From an uncultured Desulfobacterales bacterium (lineage in GTDB: Bacteria; Desulfobacterota; Desulfobacteria; Desulfobacterales; C00003060): a stretch of 64,000 bases of DNA. A program made the position numbers and the translations under genes. Every line of letters starts with the position of its first letter. Within the stretch, counting starts at the first letter, position 1. The stretch spans positions 24,007 through 88,006 of the forward strand of contig CAYSGJ010000017.1 in NCBI GenBank assembly GCA_964430705.1. Direction: 5' to 3'. Shown here piece after piece: positions 1-64,000 of this stretch. The notes under the pieces were generated by a model, which had not been told where the DNA came from, searched no databases, and worked only from the letters and a program-made list of their open reading frames with translations.

Positions 1-252
1 ATAAACATGTTCCACGCCGCTTATTTGCCACAGAAGTTTTTCCAGGGGAGTGGCAACCAACTTTTCCACCTCTTCGGCGCTGGCACCCGGATACCGAACA
101 AACACATCCGCAAAGGGAACCACTATCTGGGGTTCTTCCTCTCGTGGGGTTGCAAAAATCGCGACAGCGCCAAGGGACACGGCGAAGATAACAAAGACAA
201 TGGAAAGGTTTGATGTTAAAAATATGCGGACAACACCCGCTATGAAACCCAT
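1..252 (-). CDS. RND efflux permease (AcrB/CzcA type), N-terminal fragment running off the window
   Basis: Minus-strand reading from ATG 252-250 gives MGFIAGVVRIFLTSNLSIVFVIFAVSLGAVAIFATPREEEPQIVVPFADVFVRYPGASAEEVEKLVATPLEKLLWQISGVEHVY. This is the typical TM1 plus first periplasmic loop of RND pumps. It lies 20 nt downstream of the adaptor gene. Confidence 0.75.
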   Translation of the reverse strand, partial: MGFIAGVVRIFLTSNLSIVFVIFAVSLGAVAIFATPREEEPQIVVPFADVFVRYPGASAEEVEKLVATPLEKLLWQISGVEHVY

Positions 253-271
253 GGGAATATCTGCCGACGCA

Positions 272-1441
272 TTACTCATGTTTGCCTGTGCGAAGGGCTA
301 TCTCTTCGTTTCCGTCCAGACCCGACAGGACGGCTAATTTCCCGTTTAACGCATCCCCTGTCTTTACCAACCGGCGGGACCATCGGCCTTGTCGTCGAAC
401 CTTGACGACCGTCATCTGTCCGATTTGCTGAACAGCACCGGCCGGCACTACAACGGTTTTCCGTGCCTCCAGGGGAATGCGCAGCCTGCCGAACATTCCT
501 GGATACAGACCCGAAACCGCGGGAATCCGCACCTTCGCCAAAAAGGTGCGGGTCAGTGGATCGGCCAACGGAATAACCTCCTCCACGGTTCCGTCCACAG
601 CAGCGTCAATAGCATCGACATGGACTCGGAGCCGGGATCCCGGCAGGACCTTCTCGATCAGACCTTCTCGCACATGGGCTTCCAGTCTGAGTGCCTCCGG
701 CGCTTGAAAAACCAAAAGCGGCTTCCCGGGCTGAGCGAGATCGCCGGGTTCGACCAGACGCTTGGCAATTTGCCCGGCTTCCGGGGCGGTTATTGTCGTG
801 TACCCCAAGGCGACGCGGGCCTCTTCTACCCGTTTTTCCGCCTCGGCGGCGCCGGCCTCCGCAGCAATCATTTTTTCTTTTGCTTGATTTACAGCGGCTT
901 GCTGTTGATGAAAAACGGCTTCCGCCTTTTCGAGATCGCGCTTGGTGGACGCCTCTTGGTAGAAAAACCCTTTTATTCTCTTGTAATGCAATTGCGCTTC
1001 CACAAAGGCTGCCCGGGTTCCGATAAGCGCTTGTTTTGCCTGCTGTACGGCGGCATTGGCCGCGCGCAGACCTTGGTGCGCCTGGTCGAGCCTGGCCTTG
1101 AATTCCCGGTCATCCAGTTGCAAAAGCAACATTTCTTTTTCGACCCTGTCTCCGGGACGCACGACGATGTCCACGACACGTCCGGTAATTTGCGCTGAAA
1201 TTTGAGCTTCCGCTTCAGATCGCACCGTTCCGACGGCCTCATACCATTCGGGCCAGTATTCCACGGACGCCCGACCAACGCTTTCGGCAGGGCCGTCACT
1301 GTTTTTTTCTGCCGTGATGATATCCGGGCGATCAGGAGCGGAACGAAAAACGCCTCCCGTATAAAGAAGCAACACAACGATAACCAGGAAGCCTCCCGCC
1401 AAAAAAAGAATGACGCGCGATGATTTGGCTCTATCTTTCAT
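272..1441 (-). CDS. Efflux RND periplasmic adaptor (HlyD/MFP family)
   Basis: ORF 272..1492. It has an N-terminal TM segment, a coiled-coil hairpin (LDDREFKARLDQAHQGLRAANAAVQQAK...) and a beta-barrel C-terminal part. Start taken at ATG 1441 (MKDRAKSS..), which overlaps the upstream gene end. Confidence 0.85.
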   Translation of the reverse strand: MKDRAKSSRVILFLAGGFLVIVVLLLYTGGVFRSAPDRPDIITAEKNSDGPAESVGRASVEYWPEWYEAVGTVRSEAEAQISAQITGRVVDIVVRPGDRVEKEMLLLQLDDREFKARLDQAHQGLRAANAAVQQAKQALIGTRAAFVEAQLHYKRIKGFFYQEASTKRDLEKAEAVFHQQQAAVNQAKEKMIAAEAGAAEAEKRVEEARVALGYTTITAPEAGQIAKRLVEPGDLAQPGKPLLVFQAPEALRLEAHVREGLIEKVLPGSRLRVHVDAIDAAVDGTVEEVIPLADPLTRTFLAKVRIPAVSGLYPGMFGRLRIPLEARKTVVVPAGAVQQIGQMTVVKVRRQGRWSRRLVKTGDALNGKLAVLSGLDGNEEIALRTGKHE

Positions 1442-2942
1442 CCGATGCCTCTGGATCTGCCGAAACAAAGTATCCCAATGCCCTGCATACATCGGCCTCG
1501 GCCTTTTTCACATCATATCGTGCCGACACATCCCGTATTCTGGCGGCATTGAGAGCCAATTCCGCATCAAGATACCGGGTAACCGTGGCGGTCCCCCCTT
1601 CATATTCCCTTTTGACAAGACGAAACGACTCTTCGGCGTGAGCCACGCCGGCTTGCGCGACAGCGCGCCTGGCGTTGGCCTCAGACAGCTTCAAATAAGC
1701 TGTTTTTACATCCAGCTGAACAGCCAGCGTGGCTTTGCGGTCGGCGGCGTACATTTGTTCCAAGGCCGCCTTGGCCCTTTGAACAGCCGATTTTGTGCCA
1801 AAGCCGGAAAAAAAATTCCAGTCCAGAACCGCGCCGGCCGCCCAATTGGCACGATCCCTGTCAAATCCCGGTTGTGAATCGTCGTAGTAGTATTTGCCGT
1901 GCGCATTGATCGTCGGAAGATAACCCGCCTTTTCCATGTCGACAGCCATCGCCGCATGGACGAGCCGTTGTCTGGCTTGAAGCAATTCAGGCCGTCTGCG
2001 TAAGGCCTCAAAAACGCCCGCCTGATAATCCGGGAAGACGTCCTCCGGCTTCCATTGCTCCCCTGACAATCGGATCGGTGTGTCCGGGTTGGCGCCCAGG
2101 AGATTGGCAAGCGCCGACAATGACAACTGGCAATTGTTTTCAGCCCTGACGGCATTTTCCTGCGCTTCGGCAACCCGAACCTCCAAAGAAAGGACATCCG
2201 ATTTCAGCACTGCTCCCCCCTGGAATCGGACGGACATGATCTGCAGTTGCGCTTCCACCGTTTTCAATGCGTCATGCGCAATGGCGACAAAATCTTGTGC
2301 TGTCAAAATGTTGTAGTAGGCATGGATGACAGAGGCTGCCAAGGCATTTTCGACCGCCAAGCGGTCCAGCTGTTCCATTTGCAGACCGCTTGCGGCCATT
2401 TTTTTTCTGAGCAGGTCTCCGCCGCCCTGGTATACATTCAACGAACCGGTGAGCCCGAGTTCATAATTGTCGATCCGGCCCGGGTCGTTGAAATCAACCC
2501 CGGACGGTAGGCTTCGTTGATCGATTTTTTTAAACAGGTACATCGAGGGCGCATCCGCTCGTGCGTATTCGGTATAATAGGACAAGGTAGGCCAAAAGGC
2601 GGCGTTCGCTTCATCCATCATCGCTTCTGTTTCGCGTATCCTTGCAATAGCCAGGCCGATGTCCGGATTGTTGCAAAGCGCAATGCGCACCGCCTCCATG
2701 ACGGAAAGAGGGCCTTTCAGGGAAGAAAGATCTGCTTTATGTGGAAATTGTTCGTCTGCTGGGCGGGCTGGTTGTCTGAAGCCGTGTTGGGATATCACCT
2801 CATTGTACGTGTATTCTTTCCCCAGCGTACATGCATTGAGCATAAGCGCAATCGCAAAGCCGGCCGCAACCGCACGTAAATTTTTCCGGCCTCTTTGCGG
2901 TATAACGCATTCATGGCTGTTGACCTTTTGCGGAATTGACAT
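1431..2942 (-). CDS. Outer membrane efflux protein, TolC/NodT family (lipobox LNAC)
   Basis: ORF 1431..2969. It shows duplicated TolC-type helical repeats and an N-terminal signal ending ALMLNAC. It is the first gene of an OMF-MFP-RND operon. Start is 2942 or 2969. Confidence 0.85.
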   Translation of the reverse strand: MSIPQKVNSHECVIPQRGRKNLRAVAAGFAIALMLNACTLGKEYTYNEVISQHGFRQPARPADEQFPHKADLSSLKGPLSVMEAVRIALCNNPDIGLAIARIRETEAMMDEANAAFWPTLSYYTEYARADAPSMYLFKKIDQRSLPSGVDFNDPGRIDNYELGLTGSLNVYQGGGDLLRKKMAASGLQMEQLDRLAVENALAASVIHAYYNILTAQDFVAIAHDALKTVEAQLQIMSVRFQGGAVLKSDVLSLEVRVAEAQENAVRAENNCQLSLSALANLLGANPDTPIRLSGEQWKPEDVFPDYQAGVFEALRRRPELLQARQRLVHAAMAVDMEKAGYLPTINAHGKYYYDDSQPGFDRDRANWAAGAVLDWNFFSGFGTKSAVQRAKAALEQMYAADRKATLAVQLDVKTAYLKLSEANARRAVAQAGVAHAEESFRLVKREYEGGTATVTRYLDAELALNAARIRDVSARYDVKKAEADVCRALGYFVSADPEASDER

Positions 2943-3201
2943 GACAACGCCGACCAACGACACCTGCAAGTTGGATGAGGTTTCAAGGACTTTTTTTTGG
3001 GTGCACGACCAAGAAGAATCTTATTGTTAAAGCCTCACGGCCGCAGCCGGTTCGTCAAGGCTCCCGTGAACTCCTTCCATTACCGGGTATTGTCACAAAG
3101 GATAGTCCCGGTCAATAAAAGGGGCATTGGTTCGCACCAAAAATTCTTTCCCCGGGGCAGTGGATTGCCAACACGTTGTGGCAATCCCCTGTCGGCGGTC
3201 T

Positions 3202-3810
3202 TTAGTCAAATGCCAAATCTGTCTTCCACACTTCCCAAACCTTTCCCACAAGATCCGGTCCCGGTTTCAATGTCGGTTTTCCAGGTTGCCATCCTGATGG
3301 CGTTGCCTCTGCTCCCTTGCTGTCTCTTACCAGTTGGAAGGCCTGAATTTGCCTCAGTGTCTCAGCAACATTTCGTCCTACCGGAGGCGTGAGCACTTCA
3401 AAGCCTTGAACAACGCCTTCCGGGTCAATGATGAATCTGCCCCGGGTTTCAACGCCGGCATCTTCATCGTAGATGCCGAATGCGGTTCCGACCTTGCCCC
3501 CCGCATCCGACAACATCGGAAACGGGATACCCCCCTCAACCATCTTTGACAGCTCCATGTCATTCCACATCTTGTGAACAAAAACACTGTCAATGCTCAT
3601 AGACATACACTGAACGTCGAGGCCCTCAAAGGTCTTGTATTTTTCGGCAACCGCCGAAATCTCTGTGGCTCACACAAAGGTGAAGTCTCCCGGATAAAAA
3701 CACAGCAAGACCCATTTTCCCAAGTACTCAGAAAGCTTCACGGATACGAATTTGCCTTGATGGTACGCCGGCGCCGAAAAATCCGGGGCTTTCTTTCCAA
3801 CTTTTATCAT
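3202..3810 (-). CDS. Peroxiredoxin (AhpC/Prx family) with in-frame TGA at the peroxidatic Cys position (candidate selenocysteine)
   Basis: ORFs 3670..3918 and 3202..3606 are in one frame. TGA at 3672-3670 replaces the C of the DFTFVCPTE motif (read here as GDFTFV-TGA-ATEI). GGAGG lies 8 nt before ATG 3810. An alternative start at 3918 also has a strong SD. Confidence 0.8.
3642..3659 (-). promoter_or_regulatory. SECIS-like hairpin downstream of the in-frame UGA
   Basis: The mRNA reads UUUCGGC-GGUU-GCCGAAA, a 7-bp perfect stem with a GGUU loop. The stem starts 11 nt after the UGA. Confidence 0.5.
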
Positions 3811-4030
3811 GGCGGCAACCTCCTTTTTGGTTTCAGCAATCGAACTTTGCTTATCGCTTTTTTCCCCGACGAGGCCGCCGGTCGGCCTCGCGCATCCGAC
3901 TTCCATGGTTTCTCCCATAGCCTCCTCCTTTATGTTTTTGGTGGTGTTTGTATCATACTATTTTGAGCAAGACGATGATTTTTGGGGACCTTTTTCAGCT
4001 GCAACCCCCTACCATCTCGGATGCCTGCTT

Positions 4031-4303
4031 TCAGTCGTCTCTCCTTTCTATGAGGAGTCGAAAGTGATCCGGCCTCTTCTCTACCGCTATACATCGGTGC
4101 GTGGAGTTGCGCATGATCGCTATCAAGTCGGTCTTTGTTTCCGTGTCCGCACACAGCACCTCCAGGATTTGGCCGGAGGTCATTTCGCCAAGTTGATTTT
4201 CCACTTTCAGCAGGCTGACAGGCGAAATGCAATTTCTTACATCGATCGTGGTGTCGGACCGGACGTTGTTGACAATATGTAATTTGTCAGGGGCTGTTGA
4301 CAT
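4031..4303 (-). CDS. TusA/SirA-like sulfur-carrier family protein
   Basis: 90 aa. IDVRNCISPVSLLK resembles the D-x-R-G-x-x-CP-x-P-x-L-K motif of TusA and has the Cys. It sits upstream of the peroxiredoxin on the same strand. Confidence 0.7.
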   Translation of the reverse strand: MSTAPDKLHIVNNVRSDTTIDVRNCISPVSLLKVENQLGEMTSGQILEVLCADTETKTDLIAIMRNSTHRCIAVEKRPDHFRLLIERRDD

Positions 4304-4344
4304 TTCTCAAACCCTTTCACGGTACAGCCATGACTTTGCGAGAA

Positions 4345-4360
4345 CCGTACCATCCGAAAA
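4345..4360 (-). promoter_or_regulatory. Sigma-54 type -24/-12 promoter candidate for the tusA-like/peroxiredoxin operon
   Basis: The minus strand reads TGGTACGGTTCTCGCA (GG-N10-GC spacing as in TGGCAC-N5-TTGC). It lies about 45 nt upstream of ATG 4303. Confidence 0.45.
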
Positions 4361-4411
4361 AGGAAGCCCATGTCTCCATAACATATTGAAAGAAAAGGTA
4401 AAAAATTTTCC

Positions 4412-4441
4412 ATCCTGTGTTGCGTGTTATCCTGTGTTGCG
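4412..4441. promoter_or_regulatory. Tandem 13-nt direct repeat (ATCCTGTGTTGCG x2, 17-nt period), possible activator binding site
   Basis: Perfect repeat in the divergent intergenic region, 55-95 nt upstream of the sigma-54-like promoter. Confidence 0.35.
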
Positions 4442-4514
4442 CTATATTAACAATTGTTTAGAGCCGAACGACTCCCGGGCAACCCATGGAAGATTTGACA
4501 GGGGAGTAAAAACC

Positions 4515-5909
4515 ATGGACGTTCTTTCCCGCTATTGGAAAACGGTGGTCAGTACCATGCAAGACGGTCTGTTGGTTGTAGATACCCAAGGGACCATTGT
4601 ATCGATGAACCCGGCTGCAGAAAGGCTTACCGGATATCGCAAAGGCGAACTGTTGGGCAAATCATGCGAGATATTGGCCTGTAATGGATGCAAAGTGTTT
4701 CGTGGACACAAGTCAAAACACTGGTGTTCCCTTTTTTCCTCCGGCAAGATCCGGGCGAAGAAATGTCTTATTACGAATAAATCGGGAGAGACCATCCAGG
4801 TCGTCAAACATGCATCCCTTTTAAAAGATGAGTCCGGGAAGGTGATTGGGGCTATTGAGACGCTCACGGACATTTCAGATGTCGTCCGGCAGGAAAACGA
4901 GATTGCCTCTCTGCGCCGGACATTGCGCAACAAGGACGGCTATCACGGTATCCTGGGCAGGTCTCCATCCATGGAAAGGCTTTTTGGGTTGATTGAAAAT
5001 GCCGCCCAGTCGGACGCTCCCGTGGCTATTTTCGGGGAGAGCGGGGTGGGCAAAGAACTGGTGGCAAAGGCCGTTCACCAGTCCAGCGAAAGGCGAAAAA
5101 AACCTTTCGTGAAGGTCAGCTGTGCCGCCCTGAATGAAAATCTTTTGGAAAGTGAGCTTTTTGGCCATGTTAAAGGTGCTTTTACCGGGGCGCATCGAAC
5201 CCGTATTGGAAGATTCGAGGCTGCCCAAGGGGGATATTTGCTGTTGGATGAAATCGGGGATATGCCCTCAACCACACAGGTCAAGCTCTTGCGGGTACTT
5301 GAGGAAAAGGAAATCGAGCGTGTGGGGGACCATCAACCCGTCCAGGTAGATGCACGCATTATTACCGCCACCAATAAAAACTTGGATGCCCTTGTCTCGC
5401 AAGGTATCTTTCGAGAAGATCTTTTTTACCGTATTAATGTGATTCCTATCCATGTGCCGCCCTTGCGAGAACGGCCGGAGGATATACCGATCCTGTCCCA
5501 GTCATTTTGCGAGCGCATTTCCTTGAGAGGGCCAAAATCGATTGGAACGATAAGCCCAACAGCCATGGAAATGCTTGTGGCCTATCCTTGGCCCGGTAAT
5601 GTTCGAGAGCTGCAAAACACCATTGAGTATGCTTTTGTACTGTGTCGAGGCAAAGAAATCAAACCAGGTCACCTTCCGCCAAAGATCGTATCGGGGGCGG
5701 GAAAAGAAAGGGGGCCGGCTGTTGCGGCGAGTCCGGATCCTGGCGGGTTGGGTGGCGTGCGGGACAATGACTCGCAAAGGCAACGCCTGATCAATGCATT
5801 GCGACGTACCCGGGGGCACCAATCCAAGGCTGCGGCGCTTCTTGGAATCAGCCGGGTGACCTTATGGAAGCGGATGAAAAAATATGGTGTCGCCGCGGAC
5901 TACCGGTGA
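4515..5909 (+). CDS. Sigma-54-dependent transcriptional activator (PAS - AAA+ - Fis-type HTH)
   Basis: GAFTGA motif (HVKGAFTGAHRTR), Walker A (GESGVGKE) and a C-terminal HTH (AAALLGISRVTLWKRMKKYG). The PAS domain contains a Cys-rich insert. Start taken at ATG 4515 after GGGGAG. Confidence 0.9.
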   Translation: MDVLSRYWKTVVSTMQDGLLVVDTQGTIVSMNPAAERLTGYRKGELLGKSCEILACNGCKVFRGHKSKHWCSLFSSGKIRAKKCLITNKSGETIQVVKHASLLKDESGKVIGAIETLTDISDVVRQENEIASLRRTLRNKDGYHGILGRSPSMERLFGLIENAAQSDAPVAIFGESGVGKELVAKAVHQSSERRKKPFVKVSCAALNENLLESELFGHVKGAFTGAHRTRIGRFEAAQGGYLLLDEIGDMPSTTQVKLLRVLEEKEIERVGDHQPVQVDARIITATNKNLDALVSQGIFREDLFYRINVIPIHVPPLRERPEDIPILSQSFCERISLRGPKSIGTISPTAMEMLVAYPWPGNVRELQNTIEYAFVLCRGKEIKPGHLPPKIVSGAGKERGPAVAASPDPGGLGGVRDNDSQRQRLINALRRTRGHQSKAAALLGISRVTLWKRMKKYGVAADYR

Positions 5910-5933
5910 CGGGACAAACGGTAAAACAATTTA

Positions 5934-6028
5934 GGTTCATCCGGTTAAAGCATACTTGAGGGATAGCCGTGTGTGTCAACACCCGGCTTCGTGGAGGATT
6001 GAAGGACTACGCTTTAACCGGATAAAAC
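5934..6028. mobile_element. 95-bp MITE-like element, copy 1
   Basis: About 85% identical to 56560..56654. Terminal inverted repeats are GTTCATCCGGTTAAAGC / GCTTTAACCGGATAAAAC. It is flanked by a direct repeat ACAATTTA(G) at 5926-5934 and 6029-6037. Confidence 0.6.
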
Positions 6029-6040
6029 ACAATTTAGAAT

Positions 6041-6075
6041 AAAAGCCTTTTGCCCACTGTGGACAAAAGGCTTTT
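6041..6075. terminator. Bidirectional rho-independent terminator between convergent genes
   Basis: AAAAGCCTTTTG-CCCACTGTGGA-CAAAAGGCTTTT. Confidence 0.7.
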
Positions 6076-6166
6076 GGTTAGAGATAATCATGTTTTTTTA
6101 TCCCCTGTGGTCTTCCAGGGTTTTATCAACCTGAGCGCCCAGCGCTGCCGCCCCTTGCTCGGTGTG

Positions 6167-8305
6167 TTACTTTGCCGCCTGCGGCGTGGCCCCCAAAGGC
6201 AGCTTCTTGAACCGACCGCCATGGATGATGGGATCTCCCTTGTAGCCCAGCGCCTTAAAATTCAGGTAGTCGGTCTGACCGATTAAATCAGACACATCCC
6301 GTCCACGGGTTTTCATGAACTCGAAATCCGTGCCCATCTTCGTGAGTTTTTTGAAATCCACGTTTCGGTTATCTTGATGGCACCGATTGCAGGTCTTTTC
6401 CCCGGTCAGTGCCTCATGGCATTGGGCGCACCCCAAGGCGTTTTCAGCCGGCATGGTCTCATGGGTCAATCCCCAATACATGATGGTCTCGACCCACTCG
6501 TACTCACCGCTGTAGTCCAGCCCGGCTGCCTTCATGCCGTTTTCGAACGATGTCTGCCAGTCCAGGGTCTTCCAATAGCCTCCGGGGCCGAAGAGATGGG
6601 GGATGATGAGATAATTGTTTTTGGCATCGGCCATCTGATTTCCCCGCATGGGCTTAAACGGAAAGATCTTTGACTCGGCGTCCCATATGGCCCCTACAGG
6701 ATCGGTGATCTTGGTAACCCCGTCCGGGTTGATTTTGTCGCCTTTGAGATGCCTTTTCACCTGGCCGTTGTACCAGAGGTATTCCGGCTTGGCGCTTTCT
6801 TTCCAAACAAAGTCACCCTTCATCCACGAATAATCGGGCATACCGTACTTGTCCTTCTTGACCTCGCGCTGTTTGTCGCCTGCCGTGGACCAGTCCCACC
6901 AGGTCTTGGTGGCCTTGCACTTGGCATAGACCGGACTGTGGCATGTCTGACAATTCACGTGTTCGGTGTGCTTGTTCAGGTGATGATTCAACAAGTTATG
7001 CCCCTCGTGCCCTTCACCGACATGGTGCTTGTGGGGCTGGGCGGTATGGCAGTCTTCACAGGAAGTGCTTCCCTCGGCCACAGGAAGAGACAGCGAGCGG
7101 CCGGAGATCTTGTGATTTCTGGTTTTGTGGCACTCGTGGCACTGGAAATCCATACCTCCCATGTGTACATCGCAGTTTCTAGACGGGTAGTAAAGGATGC
7201 CATTCATGTCGCCGTGTTTTACGGCATCCCCGCCGCCGCCCTGGAAGTGGCAGTCTCCGCAGGTCTTTCGACTCGGTTTGCCCACACTCTGGGCAATTTC
7301 CTTCAAGTTCAGTTGAGGAAAGGGCATGCCGGCCGCCGGAGGGGCCTTGCGGTATTTCAACGTGGTGTCGTGACACACTAGGCAGTCCATTCTCGTTTTA
7401 TCAGTAAAATCGAAGGTGGCGTCTTTCCAACCGTAGCCGGCATGACAGCTCGTGCACCGCGGCCAGTTGGATTCCAGGGCAATGCAAAAATTGTTGATCG
7501 TGTCACTGGCTTTTCCTAAATTTACCTGCTTTTCGTTTCCCACCGTGTATGGCGAAGGTCCCCTCCACAGCCAATGGGCCGAAGTAAGCATGTCCTGGGC
7601 CGCATCGTCATGACATCGAAGGCATTCCTTCGTTACCGTGAATGGATCGGGATTGTCCGGCAGTTTGACCAGGTCCTTGTGGTCCGGAACATTCTTGGGA
7701 TGACATCCGGCACAGTCCACAGGTCCCTTGTTTTCTTCTTTGTGGCAATCCATACACTGCTGGTGGTACGCAGCCTTAAGACCCAGGCGTTCCGGGAAAT
7801 CGGGATTGAAAGCATCCTGGTGGCAGGCTGAGCATTTGGTGGTTTCCGATGCGTCGGGGCCCTCGGGCTTATAGTGATGGCATTCTATACAGTTATTAAC
7901 GACGGAGGCATGCTTCATGTGCATAAATCGCACAGGACCATACAGGTCTCCGTATGGGTCTGTTCTCTTTTTCAGAATGGGGCTGTCTAAAACCAGGTAC
8001 CGATGCTTCATATCCTTCAGCGTGGGCGCCTTTTCCCCCAGACGAAGTTTACGTCCGGAAGGGGCTTCTTGCACCACCTTGCGGACCAGCTCCGGTACCT
8101 CATGGGCCCGCTTCAATGCAGCCACCTGGTCAACCGGTTCCCATGGCGTGCCGTCCTCAAAAACTTTCGGGGGCGGTGGCGGCGGCATGGGTTCCGTTGT
8201 GCCTTTTGAAGGTGTCGCCGCCCAACTGAGGGCAAGCAGCCCTGTGCAAAGAACAACTGTCAAGGCAGTAAAGATTGCGGGTTTTGTCCATTTCATGCAG
8301 TTCAT
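6167..8305 (-). CDS. Multihaem cytochrome c (13 CXXCH): N-terminal tetrahaem c3-like part plus octahaem-reductase-like part
   Basis: Signal peptide [29 protein letters not shown]. There are 13 CXXCH motifs (CIECH, CSACH, CMDCH, CAGCH, CLRCH, CTSCH, CLVCH, CGDCH, CHECH, CEDCH, CQTCH, CAQCH, CNRCH). AAGGAGGTGA precedes ATG 8305, which forms an ATGA overlap with the upstream gene. Confidence 0.85.
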   Translation of the reverse strand: MNCMKWTKPAIFTALTVVLCTGLLALSWAATPSKGTTEPMPPPPPPKVFEDGTPWEPVDQVAALKRAHEVPELVRKVVQEAPSGRKLRLGEKAPTLKDMKHRYLVLDSPILKKRTDPYGDLYGPVRFMHMKHASVVNNCIECHHYKPEGPDASETTKCSACHQDAFNPDFPERLGLKAAYHQQCMDCHKEENKGPVDCAGCHPKNVPDHKDLVKLPDNPDPFTVTKECLRCHDDAAQDMLTSAHWLWRGPSPYTVGNEKQVNLGKASDTINNFCIALESNWPRCTSCHAGYGWKDATFDFTDKTRMDCLVCHDTTLKYRKAPPAAGMPFPQLNLKEIAQSVGKPSRKTCGDCHFQGGGGDAVKHGDMNGILYYPSRNCDVHMGGMDFQCHECHKTRNHKISGRSLSLPVAEGSTSCEDCHTAQPHKHHVGEGHEGHNLLNHHLNKHTEHVNCQTCHSPVYAKCKATKTWWDWSTAGDKQREVKKDKYGMPDYSWMKGDFVWKESAKPEYLWYNGQVKRHLKGDKINPDGVTKITDPVGAIWDAESKIFPFKPMRGNQMADAKNNYLIIPHLFGPGGYWKTLDWQTSFENGMKAAGLDYSGEYEWVETIMYWGLTHETMPAENALGCAQCHEALTGEKTCNRCHQDNRNVDFKKLTKMGTDFEFMKTRGRDVSDLIGQTDYLNFKALGYKGDPIIHGGRFKKLPLGATPQAAK

Positions 8306-9471
8306 GAGGTCACCTCCTTGCGGCGGGTACTGAGTACCGGGAGATAGGTCACGGCAAGCCTGTAGAAAAAGATGATGCTGGCGATGAGCCCCGCAGTCAC
8401 CGCTATTTCGCCGATGGACGGGAAGTAGGATTGCTCGGCAAACGGCGGCTGGTAGCTGACCAGAAAGACGTTGACCCGGTTTAAGGCTACGCCCCCGACG
8501 ATAAGGGCACAAGTGACAAAAAGCCAGCGCGAAGAACGTCTTACGCCGGGAGAAAGGAGCATCATCCAAGGCAGTGCCACGCCGAAGACCATCTCCACGA
8601 GAAAAGCCCTGCTTTGAATCGACCCGTCGAAGAGATATACGTACGATCCTCTTGCAATCATGTCTCCGATTTTCAGCACCATGTAGAGACCCAGGAGAAA
8701 TATGGTGATTCTGGTCAGGGGGCCCAACACCTTCATTTCGTCATGTAATTTCATAGACCCTGTGGCAATGGTTGTCTCGAAAACCACCATGGGGTATCCG
8801 ACAGCAATGGCGGACATCAAAAATAGCAGCGGCAAGAGCGGCGTATACCACAAGGGGTGCACCTTTGTAGGAGCAATCAACATCAGCGATCCCAGCCCCG
8901 ACTGGTGCATGCAAGACAGAACCACACCGGCAATGATAAAAAACCACATGACCTTGCCCAATCCCCGGTTGAGCGTTTTTAAGAGCGGGATCTTGTCGCC
9001 GAAGCGTTCGGCTACCACCGGGATGAACTCGATGTACAGGACATGGAGATAGATGACCACGCACATCGCCACCTCAAAGAGCACCGAATTGGGTTGCCAA
9101 AACACAACGGGTTTCCAAATGGCCCAGGATCGGCCGATGTCAATGAAAAGCCCTATGGATACAAAAGTATATCCCAGCATGGCCGTTAGCAGGGCAGGAC
9201 GGGTGACCGCTTCGTACCGGTGACGGCCGAAGATATGCGCAAGCGCTGCTGTGGTAAAACCTCCTGCGGCCAGCGCAACGCCTGTGGCGACATCGATGCC
9301 GATCCACAGGCCCCAGGGGTGCGACATTTTCAGATTGGTGATTGCGGCCAGCCCGCCTGTGTAGCGAGCAATGATAAAGAAGCCTGCTGTTGCCATAAGG
9401 GCCAACAAAAACAAGACGCCCGGCGTCCAAAAGGGGGCTGCTACGGGGGCTGGTTTGCCGTGGTTACTCAT
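8302..9471 (-). CDS. NrfD/PsrC-family integral membrane quinone-interacting subunit
   Basis: Polytopic membrane protein (about 8-10 TM) between an FeS subunit and the cytochrome. ATGA overlaps at both ends indicate translational coupling. Confidence 0.8.
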
Positions 9472-10400
9472 GATAATCCCTCCTTTTTGTCCGCTTCCTG
9501 GTTTTGCCTTATCTGCCTGCGGTTGAAAACAGACATCGCGCCTCCCAACAGGGCAAACAGGGTCAATGGCGCCCACATGTAGGCAAATATACTGTGCTGA
9601 ATGGTTTCTGTGAGGTGAGGTATCGGTTTTTCGGGCAGGGTTTCAAGGCCGAGCCGCTCGAAAGGCACCCTGGATATGTACAACCAGGATGTGCCGCCAA
9701 CCTCATGTTCACCATAGATTTTGGGAACGTAATCCAGGGGGGCATCCTTCATCCTGCGTCGGGCCAAAGTCAGCAACTCGCTGCGCTTCCCAAAGGTGAT
9801 GGCCTCTACAGGACAGATGGAGGCACAACCGGGCAGCCCCCCTTCCTTGGAAATACGCTCAAAACAGAAGGTGCACTTTCTCACCCTGGGCATAAGAGGA
9901 TCGCTGAACTCGTAGGCAGGGATCTGAAAAGGGCACGCTACCATACAATACCTGCATCCGATGCACCGTGACTTGTCATAGATCACGGACCCATTTTCGT
10001 TTTTCTGCAACGCACCCGTGATACAGGCAGAGGCGCAGGCCGGATCCTGGCAGTGCATACACTGCACTTTAACATAGTTGGGAATGGGCTCATTTTTCTC
10101 GTTGAGCCGTCCGGAAAAATACCGGTTCACAACGGTAAAAGCCTTTTCCGTCGGCCGTCGTTCCTGGTCCATGACGGTCACGTCATCAAAAGGCTTTTCC
10201 GGTTCAGGCAGATCATTGACTTTGTTACAGGCCAGTTCACACTTGCGACACCCGATACAACGGCTCAGGTCTACCAGGCACCCGTAGGGATCCGATGGGA
10301 TCCGGGGTTGCCTGGAAGCCTCTACAGGGTTAACATGAGCGGTCAACGCGGCGCCTGTGGCTCCCATAACCTTAAAAAAACTGCGGCGATTAAGTTTCAT
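9468..10400 (-). CDS. Tat-exported 4Fe-4S ferredoxin-type subunit (NrfC/HybA/PsrB-like)
   Basis: Twin-arginine signal [21 protein letters not shown]. Multiple CxxCxxCxxxCP clusters ([40 protein letters not shown]...). Confidence 0.85.
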
Positions 10401-10448
10401 GGCGTCATCCTCGCTTTTTGGGTTGATGATCTTGTGACCTTGAAAAGC

Positions 10449-10462
10449 GCAAAGAATGTGCC
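10449..10462 (-). promoter_or_regulatory. Sigma-54 type promoter candidate for the FeS/NrfD/cytochrome operon
   Basis: The minus strand reads GGCACATTCTTTGC, an exact GGCAC-N5-TTGC. It lies about 50 nt upstream of ATG 10400. Confidence 0.55.
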
Positions 10463-10592
10463 GAAAACACCGGCAGGGCGATGATGGCAATTTTTGTTTT
10501 AAAATGAAAGGGTTATTGTTTCGGGATATCCTTGGAGGGTCGAGCCCGGTTTGTTATCATTTGTTAATGTTTTGCGGTTGCGCTAATGATTG

Positions 10593-11465
10593 TTAATGTT
10601 CTTTGGGATGGTTTTCGTTTTTAGAGGAGGCGTACTGGATCACGGTGTCTCCGGTGGTTACCCCGAGTTCTTCGGCAACGACGGAGCACTTGGCTTTTAA
10701 GAGAAAGAAAATGGGCCGCCTTTCCCTCGACAGACTTTCCCGGTTGCCCTGACCCTTGCTGATGATGAGGTCGGCCGTTTCGAAATGGTGACGGAATTCC
10801 TTTGAACAGCGCTCCAGGATAAACCCTGGGGCATCGCAGCCGGAAGATATGATCTCGGCTACCTCATCGAGACCGCTTTTGCGGGCGTCTTCGACGGTGG
10901 CATCATTAATGATGGGCTCGCCTCGCACGGCATAGACAACGCGACGGCCAATAGTCTCAATTAAAAGCTTGTCGAACACCGTTTCTCCGGCATTGTCTCC
11001 CAAAAAAAACACGTTCTGTGCGTCAGCCAATGCTTCGGTGAACAGCGGATAATGGTTGATGGCCGGTTCGGCCGCGATGATCTTTTTGAGGTCTTGTTCC
11101 AGTTGAAACCCGGGGTTGGCGCCAAAATCAATGACGTTGCCGGCGATGGCCAGCCTTACGGCCATTTCCAGAGGGTCGTCGGCTGTATCGACCATGCGCT
11201 TGAGGTCCGGATAGAGCCTGGAGGCCTTTTCGATGCTTTCGTCTTTGAGTTCCTTGAAAGGGTCTTGGATGCCCGTAGCCTGGTGAACGATCTTGTAAAC
11301 CTGGCGGCCGGTTTCAGGCGGGGAGCTGTCCATGGGTATGTGCGGAAGAAGCCGCCCGACCTCATCCATGATGCCTTTGATCCGGCTTTCGTCTTTGAGC
11401 ACAAGCCGTGCGGCAAAAAGCGCTTGCCTAAAAAAACAGGGAATACAATCCAGGTATGTTCTCAT
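10593..11465 (-). CDS. DUF89 (ARMT1-like damage-control phosphatase) family protein
   Basis: MRTYLDCIPCFFRQAL..., DNAGE, and KGQGN near the C-terminus are typical of the family. Start at ATG 11465. Confidence 0.75.
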   Translation of the reverse strand: MRTYLDCIPCFFRQALFAARLVLKDESRIKGIMDEVGRLLPHIPMDSSPPETGRQVYKIVHQATGIQDPFKELKDESIEKASRLYPDLKRMVDTADDPLEMAVRLAIAGNVIDFGANPGFQLEQDLKKIIAAEPAINHYPLFTEALADAQNVFFLGDNAGETVFDKLLIETIGRRVVYAVRGEPIINDATVEDARKSGLDEVAEIISSGCDAPGFILERCSKEFRHHFETADLIISKGQGNRESLSRERRPIFFLLKAKCSVVAEELGVTTGDTVIQYASSKNENHPKEH

Positions 11466-11574
11466 GGCTATTCTTTGTCCCCGGATGAAGCACAGCGCCG
11501 GATTTTTGAATGGCCGGTCGGGGTTCCCAGCTTTCGGACGTTGTATTTTTGTCGCCAGTGGCGCATGGGCACCT

Positions 11575-12825
11575 CTACGAACGGTAATCTGCATTAATTC
11601 TAATATATTCAACCGAAAGATCACAGGTATGCACAATGGCAGAGGCTGTGCCCCGTTTAAGGTCGATGGTGACAGTGAAGTCCTTTTTCTTGAGGACCTC
11701 TGTTGCACCGGCTTCGGCCTGTTGACCGCACCCTTGGCCGTTTTTAACCACGTGCACGTGGTCAAAGAAGATGTCAACGGCATCGCTATTGAGGGGCACC
11801 CCGGCACGGCCTGCCGCCGCCATAATCCTGCCCCAATTGGCGTCTTGGCCGAAAAAGGCGGTTTTCACAAGAGGAGACTCGGCAACCGTAAATCCCACCT
11901 TTCTGGCATCCTCCTCGCTCTGCGCCCCTTTTACTTCAATGCGAATCCGTTTGGTGGCCCCCTCACCATCCTCGACGATTCGCAGGGCCAGGGTCATAAG
12001 CAATTCGTCCAGGGTCTCCTGAAATGCTTCGGCACAATCGGCGTTTTTCATGTGCAGATCCGAGAGGCCGTTGGCAAGCACAAGGACGGTGTCATTGGTG
12101 CTCATGTCTCCATCTATGGTGATGGCATTGAACGAATTGGCCACAGCCTTTGTCAGGGCCTGTTTCAGAAGTTCGGGGGAAGCGCCCATGTCCGTGCAGA
12201 CAAAGCAGAGCATGGTGGCCATGTTCGGCCGTATCATGCCGGCCCCTTTTGCTACCGCAGCGACATGGAAGGCCTTGCGGCCGATCGGGACCTTCCGATA
12301 AACGGTTTTGGGAAATGTATCTGTCGTCATCATGGCCTGAGCCACATCTGAAAAACCCGCGGGGCTTAATTGAGCAGCCAGCTCCGGCAGCGCTTTCTTA
12401 ATGGCGGAAAGATTGAGCGGTTGGCCGATGACACCTGTAGAGGCGACAAGAACAAGCTCTTCGTCAATCGTCAATGCTTGGGCCGCAGCCCTGGCCATGG
12501 AACGGGCGTCTTCCATCCCTTTTGTGCCTGTACAGGCATTGGCATTGCCGCTGTTGGCCAAAATGGCCTGGGCGTAACCGGACGCGACGCGTGTCCGGTC
12601 CAAGACAACCGGCGCTGCTTGCACCGCATTGGTGGTAAACACGCCCGCAGCGCATGCCGGGGTTTGTGAAAAGATCAGAGCGAGATCTTTGCGATTCTTC
12701 TTTCTAATTCCGGCAGCCAAGGCCCCGCAGACAAAGCCCGGCACCCCGGATTTCGCTGCAAGCAACGACGTCCGTCCGGCACGGCCATACGTGTTTGGTT
12801 TTGCCGTATTGTTGTTTTGCAGCAT
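11575..12825 (-). CDS. argJ: Bifunctional glutamate N-acetyltransferase / amino-acid acetyltransferase
   Basis: 416 aa. Autoprocessing region ATMLCFVCTD and a C-terminal ...EYIRINADYRS, characteristic of ArgJ. Confidence 0.9.
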   Translation of the reverse strand: MLQNNNTAKPNTYGRAGRTSLLAAKSGVPGFVCGALAAGIRKKNRKDLALIFSQTPACAAGVFTTNAVQAAPVVLDRTRVASGYAQAILANSGNANACTGTKGMEDARSMARAAAQALTIDEELVLVASTGVIGQPLNLSAIKKALPELAAQLSPAGFSDVAQAMMTTDTFPKTVYRKVPIGRKAFHVAAVAKGAGMIRPNMATMLCFVCTDMGASPELLKQALTKAVANSFNAITIDGDMSTNDTVLVLANGLSDLHMKNADCAEAFQETLDELLMTLALRIVEDGEGATKRIRIEVKGAQSEEDARKVGFTVAESPLVKTAFFGQDANWGRIMAAAGRAGVPLNSDAVDIFFDHVHVVKNGQGCGQQAEAGATEVLKKKDFTVTIDLKRGTASAIVHTCDLSVEYIRINADYRS

Positions 12826-13067
12826 CGTAGCGAACCAGACTAGAGTGAATTAACATGCCTCAGGGTAAAGATATGGCGCCGCATTGAGAGTTCCACGGGA
12901 AAAGCAACGCCATCCGTGATTGCCGACCGCTTCAGCCGGGTTTGGATGGAGCTTAAAGATAGACCGCCGAAAACACACTACAATATGAGTGATTCAAACG
13001 TTTTGTGAAACCACGAGCACCCTTCAATGCGGCAATTAAAGCCGGGCGATTTGAACCCAACCCATCA

Positions 13068-15905
13068 TCATTGGCCACAGCATTTTTTATACTTTTTTCC
13101 GCTTCCGCAAGGACAGGGACTGTTGCGGCCGATTTTTTTTTCTTTTCGACGCACCGTTGCGCCGGCGTTATCTCCACCGTGAGAAAGAGAAATTTTTTCC
13201 TGTTTTGCTTTTTCTTTAGCGGCAATCTCTTCAGGTCTGGCAATCTGGACACGAGCCAAAAACCGAACGGTTTCCTGTTTTACCCTTTCAATCATCTTGG
13301 CAAACATATCGAAACCCTCCCGTTTGTAGACGACAAGAGGGTTCTGTTGGCCGTAGCCCCTCAAACCGATGCCTTCCTTCAATTGGTCCATGGCCAGAAG
13401 ATGTTCTTTCCAGAGATTATCCACCACCTGCAACACGACCATACGTTCCAATTCTCTAAACTCTTCCACTCCGATGCGCTTTTCTTTTTCTTCATAGGCG
13501 CTCATGGCCGATTCGGCGATTAGATCAGCAAGCCCTTCCTTGGTGAGTCCGTCCCGGGTATCGCGATCCATGTCGAGCCGGCAGCCAAACTGACCAAATA
13601 CGGTTTCCGTGAGTCCTTTCATGTTCCATTCGTCGGGCAACATATCCCCTTGGGCGAATTCTTCGGCGATGCCCTCGGAAAGTTCTACAATCATGGCTTC
13701 AATTGTCGGCCGGAGATTGTCGCCGGACAGAGCTTCCCTGCGCTGTTTGTAGATGACCTCCCGTTGTTGGTTCATCACGTCGTCATATTCAAGCAGGTGT
13801 TTGCGAATGTCGAAGTTGTGCGCCTCGACCTTGCGTTGCGCATTTTCAATGGCCCTGCTGATCATGGCGTGTTCTATGGGTTCGCCCTCTTCCATCCCAA
13901 GACGTTCCATGATGGAAGACATACGTTCGCCGCCGAATATTCGCAGCAAGTCATCTTCCAAAGACAGATAAAACCGGGAGGATCCCGGGTCGCCCTGCCG
14001 GCCTGATCGGCCCCGAAGCTGGTTGTCGATGCGACGGCTTTCGTGGCGTTCCGTGCCTATGATATGAAGACCGCCCAGCTCCTTGACCCCATCTCCCAAG
14101 ACGATGTCCGTGCCACGCCCCGCCATGTTGGTGGATATGGTCACACGATTTTTCTGGCCGGCATGCGCGACAATTTCCGCTTCCCGTTCATGTTGCTTTG
14201 CGTTAAGGACCTCATGTTTGATTTTGGCCCTGGATAGCATGCTGCTGAGCTTTTCCGACCGGTCAATGGAAATCGTGCCTACCAAGGTGGGCTGTCCCGT
14301 TTCCTGGAGTTCCTTGATTTCTTCCACCACTGCTCGGAATTTTTCAGTTTCCGTTTTGTAGATCACGTCCGGATAGTCTTTCCTGATCATCGGCTCATTG
14401 GTCGGAATAACAATTACATCGAGATCATAGATCTTTTTGAACTCCGCCGCCTCGGTGTCCGCCGTTCCGGTCATGCCTGCCAGCTTGTCGTACATCCGGA
14501 AGTAATTCTGAAAGGTCACCGTAGCCAGGGTCTGGTTTTCCTCCGCCACCTTGACGCCCTCTTTGGCTTCGACCGCCTGATGTAATCCATCGCTCCAACG
14601 CCGACCCGGCATCATACGACCCGTAAATTCATCTACAATGATGACCTGCCCGTCATTGACCACATATTGGACGTCTTTGTTGAATAACCAGTAAGCCTTG
14701 ATCAACTGGCGCGTTGCATGGAATCGTTCAGAGGCCTCCTGATAGGCTCTTTCAGCCTTTTGGGACTGGGTACGTTTTTCCGCGTTGGTCAGCGCTTCAT
14801 TTTCCTCGATTTTTTGTAATTCCTCGTCCAGGTCCGGCACGATATAGTCATCGGCCCTGCCTCCATAGATAAGTTGGAGGCCTTTTTCGGTCAGCTCAAC
14901 GATATTGTTGTTTTCCTCGATAACGCAAAACAACGCTTGATCCACTTGGGGTAACATTTTTTGAGTTGATAACTGTCCTTCGAGTCTTTCCACCTGCTTC
15001 TTCAAATGGGGGCGCTTTGAGATCAAATCAAGAAAACGGGGATTTTTTGGATCGCCTCGTTTCACCTGCAACAAAAGCTCCAACGCCCCTTCGCTGTCGT
15101 CCTGATCCAGCCTCTTCATCGCATCTTCCAGGATGCCGCCGATCAAGCGGTCCTGGTGTCGCTTCAATGTAATGACTTTCGGCTTCATTTCGTCGTAAAG
15201 TTGGTCTGTTGTATGTTCCACGGGACCGGATATGATCAACGGGGTCCTGGCTTCGTCAATAAGGATGCTGTCCACTTCATCCACAATGGCAAAGAAAGGA
15301 TCTCGTTGCACCATGGATTCCAGGGAGAACTTCATGTTGTCCCGCAGATAGTCAAAACCGAATTCATTGTTTGTTCCGTAGGTGATATCGGCATGGTATG
15401 CCTTTTGACGCTGGCTGTCATCCATCCCATGGACAATGGTGCCGACGCTAAGACCCAAAAAGCCGTATATAGTCCCCATCCATTCCGTATCGCGGCGCGC
15501 CAGGTAGTCATTGACGGTCACCACATGGACGCCCCTGCCGGCAAGGGCGTTTAAATAGGCGGGAAGAGTCGCCGCCAGGGTCTTTCCCTCGCCGGTCTTC
15601 ATTTCTGCGATTTTTCCCTGGTGCAGCACAATGCCGCCGATCAATTGCACATCGAAATGGCGCATGGAAAGGGTTCGGGCGGAGGCTTCACGAACAACGG
15701 CAAAGGCTTCGGGCAGCAACTCGTCCAAAGAAGCGCCGTTGTCGATCTGGTGCCGAAACGCCTGGGTTTTGGCTTTCAGGTCTGAATCCCCGAGCGCCCG
15801 GATCTGCGGTTCAAGGCTGTTGATTTGATCCACAATGGGGTGCAGCTTTTTGAGTTCTCTTTCGTTTTTGCTTCCAAAGACTTTGTTTAGAATATTGCCG
15901 ATCAT
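13068..15905 (-). CDS. secA: Preprotein translocase ATPase SecA
   Basis: 945 aa. N-terminus [24 protein letters not shown]-like motor motifs, and a C-terminal zinc finger [14 protein letters not shown]. Confidence 0.97.
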
Positions 15906-16027
15906 GTTTTCCGATTTTTCCCCTCATAAGACATTGACAAGCCGCAAAGACTGTATACAAAAATGTATAGCAGACAATGGAGGGTGGAACAACGGAATTT
16001 CGATGGAAAAAAGGGGTGCTTCAGCGC

Positions 16028-16945
16028 CTATGTGGCAAAATCCAGCATAAATTTGGCAGGGTTGGCGGGAATGCCGTTTACATGGACTTCGTAATGAAGG
16101 TGGGGCGCCGTGCTTCGCCCGGTATTGCCGACCAAACCGATTGTATCGCCGCGCTTGATGTGTGCTCCTCGGCGGACCAGCCATTTTTTCAGGTGGCCGT
16201 ATCGGGTGATTTTCCCGTAGCCGTGGTCTATGACCACCATGTTTCCGAGACCGCCCTTTTTGCCCACGAAGGTCACAACCCCATCGGCGGGTGCAATAAT
16301 AGGCGTCCCTTCTCGGGTAGCGATATCAATACCCCGGTGGAATTCTTTTTGACCGGTGAACGGTGATGTGCGGTATCCAAAGACGGAGGAAATCCATCCC
16401 GTGGTGGGGCGGATTGCGGGTGTCGAGGCCAGCATGGATTTCTGGTCCTGCAGATAATCATGAAGCTCTTCAAAGGCCTGCTTTTGAACCAGGGACGCTT
16501 CGTCCAACTGCTCCAGCTGGGCATGTATGGCCCGAATGACACCGCTATAATTTTCCGTGACCGGAGGCAGATCTTCCAAGTCCGTATCCAAGGTCCCGCC
16601 GATTCCGAAAACGGCATCTTGACCGGCCGGGGCCTCCACGTTGGCAATCACGCGCAATTTGTTTTCAAAATCATGCAATGCCTGCATTTCAGCATTCAGT
16701 GCCTGGACCTTTTCCGCATATGCCTGAATCTGAAATTTCTGGGCAGTCACCTCCTCGGTCAGGGAGCGCATTGACGGCATGGCCCCTTTCAAGGCATAGT
16801 AGTCATACAACACGCACGAGATTCCCACCACGCCTGCCATCACAAAACAGGCCATCAACACAAGAAGCGATTTTGAGAGTTTGACCTGCTTGACGTTGGA
16901 TGCGTTTTCCGGAACTAGCAAAAAGGTGATTTGTTTACCGGGCAA
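16028..16945 (-). CDS. M23 family metallopeptidase (peptidoglycan endopeptidase) with N-terminal TM and coiled coil
   Basis: HRGIDIA ... GNTGRSTAPHLHYEV motifs. TTG start preceded by AAGGGGGA. Confidence 0.85.
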   Translation of the reverse strand: MPGKQITFLLVPENASNVKQVKLSKSLLVLMACFVMAGVVGISCVLYDYYALKGAMPSMRSLTEEVTAQKFQIQAYAEKVQALNAEMQALHDFENKLRVIANVEAPAGQDAVFGIGGTLDTDLEDLPPVTENYSGVIRAIHAQLEQLDEASLVQKQAFEELHDYLQDQKSMLASTPAIRPTTGWISSVFGYRTSPFTGQKEFHRGIDIATREGTPIIAPADGVVTFVGKKGGLGNMVVIDHGYGKITRYGHLKKWLVRRGAHIKRGDTIGLVGNTGRSTAPHLHYEVHVNGIPANPAKFMLDFAT

Positions 16946-17157
16946 AATGTTCCCCCTTTTGAGCCCCCTGGGAAAGGCCTATACGCCAGCCGAATAATTT
17001 TTGGCATATTTACCAGAGCTTAATTGAACCTGTCAACCGTTTTTGCCTCGTAACAGGTTGTTTCTTTTGAGATTAAGCAAGCATCGTGCCAACCAGAATA
17101 ATGCCAAAGAGTCTCTGACAGCCTTCCTATCGGCACAAAAACCAAGCATCATTAGGA

Positions 17158-17631
17158 TCATGCCCTTCCTCCACGATCCAGCATCTTCCATACGGCTGTT
17201 TCATCGCAGTTTGGAAATTTCACGCATTTGATGCAGTCGGCCCAAATCTTTTGGGGTAACAAGTCTTTGTTAATGATCTCAAATCCGTGCCTGACAAAAA
17301 AACCGGGCTGATAGGTCAGGGCAAAAACACGACCGGCGCCAAGCGCTCCGGCTTCGGCCAGGGCATGAGCGACAAGGGCCGACCCAATGCCTCGTTTTTG
17401 ATGTTCCGGGGGTACGGCCAAGGAACGAATTTCCGCCAGATCTTCCCAGCATACGTGAAGGGCGCAAACTCCGACCATAAGGTTCCCCTCGTCTTTTTCA
17501 AAGATGCTGAAATCCCGTAAACAATCATATAGTTCGCTGAAAGGACGGGGAAGGAGTTCCCCTCGTTCTGCATGGCCGGCCAACAGGGCATGGATTTTTT
17601 TGACGTCAGGTATGGTTGCTTTGCGTATCAT
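17158..17631 (-). CDS. GNAT N-acetyltransferase (N-acetylglutamate-synthase-like)
   Basis: 157 aa. Contains RSLAVPPEHQKRGIGSALV (acetyl-CoA loop) and C-terminal CIKCVKFPNCDE. Confidence 0.8.
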   Translation of the reverse strand: MIRKATIPDVKKIHALLAGHAERGELLPRPFSELYDCLRDFSIFEKDEGNLMVGVCALHVCWEDLAEIRSLAVPPEHQKRGIGSALVAHALAEAGALGAGRVFALTYQPGFFVRHGFEIINKDLLPQKIWADCIKCVKFPNCDETAVWKMLDRGGRA

Positions 17632-17727
17632 GGGCTCCCGTCAATCCTTTTTTCGATTTTCAACAATTGCATTGGGGGCAATTCGAGACGAACGATTTGC
17701 ATGTGTTGAAACGCCGCGCAAGCTCTA

Positions 17728-17922
17728 TCAATCGTCCGCTTCGTCCGTTCCGTCCGCCGAAGGCTTTTTGCCCTTTTTCCGCAAAAAAAGCAAATAATAT
17801 AGGATTAGAACAGGATAGGGAAGAAAGGCCCGCTCAAAATCGCCCTGAAACATAAAATAGGTGGAATAGGCGATACAACCCAAGACAAACGCGATTTGCA
17901 GCCACGCCAAGATCCGCACCAT
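17728..17922 (-). CDS. Small membrane protein, hypothetical
   Basis: 64 aa with two hydrophobic helices and a charged tail. No recognisable family. Confidence 0.35.
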   Translation of the reverse strand: MVRILAWLQIAFVLGCIAYSTYFMFQGDFERAFLPYPVLILYYLLFLRKKGKKPSADGTDEADD

Positions 17923-18207
17923 AAAGAGACAGTCTCCCGAAAGCTCTGATTAAAAGGGCTCTGATTCCATATTGTTGGATAATTTTGTCTATATTGTAAT
18001 CCATCAAAAAAGGCCACCCATTTGCGCGGATGCTCTCCACTGCCGGTTAAAAAAACAGTCCGGCCATGTCGAAAAAACGTGCTCCGGATAACGTTTTCGT
18101 GTTTTATATCACGGTCCATCCCCATTTGTCCTCATTGACGTTTCTTTCCGTCCGTGTTTTAATATCAACAAGTTGTGGGAACATTGAGATGATGGGAGAT
18201 TTTTGAA

Positions 18208-18717
18208 ATGATGAAGAAACCGATTTTTAGAATGATGTTGATGGCGGTATGTGTTTTGGTGTCGAGTGTATGCTACGGGCACGGAGAATTCAACAACGAT
18301 ACCGGAAAACCGGTTCGGATTCTGGATCTCAACGATTCTGAGGGAAAACCCTTCGCCCGGTTGTTCATGACGGGAAAGAAGATGACCATCGATCACTACA
18401 ACTATCCCGAATCCGGCGCCGGATACTACGAGGCCCTGGAGGGACACGATTACTACATTCCTTTTGTGTCCGGCGGCCTTGGGGGGCTTCGTGTGGACAG
18501 GGTCGAATGGGATGATGCGGGAAAGGTTATCGGGATCAAAGGGCTTCGTCCCTTTTTCGATGGGGCGGAACTGATGAAGATAATGTCTGACGTGACAAAC
18601 CCGAAAATTGAAGACGGGATCCTCTATTTGAAGTTGGACCGAGAGGCGGACAAGGAGCATCAATTCAAGATCGTATTCGGCATCGGAATCTCCATTGTCC
18701 CTTCTTTATATGAATAG
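18208..18717 (+). CDS. Exported hypothetical protein
   Basis: Signal peptide MMKKPIFRMMLMAVCVLVSSVCYG. A TTGACG-17-TTTAAT promoter-like motif lies at about 18133-18161. No family recognised. Confidence 0.6.
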   Translation: MMKKPIFRMMLMAVCVLVSSVCYGHGEFNNDTGKPVRILDLNDSEGKPFARLFMTGKKMTIDHYNYPESGAGYYEALEGHDYYIPFVSGGLGGLRVDRVEWDDAGKVIGIKGLRPFFDGAELMKIMSDVTNPKIEDGILYLKLDREADKEHQFKIVFGIGISIVPSLYE

Positions 18718-18792
18718 AGCGGTCTTTTTTGACGGTCGGCTCTAAGGTTTTCGTTCGCCGTTGAGTAGTTTTTTCTTAAGGAGCAGAATATT

Positions 18793-19791
18793 TTGAAGAT
18801 TGCCGTCAGCGGCAAGGGGGGGGTGGGGAAAACCACCTTTGCCGCTTTGCTGATCAAAACGTTGAGCGAAAAAGGCAAGCGGGTCCTGGCCATTGATGCC
18901 GATCCCGATGCCAATCTGGCCGTGGCTCTGGGAATTTCACATCCCGAATCCATTGTCCCCATTTCCGAGATGAAAGAACTGATCAAGGAAAGAACGGGCG
19001 CCGAAGCGGGGTCTGTGGGGGCTTATTTTAAGCTCAACCCGAAAGTGGATGATCTACCTGAAAAATGTTCGGTGGAACTCGATGGGGTCAAGTTCATGAG
19101 ACTCGGCGGCGTCCAGAAGGGCGGCGGCGGCTGTATTTGCCCGTCCAGCACGCTGCTCAGGGTGTTGGTGAGTCATATCCTGCTGGCCCGAGATGAGGCG
19201 GTGGTCATGGACATGGAGGCGGGGATCGAGCATTTGGCCCGGGGGACGGCATCGGCTGTAGACAAATTGATTGTGGTGGTGGAACCGGGGCGAAGAAGCG
19301 TGGAAACCGCCCAAAATATCAAAAAGCTGGCTTCCGAAATCGGCCTTCACAGGATTTTCTTGCTGGGCAACAAGATCAGGAATCAGGAAGATCGCCAGTT
19401 TCTTGAAGCATTTGTGACCGGTTTCGAGTGGTTGGGATTTTTGCCCTTTGACAATGAGATCATCAAGTGCGATCTGGGCGGCAAATCCCCGTTTGATGTG
19501 GAGACGCCGGCCAAGAAAATCGTGGAAGACATCGCAACGGCGATGATTCAAGAGGCGCCTGACCAGGAGCGCTCTCATGCACACGAACATACCCACGTGC
19601 ATGAGCATGAACACGAGCACGGTGGAAGGGCTCACACGCACGCCCACATCCACAGCCACGTGCATGAGCACGGCCATATGCACATCCACGACCATGGCAA
19701 AAACACCCACGAACATGACCATGGCCATGACGGCGACCATGGTCCCCACGATCATGGGCACGACAATGAAAAACCCCCCAGCAACAAATAG
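18793..19791 (+). CDS. CooC/AcsF-type P-loop metallochaperone ATPase with a long His-rich C-terminal tail
   Basis: MKIAVSGKGGVGKTT P-loop and a CxC motif (GGGGCICPSS). 27 His in the last 71 residues. TTG start 9 nt after AAGGAG. Confidence 0.8.
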   Translation: MKIAVSGKGGVGKTTFAALLIKTLSEKGKRVLAIDADPDANLAVALGISHPESIVPISEMKELIKERTGAEAGSVGAYFKLNPKVDDLPEKCSVELDGVKFMRLGGVQKGGGGCICPSSTLLRVLVSHILLARDEAVVMDMEAGIEHLARGTASAVDKLIVVVEPGRRSVETAQNIKKLASEIGLHRIFLLGNKIRNQEDRQFLEAFVTGFEWLGFLPFDNEIIKCDLGGKSPFDVETPAKKIVEDIATAMIQEAPDQERSHAHEHTHVHEHEHEHGGRAHTHAHIHSHVHEHGHMHIHDHGKNTHEHDHGHDGDHGPHDHGHDNEKPPSNK

Positions 19792-19828
19792 TGTGTAGTA
19801 ATGGCGGGATCGGCCCACAACCTGGTGG

Positions 19829-19896
19829 AAATTACCCAAACCAGCTTTGAGCTAAAATGGGTAAAATTACCCAAAAGTGCTTTGAGCTGAAATGGG
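19829..19896 (+). repeat. Two tandem 33-nt repeats, each able to form a hairpin
   Basis: AAATTACCCAAACCAGCTTTGAGCTAAAATGGG and AAATTACCCAAAAGTGCTTTGAGCTGAAATGGG, with a 35-nt period. They lie directly upstream of the amidohydrolase gene. Confidence 0.7.
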
Positions 19897-19911
19897 CAAA
19901 AGGATAAGGTA

Positions 19912-21063
19912 ATGGCAATGAAATGTTGTGTTTTTGGAGGGAAGATCTACACCGGAAAGACGGTGATCGAAAATGCCTACCTGGTTTTCAACAATAAGAC
20001 GGTGCAAGGAATAACCAAGACCAAAAACGGGAAGCTTTTCGGCGAGTTCCCGGTGATTACCCCGGCCTTGATCGACGCCCACAGCCATATCGGCATGGTG
20101 AGGGCGGGCGAGCCCAGCCGCGAGGCGGAGGCCAATGAGCATATGGACACGGTTCTGGCGCTGGCAGACGCCCTGGATTCGGTGCACATGGACGACCGGG
20201 CCTTTCGAGATGCTATGGAGATGGGGGTGTTGTATTCCTGCGTGCTGCCTGGAAGCGGCAATATCATCGGCGGCCGGTCGGCAGTCATTCGGCATTACGG
20301 CAAGAACAGCACCGAGGCCCTGGTTTGTCGGGCCGGGGTGAAGGCGGCGTTTGGCTACAACCCCATGGCCGTACAAGACTGGAAGGGGACCAGACCTTCC
20401 ACCCGTATGGGAGCCCTGGCAATTTTGCGAAAAAGACTCGATGAGGTGCGGCAAAAGATGCAAAAACACCGCAAGGCTCGCGGAAAAAACAAAGAGGACA
20501 TTGTTTTTTCCGCGGAGGAAAAGATTTTATGCGACCTGCTGGCCAAACGACAGGTGCTTCGGGCTCATGTGCACAAAACGGACGATATCGCCCTGATGCT
20601 TCGCCTGGCCGATGAATTCAAGCTGAAAGTCTCAGTCGAACATGCCATGGATGTGGATCAACCGGAGATTTTTGAGGAATTGAGAAAACGCAAGATCCCT
20701 GTCGTCTACGGCCCCCTGGATGCCTTTGCGTACAAGGTGGAGCTGAAGCACAGCAACTGGCGCAACATCCGCTGCCTCCTGGAATCCAAAGCGCCGTTCG
20801 GGCTCATGAGCGACCATCCGGTGACCCCCGCCGGCAGTCTATTGATCCAGACCCGCTGGTTTGTCAGGGCGGGACTTTCCAAGCAACAAGCCCTGGAGAT
20901 CGTCACCCGGCAGAACGCCGACATCTTGGGCCTTGGGAACGTCCTCGGGACCCTTGACAAAGGGAAGTGGGCCTCTTTTGTGTGCTGGAACGGCGATCCT
21001 TTTGAACTGACAAGATACCCCGTGGCCGTCTACGGGGAAGGCGCAGTGCTCTTTTCCGAGTAA
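19912..21063 (+). CDS. Amidohydrolase-superfamily metallohydrolase
   Basis: 383 aa. PALIDAHSHIGM metal-binding motif near the N-terminus, with TIM-barrel hydrolase-like spacing. Confidence 0.75.
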   Translation: MAMKCCVFGGKIYTGKTVIENAYLVFNNKTVQGITKTKNGKLFGEFPVITPALIDAHSHIGMVRAGEPSREAEANEHMDTVLALADALDSVHMDDRAFRDAMEMGVLYSCVLPGSGNIIGGRSAVIRHYGKNSTEALVCRAGVKAAFGYNPMAVQDWKGTRPSTRMGALAILRKRLDEVRQKMQKHRKARGKNKEDIVFSAEEKILCDLLAKRQVLRAHVHKTDDIALMLRLADEFKLKVSVEHAMDVDQPEIFEELRKRKIPVVYGPLDAFAYKVELKHSNWRNIRCLLESKAPFGLMSDHPVTPAGSLLIQTRWFVRAGLSKQQALEIVTRQNADILGLGNVLGTLDKGKWASFVCWNGDPFELTRYPVAVYGEGAVLFSE

Positions 21064-21087
21064 GCTGCGGAGGCCGTTGCGATCCTG

Positions 21088-22482
21088 CTATGTTTTTGCA
21101 TGTTCATGGTTTCGGTTTTTCCTGAAATTGAAATACCAATATACGCAGATGCCTGCGCCGATCGTTGCCAGACCGAACAGGGAAGCGACGGGTCGGCTTT
21201 TGAGGGAAAAAAAGACGATCCACAAATTTCCAGCCATAAAAAGAGCCGGCGTCAACGGATATCCGAGCGTCCTGTAGGGTCTTTTTGCCCCCGGTTGCGT
21301 GATTCTCAGCACCATCAACCCCGCCACGGTGGCTATGGCGCACAGGGAAAGCGTGAAGCCGATATAGATAAGCAACTTGTCAAAGGATGCGGTAAGCGCC
21401 ATCGCAATGGCCACGGCGCCCTGCAAAAAGATGGCATGCGCCGGCGTCCTGTGGAGCCTGTCGACCTTGCCGAGACGCTCAAAGAAAACCCGGTCTTTTG
21501 CCATGGCATAGTAAACCCTTGGTCCGGTCATGACCATGGCGCTCAGGACCGACAACAGCCCCACGGCGATGGCCGCGCTGAAATATCTGCTGATGTGCGG
21601 GCCGAACAAGGCTATGGCCGATTCCGCCCCGACTTCCATCACTCCGCTCATTTGCTGCACAGGAAGGGCATAAACGTAAACCACGTTGAGAGCAACGTAG
21701 AGGCCCGTCACCACGAGGGTACCGACAAAAAGCGCCAACGGAATATTGCTGCCCGGATTTTGGATCTCCCCGCCCAGGTAGGCGGCGGCATTCCATCCGC
21801 TGTAGGCAAACGCGATGAATATGAGTGAAACGGCGAACTTGTCCTGAAACACGGAGGAGACATCAAGATCTGCCGAGAAATGCGCTGTTGAGCCATGCCC
21901 CATGAAAAGTCCGCCAACAACCAGAGCGAGAATGAAGCTTATCTTAAAAAGGGTCAAACCGTTTTGCACGCCCGTTCCCAGGCGGAGGCTGTGATAGTGA
22001 ATGAGGGAAACCGCAATAATAGCCGCCACAGCCAAGAGGGTGACCGGAGACAGGGTCAGAATCCTCACGCCGAAAAAAGACATCGTGTATTCGATGGAGG
22101 CTGAGATCGGCGCCACGCGAAAACAATAGCCGGCAAAGGCGATGGCCGCTGCTGCGATAGGAGCGGAAAACCCTACGATCAAGGAAATCCAGCCGGAAAG
22201 AAAAGCGATGCCCTTTCCGAATGCCTCCCGCAAGAACACATATTCGCCGCCGGCCTTTGGGAACATGGCGCCAAGTTCGCCATAACAAAGCGCCCCGCAT
22301 AAGGCAAAGACGCCGCCTACGACCCAGGCAGCAAGCATGGTATTGGGATTGCCAAGCTCCGCGATGATAAAGCCGGAGGTGGTAAAGATGCCGGTTCCCA
22401 CCATATTGGCAATCACCAGCACTGTCGCCGAAAAGAGGCTCAGTTCTCTTTTGAGGGTGCTGTTGTTCAACGTATTTTTCAA
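21088..22482 (-). CDS. APC-superfamily amino acid/polyamine-type permease
   Basis: 464 aa, about 12 TM. The N-terminal GTGIFTTSG motif is typical of APC transporters. Its start overlaps the upstream stop. Confidence 0.85.
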   Translation of the reverse strand: MKNTLNNSTLKRELSLFSATVLVIANMVGTGIFTTSGFIIAELGNPNTMLAAWVVGGVFALCGALCYGELGAMFPKAGGEYVFLREAFGKGIAFLSGWISLIVGFSAPIAAAAIAFAGYCFRVAPISASIEYTMSFFGVRILTLSPVTLLAVAAIIAVSLIHYHSLRLGTGVQNGLTLFKISFILALVVGGLFMGHGSTAHFSADLDVSSVFQDKFAVSLIFIAFAYSGWNAAAYLGGEIQNPGSNIPLALFVGTLVVTGLYVALNVVYVYALPVQQMSGVMEVGAESAIALFGPHISRYFSAAIAVGLLSVLSAMVMTGPRVYYAMAKDRVFFERLGKVDRLHRTPAHAIFLQGAVAIAMALTASFDKLLIYIGFTLSLCAIATVAGLMVLRITQPGAKRPYRTLGYPLTPALFMAGNLWIVFFSLKSRPVASLFGLATIGAGICVYWYFNFRKNRNHEHAKT

Positions 22483-23159
22483 GGCCCTTTGTCCCCGACG
22501 GCTCCCGTGTGTTCATCAAAGATGTGCCTTCGATCCAGATCTCGCCAATAGCCAATGGCCAATGTCCGAATATGGGCGAAATAGTCAGGATTGAGGCCGC
22601 CGTGCTCCTTCAAGGCGGCCTCAATGCCGGCCTTGATTTGGGCCACGATGTGGTCTTTGATCTTCAAGGTGATTTTGCGATCGTTGTAAGAAAAAGCGGC
22701 TGACGATGACGATGTTTCCTCAGAAATGCTTACAATAGCTGCACCTGCCGGTTTGCACTCGCGATATTGCTTGGACAAGTCGGCGGCATCAGACCAATGC
22801 ACGTCTTCGGACCAGGACCGCCATGGCGGCGCCGGCTTTTCCGATTCCTTTCCCTTGGCGACCACCGTGCGTTCTTGATTGAAATACTTCAAAAGCATGG
22901 CTGCATTGCGGCAGCCAACCTCGGGCGAGGATGCTCCGTCAGAGGTCACTATCAACGGAATATCCGCTGTGCCTGAGTTTAAAAGCATAATCATGGCGCG
23001 CATGTCGTCAAGGGCCAGATCCGTGTCCATCACGACCGATATCGTGTATGTGTGTGCCCCTGCAAAACGGACGAAAGATAACAGGCATACGAGCATGCAT
23101 GCCACGAGGGCCCTCCCGAAAAGAACCGGTCCCTTTATACCCTGATCTGTGGTTTTCAT
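22479..23159 (-). CDS. Exported protein with an N-terminal nucleoside-hydrolase-like (DXDXXXDD) domain
   Basis: Start ATG 23159. Hydrophobic signal/anchor LVACMLVCLLSFVRFAGA. VVMDTDLALDDMRAMIMLLNS matches the IU-nucleoside hydrolase signature. At 226 aa it is shorter than canonical enzymes. Confidence 0.6.
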   Translation of the reverse strand: MKTTDQGIKGPVLFGRALVACMLVCLLSFVRFAGAHTYTISVVMDTDLALDDMRAMIMLLNSGTADIPLIVTSDGASSPEVGCRNAAMLLKYFNQERTVVAKGKESEKPAPPWRSWSEDVHWSDAADLSKQYRECKPAGAAIVSISEETSSSSAAFSYNDRKITLKIKDHIVAQIKAGIEAALKEHGGLNPDYFAHIRTLAIGYWRDLDRRHIFDEHTGAVGDKGP

Positions 23160-23160
23160 A

Positions 23161-24096
23161 TCATCTTGCTTTCGTCTGCAGTCGCTGCATGGCGCTTTCG
23201 TAGGGCTTGCCCTCAAGAAACCGCCCGATGAAAAGCAGCCCCATGAATTTCTCGGCGTCTTTTGAAAGTTTCTCTCCCATGTCGGCCACCGTTCCGCGTA
23301 CGATACGCTGCCGATCCGGATACCCCGCCCAGAAGACGACCGCGCACGGCATGTCGGCGGGCAACACCTCCCCAAGATCTGCAAACAACTTCTCCGGATC
23401 ACGCAAGGCCATGTAAAGAACCATCGTGGCTGGGTATTTGGCCAGGTCCTGAAGGATCTGGGCGTCTTTCAAGCTTGCATCATCTCCCGACGCTCGATCT
23501 CTCAAAAAGGAAGGGCTTGCCTGCATAACGAACCTGGTGTCGTGGGAAGGAATCGTGCTTTTTCCAAGAGCTGCCATGGCCGACGCATCGCAGCCCATGC
23601 CCGGGATGATGATCACGTCTTGCGAATCGAAGTGCTCCACGTACCAGTGACTGGGACCGAACAGGCAGGGATTTCCCGAGTCGAGCAACCCTACATCTTT
23701 GCCCTGCGCCAACAGGGCCTTGATTTGTTTGACCCGCTCGTCCCTTATTTTGAACCGCTCCACCTTGAATTCGGCCTTTTCCTCCTCGCTCAGTTCCTGG
23801 GATTTTTTTCCCTTATAATCCCAGAGCCCTTTCCACGGATCAAACAAGGCCGTTTTCGGATCAATGTATTGCTCAAAAAGCTTCGCATGCTTTTCCGATG
23901 CCACAATCACCTCCATCCGCTTCATGGTCTCGAGGGCCTGCAAGGTGGCGGTCTGGGGGCCCGCAGGCCCGGTGCCGATGACATAGAAGTGGCCGCGTCC
24001 CCACGATCCGGCCTGAGGCGTGTGAAGACATAGAATGAGGACGGTTACAACGGCGACGGTCAAACAAGCTCGAATCGGTTGATGCCTATGCTTCAT
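23161..24096 (-). CDS. Exported tetrapyrrole-methylase-fold protein, paralogue 1
   Basis: Signal/anchor, then FYVIGTGPAGP, LLDSGNPCLFGPS, IIPGMGCDASAMAALG and TMVLYMAL. This is the motif order of the corrin/porphyrin methylase superfamily, with an altered Gly loop. Confidence 0.7.
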   Translation of the reverse strand: MKHRHQPIRACLTVAVVTVLILCLHTPQAGSWGRGHFYVIGTGPAGPQTATLQALETMKRMEVIVASEKHAKLFEQYIDPKTALFDPWKGLWDYKGKKSQELSEEEKAEFKVERFKIRDERVKQIKALLAQGKDVGLLDSGNPCLFGPSHWYVEHFDSQDVIIIPGMGCDASAMAALGKSTIPSHDTRFVMQASPSFLRDRASGDDASLKDAQILQDLAKYPATMVLYMALRDPEKLFADLGEVLPADMPCAVVFWAGYPDRQRIVRGTVADMGEKLSKDAEKFMGLLFIGRFLEGKPYESAMQRLQTKAR

Positions 24097-24103
24097 AAAT
24101 ACC

Positions 24104-24865
24104 TCACTTAATCCCAAAGGTTAACGTCATACAGTAAAAAAGCTCGTCGCATTCTGCCTGGTCAGGATACGGGCGTTTGTGAGGAACCTTGATCAGCCAC
24201 TCGCCCTTTTTTAAAATCTTGATATTGGCGATGCCGTCCCGGTTGACCATGGTTGAAAAGGCAAAGGTCTCGCCTTCATCGGAAAAACCGGCATAGGTGG
24301 CGTGTATGAAATCCCGAAACAGGGGGTGTCCTTTGTAGAGAAACTTTACCGGCAGCGTGTCCCCTTCTTTGAGGCTTGCCGGATTTGCCAGCGGCACAAT
24401 TTCGATAAAATCATTTTTTTCCCGGTTCAGGCCCTGTTCCTGTCCTCCCGCGTTGATGACCGCCTTGGCCCGCATATCATAGCTGACGCAATGCAGGGCG
24501 TTGTCCAGCCCTTTTTTATTCTGCCGTTTGGATCCTTCCGTGGTCTTGGTATACACACCGGGATTGATCTCGGCATACACCAGGTAGGTTCCTTTTTGTT
24601 TGACGGCAAGCTCGTATTTTCCTACGGCACGTTGCTTTATCGCCACGACATTGCCGTTTGGATCCAAAACATTCACATGCGCCAAGCGCTCCTCTTGCAC
24701 GATCTCATCTTTCGGAAACTTGTGACCCCAACCGACTTCGATCAGAACCGTGTCGCCGACTTGGGGCGCATAGTCGCCGGCATTGATCCAAAGCATGTGC
24801 CCCCAAACGGGAAGGGCGGCTGTAACCATCATCAAAAAGCACAACACAGAGACAATCTTTTTCAT
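24104..24865 (-). CDS. DUF4198-type periplasmic protein, paralogue a
   Basis: Signal peptide, then GHMLWINAGDY. Beta-rich, 253 aa. The family recurs next to the TonB-dependent receptors in this window. Confidence 0.7.
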   Translation of the reverse strand: MKKIVSVLCFLMMVTAALPVWGHMLWINAGDYAPQVGDTVLIEVGWGHKFPKDEIVQEERLAHVNVLDPNGNVVAIKQRAVGKYELAVKQKGTYLVYAEINPGVYTKTTEGSKRQNKKGLDNALHCVSYDMRAKAVINAGGQEQGLNREKNDFIEIVPLANPASLKEGDTLPVKFLYKGHPLFRDFIHATYAGFSDEGETFAFSTMVNRDGIANIKILKKGEWLIKVPHKRPYPDQAECDELFYCMTLTFGIK

Positions 24866-24976
24866 CCCAAATCTCCTTTCAAAAGCAATCCTATGCCTGT
24901 TTCATCAGGGCAGAAATCGGGTTTTTCGCGATCCGTCGTCAGATGCGGCGGCTCGGGTCTGTTGACGACACAAAGG

Positions 24977-25888
24977 TTACTGCGTCCTGTGTTTGACCAT
25001 TCCCCGTTGCGGCTGCCCTTCCAGGCACCGGCCGACGATAATCATGCCCATCCAGTTTTCCTTTTCCACCTTGATGTCGTTCAGGATGGTTCCGAGGGTT
25101 CCTCTGATAATCTTTTCCTTGTCCGGATCTCCCGCGTAATACACAACTGCCGCGGGCATGTCATCGGGATAGTACTTTCTCAGCGTAGCCATGAGGTTGT
25201 CTGCCTTTTTCAGGGCCATGTAGAGGCCGATGGTAATGGGATACTTGGAAAGATCTTTCAGGATGGCCTCGTCTTCCGGTTTTCCGAACAGAAACGTAGG
25301 CGCGGTGAGCATGAGAAATCGGGTATCATAGGCCGGGATCGACGATGTTTTTAACGCCGCCATGGAGGCCTGGAAGCACCCCAGTCCCGGGATGATCTCA
25401 AATTCGTCTTTTCGGAGGCCCTCGGCAACCCGGTGGGAAGGGCCGAAAACGCAGGGATCTCCGCTATCCAGGACGGCCACGGTCTTGCCCCGGGCCATTT
25501 GTTGTCTGATTTTGGCAACCGTCTCATCCCAGAATCGGAACCGCTCTTCCCGATATTCCTTTTTTTCCTCCGGGCCTAAAGTTTCCAGGTTTTTATATTT
25601 GAAGTCACCACCCCACGGGTTGCCCAGGTACTCTTTGCCCTCGAGATAGGAAGAGAACCTTTCGCGCACGTCATCCGAGCAAAAAATAACATCCGCTTCC
25701 TTGATGCATTGCATGGCCTTGACCGTGGCATGCTCGGGGCCGGCCGGCCCGGTCCCGATGACGTAGCATTTGCCCCGGCCTTTGTGATCCGGATCGGCCC
25801 AAACATGGGAAGCACCTGTAAATAAGAGAAAAACAACTGTCAGGATAAATAAATCCCGTAACGCCATCATGTTACACCGGGTGTGCAT
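24977..25888 (-). CDS. Exported tetrapyrrole-methylase-fold protein, paralogue 2
   Basis: ATG 25888 lies 7 nt after AAGGAG. Signal ...FTGASHVWA/DP. Motifs CYVIGTGPAGP, VLDSGDPCVFGPS, IIPGLGCFQASMAAL and GLYMAL. Confidence 0.7.
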   Translation of the reverse strand: MHTRCNMMALRDLFILTVVFLLFTGASHVWADPDHKGRGKCYVIGTGPAGPEHATVKAMQCIKEADVIFCSDDVRERFSSYLEGKEYLGNPWGGDFKYKNLETLGPEEKKEYREERFRFWDETVAKIRQQMARGKTVAVLDSGDPCVFGPSHRVAEGLRKDEFEIIPGLGCFQASMAALKTSSIPAYDTRFLMLTAPTFLFGKPEDEAILKDLSKYPITIGLYMALKKADNLMATLRKYYPDDMPAAVVYYAGDPDKEKIIRGTLGTILNDIKVEKENWMGMIIVGRCLEGQPQRGMVKHRTQ

Positions 25889-26078
25889 TGTCAGACTCCT
25901 TTTTTCATTAACATCTTTTCGCCGAGCCACACTATCATATCGGGTTGAGCAAACATTCCCTCCCCGACGCCTAATCAACCACCCTTCTGTAGGAAAAGGG
26001 CTTATGCCCGCACGAAAACTGTCATGCCGGATTACATCCGGCATGACAGAAATGGTAACGCATCGTTGATTCACAACA

Positions 26079-28142
26079 CTAGAATTTCAGCGTCGCTGTC
26101 AGGCCGGCGGTTGTTCCCGGCATGTCATACCCGTATTTGAGCTGATAATCCTGGTTGGTGACGTTGTTTACATACCCCTTCAAGACGAATTCGCAATCTT
26201 GGGGCAGTTTGAAAGTGTGCTGTGCACCCACGTCCACAACCACCACGTCTTTCATGGTGTCGTGCTGTTTGTTGTAACGTTCCCCCAGGTACTTGGCATT
26301 GAGGTTCACCACCCCGTTTTCCCAGAGCTTGTAGTCCAGACCCATGGATACCTTGTTCCGGGGCTGGCTCTGCAGGAGATAGTGGGTGTTTTCCGTGTCC
26401 ATGGGATGGTTGCTGGCGTTCCAGTCCTGATACGTGTAAGCCAGATAGCCGCTCAGATCCTGGGTGAAGCTTCTGGAAAGCTCCAGCTCAACCCCGTAGA
26501 CGAGCATATCGATATTGTACACGACCGCAGAGGCAGCGCCGCTGATGTAATTGTGCTGCTGATAGTCGCTGATGTCGGAATAATAAAAGGCGGCGCGGAA
26601 TTTCGTGTCTTCCAGAAGCTCTTTGACGCCCCCTATTTCATACGTCCACGCTGTTTCTGTCTTATACTCGGGATTTGCCGCTGCATATGCCGCTTCGGAC
26701 CCGGCCCGGGCCCATCTCCAGATATCTCAGATTCAGGGCAAACGCATTTCACGGCTGACAGCCGCATAGAGCGACAGGCTGTCATCCCAGTCGTAGTCCA
26801 GCCGCGTCTTGGGACACCACTCCCGTTCCACCCTTACTGTCGCTGTATTGGGATCTCCAAATACGCGGGAGTCGGTCGAAAATTCGTACCAGCGCGTTCC
26901 AAATGTCAGCGTCGTCGCGTCGGTGATAGACCACACATCCTGAATAAAAAGCGCGGTAATTTCATAGTAATCTTTGTTGTCGGGCGTACCCTGATTCCGG
27001 TAGTCGCCGCCGATGGACAGTGAATGATCCTTGATCAGGGTGAAATCCAAGTAATCCAGCGCAATGCCCCCGGTGTATTCTTCCTTGTAGTTGGAGCTGT
27101 CCGTTCCGTCGGCATTATGCCGGTACCGGTCCCGCTTGGACAATTGCTGGTACACCTGCCCCCGCAACTGCCCGACCGGAAGAGGCTGTTCGATGAGAAG
27201 GCTCTGGTCGTTGACCGTCCTTTCCCACTGGTTTTTCCCTCCGGCGTAGGCCGTGCCTTCGTAGTCGTGGCTGAAGGTGTCCACCTCGCCGGCACGAACA
27301 ACCGGGTACCCGGGATCGTAGTTCGAATCCGGATCATCGGGGTCGTTGATCACGGCGTAACCCGTGACCGTGTCCACATGGTCGATGCCGTAGGTGATCG
27401 TGCCGCCCGTGGGAAGGTAAAGCGAGAAACGTCCATTGATGTTGTCCGTGTTATAGTCGTTTCCGCGCAAAAAACCATCGCCTTCCCTGTGGCCCGCCGC
27501 AACCGCATAACCCAAGGTATTCAGCACGCCGCCGCTAAGGCTTGCACTGTAGTTTTGGGCGCCATAAGGACCGAAGCCCGTTTTGACGGTTCCGTTGGGA
27601 GTAAGATCATCGGTCTTTTTCCCTTTTTTGGTAATCAGGTTGACCGCTCCGCCCATGGAAAACGGGAAAAGGAGCGAATGGCTTCCGCGGACGATCTCAA
27701 TGGTCTCGATCATGTCCAAGGGCATGGTGCTCCAGTCCATCTTGAAATATCCGTGACTTCCGTGGAGTCTTAAGGGCCTGCCATCCATGAATACCTGGAA
27801 ACGCGAATCGTCCATTCCCCGGATATAGACTCCCTCGCTTTGCGACGGGGTCACGGAAGAGAAAAGCACGTTTATGCCAAGCGCGTCGCTCAGAATATCC
27901 TGTACATTTTCCGCCTTGCCGGCTTTTTGAAATTCCTCCACATTGATGACCGTCACCTGCGGCGTCACCACCATCGATTCATCCCGCAAGGGATGATCCC
28001 TTACAATGACCTTGTCGAGTCGATAGACCTTTTCGTCCTTCTTGGGTTCCGTCTTCTGGGCCCTACTGAAGCCCGGAATCGACAACACAAGAATCAGGCC
28101 CATCAATCCGACCAGGCCGCATCTTAGAATCCTCGTTGTCAT
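26079..28142 (-). pseudogene. TonB-dependent receptor 1, one continuous frame interrupted only by two TGA codons (26735-26733 and 26729-26727)
   Basis: ORFs 26733..28142 (plug plus barrel) and 26079..26522 (C-terminal barrel ending ...ATLKF) are in the same frame. The gap reads ..REMRLP-TGA-I-TGA-DIWRW.., aligning to GFRAPSLFELY of paralogue 2. Confidence 0.6.
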
Positions 28143-28423
28143 TCTCCCTCCTGCTCCTTTAATACGTGTCCGGTGTGTTTATAAGGGAGATCGATCTCGG
28201 GCGTGACAAATGCGTGTTCAGGGACCATCCAATTGACCCGGGGATGATTCGGTAGTATAAATACTTTCGAAGCATCCTCCACCCGAGGGGCTTCCCGGGG
28301 AAGGCGGCGCTATGACTCTGGGTGAGCCTGCCGCCTTCCCCAACCTTTACGATCTCGGTTTTCCAGCAGCCGATTGCCGTCATCACCTCCTTTCTTTGGT
28401 TGTGTTGCTGCGCAAAAAACGAC
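28143..28423 (-). promoter_or_regulatory. Structured 5' leader domain (type-2), homologous to 42123..42414
   Basis: Shared blocks: AAAGGrGGUGAU; a 12-bp helix GGGGAAGGCGGC/GCCGCCUUCCCC; AAGCCCCUCGGrUGGAGGAUGCUUCG; an AU-rich segment; CAUCCC. Compensatory changes relative to the paralogue. Confidence 0.55.
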
Positions 28424-28578
28424 AAAAAAAAGCCACGAAGTCACATCATCCCTTCTAGGATGCAAGCCTTCGTGGCTGGATTTGAGAAATTCCGAATCTA
28501 AATTGGTATTACCGGCAGTTTCTACCGCCGAGTTGCAAGTATATGCTCATATTTATCAGCCAAGCCCATACCTGTCAA
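28424..28578 (-). promoter_or_regulatory. Leader module i: promoter + AGAA-loop hairpin + terminator-like compound hairpin
   Basis: TTGACA (28578-28573)-17-TAAATA (28555-28550). Hairpin CGGCGGU-AGAA-ACUGCCG (28530-28513). AUCCAGCCACGAAGGCU..inner AUCCU-AGAA-GGGAU..CUUCGUGGCU plus U8 (28477-28424). Confidence 0.6.
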
Positions 28579-28840
28579 TGGAAAATCATGCCTTCCCCCC
28601 AAAAAAACGGTTGAAAAATAGCAGACAATGTCTAAAAAAATAACACTTTGGCATAAGCATGAAACATGTCAAACTGATTTCAATTTCATTATCGCACACT
28701 AACGAATTTAAGCTGCGGAAGCTGTCTTTTTCAGAAGAAAAGGAATCCTTGCGTGGCTTTATTGTTTTTGGCGCCGGGACCTGAGTAAATCGCGGAAGTG
28801 AACCTCGAAGGACATGATTTCAATTGGATACAGGAAGCCC

Positions 28841-29140
28841 ATGAAACCGATGAACGAGCAGGAAAAACTGAGAGTGCTTTTGGGTCACTGGGCGGCACAC
28901 AACCGTGAACATGCACAGGAATTTCGACGGTGGGCTCAGCGTGCCGGGCAGTTCGGGTCCGGCGATGCCGCCTCAGAACTTAAAAGCGCAGTACAAGAAA
29001 TGGAGCTGTTAAACAACAGCCTCCAGACCGCACTGGAAATGCTCAGGGCCCCCCTGGGAGACCACCATCATGATCACGACGTTATGCAAGCCGGCGGTGT
29101 CTTTATTGCCGATCCTGGCTATAAGCGCCGGATTTTATGA
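28841..29140 (+). CDS. Hypothetical helical protein with a His cluster (GDHHHDHD)
   Basis: ORF 28814..29140. Divergent from leader module i. No family recognised. Start uncertain (28814 or 28841). Confidence 0.4.
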   Translation: MKPMNEQEKLRVLLGHWAAHNREHAQEFRRWAQRAGQFGSGDAASELKSAVQEMELLNNSLQTALEMLRAPLGDHHHDHDVMQAGGVFIADPGYKRRIL

Positions 29141-29279
29141 TGCCCGGAGTATCCCTTTCTCGTTTTGGAATCGTCAGGTAGCTCCGACCGGCGCAACCTG
29201 ACCTACACTATTTATTTTAAACGACAAGGAACGCTCCGTGACGTTGTTTATTAAATTTGCCGGCGCAGCGCGATGGCCG

Positions 29280-29335
29280 CAAACCGCCCCGATTCAAACA
29301 ACGCGTTGTTTTATTCTAAAACTGAAAAAACATCG
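29280..29335. repeat. Left copy of a about 55-nt direct repeat flanking the vapBC cassette
   Basis: CAAACCGCCCCGATTCAAACAACGCGTTGTTTTATTCTAAAACTGAAAAAACATCG, compared with 30844..30931. Confidence 0.7.
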
Positions 29336-29429
29336 ATATCATTGGCTTGGATTTGCATCCAACGTCAAACTGTCGTTCGCAATTTAGACGGCATTCAGGG
29401 AGGTTGGCGTATGATTTGATTCGCGTGAA

Positions 29430-29880
29430 CTTGATGCATGGCTCAAGTGGCCGAACTGGAAACCGATGGTGCTCAGAGGCGTACGGCAGGTGGGAAAAAC
29501 GTGGCTTGTGCGGGATTTCGCCCAGAGGAACAAGCTTCGGCTGATTCAATCGAATGAAAAATTCTTCAAGGGCCTGATGCTGGATATCGGGCTCCGTTTC
29601 CACCATGCTCGGCCTTTCTTCGGTAGGACAGTCCCGCACTCAAATCATGGCTTTTGCAAATAAGGGGGGGCTGGCGGAACAGTTTGTCGGGCAACAATTG
29701 AGGGCGGCTCAGTCCCCATCACAGGATCCCCAGCTCTTTTACCGGCAAAGAACCGGCGGCCGCCAGGGTGAAATCGATTATGTCGTCCAGCATGGAAGTC
29801 ATATCATTCCCATCGAGGTAAAAGCCGTGGCCTCGGGAGGAATGAAATCCCTCCATCAATTCCTGTATGATGCCTTGACA
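29430..29880 (+). pseudogene. Remnant of an AAA+ ATPase (DUF4143-type) gene
   Basis: The P-loop piece VLRGVRQVGKTWLVRDFA joins directly to C-terminal pieces (..EIDYVVQHGSHIIPIEVKA..) in shifted frames. The N-terminus and middle are missing. Confidence 0.55.
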
Positions 29881-29897
29881 TTTCAGAACTTGATGCT

Positions 29898-30179
29898 ATG
29901 ATGCCTTTCATGAGAACAACACTGACCTTACAGGACGACCTGGCTCGAAAACTTCGTGAAAAGGCCCACCAGGAAGGCGTGTCTTTCAAGGAAGTCGTGA
30001 ATAATGCGATCAGGGAAGGTTTGAGCAGAATCGATCGACCCCAAAAAAATAAAAAACCGTATAAGTGCAAATCCTACAGCTTGGGTTATCCGCCCCGGGC
30101 TGCCCTTGACCACGCGCTGGAACTGGCAGACAGATTGGAATCAGAAGAGCTTGCGCGTAAATTACTGCTCAGAAAATGA
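29898..30179 (+). CDS. vapB: Type II antitoxin (VapB-like)
   Basis: MRTTLTLQDDLARKLREKAHQEG... is a typical short antitoxin. Its stop overlaps the start of the PIN gene. The start may be ATG 29910. Confidence 0.75.
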   Translation: MMPFMRTTLTLQDDLARKLREKAHQEGVSFKEVVNNAIREGLSRIDRPQKNKKPYKCKSYSLGYPPRAALDHALELADRLESEELARKLLLRK

Positions 30180-30604
30180 AACTCGTCGATATCAATCTGC
30201 TGATTTACGCCATCAATAAAGACACGCCCCATCATTCCAAGGCAAAGATTTGGCTGGAAGAGTCCCTGTCAAATGAGGAACCTTTTGGTTTCGCCTGGAT
30301 TGTGATTTTAGGTTTTTTGAGGATCGTCACAAATTCCAGAATCATGCCGGCTCCGCTTTCGCCCGAGCTTGCCATCGCTATTGTTGACGATTGGCTGCAA
30401 CAGCCGCCGTCGCTGACAGTTGTGCCATCACAACGGCACTGGTCCATATTGAAAGAATTGCTGCCGCCCCTTGGAACCGCCGCAAATTTAACCTCCGATG
30501 CCCATCTAGCTGCTCTGGCAATCGAGCACGGGGCCCGTCTCTATTCTACGGATAACGATTTCACCCGGTTTCAACCATTACGCTGGACAAATCCCTTGGA
30601 ATGA
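30176..30604 (+). CDS. vapC: PIN-domain toxin VapC
   Basis: MKLVDINLLIYA (first acidic residue), ...TSDAHLAALAIEHGARLYSTDNDF (PIN C-terminal acidic motif). Confidence 0.85.
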   Translation: MKLVDINLLIYAINKDTPHHSKAKIWLEESLSNEEPFGFAWIVILGFLRIVTNSRIMPAPLSPELAIAIVDDWLQQPPSLTVVPSQRHWSILKELLPPLGTAANLTSDAHLAALAIEHGARLYSTDNDFTRFQPLRWTNPLE

Positions 30605-30843
30605 CTGAGCCTTGCTCCAGAATGTCTTCAATGTAAAGGGAATCGAGCGACACGTTCTGGGCATTTTCAATATATAACGTTCTTCGAATTTCCACTTTTA
30701 ACGCTGAATATGTCCCTGTCGGCTGTAAGTGCGGCGGTTGAAAGAGGCGCAAGATTCGCCGCGGCGAACAACTATCTATTAACGGAAACCCTAAACATGT
30801 AAATCGAAAGAGAACGTCCCCAAAAGCCTGTGCACGATGGTCA

Positions 30844-30931
30844 CAAACCGACCCCACTCAAACAACGCGTTGAAATTTATATTTTTGACAATTTCAACGC
30901 GTTGTTTTATTCTAAAACCGAAAAAACATCG
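30844..30931. repeat. Right copy of the direct repeat, carrying an internal 15-bp inverted duplication
   Basis: CAACGCGTTGAAATT-N12-AATTTCAACGCGTTG is inserted relative to the left copy. Confidence 0.7.
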
Positions 30932-31189
30932 GCTTCGCAGTTCGCTTCAACGCCAATCCTCCAATGATTGAAAAAATAGACGTGAAAACAACATTGGGAC
31001 GGCCGGTTAAATACCGGCTGCTTTCATTGCCGCTGTATCTCGCCGGACGCCTCAACGCTCTCAGCGATTTGTATTACCAACCCGAATAAACGGGCGGCTT
31101 GCTGCACTTGTCCCATGGCAAGCAGTCAGCTTGCTGGTTGTCGTGGGCTCTCTATTTTTTCTTGCCTCCTTGATCGGATGTGAATACCG

Positions 31190-32278
31190 CTACAAAAGCC
31201 ATCTCTTAAAAAAGGGGTCGTGAATCGTCCAATGGTCGTTTTTTTCTACAGCCCCCAACTGCTCTACATGCGAAAGGGCGGCCGTGAGCTGTGATCCGGT
31301 CCGAAAGCCGTATTGGCTGAGGTTTTCTGCGGCAAAGACATTCTTGCCTCCTGTGCCCGCCACAAGCTTTAACGCCCGTTTTTGGTTCAACGTCAGGGTA
31401 TCCCACACGTAAGCGTACTCCGGTATCCGCTTCTCCACAAGGCGCCGTTCGATCCGATCGAGGACCTCAACGGACATATCCTTTTCCGGCCACAGGTGGA
31501 AAAAAAAGGCCTGGACATACATAGGGTGGTTTTCGCAACGCCCCGCCACGTCTTCGATCAATCTGTCGTCAATGGGCCGGTCGGCGTTCTTATAAAGACC
31601 CTTGATCCACCTGACATAATGTATAGTCTCGATCTTTCCCAACGGATATCCTTCAGCAGCCAGGTAGAAGGCGCGGTTTTTATCGCGGAACATTTCGGTG
31701 AGCAGATGGCGTTGGCTTCCGGCAAAAATGTACCCGATATTTCCGTGCATCTGGATCGCCTTTCTCAGGCGTTTTTCGAATGCCGGGCCGCCGTATGCCG
31801 CCACCTCCTGAAATTCATCGAAAGCAACGACCACTCTTTTCTTCCGGGAGAGGTTTTCTGCAACCTCAAATATCTCTTCGATGGTTCGATCTTCCACCGC
31901 CTTGCTGAACACGGGAACCGCCGTCGGCAGTCCGGTAACGGGATCGACGCTAAAGTTGATACCGATACTCCGGACGCCCTCACGAAATACTTTGATAAGC
32001 CGCTCCATTTTCGATTCGACGGTGCTGAGTCCTTTTAGGAAGGCGATCACAAATTCTTCCACACGGGTCGTCCCATAGAGGTCTACGTAGACCGGCGTCG
32101 CCTGCCTCAGGCCCTTGAAGATTTTCAGGATCAAAGATGTTTTACCGAACCGGCGGTGGGAATAGAGCAACACGTTCTGACCGTTCTCTATGTATTGCCG
32201 TAATTCTTTTTGCTCCTTTTCCCGATTACAAAAAGCACGATCTGCCACGACGCCTGAAAATTTGAATGGATTTTTCAT
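31190..32278 (-). CDS. AAA+ ATP-binding protein (archaeal-ATPase-like family)
   Basis: FCNREKEQKEL...LLYSHRRFGKTSL (Walker A), VVAFDEFQE (Walker B). 362 aa. Confidence 0.75.
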   Translation of the reverse strand: MKNPFKFSGVVADRAFCNREKEQKELRQYIENGQNVLLYSHRRFGKTSLILKIFKGLRQATPVYVDLYGTTRVEEFVIAFLKGLSTVESKMERLIKVFREGVRSIGINFSVDPVTGLPTAVPVFSKAVEDRTIEEIFEVAENLSRKKRVVVAFDEFQEVAAYGGPAFEKRLRKAIQMHGNIGYIFAGSQRHLLTEMFRDKNRAFYLAAEGYPLGKIETIHYVRWIKGLYKNADRPIDDRLIEDVAGRCENHPMYVQAFFFHLWPEKDMSVEVLDRIERRLVEKRIPEYAYVWDTLTLNQKRALKLVAGTGGKNVFAAENLSQYGFRTGSQLTAALSHVEQLGAVEKNDHWTIHDPFFKRWLL

Positions 32279-32594
32279 GGCCGGCCCACCCTCCGATATG
32301 ACGTTCGAGACGACTCCGTTTTGTTGTATTTATATTACGTTTTTTACGTATTGTCAATAAATAAGTAGCCTACTTGAAAGGAAGGCGTACCGCCACGGAA
32401 TCGCCCGGGCGCCTTTTGGCGTTGCGGGAAGTTGGAGACGCAGGTTAAATCATAATGTGATTCCCGAGGACGAAGCTGTTGCGAAAGGCGACATCGCTCC
32501 AGGAACATCAATTCTTGGTTTGCGAGGCGGGAAACACCGACTGAAGATCTGAATTTGAAGTTGATTGAAGAAAGAGATTCTACAATATCCCCCT

Positions 32595-33455
32595 TTACTT
32601 TGCGCACTGCCCCATGATGACCAAACCCAGCCATTTCTCATCCATTGCCTTCAGGTCCTGTTCGATCTTTCCCAGGCTGCTTCTCAAGACCCGCTCCTTG
32701 TCCGGGTAACCGGCGTAATATACGACGGCGATCGGCAAATCGGGAGAATAGTGTTGACGAAATCTTTCCGCCGCCTTGCTCATGGACGAAAGGGACATAT
32801 ACAAAACCATGGTCGTCTCATATTTAGACAAGTCCTTGAGGATCTCGTCTCCCTTTTCCCATGACTCGCCGAACAGGGACTGCGGCGAGGTCAGCGCGAC
32901 AAACCGCACATCACTTGGCGTCACGGTGGTTTTGAGGGCCGCCGCCGCCGCATTAAAAGCGCCCATGCCCGGCACCACTTCGAACAGGTCGGCATCAAAC
33001 CCTTCCAGCAGATAGTGAAGGCTCGGCCCGTAGACACAGGGATCGCCGCCGTCCATCATGGCTACGGTTTTTCCCTCGCTCAGTTTTTCCATGATGAATG
33101 CCTGCACCTTGGCCACCCGTTCCTTCCTTTCGGCAACCGCCCCCTCCGGATCGCTTTTTTTATCCTTTTCGACTTCCTTTCCCATCACGCGTTTCCACGG
33201 ATCAAAGGCAACCTTCTTGGGATCGATGTGCGTACCGAATCGCGCGAAGCGTTCCGGCATTCTCGGGGAACAAAGGTAAACGTCCGCCTTTTCAACGACG
33301 GCCAGCGCGCGGGGCGCCGTCAGATCGGCTCCGGCCGGCCCCATACCCACCACATACAGCTTGCCCATCCTGCCGCTGAACGCACTGAATGGGAATATCA
33401 GAAGGACAAGAAAAGCAACAACCGGCGCCAAGAAAAAGCTCGGGAATTTTCTCAT
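32595..33455 (-). CDS. Exported tetrapyrrole-methylase-fold protein, paralogue 3
   Basis: ATG 33455. Signal MRKFPSFFLAPVVAFLVLLIFPFSAFS. Motifs LYVVGMGPAGA, MMDGGDPCVYGPS, VVPGMGAFNAAAAAL and VLYMSL. Confidence 0.7.
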   Translation of the reverse strand: MRKFPSFFLAPVVAFLVLLIFPFSAFSGRMGKLYVVGMGPAGADLTAPRALAVVEKADVYLCSPRMPERFARFGTHIDPKKVAFDPWKRVMGKEVEKDKKSDPEGAVAERKERVAKVQAFIMEKLSEGKTVAMMDGGDPCVYGPSLHYLLEGFDADLFEVVPGMGAFNAAAAALKTTVTPSDVRFVALTSPQSLFGESWEKGDEILKDLSKYETTMVLYMSLSSMSKAAERFRQHYSPDLPIAVVYYAGYPDKERVLRSSLGKIEQDLKAMDEKWLGLVIMGQCAK

Positions 33456-33511
33456 AAAGCGACCTTCTCTTTCCGGATCTCTTTGTTCATATGGATGTTG
33501 CAACACGGCTG

Positions 33512-34021
33512 TTACCGCCCATCCCGTTTTTTCATGGCTGTTCGGTTTTTCCAAAGATAAGCAATCGCACCAACGTTGAACATCAGGCTTAGTCCCAATG
33601 CGATTTTACCGGATTTTGAGGTTGGTCCGGATACCATCGCCTGCGTATCCTTATTGGGATGGACCGAGTCGGCCTGCTCGGTTGCATCCGGTGCGACCTC
33701 GATGACACCGCGCGCCAGGTGGCCCATGCCATCCTGGACCTCTATATGCCATGTGCCTGCCGTGTCCGGATAGAAAGCGAATCTGCCGCGACGATCGGTT
33801 CTTCCGTTTTGATATTCGACTTTTTCATCCAACGGACTGAACACGAGCACTTCGGCATACTGCATGGGTTCTCCGTCGGCATAATTGAACTCGGCTGTAA
33901 CGGCCCTGGCATCGTCCAAGACCCGATAGGCCGTTCCATGGGCGCCGGCAGCGGCGGCGCCGAAAAACACCAACGCCGGAATAACTCCGAACCAAACAAG
34001 ATATTTCATCACATTCTTCAT
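33512..34021 (-). CDS. Periplasmic Ig-like/carboxypeptidase-regulatory-like domain protein with a C-terminal membrane anchor
   Basis: Signal peptide, then a beta-sandwich-like segment (GRTDRRGRFAFYPDTAGTWHIEVQD), then a C-terminal TM (IALGLSLMFNVGAIAYLW). TAATG overlap with the upstream gene. Confidence 0.6.
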   Translation of the reverse strand: MKNVMKYLVWFGVIPALVFFGAAAAGAHGTAYRVLDDARAVTAEFNYADGEPMQYAEVLVFSPLDEKVEYQNGRTDRRGRFAFYPDTAGTWHIEVQDGMGHLARGVIEVAPDATEQADSVHPNKDTQAMVSGPTSKSGKIALGLSLMFNVGAIAYLWKNRTAMKKRDGR

Positions 34022-34743
34022 TATGGAACCTCAAATACGAGAAAGGTGGTAAAAAGATGATAATCTTTTTCCGGATCGCCTTTGACAGGAACCTTGTGCC
34101 GTGCCATCAATGGGTAAAAACCCTTTTTTGTTATCTTGATGCGGCCGGTCCCATTTGCGTCGGTTCGAATTGCCTCTCCATCCACGTCCAAAAGCGTGAC
34201 GTTCGCTAATGGATTGTCGTCGAAAACAGCCTGTATGGACAGGTCGCCGCCCACGGGAACGCGTGAAGGGTCTTCGAAGGGAATCAATTCAAATTTTATT
34301 CCAATCGGTTTTGTATTCCCCTCGCCTTCTTTGAACAGAACCTTGGCGTATTGGGTTGAAAAAAAGGAATCGATCACCCGAAGGCCCGCCTTTTCCGCAT
34401 CCTGCCTTCGCAACAGCTTTTTGCCCTGGGTCGTGTTGACGCGATATCCCCAATCACACCGGACCCCGACCAGTGAAATGCTTTCCGATGTCCGGAATCG
34501 AACTCGCTCCGCATCATCGATTCTCTGAAGCTTTTCAGCGGGTATGATCGCACCGTCCGGTCCTACCGCGACAAACGCCTTGACGTACTCGGGCTTATAG
34601 GGATCCAGTCGTTCAGGAATGAGCCCCCGGGCAACAACGTAGGAATCGTTAGTTTTCACCACCCATAGATGATGGGCGTATGCGGCGCTTACAGGAGAAA
34701 AGCCCATCAAGGCAAAAATGAAAGAGAGTCTAATCCAGGTCAT
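34021..34743 (-). CDS. DUF4198-type periplasmic protein, paralogue b
   Basis: Signal, then AHHLWVVKTND. Same architecture as 24104..24865 and 41340..42122. Confidence 0.7.
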   Translation of the reverse strand: MTWIRLSFIFALMGFSPVSAAYAHHLWVVKTNDSYVVARGLIPERLDPYKPEYVKAFVAVGPDGAIIPAEKLQRIDDAERVRFRTSESISLVGVRCDWGYRVNTTQGKKLLRRQDAEKAGLRVIDSFFSTQYAKVLFKEGEGNTKPIGIKFELIPFEDPSRVPVGGDLSIQAVFDDNPLANVTLLDVDGEAIRTDANGTGRIKITKKGFYPLMARHKVPVKGDPEKDYHLFTTFLVFEVP

Positions 34744-34886
34744 GTGGTTTTTCCCCGTGAAACAGGCCTGCAGGGGTTACAGTTCAACACCTTGTAACCT
34801 GCATGGCACGTCCATTGTTTCGGTGATTGCTGCCTGGGAAAGCCTCTGCGGCGCTCCGAGCAGCCGTTTTACCTCTCCTGCGATGT

Positions 34887-36968
34887 TTAAAATTCAACCT
34901 TCAGACCGGCTGTCACTATAGCACCCGGGGCGATGGTGTCCCCGCTCGAAATGGATCGAAATATAGGGTACTCTTTATCAAATATGTTTTCCGCATTCAC
35001 ATAAGCGGTGACGCGATCGAAGAATTTGCGCGAAACCGAAGCATCCACGGTAAGATAATCAGTTTCCTTCAGTGTGTTTTCATTGTCAAAGTAAATATTG
35101 GCATAGTAATTGGCGGTCAGCGAGATATTTACCAATTGCGGATTTTGATACCGGATCCCGAAATGGACCTGGTGCCGAGGATCGTTGGGCAGGTAGTTTC
35201 CCTCCAGATCGGCATTGTTCTCATCCTTTTTGACCTCAGAAATATTGAAGGTGTAGTTAGCAAAAAGGGTGAGGTCGGATAGCGCATACCACTCCAGTTC
35301 CGTTTCAACTCCGTAAATGTCTACCTCGCTGATATTGTCCAACTGATACTCATACCGGGTTTTGCCCCCGGCAAAGATGCCGGTGCCGGTGAGACGGTCG
35401 CCGATATAATCCTTGGCAAGAGACTGGTAAAAAGTCAGTCTGCCTTGGAGGCTGTTGGTCAGGAAATGTTCCACCCCTACATCGTAGGACCATATTTCCT
35501 CAGGCTCCAAATCGGGGTTGGCTTCACGATAATAGGTACCACCGCCGCGGACGTGAACTTTGTAAAGCTCAAAAAGACTGGGGGCCCGAAAACCCTTTCC
35601 GCCGGAGGCCCTTAGCGTGGTGTTATCATCGGGATGCCAGGCAACACCCAGTTTGGGGGAGAAACTGCCTTCCGTGTTGGAATCGTACCTATTGCTGTAG
35701 GCCGCCTTGCCCGCGCTTGCGGCCGTATCCCAATTGGCTCCGTCCGAGGTTTCAATCCAATCGTAGCGCGCCCCCAGGTTGACGATCAGACTGTCATTCA
35801 GAAAACGCAAATCCAGATTGGCAAAGGGAGAAATGAACTGCTGGGTGCCCTCGGCGCCTGCGTCACGGGTGCTGCCGGGGTAGTCCTCGTCATATTCAAA
35901 TTGCGCTTCCTTAAATGACGCGCCGAAAGTTATCCGGGCCGGGTTCCAATTCAAAAGTGTTCCCTGGAGATCGGCGCCCCAGGTTTGAGTGCCCTTAAAC
36001 TTTTCGTCTCTAAAGGGAGATGTGTAATTGTCGTTGGCCGTGTCCTGAAAGGCCGTTTTGTCCGCACGGTTGAGATAAAGGAGGCCCTTCAGCCCGAGGT
36101 TCTCCCCCGTGTTGGTGTAATTCAACCAGTATTGGTCCAGTTGCAGGTCGTTGTGAAAAAACTTGCGCCCCTGGCCCGCGTCCTGATCGAAATACAGTGC
36201 CGCAATAGAGATATCGGAGGACGAGGTCAGATCATAGGTCGCCTTGCCCAGCACCTTGCCCGCCTCACGGTACCGTTTGATGTTATAACTTTCCACCCGA
36301 TCAGTCATGTAAAAGCCGTCACTCTCCTCATAGCCGCCTGCCAGCATGAGTCCAAGGTCGTTGAATCTCTGGCTGTGATAGGCAGAACCGCTATAGGTGT
36401 CCCCGGTTCCCGCCGTTACATGCAGCGACGTTTGTCTCTGCAATTTCGGCTTTTTGGTGATGATATGGACCACACCGCCCAAGCCTTCTGATCCATACAT
36501 GGCGGAGGTCGGACCCCGCACGATCTCGATGCGCTCAATCGTTTCTTTGGGAATGTGACCCCAGGCCACCCAGGCAATGGCGTTGTTGAAATTGTCATTC
36601 TGCGGCACCCCATCCACCAGCACCAGAACCCTGTTGTTGCCGACGCCGCGCATTTTGAGGGGACTTACGATACCATTGGTCTGAAGTCCATAATGTCGAA
36701 AATTGTACATGCCCGGCACGCTGCGTACGATATCCTCCACGCGCTCAAAGGGCGAGGCCATGAGTTCCTCGTTGGAAATGACCGTAACACTCTGGGGCAC
36801 ATCGAACACGGACATCTCGCTTCGCGTGGCGGAAACAACCACTTCATCCAGCCTAATCCTTTGAGGTTCCGTGTCAGCCGCCAAACCGCACAAGGGAAGT
36901 GCCAAGACCATGGCCGTGAGCGCGGCGACGATGTGTGTTTTCACTCTTCTTCTCCCTTTCTTTTTCAC
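34887..36968 (-). CDS. TonB-dependent receptor 2
   Basis: Plug domain (DEVVVSATRSEMSVFDVPQSVTVI), barrel, GFRAPSLFELY, C-terminal ...AGLKVEF. GTG start 6 nt after AGGAGA; a later GTG at 36944 is also possible. Confidence 0.85.
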   Translation of the reverse strand: MKKKGRRRVKTHIVAALTAMVLALPLCGLAADTEPQRIRLDEVVVSATRSEMSVFDVPQSVTVISNEELMASPFERVEDIVRSVPGMYNFRHYGLQTNGIVSPLKMRGVGNNRVLVLVDGVPQNDNFNNAIAWVAWGHIPKETIERIEIVRGPTSAMYGSEGLGGVVHIITKKPKLQRQTSLHVTAGTGDTYSGSAYHSQRFNDLGLMLAGGYEESDGFYMTDRVESYNIKRYREAGKVLGKATYDLTSSSDISIAALYFDQDAGQGRKFFHNDLQLDQYWLNYTNTGENLGLKGLLYLNRADKTAFQDTANDNYTSPFRDEKFKGTQTWGADLQGTLLNWNPARITFGASFKEAQFEYDEDYPGSTRDAGAEGTQQFISPFANLDLRFLNDSLIVNLGARYDWIETSDGANWDTAASAGKAAYSNRYDSNTEGSFSPKLGVAWHPDDNTTLRASGGKGFRAPSLFELYKVHVRGGGTYYREANPDLEPEEIWSYDVGVEHFLTNSLQGRLTFYQSLAKDYIGDRLTGTGIFAGGKTRYEYQLDNISEVDIYGVETELEWYALSDLTLFANYTFNISEVKKDENNADLEGNYLPNDPRHQVHFGIRYQNPQLVNISLTANYYANIYFDNENTLKETDYLTVDASVSRKFFDRVTAYVNAENIFDKEYPIFRSISSGDTIAPGAIVTAGLKVEF

Positions 36969-37040
36969 GTTTTCTCTCCTTTCTCGAAGCTTCTCCAGTC
37001 CCTTGTTCGCCGCTAAAACCGACAGACCTCCATTGCCCCG

Positions 37041-37202
37041 TAAAATAAAAAAGCCACGAGGCCGAATCATCCCTTCTAGGACGCGAGCCTTCGTGGCTGG
37101 ATTTACAAAATCGTGTGTTTAAAATTGCGCTGATCGGCGGTTTCTACCACCGGATTATAAGCATATGCTTATTTTTCTATCATCGGCATGGTCGTCTGTC
37201 AA
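37041..37202 (-). promoter_or_regulatory. Leader module ii
   Basis: TTGACA (37202-37197)-17-TAGAAA (37179-37174). 12-bp palindrome AAGCATATGCTT (37159-37170) at the predicted start site. Hairpin CGGUGGU-AGAA-ACCGCCG (37152-37135). Compound hairpin 37098-37052 plus a U-tract. Confidence 0.6.
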
Positions 37203-37390
37203 TAGGGAAAAGGCCGCATGGGCCGTGCAACCTCGCGCGCAAGCGGCATGTTTCTGTAAATCGGAAACTTTTCCGTTTTTTTATTGACAACCCCGAAAAA
37301 ACAATTACGATCACGCCAAAGGGCGTCTGAAATGCTTTTTATCGATTGCCATGAAGGCAATCCAAATCTTCAGGAGAGGAGGGAATTGTC

Positions 37391-37453
37391 ATGAAAATCA
37401 AAAAAGTTGAAAAGTGTCGGAAAGGGCTTTGTAAGTGTAAAAGCTCTTGCTGA
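37391..37453 (+). CDS. 20-codon Cys-rich micro-ORF (MKIKKVEKCRKGLCKCKSSC)
   Basis: GGAGAGGAGGG lies 7 nt upstream. TTGACA-16-TACGAT promoter-like motif at about 37276-37303. A strong terminator lies 24 nt downstream. Confidence 0.5.
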   Translation: MKIKKVEKCRKGLCKCKSSC

Positions 37454-37476
37454 CGTTTAAGAACCTTCATCAGAAA

Positions 37477-37508
37477 AAGCCTGGCATTTTGCAATGCCCG
37501 GCTTTTTT
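37477..37508 (+). terminator. Rho-independent terminator of the micro-ORF transcript
   Basis: AAGCCTGGCATT-TTGC-AATGCCCGGCTT followed by TTTTTT. Confidence 0.7.
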
Positions 37509-37732
37509 GCGGTTATGAGCCTCTTGTCGCATCTAATGATAACATTTGAAAATCGAACAACTTTCATCTCTGACAATATGAACGGTCGAACAACAACGTA
37601 TAAAAAAACACAGATGTGTTTAAAGCAACGCGAAAAAGTGGGCAGGTTTGACAATACGTCGGGCATGCATTAATTTTTTAAAATTATTGAATTCAACAAA
37701 GCAACCCCTTCCCACGAAAGGAGGACTTGGCG

Positions 37733-37996
37733 ATGAAAGGCACTCATGAACACGAACATCTGCACTCCCACGAACACACCCACCAACATGACCATGAACA
37801 CAATCACGGAGATGAAGTGCACATGCATGAACACGCCCACACCCATGTTCACGAGCACGAACACCAACACGCTCATGAACATGGCCACGGCGACGACGAG
37901 CACGTTCACGAACACAAACACACGGAAGGAGACCACGGATCGCATGAACACGTGCATCCAGCCCACGATTCAGAGGTGCACAAGCATTCACATTAG
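37733..37996 (+). CDS. Histidine-rich cytoplasmic protein (35 His in 87 aa)
   Basis: AAAGGAGG lies 8 nt before the ATG. No signal peptide. TTGACA-17-TAATTT promoter-like motif at about 37647-37675. A terminator follows. Confidence 0.75.
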   Translation: MKGTHEHEHLHSHEHTHQHDHEHNHGDEVHMHEHAHTHVHEHEHQHAHEHGHGDDEHVHEHKHTEGDHGSHEHVHPAHDSEVHKHSH

Positions 37997-38014
37997 GCGA
38001 TTGGAATACCTTGG

Positions 38015-38056
38015 GCAGAAAAGGCTGGCTCTTTGAGGCCGGCCTTTTCTGCTTTT
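38015..38056 (+). terminator. Rho-independent terminator
   Basis: GCAGAAAAGGCTGGC...GCCGGCCTTTTCTGC followed by TTTT. Confidence 0.7.
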
Positions 38057-38248
38057 ACAGTCTACCACCCCATGGTGATCTGAGTTCTCTGTCAAGTTTT
38101 TGCATCGAATATCTTAAAAGGTGGACACATGGCGATAGTTGGGGCAATCGTTTTTTGGAACGGCCACCCCGTTTTTCAGGGTCGAGCACCCTGACAGACC
38201 ATCCCGATCGTGACCTGGGTTGTGCTTGATAAGCCGGTAATCTTTGGA

Positions 38249-38473
38249 TCAGACTTCGACCCATACCGTCTTTCTGTTGTCAGCATCCTTTTTGGAAGCC
38301 AGCCAATCCTTGCCGAGCCTCCTGCACCAGTCACGTACAGCCTTTTCAAAATTCGTGCAATCCCCCACGACTTGCAGGATATCGCCATGATGCATTTCCG
38401 CCGCCTTCATAGCTATCTGAAAGACCACTTTGGGATACCGCAGACCACTTGTATCGAGGACCTGGTTTTGCAT
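38249..38473 (-). CDS. TusA/SirA-fold protein lacking the catalytic Cys
   Basis: 74 aa. LDTSGLRYPKVV stands where TusA has LD-x-RGL-x-CP-x-P. GAGGAGGG lies 6 nt before the ATG. Confidence 0.65.
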   Translation of the reverse strand: MQNQVLDTSGLRYPKVVFQIAMKAAEMHHGDILQVVGDCTNFEKAVRDWCRRLGKDWLASKKDADNRKTVWVEV

Positions 38474-38890
38474 AGATGTCCCTCCTCAAAGACCAAGATT
38501 ATAGGCTTTGGTATTTTTCCTCCATCAGGCATCCTTTGGAGCGCTCCAAGAAAAAGGGGGAAAGGGTTTCCGGGATGCAGGTTTTCCTTTGCGCCACTGT
38601 CTCCCATGTCCGGGAACTGCGGGGTGATTCCGGAAACCTTTTTCCCCCGGTGTGGGTATGTTTGTTGCGACGTCTTTCCTTGTACTGTGCAGGGGGTTGG
38701 GGGAGCCGTGTCCATGCTGACGGAGGGTGTCTACTACCAGAAGGCAATTCTTGCAGTACTGCGCATTCTTTTTGACGGCCTGAGCCAAACGGACCTGTCG
38801 AAGCTGGAAAAGGCATTGGCAAAAAGTGTTGCGATTATCCATCTGCGTTACTCCACCCAACCCCTGCACCCGGGTGTGTATCCCATCGTT

Positions 38891-39035
38891 TTTCCGGTGG
38901 CCCTCAACGCGGCACCAACGCGGCAAGGGCGACCGGGGTTAAGGAGGTGATGGGGGTGAACAAACGACCCGGTCCGGGAAAAACCAAAAAAAAAGCCAGG
39001 GGTCTCAGGCATTCCGCCTGTCGGCCTTCCTGGCT
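38891..39035. repeat. Repeat A (paralogue of 42882..43031): hairpin + perfect SD + GTG small ORF + compound hairpin
   Basis: Shared string TTyCCGGTsGCCC..CGCGGCACCrACGCGGCA..GCGACC..AAGGAGGTGA..GTGAAC..CCsGG..GGGAAAA..AAAAAAAGCCAGGGGTCTCAGGC.TTC.GCCTGT..GCCTTCC.GGCT. Confidence 0.7.
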
Positions 39036-39041
39036 TTTTTT
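38986..39041. terminator. Bidirectional terminator-like compound hairpin, downstream of TonB-dependent receptor 3
   Basis: A9-AGCCAGG...inner CAGGC-ATTCC-GCCTG...CCTGGCT-T7. Confidence 0.6.
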
Positions 39042-39253
39042 ATTATTTAATACTGAGTCAATAACTACTGTGGATCACATCTTCATGATGTAAACACACT
39101 TTAATGTAAAATTGCGGCGATGTCAAGGATTAGTTTGTCGATGTTTACAAAAAACGCATACGACAATGATCAAAAGTTCGCACGTCCTACTCCTCGTCCA
39201 GAAAAAAACACCAACAGGTTGTCCCGGCCAGCAACACCAATTCGCTACCTTAA

Positions 39254-41302
39254 CTAGAAGTCGTACATGACGGTCACATAATATGATCGAGCATTGCTGC
39301 CGGCGTATTGATTTTCACCTGACCAATAACTGACAAACTCGGAATAGGTTTCGTCAGTCAGGTTCTTAACATCGAAAGAAACCGTCCACTTTTTCCCCAG
39401 GGACTGTATTACCTTTACGTCTAAAGTCTCGTAACCTTCGTAGGAGTTGTCGTTCGTGGCATTCGTGTACCATTCCCCCACATCGTTGTACCAGGCACGA
39501 ATCTGTGTTGACTCCCAAGGCAGTGTGTATTGAGCCCCCAGTTTCCAGATATACTCAGGAATATGGGCCAGTTCCTTTCCCTCATTGGGGCCTGTTTCAT
39601 ATTCTGCGTCATAGATTGTATAGGAGGTAAATAACTCAAGACTATGCCATGGAATGGCATTGACCTCGAATTCATGTCCCTTGCGCCTTGCATCGCCCTG
39701 GCTCACCCATTCGCCGTTCACCAAAGCCAACCCGTCCTCTTCCTGATCGAAATAAGCATAGCGAAACAGCAGCCAGTCCCAAGGCTCACCCTTAAGACCT
39801 ATTTCCCAGAAAAAGTAGTCTCTTTCATCGGGCGCATTTTCCGCGTATTTAGCCGTTCCAGACGGAAGCGCAAACGTGGTTGCTGCATTGGCATAGAAGC
39901 TGTATTTTTCGACGGGTGTGACGATAAGGCCGCCCTTGTAGGTTGTAACGTCGTAATCTTTCATATCGCGCTGAACGCCGGTCTCCCAATTTGTTGTCTC
40001 TCCGGTGAACCAGTCATGACGAATTCCAGCGAAAAGCCGAAGAACCTTGAACGGATCATAGTTGGCCTTCAAATACGTTCCGTAATTGATAAAATCAAAA
40101 TCCCCGTTGTTAGAACTTCCGGCGACCAAGCTGTCCCGACGGCGTGCCGTCGTGTTCCAATTTTCGCCGTGGCTCTCAAAAGATCGATAGTCAAACCCCA
40201 CGTCCAGCCGTAGCGCCTGTTCTGGCGCCGGCTCAAGATCCCAACCAAAATTCGACAAAAAACCGTAGGTCTCATTATCAAAATAGCTTTCCGTTTGTCC
40301 GCCTCCCCAATCCGCGTATCTCGCATAAGTATCGTGGATGCCCCAAGCTTTGGCGGTTAAAACCTTGTCTGATGCAATATTCCAATCAAGGTGAAGAGAA
40401 CCCTCTGTCAGATCCTTGTAGCCGCCGTCATCCTCGGACGTAGGAATGCTTTGCCTTGGATTCTGTTTCCAATAGCTCTCGGGTAGATAGCCGGCAGTCT
40501 CCCAATCCGCGTCGTAAACGTGGGTATGCAGACCGATTTGAAGTTCGTCGGAGGGACGATAGTACCATTTGGCATATGCGTTCTGCCGTTCTCGATCGGC
40601 ATCGTCTCTCCAGCCTTCTGCCGTGTAGTATTCCAGCGAATAGACTTGGTTGAACTTGCCGTCGAAGTGTTCTGTCCCTAAGGAAGCATAGGCCTTCTTG
40701 TGGTCCCAGCTTCCATAAGAAACCTTGGCCTTTTGGAAATCCCCGCGAGTGCGCGTGTGCAGATGCAGAACGCCGCCTCGGCTCCAGTTCCCGTAACGTG
40801 CATCAATTGGGCCTTTGATCAATTCCAGACGATCGACCTCCTCGGGAGTGAGTTGATTGAGATCGGGGGCCCCGTCTGCCGATCCCAAGTGTGAGTTAAT
40901 GGGAATACCATCTATGGTGACAACAGTATGGTTTCCATGGCTATTCGAATCGTATCCCCGAAGCGTGAATCCGTTGGGGACCCCGCCATTTCCGTAATCA
41001 CCGATAGTAATTCCGGGAATTTTGCGGAGCAATTCCAACGAATTATCAAGATTTTCATGTTTAACCTCATCCCATCCCAACACATCGACCGAACCGGGCA
41101 GGTCGACGTTTCTGATAGCATCTTTCCTATCTCGGATAACAACCTCTCCGATATTCATAAAGACTTCTCCTGAACCAGGGCGAAGCTCTTCCAATGCCTT
41201 CGTTTCCTGATCGCTTTTTACGGCTTCTTCAGACCGGACGTTTGAAACACTCAAAATGCAGACTATGGAAACGATAAGACTCATAAAAACGGTCTTGTTC
41301 AT
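39254..41302 (-). CDS. TonB-dependent receptor 3
   Basis: Signal peptide, plug (PGSVDVLGWDEVKHENLDNSLELLRKIPGITI), 22-strand-size barrel, C-terminal ...YVTVMYDF. Confidence 0.85.
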   Translation of the reverse strand: MNKTVFMSLIVSIVCILSVSNVRSEEAVKSDQETKALEELRPGSGEVFMNIGEVVIRDRKDAIRNVDLPGSVDVLGWDEVKHENLDNSLELLRKIPGITIGDYGNGGVPNGFTLRGYDSNSHGNHTVVTIDGIPINSHLGSADGAPDLNQLTPEEVDRLELIKGPIDARYGNWSRGGVLHLHTRTRGDFQKAKVSYGSWDHKKAYASLGTEHFDGKFNQVYSLEYYTAEGWRDDADRERQNAYAKWYYRPSDELQIGLHTHVYDADWETAGYLPESYWKQNPRQSIPTSEDDGGYKDLTEGSLHLDWNIASDKVLTAKAWGIHDTYARYADWGGGQTESYFDNETYGFLSNFGWDLEPAPEQALRLDVGFDYRSFESHGENWNTTARRRDSLVAGSSNNGDFDFINYGTYLKANYDPFKVLRLFAGIRHDWFTGETTNWETGVQRDMKDYDVTTYKGGLIVTPVEKYSFYANAATTFALPSGTAKYAENAPDERDYFFWEIGLKGEPWDWLLFRYAYFDQEEDGLALVNGEWVSQGDARRKGHEFEVNAIPWHSLELFTSYTIYDAEYETGPNEGKELAHIPEYIWKLGAQYTLPWESTQIRAWYNDVGEWYTNATNDNSYEGYETLDVKVIQSLGKKWTVSFDVKNLTDETYSEFVSYWSGENQYAGSNARSYYVTVMYDF

Positions 41303-41339
41303 TATTTGCTTTCCTCCTATTTAATCGCTTTCTGAAACG

Positions 41340-42122
41340 CTATTTCACCTCGATCATCATGTATGGCCGATAGTTCTCAAAGTCAGCATGCGGGCTGGCC
41401 GGGGTGTCAAACTCATACTTGGCATAAACCAACCATTTTCCGGCACGGCTCAACTTGACCTCTGCAATACCGTTTTCCTTTGTGGTTGTCTTCACGGGCT
41501 GATCAGAATGATCCTTCGGTTTGTACCCCTCGTAGATGCCGAATACCGGCACATCTGCAACAGGCCGGCCTTGGTACAGGACCAATATAGGGAGTATTTG
41601 TCCCACTTTGAGCTCTGTCGGGTTCTTTTGCGGGATTATTTCTATCGTGTGCCCCAACAGCATTTTGTAAGAATCCGTTGGGCGTTCTACGGTGACAAAG
41701 CTTTTAACCGATTTGACGTATTTGCCGGCCTTCAATACATTTTCATGTTCACTCTTGCGGCCTGTCTTCCAACCATCCGTGGTTTGGCAAAAATATCCAG
41801 GAGCTGTGGATGCTGCACTGATCACATAGGTTCCGGGTCCAGCCAAGGGGATTGATATCCATGCCGCTTTTGCTTCGACTCTAGAATAGGATAAGGGTAT
41901 TTCTCGATTTTGGGGGGTGACCATGCTGATACGATACTTGGAAATATCAGGCACTTCTTCCAGGTCAAAATAATGATGACCTTGTGTAAAGGCTGCTTCC
42001 GTGACATCGTTGCCTTTGTGCCGGAATGATTCCGGCATGATCCAATAGTCGTGTCCCCAAACTGACGGGACTGTCCACAGGACGACCAGCAAAACCAGAA
42101 CGCCCCATTGCGTGATTTTCAT
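41340..42122 (-). CDS. DUF4198-type periplasmic protein, paralogue c
   Basis: Signal, then GHDYWIMPESF. 260 aa. It is followed after 37 nt by receptor 3. Confidence 0.7.
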   Translation of the reverse strand: MKITQWGVLVLLVVLWTVPSVWGHDYWIMPESFRHKGNDVTEAAFTQGHHYFDLEEVPDISKYRISMVTPQNREIPLSYSRVEAKAAWISIPLAGPGTYVISAASTAPGYFCQTTDGWKTGRKSEHENVLKAGKYVKSVKSFVTVERPTDSYKMLLGHTIEIIPQKNPTELKVGQILPILVLYQGRPVADVPVFGIYEGYKPKDHSDQPVKTTTKENGIAEVKLSRAGKWLVYAKYEFDTPASPHADFENYRPYMMIEVK

Positions 42123-42414
42123 CTATTTTCTCCTTTCTGAAAAATGAAAGAGACCGGTCAGGTCGCTATGATGACCTGAACAAATTCAGCTTTAACGAAT
42201 TCGTTGCTCGCAGGCACTTGAAGAGAAAACGGCTTGAAGGCGGGATGCCAAGATGATATGAATAACTACGAAGCATCCCTCCATCCGAGGGGGCTTTACT
42301 GGGAGGGCAGCGTGCGACTTTCGCCGGTGGCAGCTGCCTTCCCGACCCTTTTTTCTATGCCTGGTTTTGACCTCGACGTGTGTTGATCACCCCCTTTCTT
42401 CATTTTATTGCCAC
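42123..42414 (-). promoter_or_regulatory. Structured 5' leader domain (type-2), homologous to 28143..28423
   Basis: AAAGGGGGUGAU; GGGAAGGCAGC/GCUGCCCUCCC helix; AAGCCCCCUCGGAUGGAGGGAUGCUUCG; GGGAUGC/GCAUCCC helix. Confidence 0.55.
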
Positions 42415-42572
42415 AAAAAAAGCCACGAAGACATCGTATCCGTTCTCGGATGACAGCCTTCGTGGCCTTGGATTGTGCGGCGAACTCTAAACGCTATAAA
42501 AAATCGACATTTTGCAGCTTCTGCTGCAACAATTCATATCAACTCAATAGTATTTATTTCGACTGTAGTCAA
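42415..42572 (-). promoter_or_regulatory. Leader module iii
   Basis: TTGACT (42572-42567)-17-TATTGA (42549-42544). Hairpin UUGCAGC-AGAA-GCUGCAA (42529-42512). AUCCAAGGCCACGAAGGCU..AUCCG-AGAA-CGGAU..CUUCGUGGCU plus U7 (42467-42415). Confidence 0.6.
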
Positions 42573-42881
42573 TAGAAAAATTTACACTCGTATTTTTAGG
42601 CCTCGGAATTTGTCAGGAAGAAGAACCCAACTGCAACAATTGCCGCAAGGCTTGTGACAGTGTCTTTTTGTCGTGGCTCGCCAATCGGCCTGTTTTGCTC
42701 AAAACCAACCGATGATCCAGCGTAAAAAGCTTCATCCGCACCTTGGAATCGGCTTTCAATCAAGCTTTCCGTTTGTCGGTGATTGCTGTGTCGAGAGGCT
42801 GGTCGGGATTCCTCTGACTGGTGATCATGGCAAGCACCACGTGACCGCTTGCTATGTTGAACATCTTTGGATCTGACCTTG

Positions 42882-43031
42882 TTTCCCGGTCGCCCCCACC
42901 GCGGCACCGACGCGGCAGGAGCGACCTGGAGTAGAAAGGAGGTGAGAAAGTGAACCAGAAAAAACCTGGCCCGGGAAAACCACAAAAAAAGCCAGGGGTC
43001 TCAGGCGTTCTGCCTGTAAGCCTTCCCGGCT
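42882..43031. repeat. Repeat B (paralogue of 38891..39035)
   Basis: See repeat A. SD AAGGAGGTGA at 42936-42945. GTG 42950 opens a 35-codon ORF, MNQKKPGPGKPQKKPGVSGVLPVSLPGFWLCSCVS. Confidence 0.7.
42984..43031 (-). terminator. Terminator-like compound hairpin downstream of the methyltransferase gene
   Basis: Minus strand: AGCCGGGAAGGCU..CAGGC-AGAAC-GCCUG..CCCCUGGCU plus U7. Confidence 0.55.
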
Positions 43032-43154
43032 TTTGGTTGTGCTCCTGTGTCAGCTAATGTTGCGTGCATCATACGAGGCATCTTCATGATGCCTACGCTC
43101 TATGAAATCAGCAATGTCATCAAATTCCGAACAAGTGTCTTGATCGTGACGTTA

Positions 43155-43859
43155 TCAGTGCATCGCGTTCCAGCAGAAAAGGCCAACCAGGGCGGTATCG
43201 TCCATCCAGAGGTGATCGCCTCGCTTCACCAGTTTTTGCGCGATGTCATCTTTTTCCCGGATGTCGGGCCGACGGCCGTTGTTGGCCGCCCAATGTTCAA
43301 ACGCCTCGTTCACGCTATGGTAGGCGAAACCATTTCCGATCTTTTCCACCCGGACATACTGCAAGGCATAGTTGCCGCGTCGCAAAGGGATCCGTATTTC
43401 CGGGGAGAAAAGTTCCGTCACGACCACGACCCGTTTTGCTTGTGTGGCAAAAACCTTGGAAAGGGCGGGCGTGAAACCAATCCGGGTGAGATGCAAGCTG
43501 TTGCAGGCCAATATCAGGTCATAGCCTCTGAAGGCCCTGCACGGCACTTGCTCCCATGGCCGCCCGTCGATTTTTACGCTATGGGAGGAATCTTTACGCG
43601 TCTGTTCTCTGAGAAGATGCCTCATAGCCGAAGACGGTTCCAGCGCGGTGACTTCGCATCCCATGTGCGCAAGGGGCCTGGAAAGAACCCCGTTTCCAGC
43701 TCCGATATCGAGCACCTGCCACGATGGCTTCGCTAAGGTTGTTAGGGTCCTGGCGATGCGTTCGTGATAACGGCTGTGGGCCATCCATTGCTGATACCAA
43801 CGAAAATACCCTTGCCAGAAGGCCGGTGTCGTTGCTCTCTTCCAGATTTGCTTTTCCAT
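43155..43859 (-). CDS. Class I SAM-dependent methyltransferase
   Basis: VLDIGAGNGVLSRPLAHMGCEVTALEPS (motif I). Start ATG 43859 lies 13 nt after the U-tract of leader module iv. Confidence 0.8.
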   Translation of the reverse strand: MEKQIWKRATTPAFWQGYFRWYQQWMAHSRYHERIARTLTTLAKPSWQVLDIGAGNGVLSRPLAHMGCEVTALEPSSAMRHLLREQTRKDSSHSVKIDGRPWEQVPCRAFRGYDLILACNSLHLTRIGFTPALSKVFATQAKRVVVVTELFSPEIRIPLRRGNYALQYVRVEKIGNGFAYHSVNEAFEHWAANNGRRPDIREKDDIAQKLVKRGDHLWMDDTALVGLFCWNAMH

Positions 43860-43871
43860 ATTTGCCCAAAT

Positions 43872-44005
43872 AAAAAAGGCCACGAACCCCACCTTCAGGT
43901 GGATAGCCTTCGTGGCCTGGATGTTATGTCTATGGATTTTGTGTTCAGGACCCTTCAGTGGTCCGTTTAATATTCAGATATACTGAGCAAAACCTATGCC
44001 ATCAA
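43872..44005 (-). promoter_or_regulatory. Leader module iv
   Basis: TTGATG (44005-44000)-17-TATATC (43982-43977). Hairpin GGACC(A)C-UGAA-GGGUCC (43964-43948). AUCCAGGCCACGAAGGCU..CCACC-UGAA-GGUGG..UUCGUGGCC plus U6 (43917-43872). Confidence 0.5.
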
Positions 44006-44360
44006 GGCGTGGTTCGGCATTTGCCGTATTTTTAGTAAGTTAATTTTTTTGAAGACGAATACATGACCAAACTTTTTCCAATAATGCAGTTGGTAATGAG
44101 AAAACAAATTCCTATTGTTGGCATTCTATTGGCCATCATGTCGGTTGGCCGGTCAACCGGTTAGGCCGGTTGCCCCTTTTGACCGTTAAGTGTGGTTGCC
44201 GGTTTGGGCGTTTGCTGATATCAAACGGTATCAATCCACCGCTTCATATCTCTGATGGTTGCTCCAAAACCTCAACAATACTTCTCGCAGGGCGCAGCCC
44301 TGCTGAAAAAACCCGTGCTGAACCAACCGGCCAACGGATTAACCGGCGTAACCATCTTGA

Positions 44361-45083
44361 CTACGTCAGCTCGAAGACGATGGTCAGCTCCAAGGGGATC
44401 TCCCCCTCAAAAAAGCGTCGCGGGGGCTTGGAAAAGGGCGCGGCGGCCTGCACGGCTCTTAAAGCGGCGGCATCGAGATCCTTGTTTCTCGAATGCCTTG
44501 TAATTTCCAACTGTCGAACAGCGCCGTCCGGCGTGATCACAAAGCGGATCGTCACCCGGCCTTCGATATTCCTCACCCTGGCCAGGTCGGGATATTTCTT
44601 GTGCCGTTCTATCTTGAGCCTCACCATCTCAAGATAGTTCTGGGCGGTTGCAAAATCGCCCCCCGCGTCGTCCACCAGTGCGCCGGGCGCCCAGTCCGCC
44701 ATCGCAAGGCCCGGGGTGTCCGGTATGTCCGGCATGGCAATGCCTTCCACCAGGCCGTCCGGAAGGTTTTTCTCAGGAGGTTCCATCTTGATCGGTCTTA
44801 GCCGGGGCACCTGCCGCTGGATGACATTGAGCTTTTTTACTTCCTGCACCTCAGGGGTCTTGGGCCTGAATCGGGGCCTGGGAATATCTCGTACGGACGG
44901 TTTGGACATATCGTGCATGGTCAGCTCTATGTAGGTCAAGACACTGGAGTTGTACAAGCCCGTAACATGCATGAAAATGAAGGCATGAATCACCAGAGAA
45001 ACGCCGATGAGGCCTCGAAAGAGCCAGTTAGGTCTATTAGACACAGATTTCGCAGATTCCACGGATTTAGGGTTACCTGACAT
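44361..45083 (-). CDS. tonB: Energy transducer TonB
   Basis: N-terminal TM (LFRGLIGVSLVIHAFIF), Pro-rich spacer (RPRFRPKTPE...PRLRPIKMEPPEKNLP), and a C-terminal TonB domain (GRVTIRFVITPDGAV...). Confidence 0.85.
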   Translation of the reverse strand: MSGNPKSVESAKSVSNRPNWLFRGLIGVSLVIHAFIFMHVTGLYNSSVLTYIELTMHDMSKPSVRDIPRPRFRPKTPEVQEVKKLNVIQRQVPRLRPIKMEPPEKNLPDGLVEGIAMPDIPDTPGLAMADWAPGALVDDAGGDFATAQNYLEMVRLKIERHKKYPDLARVRNIEGRVTIRFVITPDGAVRQLEITRHSRNKDLDAAALRAVQAAAPFSKPPRRFFEGEIPLELTIVFELT

Positions 45084-45387
45084 TGTCAAATATTTTTCGT
45101 TTGACCTGAACGGAAGGACCGAAGTTAATGAGCAAACCCACCTCTATTCCGGTTGCTTTGAGATAGTTCACCAATTGCACTTCGTGGATTTCAGCCAGAT
45201 CTTTGACCGCTTTCAATTCAAGAATCACCTTGCCTTCCACAATGGTGTCTGCTGAATAATCACCTACGATTTGACCCTCATAATACACCCTAATGGCCTT
45301 TTCGTTTTCGACTTGCAATCCGATTTTATTGAGTTCAAGGATGAGAGCATTCTGATAAACCTTCTCCAGAAATCCAAAACCCAGCAC
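45073..45387 (-). CDS. GxxExxY-family small protein without a canonical start codon
   Basis: GFGFLEKVYQNAL...KAV..L..IHEVQLVNYLKATG. The frame extends upstream (..IKHSHLTEKIIRAAFSVHNVLG) to a TAA with no ATG/GTG/TTG, next to a G8 run. Confidence 0.55.
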   Translation of the reverse strand: MLGFGFLEKVYQNALILELNKIGLQVENEKAIRVYYEGQIVGDYSADTIVEGKVILELKAVKDLAEIHEVQLVNYLKATGIEVGLLINFGPSVQVKRKIFDNVR

Positions 45388-45515
45388 GTTGTGAACTGAA
45401 AAGGCTGCCCTGATTATCTTTTCGGTAAGATGCGAATGTTTGATTGGCCCCCCCCGTTTTCTTTATGCGGATTGCATCGATTCTCAGAAATCCGCGTAAT
45501 CTGTGGAATCCGTGT

Positions 45516-45923
45516 CTAGAAGTCCTTTTCCGTGGCCAGGCACAGCCTTCCTGCGCCGGCAGCCTTGGCGATGTCCATGACCTTGACCGCCTTGTTCAAG
45601 ATGACGCTCCGGTCGGCGCGAACCACCACGAGCTCGTCCTGCCTGGATCCGATCCTTTCCTGAAGCCGGCTGAACAACCTGTCCAGCGGCACCTCGTCCG
45701 TTCCGAGAAAGGCCCGTCCATGCTCGTCCACATAGACGGTAATGACTTCTTCGGTCTGCGGGGCCGCGGCCTTGGCCTGGGGAAGCTTGACCTTGATCCC
45801 TTCGTCTACCATGAAGTTGGTGGTGAGCAAAAAATATATGAGCAGCATGAAGACAATATCGATGAGCGATGTCAGCGGCGTCTGGATTTGATATCGTTTC
45901 CTACGGTTTTTGTTTGAAAACAT
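45516..45923 (-). CDS. exbD: Biopolymer transport protein ExbD/TolR
   Basis: 135 aa. TPLIDIVFMLLIYFLLT TM segment. GAGGAGG lies before the ATG. Confidence 0.88.
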   Translation of the reverse strand: MFSNKNRRKRYQIQTPLTSLIDIVFMLLIYFLLTTNFMVDEGIKVKLPQAKAAAPQTEEVITVYVDEHGRAFLGTDEVPLDRLFSRLQERIGSRQDELVVVRADRSVILNKAVKVMDIAKAAGAGRLCLATEKDF

Positions 45924-45963
45924 CTACAACCTCCTCAAAAGAAATCTCCAGTAAGCTCGTGGC

Positions 45964-45981
45964 ACGAATATCAATATTCGT
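45964..45981. promoter_or_regulatory. 18-bp perfect palindrome in the exbB-exbD spacer
   Basis: ACGAATAT-CA-ATATTCGT, inside an unusually long (166 nt) exbB-exbD gap. Confidence 0.4.
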
Positions 45982-46089
45982 ATTTCGAATTTTTCAATGA
46001 GCATTTCAACACAACATAGCCTCAACTTTGCCCGCACTATCTCCTTCTGTTTTGCCCTTTGCCTTATGCTCTTTGCCCTAAGCTGTTTT

Positions 46090-46749
46090 CTAATGCGCAT
46101 GGCTGTGAGAGTGCTCATGGGTGTGAAGCCCGTTGTGTCCGTGGATCCGGTAGCCGATGGCCTTGACGAACACCACGGCGCCGTCTTGCAGCTGGGCTTC
46201 ATATGTGTCTACACGGGCAACCAGATAACTGTGAGCCACCATGACGGGAAGAGCCACCGCCAGCCCAAGGGCGGTCGTCAACATGGCTTCCCAGATTCCC
46301 CCTGCCAGCACGGCGGCATTGACTTTGCCGCCCATTTCCTGAATCACCATGAAGGCCTTGATCATACCCAGAACCGTACCGAGAAGGCCCAGCAGCGGGG
46401 CGATATTGCCGATGGTAGCCAAGGCCTGGAGATAGCGGGAAAGCTCCCGCGTTTCCTTTTCCGTGGCGTGCACAATGACGGTTTCCAGGGTTTCCCGGTC
46501 CTGGTCTTTTACCTCCATAGCGTGTGTCAAAACCCGTCCCATGGGTTTGTCGTCGGCGCTGGCCAGGTCATACGCCTTCTGGTCTTCGCCGTTTTTCAAG
46601 TATCGCCCCACCTTTTCCACCAATCCGTAGCCCCGTATCTTGACGCGGCTGAAACGGATAAGTCGCTCTAAAAAGATGGCCAGCGCCAACACCGAACACA
46701 ATAAAATGGGTCCCACAAGGACCCCGCCCTTTGCAAGAAAATCGAACAT
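46090..46749 (-). CDS. exbB: MotA/TolQ/ExbB proton channel with a His-rich C-terminal tail
   Basis: ATG 46749 after GGAGG. Three TM segments, with the GNIAPLLGLLGTVLGMI motif. Tail ...RIHGHNGLHTHEHSHSHAH. Confidence 0.88.
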   Translation of the reverse strand: MFDFLAKGGVLVGPILLCSVLALAIFLERLIRFSRVKIRGYGLVEKVGRYLKNGEDQKAYDLASADDKPMGRVLTHAMEVKDQDRETLETVIVHATEKETRELSRYLQALATIGNIAPLLGLLGTVLGMIKAFMVIQEMGGKVNAAVLAGGIWEAMLTTALGLAVALPVMVAHSYLVARVDTYEAQLQDGAVVFVKAIGYRIHGHNGLHTHEHSHSHAH

Positions 46750-46840
46750 GGTTAGCCTCCGGACTCTGAGAAAGTAAGCAGGTGCGAAAGTGAGAAAGCG
46801 TGAGATAAAAACAGCGTTTTCCAATTATCGCCCGCGGTGT

Positions 46841-47241
46841 TTATATTTCTTCGTTTTTCTGTTTTTTCATCAGCCAAGGTTTTGGGTCGTTTCCCATGAC
46901 AACCAGTTTTCCGATAATGTGATCATAAGCTTTGTGGAGGTCTTTTCCTACCTTTCGTTCATATATTTACACCTCACGGCATACTCCAGCCAAACCTGGG
47001 GCTCCGCCGCTTCACTCTCTGATTCATTCAGTTTATTCACAAAGGCCCTTTCGTATTTCCTTCTTCTCCAAGCCTCAGCGATTGCAGAAGAAACAGCACG
47101 AGATGACCGACGTATTTGATCGGTTAACGAAAACAACTCTTCCTTTGGGAAACCCTTTGACAACTCGTATATTTCCATCGCTGACACCACAGACATCTTG
47201 TATACATCCAAGTCCCAGTGATGCTGTATCTTTTTACTCAC
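46841..47241 (-). pseudogene. Four-helix-bundle (23S rRNA intervening-sequence protein-like) gene with a frameshift
   Basis: ORF 46948..47241 stops at ..KYMNER. Another frame continues with KVGKDLHKAYDHIIGKLVVMGNDPKPWLMKKQKNEEI, the expected C-terminus of the family. Confidence 0.6.
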
Positions 47242-47279
47242 CCCTTCTCACTTTCCCACCTGCTTACCGACCAACCGGC

Positions 47280-49046
47280 TCACGGTTCCGTCTGCGCCAC
47301 ATCTTCAACGTCCGGTGTCCCGTCATAATTCAGGTCCCTTGACCTTTTGATCAGGGCTTCCGCCTTATCGTATTCCTCCCATAGATCGGGTTTTCCGTCC
47401 CCGTTGGTGTCCTCCTCTACGGCCACAAGACTGCCCTTTTCGTAGTAATACCATGTGTCCACCTCCCCGTCGCCGTTGTTGTCTTTTTCCGCCCGGACGG
47501 CTTCTTCGTCGTCATTGTAGAACCAGACGATGGTGAAACGGCCCGCGCCCTGGTCGTCTTCTTCGCTCTTTTCCAGCTTTCCCTGCGGGCTATAATGCTC
47601 TCTCAGGTCCGGCTTTCCGTTGCCGTTTCCGTCGATTTCTTTTAATCTCAACACGCCGTCTTTGTGGTAGTAACGGCCTTCGGGCCTTCCGTCTCCGTCC
47701 GCATCCAACTCCATGACCATGTCCCACGGGGGCCTGTTGAACCACTGGGTGATTTCAAAATGCCCGTCCCCGTCCTGATCCCGGATGAGGCGCTGTTTGA
47801 CGCCCTTTTCGTAGTACACCTTAAGATCCACCGTGCCGTCGCCGTTTTCGTCTCGTTCCGCCCGGACGAGTTCTTGATTGATAAAAAACTCCCAGGCATC
47901 GATTTTTCCATCCAGATTCGTGTCGCTTTCCACCCGCTCCTTTTCTTCCTTGGCATTGAAAAAGATCGTCACATCCGGTTTTCCATCCTTGTTGCGGTCC
48001 TGCGTTTGTTGAAACATTTTTCCTTTTTGGAACAAGGTGACGGTTTCCATGAAACCATCGCCGTCGGAATCGTAAACGACCGTTGTCGGTTCCCCGTCCC
48101 GGTAGGTCCGGATCCGGTCGATGCGGCCCGTATGCCTAGTGTCTTCCTCCATCTTTTCGGGATATCCCTTGGCGTCAAAACGGATAAACACGTCGTCCTT
48201 TCCGTCAAAATTCGTGTCTTTTTCCTGGTGCGACGGCAGTCCTTCCTTGAAATAAGTCACGATGTCAAAGCGGCCGTCTCCGTTGGAGTCCCTTTTCTGT
48301 TTGACCGGCTTGCCGTCTTCAAACAGGGTGATGATCTCGAACTTTCCGTCCTTGTCTTCGTCTTTTCTCTGCTCGACCAGATCGCCCGCCCGATACAAAC
48401 GCACGACTTCCATGAAACCATCGCCGTCCAAATCGTGGAGGCTCTTTTTCGGAAGGCCTTCATCGTCGTACAGGGTAATGCTGTCGATATTGCCGTCGCC
48501 GTCATCGTCCGTGCGCCGTTCGACGGGTTTATCGTCTTTATAGGTTTGCCAGACGTTCACCTTGCCGTCTCCGTTGGCATCCTTGGTGGACCGGACCAGC
48601 TTTCCTTCTTCAAAATAATACAGGGCGTCAAAACGGCCGTCCAAGATAGTGTCCCGTTGCATCTCCAGGGGCCGCTCTTCGGGGTCAAACAGGATGACCA
48701 GCTCCAGCCGGCCTGCGTCTTCATCTGCGCGTTCATGTCGGATCCTTTTGCCGTTTTCAAAAAAATCCCACGCGTCAATTTTCTGATCGTGGTTTCTATC
48801 GCTTTCAATTTTTGAAATTACTTCATTGGAATAGTGCTGAAACCGGTCCATGAAGCCGTCCCCATTGCTGTCTATTTCGAGCTTCACCAACTTGCCCTTT
48901 TGATCGAAATGGGCAATTTGATCGATTTGGCCGTCGTCGTTTGTGTCCCGTTCTATGGGTTTTTTCCCGGCTGAGGCCGACCATGGAGAAAGTACGAGAC
49001 AACATATCAAAAAAAATGAACAAACGCTTTTCATGACGATATACAT
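47280..49046 (-). CDS. Exported protein with 23 tandem about 24-aa repeats, each carrying a Dx[DN]xDGxx[DE] loop
   Basis: Signal ...FFLICCLVLSPWSASA. Repeats such as DSNGDGFMD, DANGDGKVN, DDDGDGNID, DTNGDGKPD. Start is 49046, 49034 or 49058. Confidence 0.8.
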   Translation of the reverse strand: MYIVMKSVCSFFLICCLVLSPWSASAGKKPIERDTNDDGQIDQIAHFDQKGKLVKLEIDSNGDGFMDRFQHYSNEVISKIESDRNHDQKIDAWDFFENGKRIRHERADEDAGRLELVILFDPEERPLEMQRDTILDGRFDALYYFEEGKLVRSTKDANGDGKVNVWQTYKDDKPVERRTDDDGDGNIDSITLYDDEGLPKKSLHDLDGDGFMEVVRLYRAGDLVEQRKDEDKDGKFEIITLFEDGKPVKQKRDSNGDGRFDIVTYFKEGLPSHQEKDTNFDGKDDVFIRFDAKGYPEKMEEDTRHTGRIDRIRTYRDGEPTTVVYDSDGDGFMETVTLFQKGKMFQQTQDRNKDGKPDVTIFFNAKEEKERVESDTNLDGKIDAWEFFINQELVRAERDENGDGTVDLKVYYEKGVKQRLIRDQDGDGHFEITQWFNRPPWDMVMELDADGDGRPEGRYYHKDGVLRLKEIDGNGNGKPDLREHYSPQGKLEKSEEDDQGAGRFTIVWFYNDDEEAVRAEKDNNGDGEVDTWYYYEKGSLVAVEEDTNGDGKPDLWEEYDKAEALIKRSRDLNYDGTPDVEDVAQTEP

Positions 49047-49063
49047 ATAACCTAACAATCTAT

Positions 49064-49239
49064 AAAAAAAGGCCAGGATGGAATGACAGACTTCCTGTCT
49101 GCAAGCCTTCCTGGCCCGTGTTTATTTTTCCGATAAAAATAAAATTAGATGAAAAAAACCTTATGCACCTTCTGGTGCAGTTTTTCAGTCTTTACAACGA
49201 ATCCATGGCATTGTACATGCAGAAGACAGAGGATGTCAA
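49064..49239 (-). promoter_or_regulatory. Leader module v
   Basis: TTGACA (49239-49234)-18-TACAAT (49215-49210). Hairpin UGCACC-AGAA-GGUGCA (49179-49164). GGCCAGGAAGGCU..GACAG-GAAGU-CUGUC..UCCUGGCC plus U7 (49116-49064). Confidence 0.55.
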
Positions 49240-49371
49240 GGACTTCCTTTTGCCTTGGCCCAAGGACCCCACGTCACTATGTTCAATGTCGGCAGGTCGA
49301 ACACGGCCTGGTGTTTCAAGCCGAAACGGTGAGCGGTAGGTTCAGGTCCTTGGCGAATTTCCACCGATCGG

Positions 49372-50439
49372 TTGTTGTTGAAACAGCAAAGGATAGCGTT
49401 GAAAGACCTAAAAAAACAACTCGAATCCCAGCCCGTGAGCGCTTCTGCGGCCTGTAGAATTGACTGCGGGGGAACCCTGGACATCAAAACCCTTTATTAC
49501 CCTTTGCGCCATCTTTCCCCTTGTACCTTTAATATTGCCTTGAACCTGAAAACCAGAGTCACGCTTCTTCCCCATCGGTCCGGAAGGGTGAAAATTTCAT
49601 CAAGAGGTTTTGACGGTGACGAGTACGCGGTGGACGATGCGCCTTTTGATTCCCCATTGGGCCTGATGTTTGCTGTGGCTGCTTATTTTCGGGTCGGCGG
49701 CGTGCACATCGATATCGTGTCTGAATCGCCGCCCAAAAGCGCCCTGGGAGGTTCTTCCACGGCGGCCGTGGCTCTGATCGGCGCCCTGTCGATGGCCCTT
49801 CATGGCCGGGTGAGTCAAGAAAAGGCGGTTCTTTTGGCCCATGCTATTGAGGAGTCGGCGGCAGGGCTGCCCTGTGGCATCCAGGATCAGCTGGCGGCGG
49901 CCTACGGAGGCATCCACGCCTGGTATTGGCCGTCCGGACCTGCAGAGCCCCCGTTTAGGGGGCGTGATGTCCTTCCAAAGAAAGACTACGGCACCCTGGA
50001 AGAACGTCTGCTTGTCGCCTATTGCGGCGTGCCCCACGAATCCCGCGACATTAACGGCAAGTGGCTTCGGGGGTTTATAGGCGGAAAAGACAGGCGTCGA
50101 TGGATGGAGATCGTGGGTTATACCAGGGCATTCGTCAAGGCATTGAACATAAAGGACTGGACGTCCGCCGTACAGGCCATGAACAACGAGGTGGAGATCA
50201 GGCGTCAGATGACTCCGGAAGTATTTGACGACATGGGAAACGCCCTTGTGGAAAAAGCCCGGGCCCACGATTGCGCCGCCCGGTTCACCGGCGCCGGTGG
50301 CGGGGGATGTCTCTGGGCGCTGGGGACGAAAGCCGGGATTAAGGCACTGCGTCCGGCCTGGACAGCTGTCTTGTCGAAACGCGACGGCGCATGCATGTTG
50401 GATTCAAAGGTGGATCGAAAGGGGCTCGAAGTTGGATGA
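49372..50439 (+). CDS. GHMP-family sugar/small-molecule kinase
   Basis: PPKSALGGSSTAAVALIGAL is the GHMP motif II equivalent. There is no in-frame ATG near the 5' end, so the start is probably TTG 49399 (after AAGGA) or GTG 49435. Confidence 0.7.
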   Translation: MLLKQQRIALKDLKKQLESQPVSASAACRIDCGGTLDIKTLYYPLRHLSPCTFNIALNLKTRVTLLPHRSGRVKISSRGFDGDEYAVDDAPFDSPLGLMFAVAAYFRVGGVHIDIVSESPPKSALGGSSTAAVALIGALSMALHGRVSQEKAVLLAHAIEESAAGLPCGIQDQLAAAYGGIHAWYWPSGPAEPPFRGRDVLPKKDYGTLEERLLVAYCGVPHESRDINGKWLRGFIGGKDRRRWMEIVGYTRAFVKALNIKDWTSAVQAMNNEVEIRRQMTPEVFDDMGNALVEKARAHDCAARFTGAGGGGCLWALGTKAGIKALRPAWTAVLSKRDGACMLDSKVDRKGLEVG

Positions 50440-50554
50440 CATTGACGCAAATCCTAATTGTGAGTTATACTGTCTTATCTAAAAATCGTCTTCATGAAAA
50501 TATCTTATAATAGACCGCCGGGAGGCGGATGATATTACCTTAGGAGGAATTCCC

Positions 50555-51004
50555 ATGTTTGGACTTGGTGTTCCGGAAATACTGATCATCGCAATAATCA
50601 TTCTGCTTATTTTTGGCGCCAAACGCCTTCCCGGCATTGGGGAGGGGTTGGGCAAGACGGTCAAGGAACTTCGCAACATTAAAAAAGACGCAAGCAGGGA
50701 AGAAAAACCCAAAAAAACGCAGGCCATTGAAGGCGGCGATCATTCCGTGTCGGCATCAAAACAAGGGGCTTCTCACGATAGAGCGTCCTCAACGTCATCG
50801 CCGAAACAACGCCGTTCCGACGAGGGCGCTGAGTCTACGCCTGCGGCTTCGCAAGATCAGCCTCCGGAAGACGACATGGTCGATGCCTTTCAAAAAAAAA
50901 TGACCAAAAATGTCACGGACAGAGTCCTTGCCCAGGTTCCGGGAATCAGGCAGGCCAGACAACTGAAAAACACGGCCGACAAAATTAAAAAGATTGTGAG
51001 TTAA
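50555..51004 (+). CDS. tatA: Twin-arginine translocase TatA/E family protein with a long acidic/basic tail
   Basis: MFGLGVPEILIIAIIILLIFGAKRLPGIGEGLGKTVKELR. A TTGACG-18-TATACT promoter-like motif lies upstream. Confidence 0.88.
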   Translation: MFGLGVPEILIIAIIILLIFGAKRLPGIGEGLGKTVKELRNIKKDASREEKPKKTQAIEGGDHSVSASKQGASHDRASSTSSPKQRRSDEGAESTPAASQDQPPEDDMVDAFQKKMTKNVTDRVLAQVPGIRQARQLKNTADKIKKIVS

Positions 51005-51098
51005 ACCCAAGCTCGTTAACGGACCTTCGTGATTTTCAATCATTGTTTTGAAAACTACGGCATCAGGAATGCGATGTTTTTTTCAGGATTTGTTGGCC

Positions 51099-51686
51099 TT
51101 AAAACGACAACCGGCGTCTTCTCGGCTGTTTGCCGACAAGCAGCCCCACGACTAACCCGGAAAAAAGGACCAACCCTCCGGTTGTAAACCACTTCTGCCT
51201 CTTGGCGGATTTCAATATATCGTTTTCCTCGGCAAGCGTTTGGGCCTTTTCACGGGCCAATTCGAACTCTTTCTTCAGCTCTTGGCTGAGGCTTTGTTCT
51301 CTGCGGATCTTGTTTTCCCATCTCTGATCCAACGTGGCCAGTTTTTCTTTCAATTCGGCGTTTTGCTCTTGAAGGTTTTTCGCTTGATTTTCCCAGGGCA
51401 ACCTATTGACAAGATAGCGGCTCAGAACCCACCCTTCGAGAATGGCATCTTCGCCTTCCAGGATCTTCACACGACTCCAACCATCTTGCGTTTCCAAGAT
51501 TTCTACGGGCAAACCGGAGGGAACAAACCTGAGAATCTTGTTCTCGATACTGGGTCCCCTGCGAAGGCTGATCCTGAAGTTATCGGTCACAAAAGCCCTG
51601 GAGGCCCAACTTGTCTGGGCGATCAAAGAAAAACCTAGGGCTGCCAGCACAAAAAAGACATTCCAAAACCTAGGCATTGCGGCCAT
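51099..51686 (-). CDS. SH3-domain protein with coiled coil and C-terminal TM (YgiM-like)
   Basis: Signal, SH3-like segment (LRRGPSIENKILRFVPSGLPVEILETQDGWSRVK), coiled coil, C-terminal TM. Confidence 0.7.
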   Translation of the reverse strand: MAAMPRFWNVFFVLAALGFSLIAQTSWASRAFVTDNFRISLRRGPSIENKILRFVPSGLPVEILETQDGWSRVKILEGEDAILEGWVLSRYLVNRLPWENQAKNLQEQNAELKEKLATLDQRWENKIRREQSLSQELKKEFELAREKAQTLAEENDILKSAKRQKWFTTGGLVLFSGLVVGLLVGKQPRRRRLSF

Positions 51687-51790
51687 TTTCCTCCTTGCTT
51701 CCAGATTGGGTTTTTGGCGCAGGACATTGGTTTACCTGTTTGTTCTTGCTCAGCCCGGATGTCGCGTGCAGCAATCCATGGCCAACGGCA

Positions 51791-52117
51791 TTATTGTTCT
51801 TCCAGGATTTCCAGGCCAACCAAATAGTGGCCCTTGAAACGTCCTTGATCGTCCCTGGTGATGTCCCGGATTTCAGTGCTCAGAAACGCCGGCGAATGGT
51901 TTGCATTCACCGAGTAGTATTTGACGTCGAATACCTCACCGACCTTGAGCCAAGGTACGATGTTTGAGTCCTGTCTTACCAACACACACATAGGGATCGA
52001 ATCGGTGTTCCGGAGCCTGAACTGATAGGCGGCGTCAAGGCCATCGATGGAAAATTCCGCGCTGTAGTATGGATCTTTGGTCCTGATGTTGCCTTTTTGA
52101 TCTGCGGTGGTATTCAC
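51791..52117 (-). CDS. Hypothetical small beta-rich protein (possibly PilZ-like)
   Basis: 108-aa ORF with no competing frame. The family assignment is weak. Confidence 0.4.
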   Translation of the reverse strand: MNTTADQKGNIRTKDPYYSAEFSIDGLDAAYQFRLRNTDSIPMCVLVRQDSNIVPWLKVGEVFDVKYYSVNANHSPAFLSTEIRDITRDDQGRFKGHYLVGLEILEEQ

Positions 52118-52636
52118 AAAACAATATCAATCCTTTTTGTTTTCAATTTGGTGGTCATTGAAACGTTTCGGTTTGTGATATTCTTATGCGCACTCCATAC
52201 GGCCAGCAAAATTAATGCCAAGCCCTTGCGGAACACAAAAATCGCGGCAACCGGCTGAATATGCCGGGTTTAACAAAAAAATGACCGTGATGAAACCGGT
52301 GTCCCAAGACGCCTGTTACGGCGTGGAATCGATGTCAAAACTTTGACAAGTCGTCACCGAACCGAGCGGGCTTTGTTCGAGGTCAAACAGGGGTTCAGGT
52401 TTCGATGCGCAAGCCGGCGCCGGGTCCGCCGTCTTTTGAATTTGCCGCAAATGCGGTGGACGCAAGGCCGTATCGCGGCGTTTTCTTTTAACGGCAGCCA
52501 GTGGATCTGGGAACCGGGCGATTGCTGGACATGGTGAAGCAGGAATGATAACAAGCCGGACTCAGAACATTACAAAAACAAGGGCTTTGGGGAGAAAGCC
52601 GGATACGGCTTTTTCCGGGCTGTGTTGGAGGAGACA

Positions 52637-54259
52637 ATGGGTGATGGGGAGCTGATCAGACAAAGGATTCTTGTCGAGCGGAGGCTCGGCCGTGAGGCAT
52701 GGAATTTTGCAGCCACCTACTTGGCTGTGTGCGATCTTCACGGCCTTATCAGGATGCGGCCGTCAATAGGCTGTGCTGAGACAATAGCCGTATTGGAAGG
52801 GGTGCTGAAAAACACCGGTTTCTCTTCGGAAACGCAGGCCCTGTTTCTCTATAGGCAAGCAGCCCAAGCTCTTGTCACCATGGTTGTGGACAGCGAGAAC
52901 GCACTTCTGGCTTCCCGGGCGTTAGCCACTGTTGAGAATCTCTTGGGAAAAACACGGGGGCATCCACACAGGGCGTCTACGGAAGCGTTGGGATCCCTTC
53001 CGGTAAGTGTCAAGGGCCCGTGCTTGAGCCAAAAACCCCTTCAACAGGTTTCGGTTGTAGGCTGGGACGAACTCATTGAGAAAACCGGTTCGCGGCCCTG
53101 TGCTTCACCAACTGTTCTGGGCAGGAGCCTGGTAACCGAGACCGGCACTCCGGGCCTAATGTTGGTGGTCAAGTCGGTCCAGTCTAAACAGGCCGTGCAA
53201 GGTATTTACGAGGAAGCAATCTGGATGAAATACCTGCATCAAGCAAATTTTTGTTTTCCCGTTCGATTTACTATTCCTGCGCCCGTCAAGGTCCGTGACA
53301 GTTACGTATTCAGGTTGACCAATCTGCCGGCTGGCGTAAAGCAGATTGTGGATCCTGTCGGGAACTGCCACGCCATTGCATTTCTTGCCCCGGCAGACTA
53401 TTTTTCCTATCCGAATGATCACCGACCCGAAAGACGGCTGTCACCTGACCAATTCCTGGAAGTAATGTCAAGAAATGCTTGGCTTTTCGGGAAATTGGCC
53501 GCTCAAGGCATTGTGCACTCCGCCCCCATTCCACTATTTCACAACCGGGTTCAAAGAAGCAGAAGGCCGGACCAGGGATTCTATGAATGGCAGCGAGGAG
53601 GCAGACTTGACAGGTGGCTTCACTCCTGTCGTTATCCGAATTTTGGCGTGACCGGTGTCAGGGATTTTGAGCACCTCGTTTCCTTGTTCGGTACCAGCCG
53701 GCAACTTTGTTATCATATTGGAACCGAATTGTTGGGTCTCTTGTTGACCGCTGGAAGCTACTTTCGCAACAAGGATATCGGCCGGCTGGGGATTGATGAA
53801 AAAGGAAATCCTGTGGATGCCCGGGACCTTTTTGACAAGCCCCTTTTCGAACAGGTAATTCATGGCATTTTTTTTAATTATTACAACGCATTTTGCGGGA
53901 AAGACTTTATGGGCAAGCCGCCTTTTCGAATGCATGACCTGGCAACCCGCATGATCGAAGAGATGGGCATAGATCGTCATATGGAAGAAGTCCTCAGAGT
54001 GGCAGACCAGGAGAGCATGTCAGCAAACGCGTTCCGGGAATTCCTCTTAGGCAGGGGCTATCCGGAGGAAGCCATCAAAAGCCTTCCCAAAGGCCAACAG
54101 GACATTGTTATCCATACGGGGCCGCACCTCGGGGGATTTAACGAGAGAATTTCCCTGCCGGAACTCATCGAATCCGTCAGCACCATGTCCGCCTTATGTA
54201 TCGCAGGCAAATGGTGCACTGAAAATATTCCTCAAGGATTTCTTCACAAAGCAGCCTAG
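52637..54259 (+). CDS. Hypothetical 540-aa protein with kinase-like catalytic-loop and DFE motifs
   Basis: GGAGGAG lies before ATG 52637. GIVHSAPIPLFHNRV (H..x..HN-type loop) and VRDFEHL (DFG-like) suggest an atypical kinase fold. No family recognised with confidence. Confidence 0.6.
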   Translation: MGDGELIRQRILVERRLGREAWNFAATYLAVCDLHGLIRMRPSIGCAETIAVLEGVLKNTGFSSETQALFLYRQAAQALVTMVVDSENALLASRALATVENLLGKTRGHPHRASTEALGSLPVSVKGPCLSQKPLQQVSVVGWDELIEKTGSRPCASPTVLGRSLVTETGTPGLMLVVKSVQSKQAVQGIYEEAIWMKYLHQANFCFPVRFTIPAPVKVRDSYVFRLTNLPAGVKQIVDPVGNCHAIAFLAPADYFSYPNDHRPERRLSPDQFLEVMSRNAWLFGKLAAQGIVHSAPIPLFHNRVQRSRRPDQGFYEWQRGGRLDRWLHSCRYPNFGVTGVRDFEHLVSLFGTSRQLCYHIGTELLGLLLTAGSYFRNKDIGRLGIDEKGNPVDARDLFDKPLFEQVIHGIFFNYYNAFCGKDFMGKPPFRMHDLATRMIEEMGIDRHMEEVLRVADQESMSANAFREFLLGRGYPEEAIKSLPKGQQDIVIHTGPHLGGFNERISLPELIESVSTMSALCIAGKWCTENIPQGFLHKAA

Positions 54260-54583
54260 AATCCATACCGTTGTATAAGCGCTTGTTACATTCAATGCCG
54301 TCGCGTTTGTTGCGGGCGGGAGACCTTCCCGACGTTTCAACCCAATCGCCGCGGACCTGCGATCCACCACAAAAAAATGGTGGCAGGCTTTTATTGGATC
54401 TGCAGGTTCTTTCGCAATAGGCATAGATCTTTCAACCAAGTCTTTTTCAATATTGTGCGTGGTCCGCTTATTGCAGACTTTTTGGCCCGACACAAGGCCG
54501 CCGTCCTTGTCGGTCCGCCTTGCGACAACACTTCGGCTAATGCGGGGACAGGCATCAATATCTCGATAAACGGATGGTAATCC

Positions 54584-54955
54584 ATGGAAAAGACGGTTTT
54601 AATTGTCGATGATTCGGCTATGATTCGTCATGTGGTCGGCCAGATCGTCAAAGCAGCCGGATTTCGTGTGTTGTTGGCACAAGATGGTCAAGAGGGCTAT
54701 GACGTAGCCAAACACCGACTTCCGGATTTGGTGATCATGGACGTTGAAATGCCGACCATGGACGGCATTGAGGCTACCGGACTGATTGCATCGGATCCGA
54801 CAACAGCTCACATCCCGGTCATGATTTTCACCTCCCTGGGTGGGGAAGACGATATGAAGCGGGCCAAAGAAGCGGGCTGCCGTGGAATTCTGAACAAGCC
54901 CATCTGTAAAGAGTCATTACAGTCTACCCTCCGGGACATATTCAGCGATCAGTAA
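54584..54955 (+). CDS. Single-domain response regulator (CheY-like receiver)
   Basis: VLIVDDS..., phospho-acceptor context DLVIMDVEMPTMDG, and conserved T/K positions (IFTS, ILNKP). Confidence 0.9.
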   Translation: MEKTVLIVDDSAMIRHVVGQIVKAAGFRVLLAQDGQEGYDVAKHRLPDLVIMDVEMPTMDGIEATGLIASDPTTAHIPVMIFTSLGGEDDMKRAKEAGCRGILNKPICKESLQSTLRDIFSDQ

Positions 54956-54967
54956 GGCATTGCAATC

Positions 54968-56488
54968 TTGAACGCCATCACAGCATATATGACGGATACG
55001 GGGTTTGTTGAAAAGGTCGTTGCTTACTTGCAGAACGAACACGGAATCCGCGCCGTGGTTTTGGACAGTAATGGTCAACGCGTTCACATCGGTGATAACA
55101 ATGCGGAAACAGCAGCGAAAACCATGTATTATCCCTTTGATTTTCCTGAAGACATCGGCGGCCTTCAATGTTCGAGCCTGTCCGAATCCGCCTTGATAAA
55201 GGCAAAACCCCACATACACATGTGCCTTAAAGGCATCAACGATCTACTGCAACGGGAACTCGTGCTTCAGGAAACAACTGATGAGATGTTGCAGTTGTCC
55301 GAGCAACTGCATTTTCTTCTGAACTTGGCGAACAAAGTCATCGGCCTTCATGACCTCAGGAGTTATAGCAAGGTCATCTTGGAAGAGGTTGCGCGAGCCG
55401 TGGCCGCGGATTACGCCTTTGTGCGGACATGGGGAAAGTGGGCCAACAAACTCAACGTGTCGCTCAACGTTTCAACTCAAAAGGCCTCGCAGATCACGGC
55501 ATGTCCCTCTTTCCGGGCGGCGGCCAAAGATAGAACCGTTGTTTTTTCGCTGGCAGACGGCACGTCGACCTTGCTGGCGCCCATCAAAGAAAAGGATGGG
55601 CAAACCGGCTACATGGCTTTTTTCAAAACCAAAGAGAAGCGTTTTTTTACGGCCTATGAGAAAAAGTTTGTAACGATCATCGACAATATTATCTCTCCCA
55701 CCATGGAGAGCCTGCGGCTCTATGACAGCCTTCATGAACTCTATCTCAACACGGTAAAGGCCTTGGCCGCCGCCATTGACGCCAAGGACGAATATACCCA
55801 CGGCCATTCCTTCAGGGTCGCCAAATATGCCGTAGCTATCGGCAGAAAGATGGATATTGGTCCGGAGCAACTCACCGATTTGGAAATTGCGGCGTACATG
55901 CACGATTTGGGTAAAATCGGGGTCCCTGAGAAAATTTTGGGAAAACCCGGGAAGCTGACCGAAGAAGAGTTTGCGGAAATCAAGAAGCATCCGGTACTTA
56001 CCAACAAAATCTTAGAACCCATTGAGCTGTCCCCCATTATCGTCGATGCCGCTGTGCAGCATCATGAACGGCTTGACGGCCGGGGCTATCCCAACGGGCT
56101 GACGGGTAACAAAATTTCTCCCTTCGCCAAGGTAATTGCGGTAGCCGACGTTTTTGATGCCCTGACCTCTTCACGGCCCTACCGAGATGCCATGACGGTG
56201 GAAGATGCCCTGGGAATTCTCTATAAGGGCATTGACACGGAGTTCGACCGACACGTGGTGTTGGCTCTCATTTCAGCCCTCCGGAGCGAGAGCGATGACG
56301 AGGCGTTGTCCAAGCTCTATCCCAGGCTGAAATTCCTGAACATCAACCAGATGAATGATTTTCTCCTTAAGCTTACCGAACTTCTCGTTCCTGCCGAGAT
56401 CGGCACACAGTCCGGCCCGCTACCTCCGTTTTCGGGACCCGGCCCTGAAACCTGCCATCCGGGATCATATCGTTCCCATCGCCTGTAA
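54968..56488 (+). CDS. HD-GYP domain phosphodiesterase with an N-terminal sensor (GAF-like) region
   Basis: HGHSFRVAKYA...HDLGKIGVPEKIL...HHERLDGRGYPNGL. Start uncertain (TTG 54968 or ATG 54989). Confidence 0.85.
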   Translation: MNAITAYMTDTGFVEKVVAYLQNEHGIRAVVLDSNGQRVHIGDNNAETAAKTMYYPFDFPEDIGGLQCSSLSESALIKAKPHIHMCLKGINDLLQRELVLQETTDEMLQLSEQLHFLLNLANKVIGLHDLRSYSKVILEEVARAVAADYAFVRTWGKWANKLNVSLNVSTQKASQITACPSFRAAAKDRTVVFSLADGTSTLLAPIKEKDGQTGYMAFFKTKEKRFFTAYEKKFVTIIDNIISPTMESLRLYDSLHELYLNTVKALAAAIDAKDEYTHGHSFRVAKYAVAIGRKMDIGPEQLTDLEIAAYMHDLGKIGVPEKILGKPGKLTEEEFAEIKKHPVLTNKILEPIELSPIIVDAAVQHHERLDGRGYPNGLTGNKISPFAKVIAVADVFDALTSSRPYRDAMTVEDALGILYKGIDTEFDRHVVLALISALRSESDDEALSKLYPRLKFLNINQMNDFLLKLTELLVPAEIGTQSGPLPPFSGPGPETCHPGSYRSHRL

Positions 56489-56559
56489 TAAAAAAGCTCT
56501 TAGGCTAATGCCGATTGCCGTAGAAAACCATCCAAATGCACGACGAATATCGGTTTTTT

Positions 56560-56654
56560 GGTTCATCCGGTTAAACATTATTTGAGGGATAGCAGCGCGT
56601 GTCAACAGCCGGCTTCGTGGAGGATGGAAGGAGTACGTTTCAACCAGATGAACC
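56560..56654. mobile_element. 95-bp MITE-like element, copy 2
   Basis: GGTTCATCCGGTTAAAC...GTTTCAACCAGATGAACC, with a 17-bp terminal inverted repeat. Flanked by GTTTTTT on both sides. Confidence 0.6.
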
Positions 56655-56753
56655 AGTTTTTTTTAAAAAGACGACAAAGATTGTTAAAGTTTCCGGCTTC
56701 AAGAATCGAAAAGCCTATGGAGAAGGGGCGAAAAACACCAAGGAGGTTTGAGC

Positions 56754-58355
56754 ATGGACAGCAACACGTCGGAAGAACTAAAATCCATCAGGGAGTTGTT
56801 GCAAAAAGCATGGCATATATACAGGACACGGATGCGGACTCTTTTGGGCGTATGGTTTGCAGCGATTTTTCTGCCCGTCCTGGCCATTATGCCCCTGGTT
56901 GTTCTGGGTTACTTTGGTCTCCAAGGCGGATCGGGGTCCAACGCACTCATCATGGTGGCGACCTTCCTGGTGGGTACGGCAGCGGCAGTGTGGCTTGGAA
57001 ATTGGGGAATCGCAGCCTTTCTTACGGTTATTGTGGACGAACAAATAGGCATCAAGGAGGCGTTTTCAAAGGCCAAGCCCCTCACACTTGCACACATTTG
57101 GCTGGGGATTCTGACGGGGTTCATTGTTGCCGGTGGTTACTTCCTTTTGTTTATACCGGGTATTATATTCTCCGTATGGTTTTTCTTCGCGCCCTTTGTG
57201 TTCATTTCAGAAGATGCTCGAGGCATGGATGCCCTGTTGAAAAGCAAGGCCTATGTCAGCGGCAAATGGATTCCCGTAGGCATAAGGTTAATGGCCGTTT
57301 GGCTACTTTCGGTCTTTGTTTCGCTGATACCTTTGGTGGGGCAGTTGTTGGCCTTGTTTCTCATTCCCTTGTGTTTTATCTACACCTTTCTTGTATACAA
57401 AGACCTCAAGACGTTAAAGGGCGCCATGGAGTTGCGTCCTTCCAAAAAAGAGAAATTGCGGTTTGTGGCGGCATCAGCCTTTGGTTTCGTCATGCCGTTT
57501 GTATTCGTCTTTGCATTCATGGGCTCAATGTTTTTCATGCCTTTTTCCATGCTCAAGGCCAAGGTTGCCGGGACCTCGCCTTTCCCGATGGATACGCCCC
57601 AGGATGCGGGCAAAGGGACGTTTTCGGTTACACCGGCCGGCCCCGTTATGAACCACAATATGGATAATAATATCCTTGTTGGCAAAGACAAGGGCGGTGA
57701 CACGAGGGAACAATCGCAAGCTGCACTCAGGTTGGGACAATCGCAAAACAAGGCGGCTGTTTTATCTGTTAATCCCGAGGTCAAAGGCAAAAAGAAAAAG
57801 CAGGGCGATCCGAGCGAACATGTGGCGACCGGCCTGAGTGGAACGGAATCGAAGCAATACAGAGACCTGATCCAGACTTGTGAAAAGGCGCTGCGCATTG
57901 AGCCGACCGATAGCCCGACATATCACAACCGTGCCGTAGCCTACTTCAGGCTGGGTCAATACCAGGAGGCTATCAATGATTTCACCGAAGCCATCAAACA
58001 CGACGATAAAGATGCCGTAGCATACTACAATCGCGCTATTGCCTACGGGATGCTTGGTGAGCACGAAAAAGCGATTGAAGACGGAATCATGGCTGTCAAA
58101 CTGAACCCTGAAGATGCCGGCGCCTATGCAAACCGCGGCGTGGATTACATTGCTGTAGGCAAATTCAACGAGGCCGTAGATGATTTCACCCAGGCCGTCA
58201 CCATGAAAGCTGCCGATGCTTCCGTGTATTACGCCCGCGGTGTGGCCTATCACAAACTGGGCGCCGAGGAACAAGCCCTGGAAGATTTCAAACATGCGGC
58301 CAAAAAAGGCTATCAAAAAGCACGCGAATACCTCAAGGCCCGCGGACAATCTTAG
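56754..58355 (+). CDS. Membrane protein (multi-TM N-terminal half) fused to C-terminal TPR repeats
   Basis: AGGAGG lies 7 nt before the ATG. Five or six TM helices, then repeats of the form YHNRAVAYFRLGQYQEAINDFTEAI, YYNRAIAYGMLGEHEKAIED and so on. Confidence 0.8.
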   Translation: MDSNTSEELKSIRELLQKAWHIYRTRMRTLLGVWFAAIFLPVLAIMPLVVLGYFGLQGGSGSNALIMVATFLVGTAAAVWLGNWGIAAFLTVIVDEQIGIKEAFSKAKPLTLAHIWLGILTGFIVAGGYFLLFIPGIIFSVWFFFAPFVFISEDARGMDALLKSKAYVSGKWIPVGIRLMAVWLLSVFVSLIPLVGQLLALFLIPLCFIYTFLVYKDLKTLKGAMELRPSKKEKLRFVAASAFGFVMPFVFVFAFMGSMFFMPFSMLKAKVAGTSPFPMDTPQDAGKGTFSVTPAGPVMNHNMDNNILVGKDKGGDTREQSQAALRLGQSQNKAAVLSVNPEVKGKKKKQGDPSEHVATGLSGTESKQYRDLIQTCEKALRIEPTDSPTYHNRAVAYFRLGQYQEAINDFTEAIKHDDKDAVAYYNRAIAYGMLGEHEKAIEDGIMAVKLNPEDAGAYANRGVDYIAVGKFNEAVDDFTQAVTMKAADASVYYARGVAYHKLGAEEQALEDFKHAAKKGYQKAREYLKARGQS

Positions 58356-58617
58356 TCATTCATGATCCGGGGGCGTTGCGTCTCTCTTCATGATTGAGAA
58401 GCAGGCCGTTATTGCGTATCGAAAAATGAATGCCGTCAACGAAACTTGTATCTTGACGGCCCTCCTGAACCAGATATACATTTCCTTGGAAACCGCGTAG
58501 CACCAACTTCAACAATACGGACATCATCAGAACCCTTGACGTTAAATAACATGTGTCCCGGCGGTTCGCGGGATTGCGTGTTGAGGCGCAGGGGAAAACC
58601 GGTATGAGGTAAAGGAA

Positions 58618-60528
58618 ATGGCCACAAAGCCGACATATCAGGAACTGGAGCAACGGATCAAGGAACTGGAAAGGAAGGATCTTGCACGGATTCGCGCACT
58701 GGAGGCCCTTGAGACCGGCGAATTTTTGTATTCCCTTGCCCAACGAGCGGCCAACATGGGCAGCTGGCATTGGAACATCACCTCCGGGGATTTGACGTGG
58801 TCCGAGATGATCGAACCTATGTTCGGTTTTGGCTTAGGACAATTTGAAGGTACTTATGAGGCCTTTCTGGACAGGGTACACCCCGAAGACCGGCAGCGCG
58901 TTATAGATGCCGTCAACGCCACTTTGACGCAGGGGATGGACTACGCCATAGAACATCGTATTGTGTGGCCGGATGGCTCTGTGCGCTGGGTGTCCGAAAA
59001 AGGAGCAGTTATTAGAGACAAAAAGGGCAAAGCGGTTCGGATGCTCGGTGTCGTTCAAGACATCACCGAAAGCAAGGATGCACAGACAGCGCTTCGGGAA
59101 AGCGAAATACGTTATAGCACTCTGGCGCGGGCAAGTTTTGAGGGGATATTAATACATGATAAGGGCGCCATCATAGACGCCAACTCGAGACTCGCCGAGA
59201 TGTTTCAATACAACGCGGACGAACTGATTGGGAAAAACGCCTTGGATTTCATTGACCCCCGATTCCGGCACGTGGTGAACGATGCCGTCGCCCAGGGGCT
59301 TGAAAAACCCTATGAAGTGTTGGGACGGAAAAAAGACGGGTCCACTGTTCCCTTAGAAATACAAGCCAGACACATGCAATGCGGAAATCGTATATTAAGG
59401 GTTGCTGCCATTCGAGACATCTCGAACCGAAAAAAGGCGGAAACCCGAATCACGAAGGCCAAGCGAGAATGGGAGCAGACCTTTGATGCGGTCCCTGATC
59501 TGATCACCATTATTGACATGGAATATAGAATCCTGCGGGCAAACAAATCCGCGGCGCTCCGGCTGGGGCGGTTGCCCCAAGACCTGGTAGGACGCTTGTG
59601 TTACGAGGCGTTTCATGAGACGGAGGAACCGCCGCTATTTTGTCCGCACAAAAAATATTCCTTGCAAGGCAAAGATGGTTTCGCAGAAGTTCACGAAACG
59701 CGCCTGGGAGGTGATTTTCTTGTTTCCGTGTCTCCCTTGGTAGGCGACGACGGCACGCAGTGGGGCGTTGTCCATGTGGCACGTGATGTGACCCGCCAAC
59801 GGCAGGCCGAAAAGGCTTTGAGGAAGGCCCATGAAGAATTGGAAAAACGTGTTCAGGAGCGCACTGCCCAGCTTGGACAACTATCATCGAAGCTTTTGAA
59901 TGCCCAGGAAGATGAAAGAAAAAGAATCTCCAGAGAACTTCATGACAGCATTGGGCAGTCCTTGGCCGCCGTCAAGGTTGTGGCTGAAAGTGCGCTTTCG
60001 CAGATCCGGCAGGGCGAGATCAACGCGGGCGGCAAGACAGTGGCGACGCTCATCCCTCTGATTCGGGACGCGAGCGAAGAAGTGCGCAGGATTTATACGG
60101 ACTTGCGGCCGTCCTTGCTGGATGACCTGGGCATTATTACAACGATTTCCTGGTTCTGTCGTGAATTTCAAAACGTTTTTCCCGGGATAACGATTCAAAA
60201 ACGCATAGCGATCAAAGAAGAGAACGTGCCGGAAGCGCTGAAAATCGTCATTTTCAGGGTGTTGCAGGAAGCTATGAACAATGCCTCGAAACATTCGAAG
60301 GCCGACTTGGTGCAAATAGGACTGGGCGATAAAGGCAGCCACCTGGAATTAAGCGTAAAGGATAACGGTCGGGGATTCGATGTCCCGCATCCGGTATCTT
60401 CAGAAACTGCCGATAGGGGCTTTGGTTTGCAAAGCATGAAAGAACGCGTCGAACTCACCGGTGGAACGCTTATCCTTGAATCCGCCTCCGGTGCGGGCAC
60501 TATTGTTCGAGCGTCATGGCAGGTATGA
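58618..60528 (+). CDS. PAS-domain sensor histidine kinase (HisKA_3/NarX-type core)
   Basis: Three PAS-like modules, H-box ISRELHDSIGQSLAAV, and an HATPase_c domain (N-box EAMNNASKHS, G-boxes DNGRGF, GFGLQSM). Confidence 0.9.
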   Translation: MATKPTYQELEQRIKELERKDLARIRALEALETGEFLYSLAQRAANMGSWHWNITSGDLTWSEMIEPMFGFGLGQFEGTYEAFLDRVHPEDRQRVIDAVNATLTQGMDYAIEHRIVWPDGSVRWVSEKGAVIRDKKGKAVRMLGVVQDITESKDAQTALRESEIRYSTLARASFEGILIHDKGAIIDANSRLAEMFQYNADELIGKNALDFIDPRFRHVVNDAVAQGLEKPYEVLGRKKDGSTVPLEIQARHMQCGNRILRVAAIRDISNRKKAETRITKAKREWEQTFDAVPDLITIIDMEYRILRANKSAALRLGRLPQDLVGRLCYEAFHETEEPPLFCPHKKYSLQGKDGFAEVHETRLGGDFLVSVSPLVGDDGTQWGVVHVARDVTRQRQAEKALRKAHEELEKRVQERTAQLGQLSSKLLNAQEDERKRISRELHDSIGQSLAAVKVVAESALSQIRQGEINAGGKTVATLIPLIRDASEEVRRIYTDLRPSLLDDLGIITTISWFCREFQNVFPGITIQKRIAIKEENVPEALKIVIFRVLQEAMNNASKHSKADLVQIGLGDKGSHLELSVKDNGRGFDVPHPVSSETADRGFGLQSMKERVELTGGTLILESASGAGTIVRASWQV

Positions 60529-60598
60529 GACATGGGGGAAATAGATGCCGGTCAGCCGGAAGCTCGCGCTTGATCTTCACCGACTGCGGGTAAACGCC

Positions 60599-61315
60599 TC
60601 AGATGAGCTGCACAAAATTTTGAAACATGATTTCAAATTGATCACCCAAGATTCTCTCCTGTTCGGCGGCTTTGTCAAGTATGGCGGATGGATCTATCCC
60701 CGGCGGTCGGGAAATCCAGGCTTCGTCCGCTTTCAGCCATGCACGCACGTCTGTTGCCGTTGCGGACTGATTGTCAAATTGAAGGCCCATCACATAAGGC
60801 CTGCCTTCCACGGAAATCGCCTCTATCTGACAGGCTGCTGACGTCATGAGCACCTCCACGCCTTTCGGAAGCGGCGGCAAGACCGCTTGAGAATGCCACT
60901 TAAAAAGGGAAAAGGATTTGGGCAGCCCTTTTAGCACAGGATGTTTGCGACCCTCGACGGTGAGATGGCCGGAAACGAATCCAATGCTCCGACAGAAATT
61001 AGGCCCGACCCTAGCGCCCAATGCCTCGGCGAGGAGCTGATGCCCCAGGCAAAACCCCAAATACGCCTTTTTCGCGCCCAACGCCTGACGAATGGCCTGC
61101 TTTTCCGCGCTCAAAAAGGGATAGGTCTTTTCCTGGTCCACGTTGGGGCTGCCGCCCAATACGATGAGTCCGTCGTAAGGAGAAACGTCCGGGATCGGCT
61201 TGCGCCGGACCTCGACCACATCCAGTGAGATCCGGGCGTTTCCGGCTGCCCGAACCAGGTGTCCTCCTGGCCCTTCCCAGGGCATATGTTGAAATACAAG
61301 GAACCGCTTTGCCAT
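60599..61315 (-). CDS. Class I glutamine amidotransferase-like protein
   Basis: MAKRFLVFQHMPWEGPG..., nucleophile elbow YLGFCLGHQLL. Start at ATG 61315. Confidence 0.8.
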   Translation of the reverse strand: MAKRFLVFQHMPWEGPGGHLVRAAGNARISLDVVEVRRKPIPDVSPYDGLIVLGGSPNVDQEKTYPFLSAEKQAIRQALGAKKAYLGFCLGHQLLAEALGARVGPNFCRSIGFVSGHLTVEGRKHPVLKGLPKSFSLFKWHSQAVLPPLPKGVEVLMTSAACQIEAISVEGRPYVMGLQFDNQSATATDVRAWLKADEAWISRPPGIDPSAILDKAAEQERILGDQFEIMFQNFVQLI

Positions 61316-61420
61316 GGTTGTTGCCCTCGAATACATGAGGCGCGGTTCTCGGTCGAGCCGGTTGTCACCACAAGAACCGCACCCCAATGTGGCATTGATA
61401 AGTGGGTCGATGAGCGCCGG

Positions 61421-62227
61421 CTAGAAAGCCATGTTGCAGGTCAAGCCGCCGAAGAAGAAGTTGTCGTCTTCGCCGTTCTGGCTTCGCGCCTTCATGTCGT
61501 TTTTCGCATCTGATGAAAGCGGGAAGACATAGGACACCGTGGGCGTGATGGTGAAATACTCGCCCAGGGCGATCGGCAGACTTGCCGAAATAACCCCGTC
61601 GTGGAAGTTACTAAACTTGTCTCCTGTAGACATGAGCTGGTCGTTATACTCTGGATATTCATCTTCATCGTCGCTGCTCAGATAGCTTACAGAACCTCCC
61701 AGCTCCAGCGAGATGGTTTCCGTCAATGCAAAGGCATGGGATATGCCCGCCAGGAAATAGGTATGTTTATAGCTGGATATATCCCGGTAAATCGTCAACG
61801 TCGGAGCAAGTAACACATCAAGGCCCAGGTTGAGGTACAATTCATACGTGTCATCGGCACCGTCCAGGCCGTAGTAAATCCAGCCCGCTTCCGCGCTCAC
61901 CATCCCGAACTCTTTGCCGTAAGAAAGCGTAAAATCGGTTTCATTCCAGTTTTCTTTCGAAGTGTCGTCGTAAGGATCGGTGTCCAGGTTGCCCCACAGG
62001 TTGGCGGCAAAGCCCTTGTAGCCCACGGTCATGGAAGGCTGAACAACGATGCTGTCCTTACTCAACTCCTGGCCGCGCCACACATACTTGCTCAGCAAGG
62101 CAACCGAAAAGTCCGTGGAAGGCATCTCTTCTTCCGCCAAAGCCGGTGAGATGGAAACCACCCCCAAGATCAATGCTACAGACAATGCCAAAATCCCTGA
62201 CGTGCCTTTGTGAAATGCTTTTCTCAT
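61421..62227 (-). CDS. Outer-membrane beta-barrel porin (TorF-like family)
   Basis: Signal peptide, alternating beta-strand pattern, LSKYVWRGQELSKD near the N-terminus, C-terminal ...GGLTCNMAF. Confidence 0.7.
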   Translation of the reverse strand: MRKAFHKGTSGILALSVALILGVVSISPALAEEEMPSTDFSVALLSKYVWRGQELSKDSIVVQPSMTVGYKGFAANLWGNLDTDPYDDTSKENWNETDFTLSYGKEFGMVSAEAGWIYYGLDGADDTYELYLNLGLDVLLAPTLTIYRDISSYKHTYFLAGISHAFALTETISLELGGSVSYLSSDDEDEYPEYNDQLMSTGDKFSNFHDGVISASLPIALGEYFTITPTVSYVFPLSSDAKNDMKARSQNGEDDNFFFGGLTCNMAF

Positions 62228-62468
62228 TGTTTTCTCCCGCTCCTTTTCTTTGGTTTACACTGTTTTTATCTTCCGACCCTAAGGGGTCGGTTTGGGGCCA
62301 AATCTCCCTGCCTTTTGTCAAACCAAAGATTTGCACCCATGCTTTGCTTGTCGGCCACCAGGGGGGCCTAATAGGCCCCCTGGCGCCGTTTAAGGAAGTC
62401 GGACCATCGGGCGGCTACACCCCCCACAAAAGACATTTGCCCGGGTGGTGTGCACGTGTTGTATTGAA

Positions 62469-63809
62469 CTAAATGCGACTTGCCACCTGGAAATCCGGGT
62501 AAGCCGAAGCACCATGCTCGCCGTAGTCCAGGCCCTCTGTTTCTTCTTCGGGGGTAACCCGCAGGCCGATGGTGGCATCGATGAGTTTGAACATGAGCAA
62601 TCCTGCGCCGAAGGCCCACACAAAGGCGGCGCCGACGCCCAGCAGCTGCACACCGATGATCTTGGCCGAGGTGCCGCCGATGTTAAAGATCCCCGCAGCC
62701 AGGGTGCCCCAGGCGCCACACACGCCGTGGACGGATATGGCTCCCACGGGGTCATCGATTTTGATCTTGTCAAAAAACAGCACGGAAAGCACCACAAGCA
62801 CTCCGGCAATAGCGCCGATGATAACAGCGCTTAAGGGTGTCACCGTGGCGCAAGGCGCCGTGATGGCCACCAGGCCCGCCAGGGCGCCGTTTAAGCTCAT
62901 GCCCGCATCCGGTTTTGCGAACTTTAACCAGGCCGTGATCATGGCGAGGATCGCGCCGGCGGCGGCGGCAATGTTGGTGTTGACAAAGATCATCGCAATG
63001 TCTTTGTTGGCCGCGGTAGTGGAGCCGGGGTTGAACCCGAACCAGCCGAGCCACAGGATAAACACACCCAGCGCGGCCAACGGGAGGTTATGGCCGGGAA
63101 TCGGCTTGACTTTTCCATCTTTGGTAAACTTGCCGATTCGAGGGCCCAAAACGATGGCGCCTGCCAGGGCCACCCAGCCGCCAACGGAATGAACGACCGT
63201 GGATCCGGCAAAATCGATGAACCCCAGGCCTTCCAGCCAACCATTTCCGTTATATAGGCTTCCCCAGGCCCAACTTCCAAAGATGGGATAGATGAAGGCG
63301 GTCAACAGGGCGCTGTAGGTCAGGTATCCTATGAATTTTGTTCGTTCCGCCATGGCTCCCGATACGATGGTGGCTGCCGTAGCGGCGAATACGGCCTGGA
63401 ACATCCAGAAGGCCAGGACCCACGGATCGCCTCCCGGGATAAAATCGCTCAGGAAAAATCCGGAGGTTCCGAACCAGCCGGTGGTGGTGGCCCCGAACAT
63501 GAGCCCGAATCCGATAGCCCAGAAGGTGATGGAACCCATGGAAAAGTCCATCAGATTTTTCATCAAAATGTTTACGGCGTTTTTGGCACGGGTGAAGCCG
63601 GCCTCTACCATGGCAAAACCTGCTTGCATGAAAAAGACGAGGGCCGCAGCTATGAGGGTCCAAAGGTAATCCGCATGGGATTGCACCAGTGCTATGGCTT
63701 CTGCGTTGCCGGCCACTGTCGGTAATTCTTCCGCTCCCCACCCGATGGCAGGTAAGGTGAGCAAAGCTCCCACAACAAAATAGATTGGTTTTTTGATTCG
63801 TTCCTTCAT
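62469..63809 (-). CDS. amtB: Ammonium transporter
   Basis: 446 aa. DFAGSTVVHSVGG and AISVHGVCGAWGTL are Amt signature regions. About 11 TM. Confidence 0.93.
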   Translation of the reverse strand: MKERIKKPIYFVVGALLTLPAIGWGAEELPTVAGNAEAIALVQSHADYLWTLIAAALVFFMQAGFAMVEAGFTRAKNAVNILMKNLMDFSMGSITFWAIGFGLMFGATTTGWFGTSGFFLSDFIPGGDPWVLAFWMFQAVFAATAATIVSGAMAERTKFIGYLTYSALLTAFIYPIFGSWAWGSLYNGNGWLEGLGFIDFAGSTVVHSVGGWVALAGAIVLGPRIGKFTKDGKVKPIPGHNLPLAALGVFILWLGWFGFNPGSTTAANKDIAMIFVNTNIAAAAGAILAMITAWLKFAKPDAGMSLNGALAGLVAITAPCATVTPLSAVIIGAIAGVLVVLSVLFFDKIKIDDPVGAISVHGVCGAWGTLAAGIFNIGGTSAKIIGVQLLGVGAAFVWAFGAGLLMFKLIDATIGLRVTPEEETEGLDYGEHGASAYPDFQVASRI

Positions 63810-63887
63810 TCTCTTGCCTCCTTGATGAATAGTCTTTCAATCGATGCCATATTACAAACAACAGACGTGGGCCGCCGGTCAGCCCAA

Positions 63888-64000
<113 letters not shown>

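Follow-up and report, generated by a model that had tools for sequence, protein, structure and literature searches.

The leaders targeted by the ANTAR proteins EutV, NasR and AmiR resemble the element described here in several respects. Both have two small hairpins, whose purine-rich loops are sequence-specific and whose closing pair is conserved; the second, of 3 bp, overlaps an intrinsic terminator in its 5' arm and excludes this terminator. Termination is the default, and one gene cluster may hold several such terminators. The ANTAR 13-mer, AGC-AANGRR-GCU (PMC3369931), has a one-to-one likeness to the GCC-ANGAA-GGC of the present element, save for one loop base. However, the loops here are 4-5 nt, (A)NGAA, compared to ANTAR hexaloops with A1 and G4, and the median linker length is 41 nt (10-112), compared to 5-12 nt for ANTAR, where a 20-nt linker extension in the EutV leader abolishes antitermination (PMC3369931, PMC8934654). 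In addition, a third GAA-loop hairpin is often found here at the terminator tip, the first hairpin (HP1) has a fixed position at the transcript's 5' end, the present loci showed no ANTAR-domain gene, and the regulon concerns metal uptake instead of nitrogen or ethanolamine metabolism.

Other described systems share fewer traits. CsrA/RsmE sites are also short hairpins with an ANGxA pentaloop, their loop motif being A(N)GGA, and a CsrA homodimer spans two of them that lie tens of nucleotides from each other, a mode of binding that would tolerate the variable spacer seen here; the variant L148 carries ACGGA in its arm. Nevertheless, the defining GGA is replaced by GAA in nearly all present copies, and CsrA mainly occludes ribosome-binding sites, while the present hairpins are located elsewhere. 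The guanidine-II riboswitch (mini-ykkC) has a tandem-hairpin design where two ACGR loops come together, resembling the present element in its tandem small hairpins, conserved tetraloop, C-G closing pair and unconserved linker of variable length. Its loops are self-complementary and kiss, unlike the (A)NGAA loops, and it acts on translation with hairpins outside any terminator; the present element gave no Rfam match in this comparison. The NiCo (czcD) and cobalamin riboswitches are likewise cis-acting leader RNAs of Ni/Co or corrinoid homeostasis genes, the latter controlling btuB, cbiM and btuF-type genes similar to the present ones; meanwhile, NiCo controls exporters and has a four-way junction, and neither Rfam model matches in the window (the whole stretch of 64,000 nucleotides that was analysed). 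Finally, lambda N-boxB and HK022 put are promoter-proximal small hairpins preceding terminators, lambda boxB having a purine-rich pentaloop as here, but the boxB loops are GNRA-like (GAAAA or GAAGA), no conserved terminator arm is used by either system and their origin is phage.

The window contains seven full modules, all on the minus strand, formed by four parts: a TTGACA-type promoter, HP1 as a 5'-terminal hairpin with a (A)NGAA loop, an A/U-rich spacer of ~40 nt that is unconserved and unstructured, and a strong compound terminator with the 5' arm GCC-ANGAA-GGY. A preliminary description had counted five copies (i to v), whose positions, strand and parts were confirmed, the structures being reproduced against shuffles with z-scores of -3.3 to -5.6. 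It had listed the hairpins at 38994-39035 and 42990-43031 only as further ones of the family at the 3' ends of genes; both have an upstream GAA-loop hairpin, and the former also a promoter, so that they belong to full modules (vi and vii). The features are as follows.

Module i, 28424..28578, minus strand: promoter, HP1, spacer and terminator, 94.6 bits; -35 TTGACA 28573-28578, -10 TAAATA 28550-28555; HP1 28513..28530, CGGCGGU-AGAA-ACUGCCG; compound terminator 28424..28476, -24.5 kcal/mol, with 5' arm and mini-hairpin GCC-ACGAA-GGC 28466-28476, tip hairpin AUCCU-AGAA-GGGAU 28448-28461, 3' arm and U8 28424-28440; downstream, a ~280-nt second leader, then the operon of a TonB-dependent receptor (26079-28142), TP_methylase, DUF4198 and TP_methylase.
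Module ii, 37047..37202, minus strand: 87.4 bits; -35 TTGACA 37197-37202, -10 TAGAAA 37174-37179; HP1 37135..37152, CGGUGGU-AGAA-ACCGCCG; compound terminator 37047..37097, -26.5 kcal/mol, with 11-mer GCCACGAAGGC 37087-37097, tip UCCU-AGAA-GGGA 37070-37081, 3' arm and U6 37047-37062; operon of a TonB-dependent receptor, DUF4198, a NikL-like 169-aa protein and TP_methylase.
Module iii, 42415..42572, minus strand: 92.6 bits; -35 TTGACT 42567-42572, -10 TATTGA 42544-42549; HP1 42512..42529, UUGCAGC-AGAA-GCUGCAA; compound terminator 42415..42467, -27.3 kcal/mol, with 11-mer 42456-42466, tip AUCCG-AGAA-CGGAU 42438-42451, 3' arm and U7 42415-42430; downstream, a ~290-nt second leader, DUF4198 (41340-42122) and a TonB-dependent receptor (39254-41302).
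Module iv, 43872..44005, minus strand: 40.4 bits, outside the model seed; -35 TTGATG 44000-44005, -10 TATATC 43977-43982; HP1 43948..43964, GGACC-ACUGAAG-GGUCC; compound terminator 43872..43917, -24.1 kcal/mol, with 11-mer 43906-43916, tip CCACC-UGAA-GGUGG 43889-43902, 3' arm and U6 43872-43886; downstream, a SAM-dependent methyltransferase starting at ~43859.
Module v, 49064..49239, minus strand: 82.9 bits; promoter 11/12, -35 TTGACA 49234-49239, -10 TACAAT 49210-49215; HP1 49164..49179, UGCACC-AGAA-GGUGCA; compound terminator 49064..49116, -28.7 kcal/mol, with 11-mer GCCAGGAAGGC 49105-49115 (a C-to-G change compensated in the 3' arm), tip GACAG-GAAGU-CUGUC 49085-49099, 3' arm and U7 49064-49079; downstream, a 588-aa repeat protein (DUF6802-like) and an exbB-exbD-tonB operon.
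Module vi, 38986..39126, minus strand: 41.6 bits, outside the seed; promoter 10/12, -35 TTGACA 39121-39126, -10 TAAAGT 39098-39103 (17-nt gap); HP1 39077-39091, ACAUC-AUGAA-GAUGU; 11-mer GCCAGGAAGGC 39024-39034; tip CAGGC-GGAAU-GCCUG 39006-39020; downstream, after ~520 nt, a TusA-like gene (38249-38473).
Module vii, 42984..43093, minus strand: HP1, spacer and terminator, 36.3 bits, outside the seed; HP1 43077-43093, GGCAUC-AUGAA-GAUGCC; 11-mer GCCGGGAAGGC 43020-43030; tip CAGGC-AGAAC-GCCUG 43002-43016.

In the five original copies, the promoters have a TTGAC(A/T)/TTGATG box and a TAnnnn box separated by 17-18 nt, HP1 has a stem of 5-7 bp and an AGAA loop (ACUGAAG in copy iv), and the terminators begin with GCC(A/G)(C/G)GAAGGC, carry a small tip hairpin with an AGAA, UGAA or (G)GAAGU loop and end in a U6-U8 tract. 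For module vii, no promoter of its own was convincingly found, and it begins ~60 nt past the methyltransferase stop codon, being thus probably an internal attenuator between the gene of module iv and module iii. The exact 11-mer of the terminator arm occurs eight times in the window, always on the minus strand, and with at most one mismatch there are 18 matches compared to 5.7 expected, 18 being reached by 0/100 shuffles. A covariance model (R1), which the preliminary description had proposed, was built from a seed leaving out copies iv, vi and vii; these were recovered with 36-42 bits and E values of 5e-5 to 4e-4, giving exactly seven copies and no other match across the 64 kb. No match was found in Rfam 15.

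As seen by a pattern scan, the same architecture is present in at least 119 genome loci, where ~7 would be expected by chance on a back-of-envelope estimate, mostly in Desulfobacterota and also in some Nitrospirota and Bacillota. A sample independent of the pattern, composed of metagenome loci fetched solely via a NikL-like transporter protein, has R1 modules in ~24 distinct loci (E<0.01), nearly all upstream of a gene and on its own strand; among loci with the full 6 kb upstream, ~13/25 have a module. This RNA leader family is widespread and apparently undescribed. Its spread beyond the source genome of the window adds to the preliminary description, as do the seven copies and the third hairpin treated below.

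Regarding HP1, it was detected in 91/129 cases compared to 10.7% in shuffles, going undetected in ~30% of instances. All 7 pairs covary, with 91% of cells paired and a covariation score of 0.445; shuffles give 0.129, and slid controls do not exceed 0.10. A Y-R pair (CG 50, UA 14, UG 5; GC 1) closes the loop A(N)GAA, the top three pairs and loop giving the consensus R-N-Y/(A)NGAA/R-N-Y. The distance from the -10 box to the start of HP1 is 9-14 nt, and the -35 box is a perfect TTGACA in 46/56 cases. As the stems differ yet still pair, with covariation in 7 pairs, HP1 bears the signature of a structured RNA rather than that of a DNA-binding site.

The conserved 5' arm of the terminator can itself fold into a third hairpin of the HP1 type, GCC-ANGAA-GGC, which excludes the terminator fold. 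The arm, GCC-ANGAA-GGY, fits the HP1 top-of-stem consensus and is invariant, also in the sample chosen independently of the RNA pattern, while its N position varies freely with compensation in the 3' arm. As the GCC/GGC pairing is nearly invariant, covariation support for this mini-hairpin is limited to a handful of variants. In L123, the mini-hairpin is kept as GUC-AUGAA-GAC, and the G10-to-A change pairs within the terminator too; three mini-hairpins follow one another in L007, GUC/GAC being one of these; and the mini-hairpins of L089 and L079 are located on the 5' side of the terminator, sharing only their 3' half with it, indicating a direct mutual exclusion of the two folds. Tip loops with GAA were found in 63/135 cases, compared to 9% of unrelated terminator-like hairpins from the same loci, being absent in about half of the instances. 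The preliminary description saw no upstream RNA antiterminator, and none was found among the 90 family members tested, where fewer nucleotides of the arm find an upstream partner than in controls with shuffled sequence (1.16 compared to 2.23 nt). Its proposal of paralogous promoter-leader modules with a conditional-terminator design is supported.

The genes linked to the modules are located downstream on the same strand and form coherent classes: TonB-dependent receptors, DUF4198, NikL-like, NikA-like, CbiM/Q/O, ExbB/D-TonB, porins, FmdE and SAM methyltransferases, the same classes being found in the Nitrospirota and Bacillota loci. Judging from sequence, the modules are leaders that sulfate-reducing bacteria place before metal-uptake operons of the nickel/cobalt type, and gene content suggests metal limitation as the signal; the methyltransferase, FmdE and DUF3842 genes of the regulon sit outside this explanation and count against it. 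The genes near the modules encode no candidate RNA-binding protein, the sole recurrent regulator nearby being a DtxR-family DNA binder (4/145 upstream positions).

We lean slightly towards considering the modules as leaders that attenuate transcription in cis, in a regulon for transition-metal (nickel/cobalt-type) uptake, and that act by factor-dependent antitermination; the best reading is one with ANTAR-like logic that yet fails the defining features of ANTAR. Transcription would start from a strong promoter, its -35 box perfect, and yield HP1 first, followed by the unstructured spacer. The polymerase would then make AA-GCC-ANGAA-GGY, with two alternative folds: a small HP1-type hairpin, predicted at ~-4 kcal/mol, or, ~30 nt later, the 5' arm of an intrinsic terminator, predicted at -20 to -29 kcal/mol. 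The RNA alone would terminate, resulting in a default OFF state, while a putative trans-acting factor would keep the mini-hairpin closed, preventing the terminator and allowing read-through into the uptake genes. Such a factor would most likely be a dimeric or oligomeric RNA-binding protein recognising GAA-loop hairpins, namely HP1, the mini-hairpin and often the third one at the terminator tip. The mini-hairpin, bound by the protein, would be the missing antiterminator; the spacer range of 10-112 nt is awkward for a rigid dimer.

The main rival, though an unlikely one, is a protein-free riboswitch, where two or three (A)NGAA loops gather around a small ligand or metal ion, either stabilising the mini-hairpin (ON) or locking the terminator through an HP1-tip contact (OFF). 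The spread across three phyla with the same gene classes is typical of riboswitches, no regulator gene travels with the motif, the purine-rich loops could offer N7 ligands to Ni/Co, and guanidine-II is a precedent for the tandem-hairpin design. However, the default is a very strong terminator without an apo-state antiterminator, so a metal-OFF switch would have nothing to switch from and a metal-ON switch would have the wrong logic for importers; the few conserved positions all lie in simple hairpin tops, the loops (4 or 5 nt) and the spacer are flexible in length, and a kissing complex is not obvious because the ANGAA loops are not self-complementary. Processive antitermination, where HP1 would be a boxB- or put-like 5' loading site through which the polymerase is modified (alone or with a factor) to ignore the downstream terminator, is improbable. 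It agrees with the fixed promoter-proximal position of HP1, with its purine-rich pentaloops recalling lambda boxB, and with the tandem or internal modules found within a single transcription unit (vii followed by iii in the window; L023, L055, L119 and L157). Nevertheless, the arm would have to be conserved for another reason, leaving unexplained its invariant sequence, its match to the HP1 top and the variants whose mini-hairpin only half-overlaps the terminator, and a module directly before the gene of each operon is more typical of local attenuation.

Still a little less probable is that the modules encode independent small RNAs of ~100-130 nt acting in trans, an alternative raised in the preliminary description, with downstream genes expressed only via leaky read-through or other promoters. 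Each module is indeed a complete transcription unit with a promoter and a strong terminator, a distance of 400-520 nt separates modules vi and vii from the next gene, and the layout resembles that of Hfq-dependent sRNAs (5' hairpin, A/U-rich single strand and terminator with a U-tail). This alternative is weakened since the spacer has no conserved single-stranded seed (<0.8 bit per column, mostly <0.3); besides, most copies are followed after 10-100 nt by a co-directional gene that has a ribosome-binding site of its own and no further promoter, and seven near-redundant sRNAs within 21 kb would be odd. Lastly, it is very improbable that the element is no regulatory RNA but a genomic repeat, an ordinary terminator family or, for HP1, the operator of a DNA repressor (+3 to +20), as could be read from seven repeats on one strand within 21 kb and an inverted repeat just past the -10 box, a frequent operator position. 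This reading is largely refuted by the pairing kept in differing HP1 stems, the GAA-loop control and the pattern-independent sample; the generic scattered repeat is excluded because comparisons across hundreds of genomes link the element with 5' leaders of a single functional class of genes, on the sense strand of the downstream gene.

Among minor features, the AGCATATRCTT sequence noted previously in copies i and ii is present there only, being absent at that position from every related locus. Gene starts, previously placed 13-75 nt after the U-tract, are at ~12 nt (iv), 17 nt (v) and ~80 nt (ii) by gene calls on the same contig. Canonical cobalamin riboswitches adjoin motif-regulated operons in L026 and L093, and this coexistence indicates that the present element is a separate system.

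The five promoter-leader modules of the preliminary description are all present on the minus strand as described, as seen by reading the sequence. Copies i-v have a promoter of the form TTGAC(A/T) or TTGATG, a 17-18 nt gap and TAnnnn, followed by a short hairpin with an AGAA loop, except for copy iv (ACUGAAG), and, beyond an A/U-rich stretch, by a long hairpin that starts from GCC(A/G)(C/G)GAAGGC, bears a small hairpin at its tip and runs into a U6-U8 tract. RNA folding of each copy gives both hairpins, with energies 3.3-5.6 SD below dinucleotide shuffles. Two further compound hairpins had been placed at the 3' ends of genes; they belong to the same family, but they are not mere 3'-end hairpins, as both are complete modules (vi and vii) with an upstream GAA-loop hairpin. 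Hereafter, HP1 denotes the 5'-terminal hairpin with the (A)NGAA loop, and the tip is the small hairpin at the terminator apex. The modules and the genes behind them are as follows.

Module i, 28424-28578, minus strand: followed by a (split) TonB-dependent receptor, a methylase, a DUF4198 protein and a methylase.
Module ii, 37047-37202, minus strand: followed by a TonB-dependent receptor, a DUF4198 protein, a NikL-like protein and a tetrapyrrole-methylase-like protein.
Module vi, 38986-39126, minus strand: promoter TTGACA-17-TAAAGT, HP1 at 39077-39091 (minus; ACAUC-AUGAA-GAUGU); followed, 520 nt off, by a TusA-like gene.
Module vii, 42984-43093, minus strand: HP1 at 43077-43093 (minus; GGCAUC-AUGAA-GAUGCC); followed by module iii.
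Module iii, 42415-42572, minus strand: followed, behind vii and iii in turn, by a DUF4198 protein and a TonB-dependent receptor.
Module iv, 43872-44005, minus strand: followed by a class I SAM methyltransferase.
Module v, 49064-49239, minus strand: followed by a 588-aa repeat protein and exbB-exbD-tonB.

Copy vii starts ~60 nt past the methyltransferase stop codon and a convincing promoter is absent, so that it is probably an internal attenuator.

A covariance model, R1, was built on an alignment (A6) of four window copies and seven from other genomes. With filters off, R1 finds exactly seven copies in the 64 kb, recovering copies iv, vi and vii, which are outside its seed, at 36-42 bits (E 5e-5 to 4e-4). 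The next-best match, on the plus strand (28647-28763; 23.6 bits, E 0.06), has no convincing hairpins and was discarded as chance-like. The 11-mer GCCRSGAAGGC occurs exactly eight times in the window, on the minus strand every time, and 18 times when one mismatch is allowed, compared to 5.7 expected, a count reached by none of 100 shuffles. The eighth exact occurrence (50625-50635), located within an 82-aa minus-strand ORF, was rejected, with no terminator structure or U-tract after it and no detection by R1. A simple promoter/terminator scanner, limited by its built-in rules on loop size and the -10 box, reported the promoters of v and vi only and zero compound terminators.

Regarding the sequence AGCATATRCTT, noticed earlier in copies i and ii, it was confirmed between the -10 box and HP1 (28540-28552 and 37160-37171, minus strand), the 12-bp palindrome in copy ii being AAGCATATGCTT. 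In both copies, the gap from the -10 box to HP1 is ~8-10 nt longer than usual. A role as a conserved operator was rejected, since the sequence is confined to these two copies and absent at that place in every related locus; it would be an operator specific to this lineage or else the trace of a recent duplication.

To look beyond the window, one genome per GTDB species was scanned for the exact pattern of the terminator (5' arm, gap, 3' arm and A-tract, as the reverse complement), giving at least 119 genome loci, where a rough calculation predicts ~7 chance matches. The matches listed are overwhelmingly from Desulfobacterota, comprising Desulfobacterales (including Desulfosarcina widdelii, D. 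cetonica and Desulfoluna butyratoxydans), Desulfatiglandales, Syntrophobacterales and Desulfobaccales, with some from Nitrospirota/Thermodesulfovibrionales, a few from Bacillota and a handful elsewhere that are probably due to chance. The terminator alone was searched, and most of the matches listed carry the whole module, namely TTGACA, GAA-loop hairpin, spacer, terminator, ribosome-binding site and gene. Against a bias from the RNA pattern, 80 metagenome loci were also fetched via the NikL-like periplasmic protein alone, where R1 detects modules in ~24 distinct loci at E<0.01, nearly all of them upstream of the gene for this protein and on its strand; among the loci with a full 6 kb upstream, ~13 of 25 possess a module. 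The family extends widely beyond this genome.

HP1 (at least 5 bp, loop ending in GAA, within 130 nt upstream) is present in 91 of 129 instances, compared to 10.7% of shuffled upstream regions, and its most frequent loops are AGAA (22), AAGAA (16), AUGAA (11), UGAA (8), ACGAA (6) and AGGAA (6). Of 56 clear cases, 46 have a perfect TTGACA as the -35 box, and HP1 begins 9-14 nt past the -10 hexamer, so that the transcript opens with this hairpin. Between HP1 and the terminator lies an A/U-rich spacer of variable length (median 41 nt, range 10-112) with almost no column information. In an alignment of 92 members (A7), all seven HP1 pairs change on both sides and 91% of the cells are paired; the covariation score is 0.445, compared to 0.129 for shuffled alignments (0 of 500 reach 0.445) and at most 0.10 for slid partners, and these counts lean toward the structure, as A7 was fitted to the model, the margin being large. 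The stem sequence is unconserved except near the loop, with a Y-R closing pair (CG 50, UA 14, UG 5, GC 1) and an R-Y pair two positions below it.

The compound hairpin has the features of an intrinsic terminator, with an outer stem of 8-11 bp (-20 to -29 kcal/mol) followed by U6-U9, and the U-tract is invariant in the 92 aligned members. Its 5' arm follows the consensus AA-GCC-A-N-G-A-A-G-G-Y, where the loop is always an ANGAA pentaloop and the variable N is compensated in the 3' arm (CG 77, GC 11, UA 2, AU 1). GCC and GG are invariant, also in copies outside the pattern selection and in the protein-anchored sample (GCCAUGAAGGU, GCCAAGAAGGC, GCCAGGAAGGU and GCCACGGAGGC). Of 135 members, 63 have GAA in the tip loop, the spectrum of which matches that of HP1, compared to 9% of unrelated terminator-like hairpins from the same loci.

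The arm GCC-ANGAA-GGC has the form of the HP1 top (R-N-Y, ANGAA loop, R-N-Y) and can therefore fold alone as a 3-4 bp hairpin of the HP1 type, here called the mini-hairpin, for which folding gives -3.5 to -4.4 kcal/mol with the flanking A and U counted. As it takes the first eleven bases of the terminator 5' arm, it is incompatible with the terminator. GGC at arm positions 9-11 shows no variation among the 92 aligned members, even though pairing within the terminator drops after position 6 (position 8 is paired in 63% of the members and positions 9-11 in ~80%). The predicted mini-hairpin also finds support in sequence variants from related loci: in L123 (GUC-AUGAA-GAC), both changes preserve it, although A10 is paired in the terminator as well; three mini-hairpins follow one another in L007 (GCC-AUGAA-GGC, GCC-GUGAA-GGC and GUC-AUGAA-GAC); and in L089 and L079, the terminator is preceded by a mini-hairpin GGUC-AUGAA-GGCC, of which just the 3' half (GGCC) is common with the terminator 5' arm. 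Moreover, the earlier remark that no upstream sequence pairs with the terminator arm as an antiterminator is borne out, as in the nascent RNA of 90 members, folded without the 3' arm, arm pairing with upstream sequence amounts to 1.16 nt, compared to 2.23 nt in shuffled controls. Being below the control, this pairing points to no RNA-encoded antiterminator besides the mini-hairpin.

The leader may then be viewed as a strong promoter, a terminator that would be ON by default and two to three copies of one hairpin type, one of which would compete with the terminator. Since competing hairpins correspond to the logic of ANTAR-type antitermination, a trans-acting factor is proposed, which would bind HP1 on its emergence and then capture the mini-hairpin in the ~30 nt before the 3' arm is synthesized. 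The factor is probably an RNA-binding protein, dimeric or oligomeric, that would act when metal is limiting. Based on these sequence features, factor-dependent antitermination is the proposed function of the leader. The ANGAA loop is one base from the ANGGA of CsrA/RsmE sites, and CsrA dimers bridge distant sites; however, GGA is the defining feature of a CsrA site and nearly all loops here have GAA instead, GGA occurring in the AGGAA loops and in an ACGGA arm in two copies of the metagenome locus L148.

In ANTAR systems, the regulator is a protein dimer that contacts two hairpins at their loops and keeps the second one against the terminator (PMC3369931, PMC8934654), and the leader is similar in its tandem HP1 and mini-hairpin, the second excluding an intrinsic terminator. 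However, ANTAR loops comprise six nucleotides, the first being A and the fourth G (PMC3369931), whereas those of the leader have 4-5 nt. Likewise, the ANTAR eut linker has 5-12 nt and EutV fails when it is lengthened by 20 nt (PMC3369931, PMC8934654), whereas the linker here is variable and has ~40 nt. Canonical ANTAR membership was thus rejected on loop size and linker length, and ANTAR-type logic, with a mini-hairpin competing with the terminator, may exist in a structurally distinct form. No ANTAR-domain gene was found among the recurrent gene families of ~200 loci or the annotated parts of the window. The search for a local regulator covered all ORFs of 120 listed loci, which were clustered, and the ORFs just upstream of 145 modules; the only recurrent regulator gene in the ~200 loci encodes a DtxR-family DNA binder, upstream of 4 of the 145 modules.

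The absence of a linked regulator, as well as the spread across phyla, would fit the main rival to a protein factor, namely a direct riboswitch made of two to three (A)NGAA-loop hairpins, which would sense nickel/cobalt status, or a metabolite reporting it, and control the importers. An analogy is given by guanidine-II, where two conserved loops close around the ligand. However, the terminator is very strong and has no apo-state alternative, which makes a metal-OFF switch hard to build, and a metal-ON switch would have the wrong sign for importers, so that we regard this reading as rather improbable. If true, it would be the first RNA sensor governing nickel/cobalt uptake, compared to the NiCo switch of exporters; should a protein take part, hairpin-loop-binding antiterminators that form a new family with no relation to ANTAR would be equally novel. 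Either way, the leader points to a new RNA-binding antiterminator or a new riboswitch.

Processive antitermination starting at HP1 is another rival to the capture of the mini-hairpin by a factor, but it leaves the invariant arm unexplained. The preliminary description also considered small RNAs with read-through; a trans-acting role of this kind is unlikely, because the spacer columns hold no conserved single-stranded seed of the kind that marks Hfq-type sRNAs, and most copies immediately precede a gene. Covariation and the strand- and gene-specific placement exclude a DNA operator and a generic repeat, the latter having been envisaged earlier as a hairpin scattered without relation to 5' leaders.

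Rfam 15 at the gathering score gave no match in the whole 64 kb, including Cobalamin, NiCo and mini-ykkC, and at E<=10 only spurious miRNA and SymR matches in 26000-51000. The same search detects Cobalamin in two related loci, where canonical cobalamin riboswitches (L026:6441-6628, plus strand; L093:7458-7644, minus strand) adjoin operons with the GAA-loop leader, the one in L093 heading a periplasmic-type CbiK gene. Their position beside motif-bearing operons indicates that the GAA-loop motif is separate from B12 control and that both coexist. No description of the leader family was found in the searchable literature, and the family is undescribed within reach of this literature and Rfam 15. 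What is new is a structurally distinct conditional-terminator leader with competing hairpins, the general type being already known.

Hydrogenases, CO dehydrogenase and corrinoid enzymes make sulfate reducers and other anaerobes dependent on nickel and cobalt, and sulfide keeps both metals scarce in the habitats of these organisms; to our knowledge, little is known about the control of nickel/cobalt acquisition in Desulfobacterales. The first genes downstream of the leader (n=76, Pfam) are DUF4198 (11), TonB-dependent receptors (9), class I methyltransferases (6), CbiM (4), Phenol_MetA_deg porins (4), DUF6802 (4), DUF3842 (3), FmdE (3), Peripla_BP_2 (3), OprB porins (3) and SBP_bac_5 (2). Clustering of all ORFs of the listed loci adds ABC ATPases (29 loci), a small periplasmic NikL-related protein (NCBIfam; 19), CbiQ (15), ExbB (14), TonB (12), ExbD (11) and a NikA-like binding protein (9), the great majority of the regulon genes being downstream of the motif and on the same strand. 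Behind the motif, Nitrospirota have CbiM-PDGLE, porins, TonB and a methyltransferase, and Bacillota have an ECF S-component, a methyltransferase and FmdE. As the one characterised DUF4198 member is a periplasmic zinc-capture protein (PMC12663993), it and the gene classes together indicate a regulon for transition-metal acquisition. Judging from the sequences, the metal would most plausibly be nickel and/or cobalt, the exact signal being one that we infer.

In hundreds of genomes, the GAA-loop leader appears to head most operons of a nickel/cobalt regulon, from outer-membrane receptors and TonB machinery to periplasmic capture proteins and importers of the ECF/ABC types. This new, well-defined regulatory RNA family can be studied in culture, as Desulfosarcina widdelii, D. 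cetonica and Desulfoluna butyratoxydans are among its hosts, and offers a handle on co-regulated unknowns, such as DUF4198, DUF3842, FmdE-like proteins, class I methyltransferases and DUF6802-like repeat proteins. DUF3842 proteins (~142 aa, conserved IDGQGGGIG motif) recur in the regulated operons, usually after the NikL-like gene (L022, L026, L044, L047, L063, L064, L079, L080, L111 and L116; e.g., L026:5586-6014). They have no informative PDB relative and no NCBIfam name and lie mostly inside regulated operons, and were dropped as candidates for the leader-binding factor; a metal chaperone is one possibility.

A second conserved, structured leader is seen right after the terminator of copies i (28143-28410, minus strand) and iii (42123-42400, minus strand) and in at least six other loci (L026:1570-1900, L035:1722-1975, L056, L062:4791-4980, L107 and L199:1546-), mostly ahead of TonB-dependent receptor genes. 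It consists of AAAGGAGGUGAU, a perfect Shine-Dalgarno-like box, a variable stretch, a hairpin GGGAAGGCAGC...GCUGCCUUCCC and then GGUGAAGCCCCCUCGGG, UGAGGGAUGCCUCG, AUCAUCCC and GUCAA; in the consensus fold, the box pairs with CAUCCC ~170 nt downstream. This leader has no Rfam match and seems to be a further RNA motif, likewise undescribed, belonging to this regulon. The first ~110 nt after the terminators of vi (38880-38985, minus strand) and vii (42880-42983, minus strand) are conserved between both copies and were not found in other loci. On the minus strand, this stretch carries AUCACCUCCUUA / CUCACCUCCUUU, which mimics the 16S rRNA 3' end and is complementary to the Shine-Dalgarno-like box of the second leader; read on the plus strand, the stretch gives AAGGAGGUGAU, followed by a short basic ORF.

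The window sequence corresponds to the Mono Lake sediment metagenome contig MLSed_10000745, with identical sequence in further assemblies, and no genome closer than ~77% nucleotide identity is present in the collections. The TonB-dependent receptor behind module i (26079-28142, minus strand) is in two ORFs, 26733-28142 (plug and barrel start) and 26079-26522 (barrel end), which indicates a frameshift or stop, the gene being either a pseudogene or wrongly assembled. Three tetrapyrrole-methylase-like paralogues (TP_methylase; 23161-24117, 24977-26074 and 32595-33554, minus strand) lie within the receptor-DUF4198 operons; they are extended at the N-terminus, show weak similarity to CobM/CbiF and CobA, and are unusual partners for metal-uptake operons. 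Operon i is closed in the window by an APC-family permease (AA_permease_2; 21088-22482, minus strand), which in many metagenome loci (L148-L190, ~4630-6010) immediately precedes the NikL-like gene and may be the inner-membrane transporter of the metal-uptake system. Divergently between modules ii and vi, an ORF at 37727-37996 (plus strand) encodes an 89-aa protein of nearly all His/Glu/Asp (HEHEHLHSHEHTHQHDHEH...), without a Pfam match, which is likely a metal-binding or storage protein. Small genes are inserted between the 588-aa repeat-protein gene and exbB (46948-47241, minus strand; 23S_rRNA_IVP, four-helix-bundle) and between exbD and tonB (45073-45387, minus strand; PDDEXK_3). Finally, a near-perfect long inverted repeat at 30848-30922 (AAACAACGCGUUGAAAUU...AAUUUCAACGCGUUGUUU), the source of a false miRNA match in Rfam, lies ~250 nt downstream of a PIN-domain gene (30176-30604) that belongs to a PIN / DUF4143 pair (29605-30604, plus strand).
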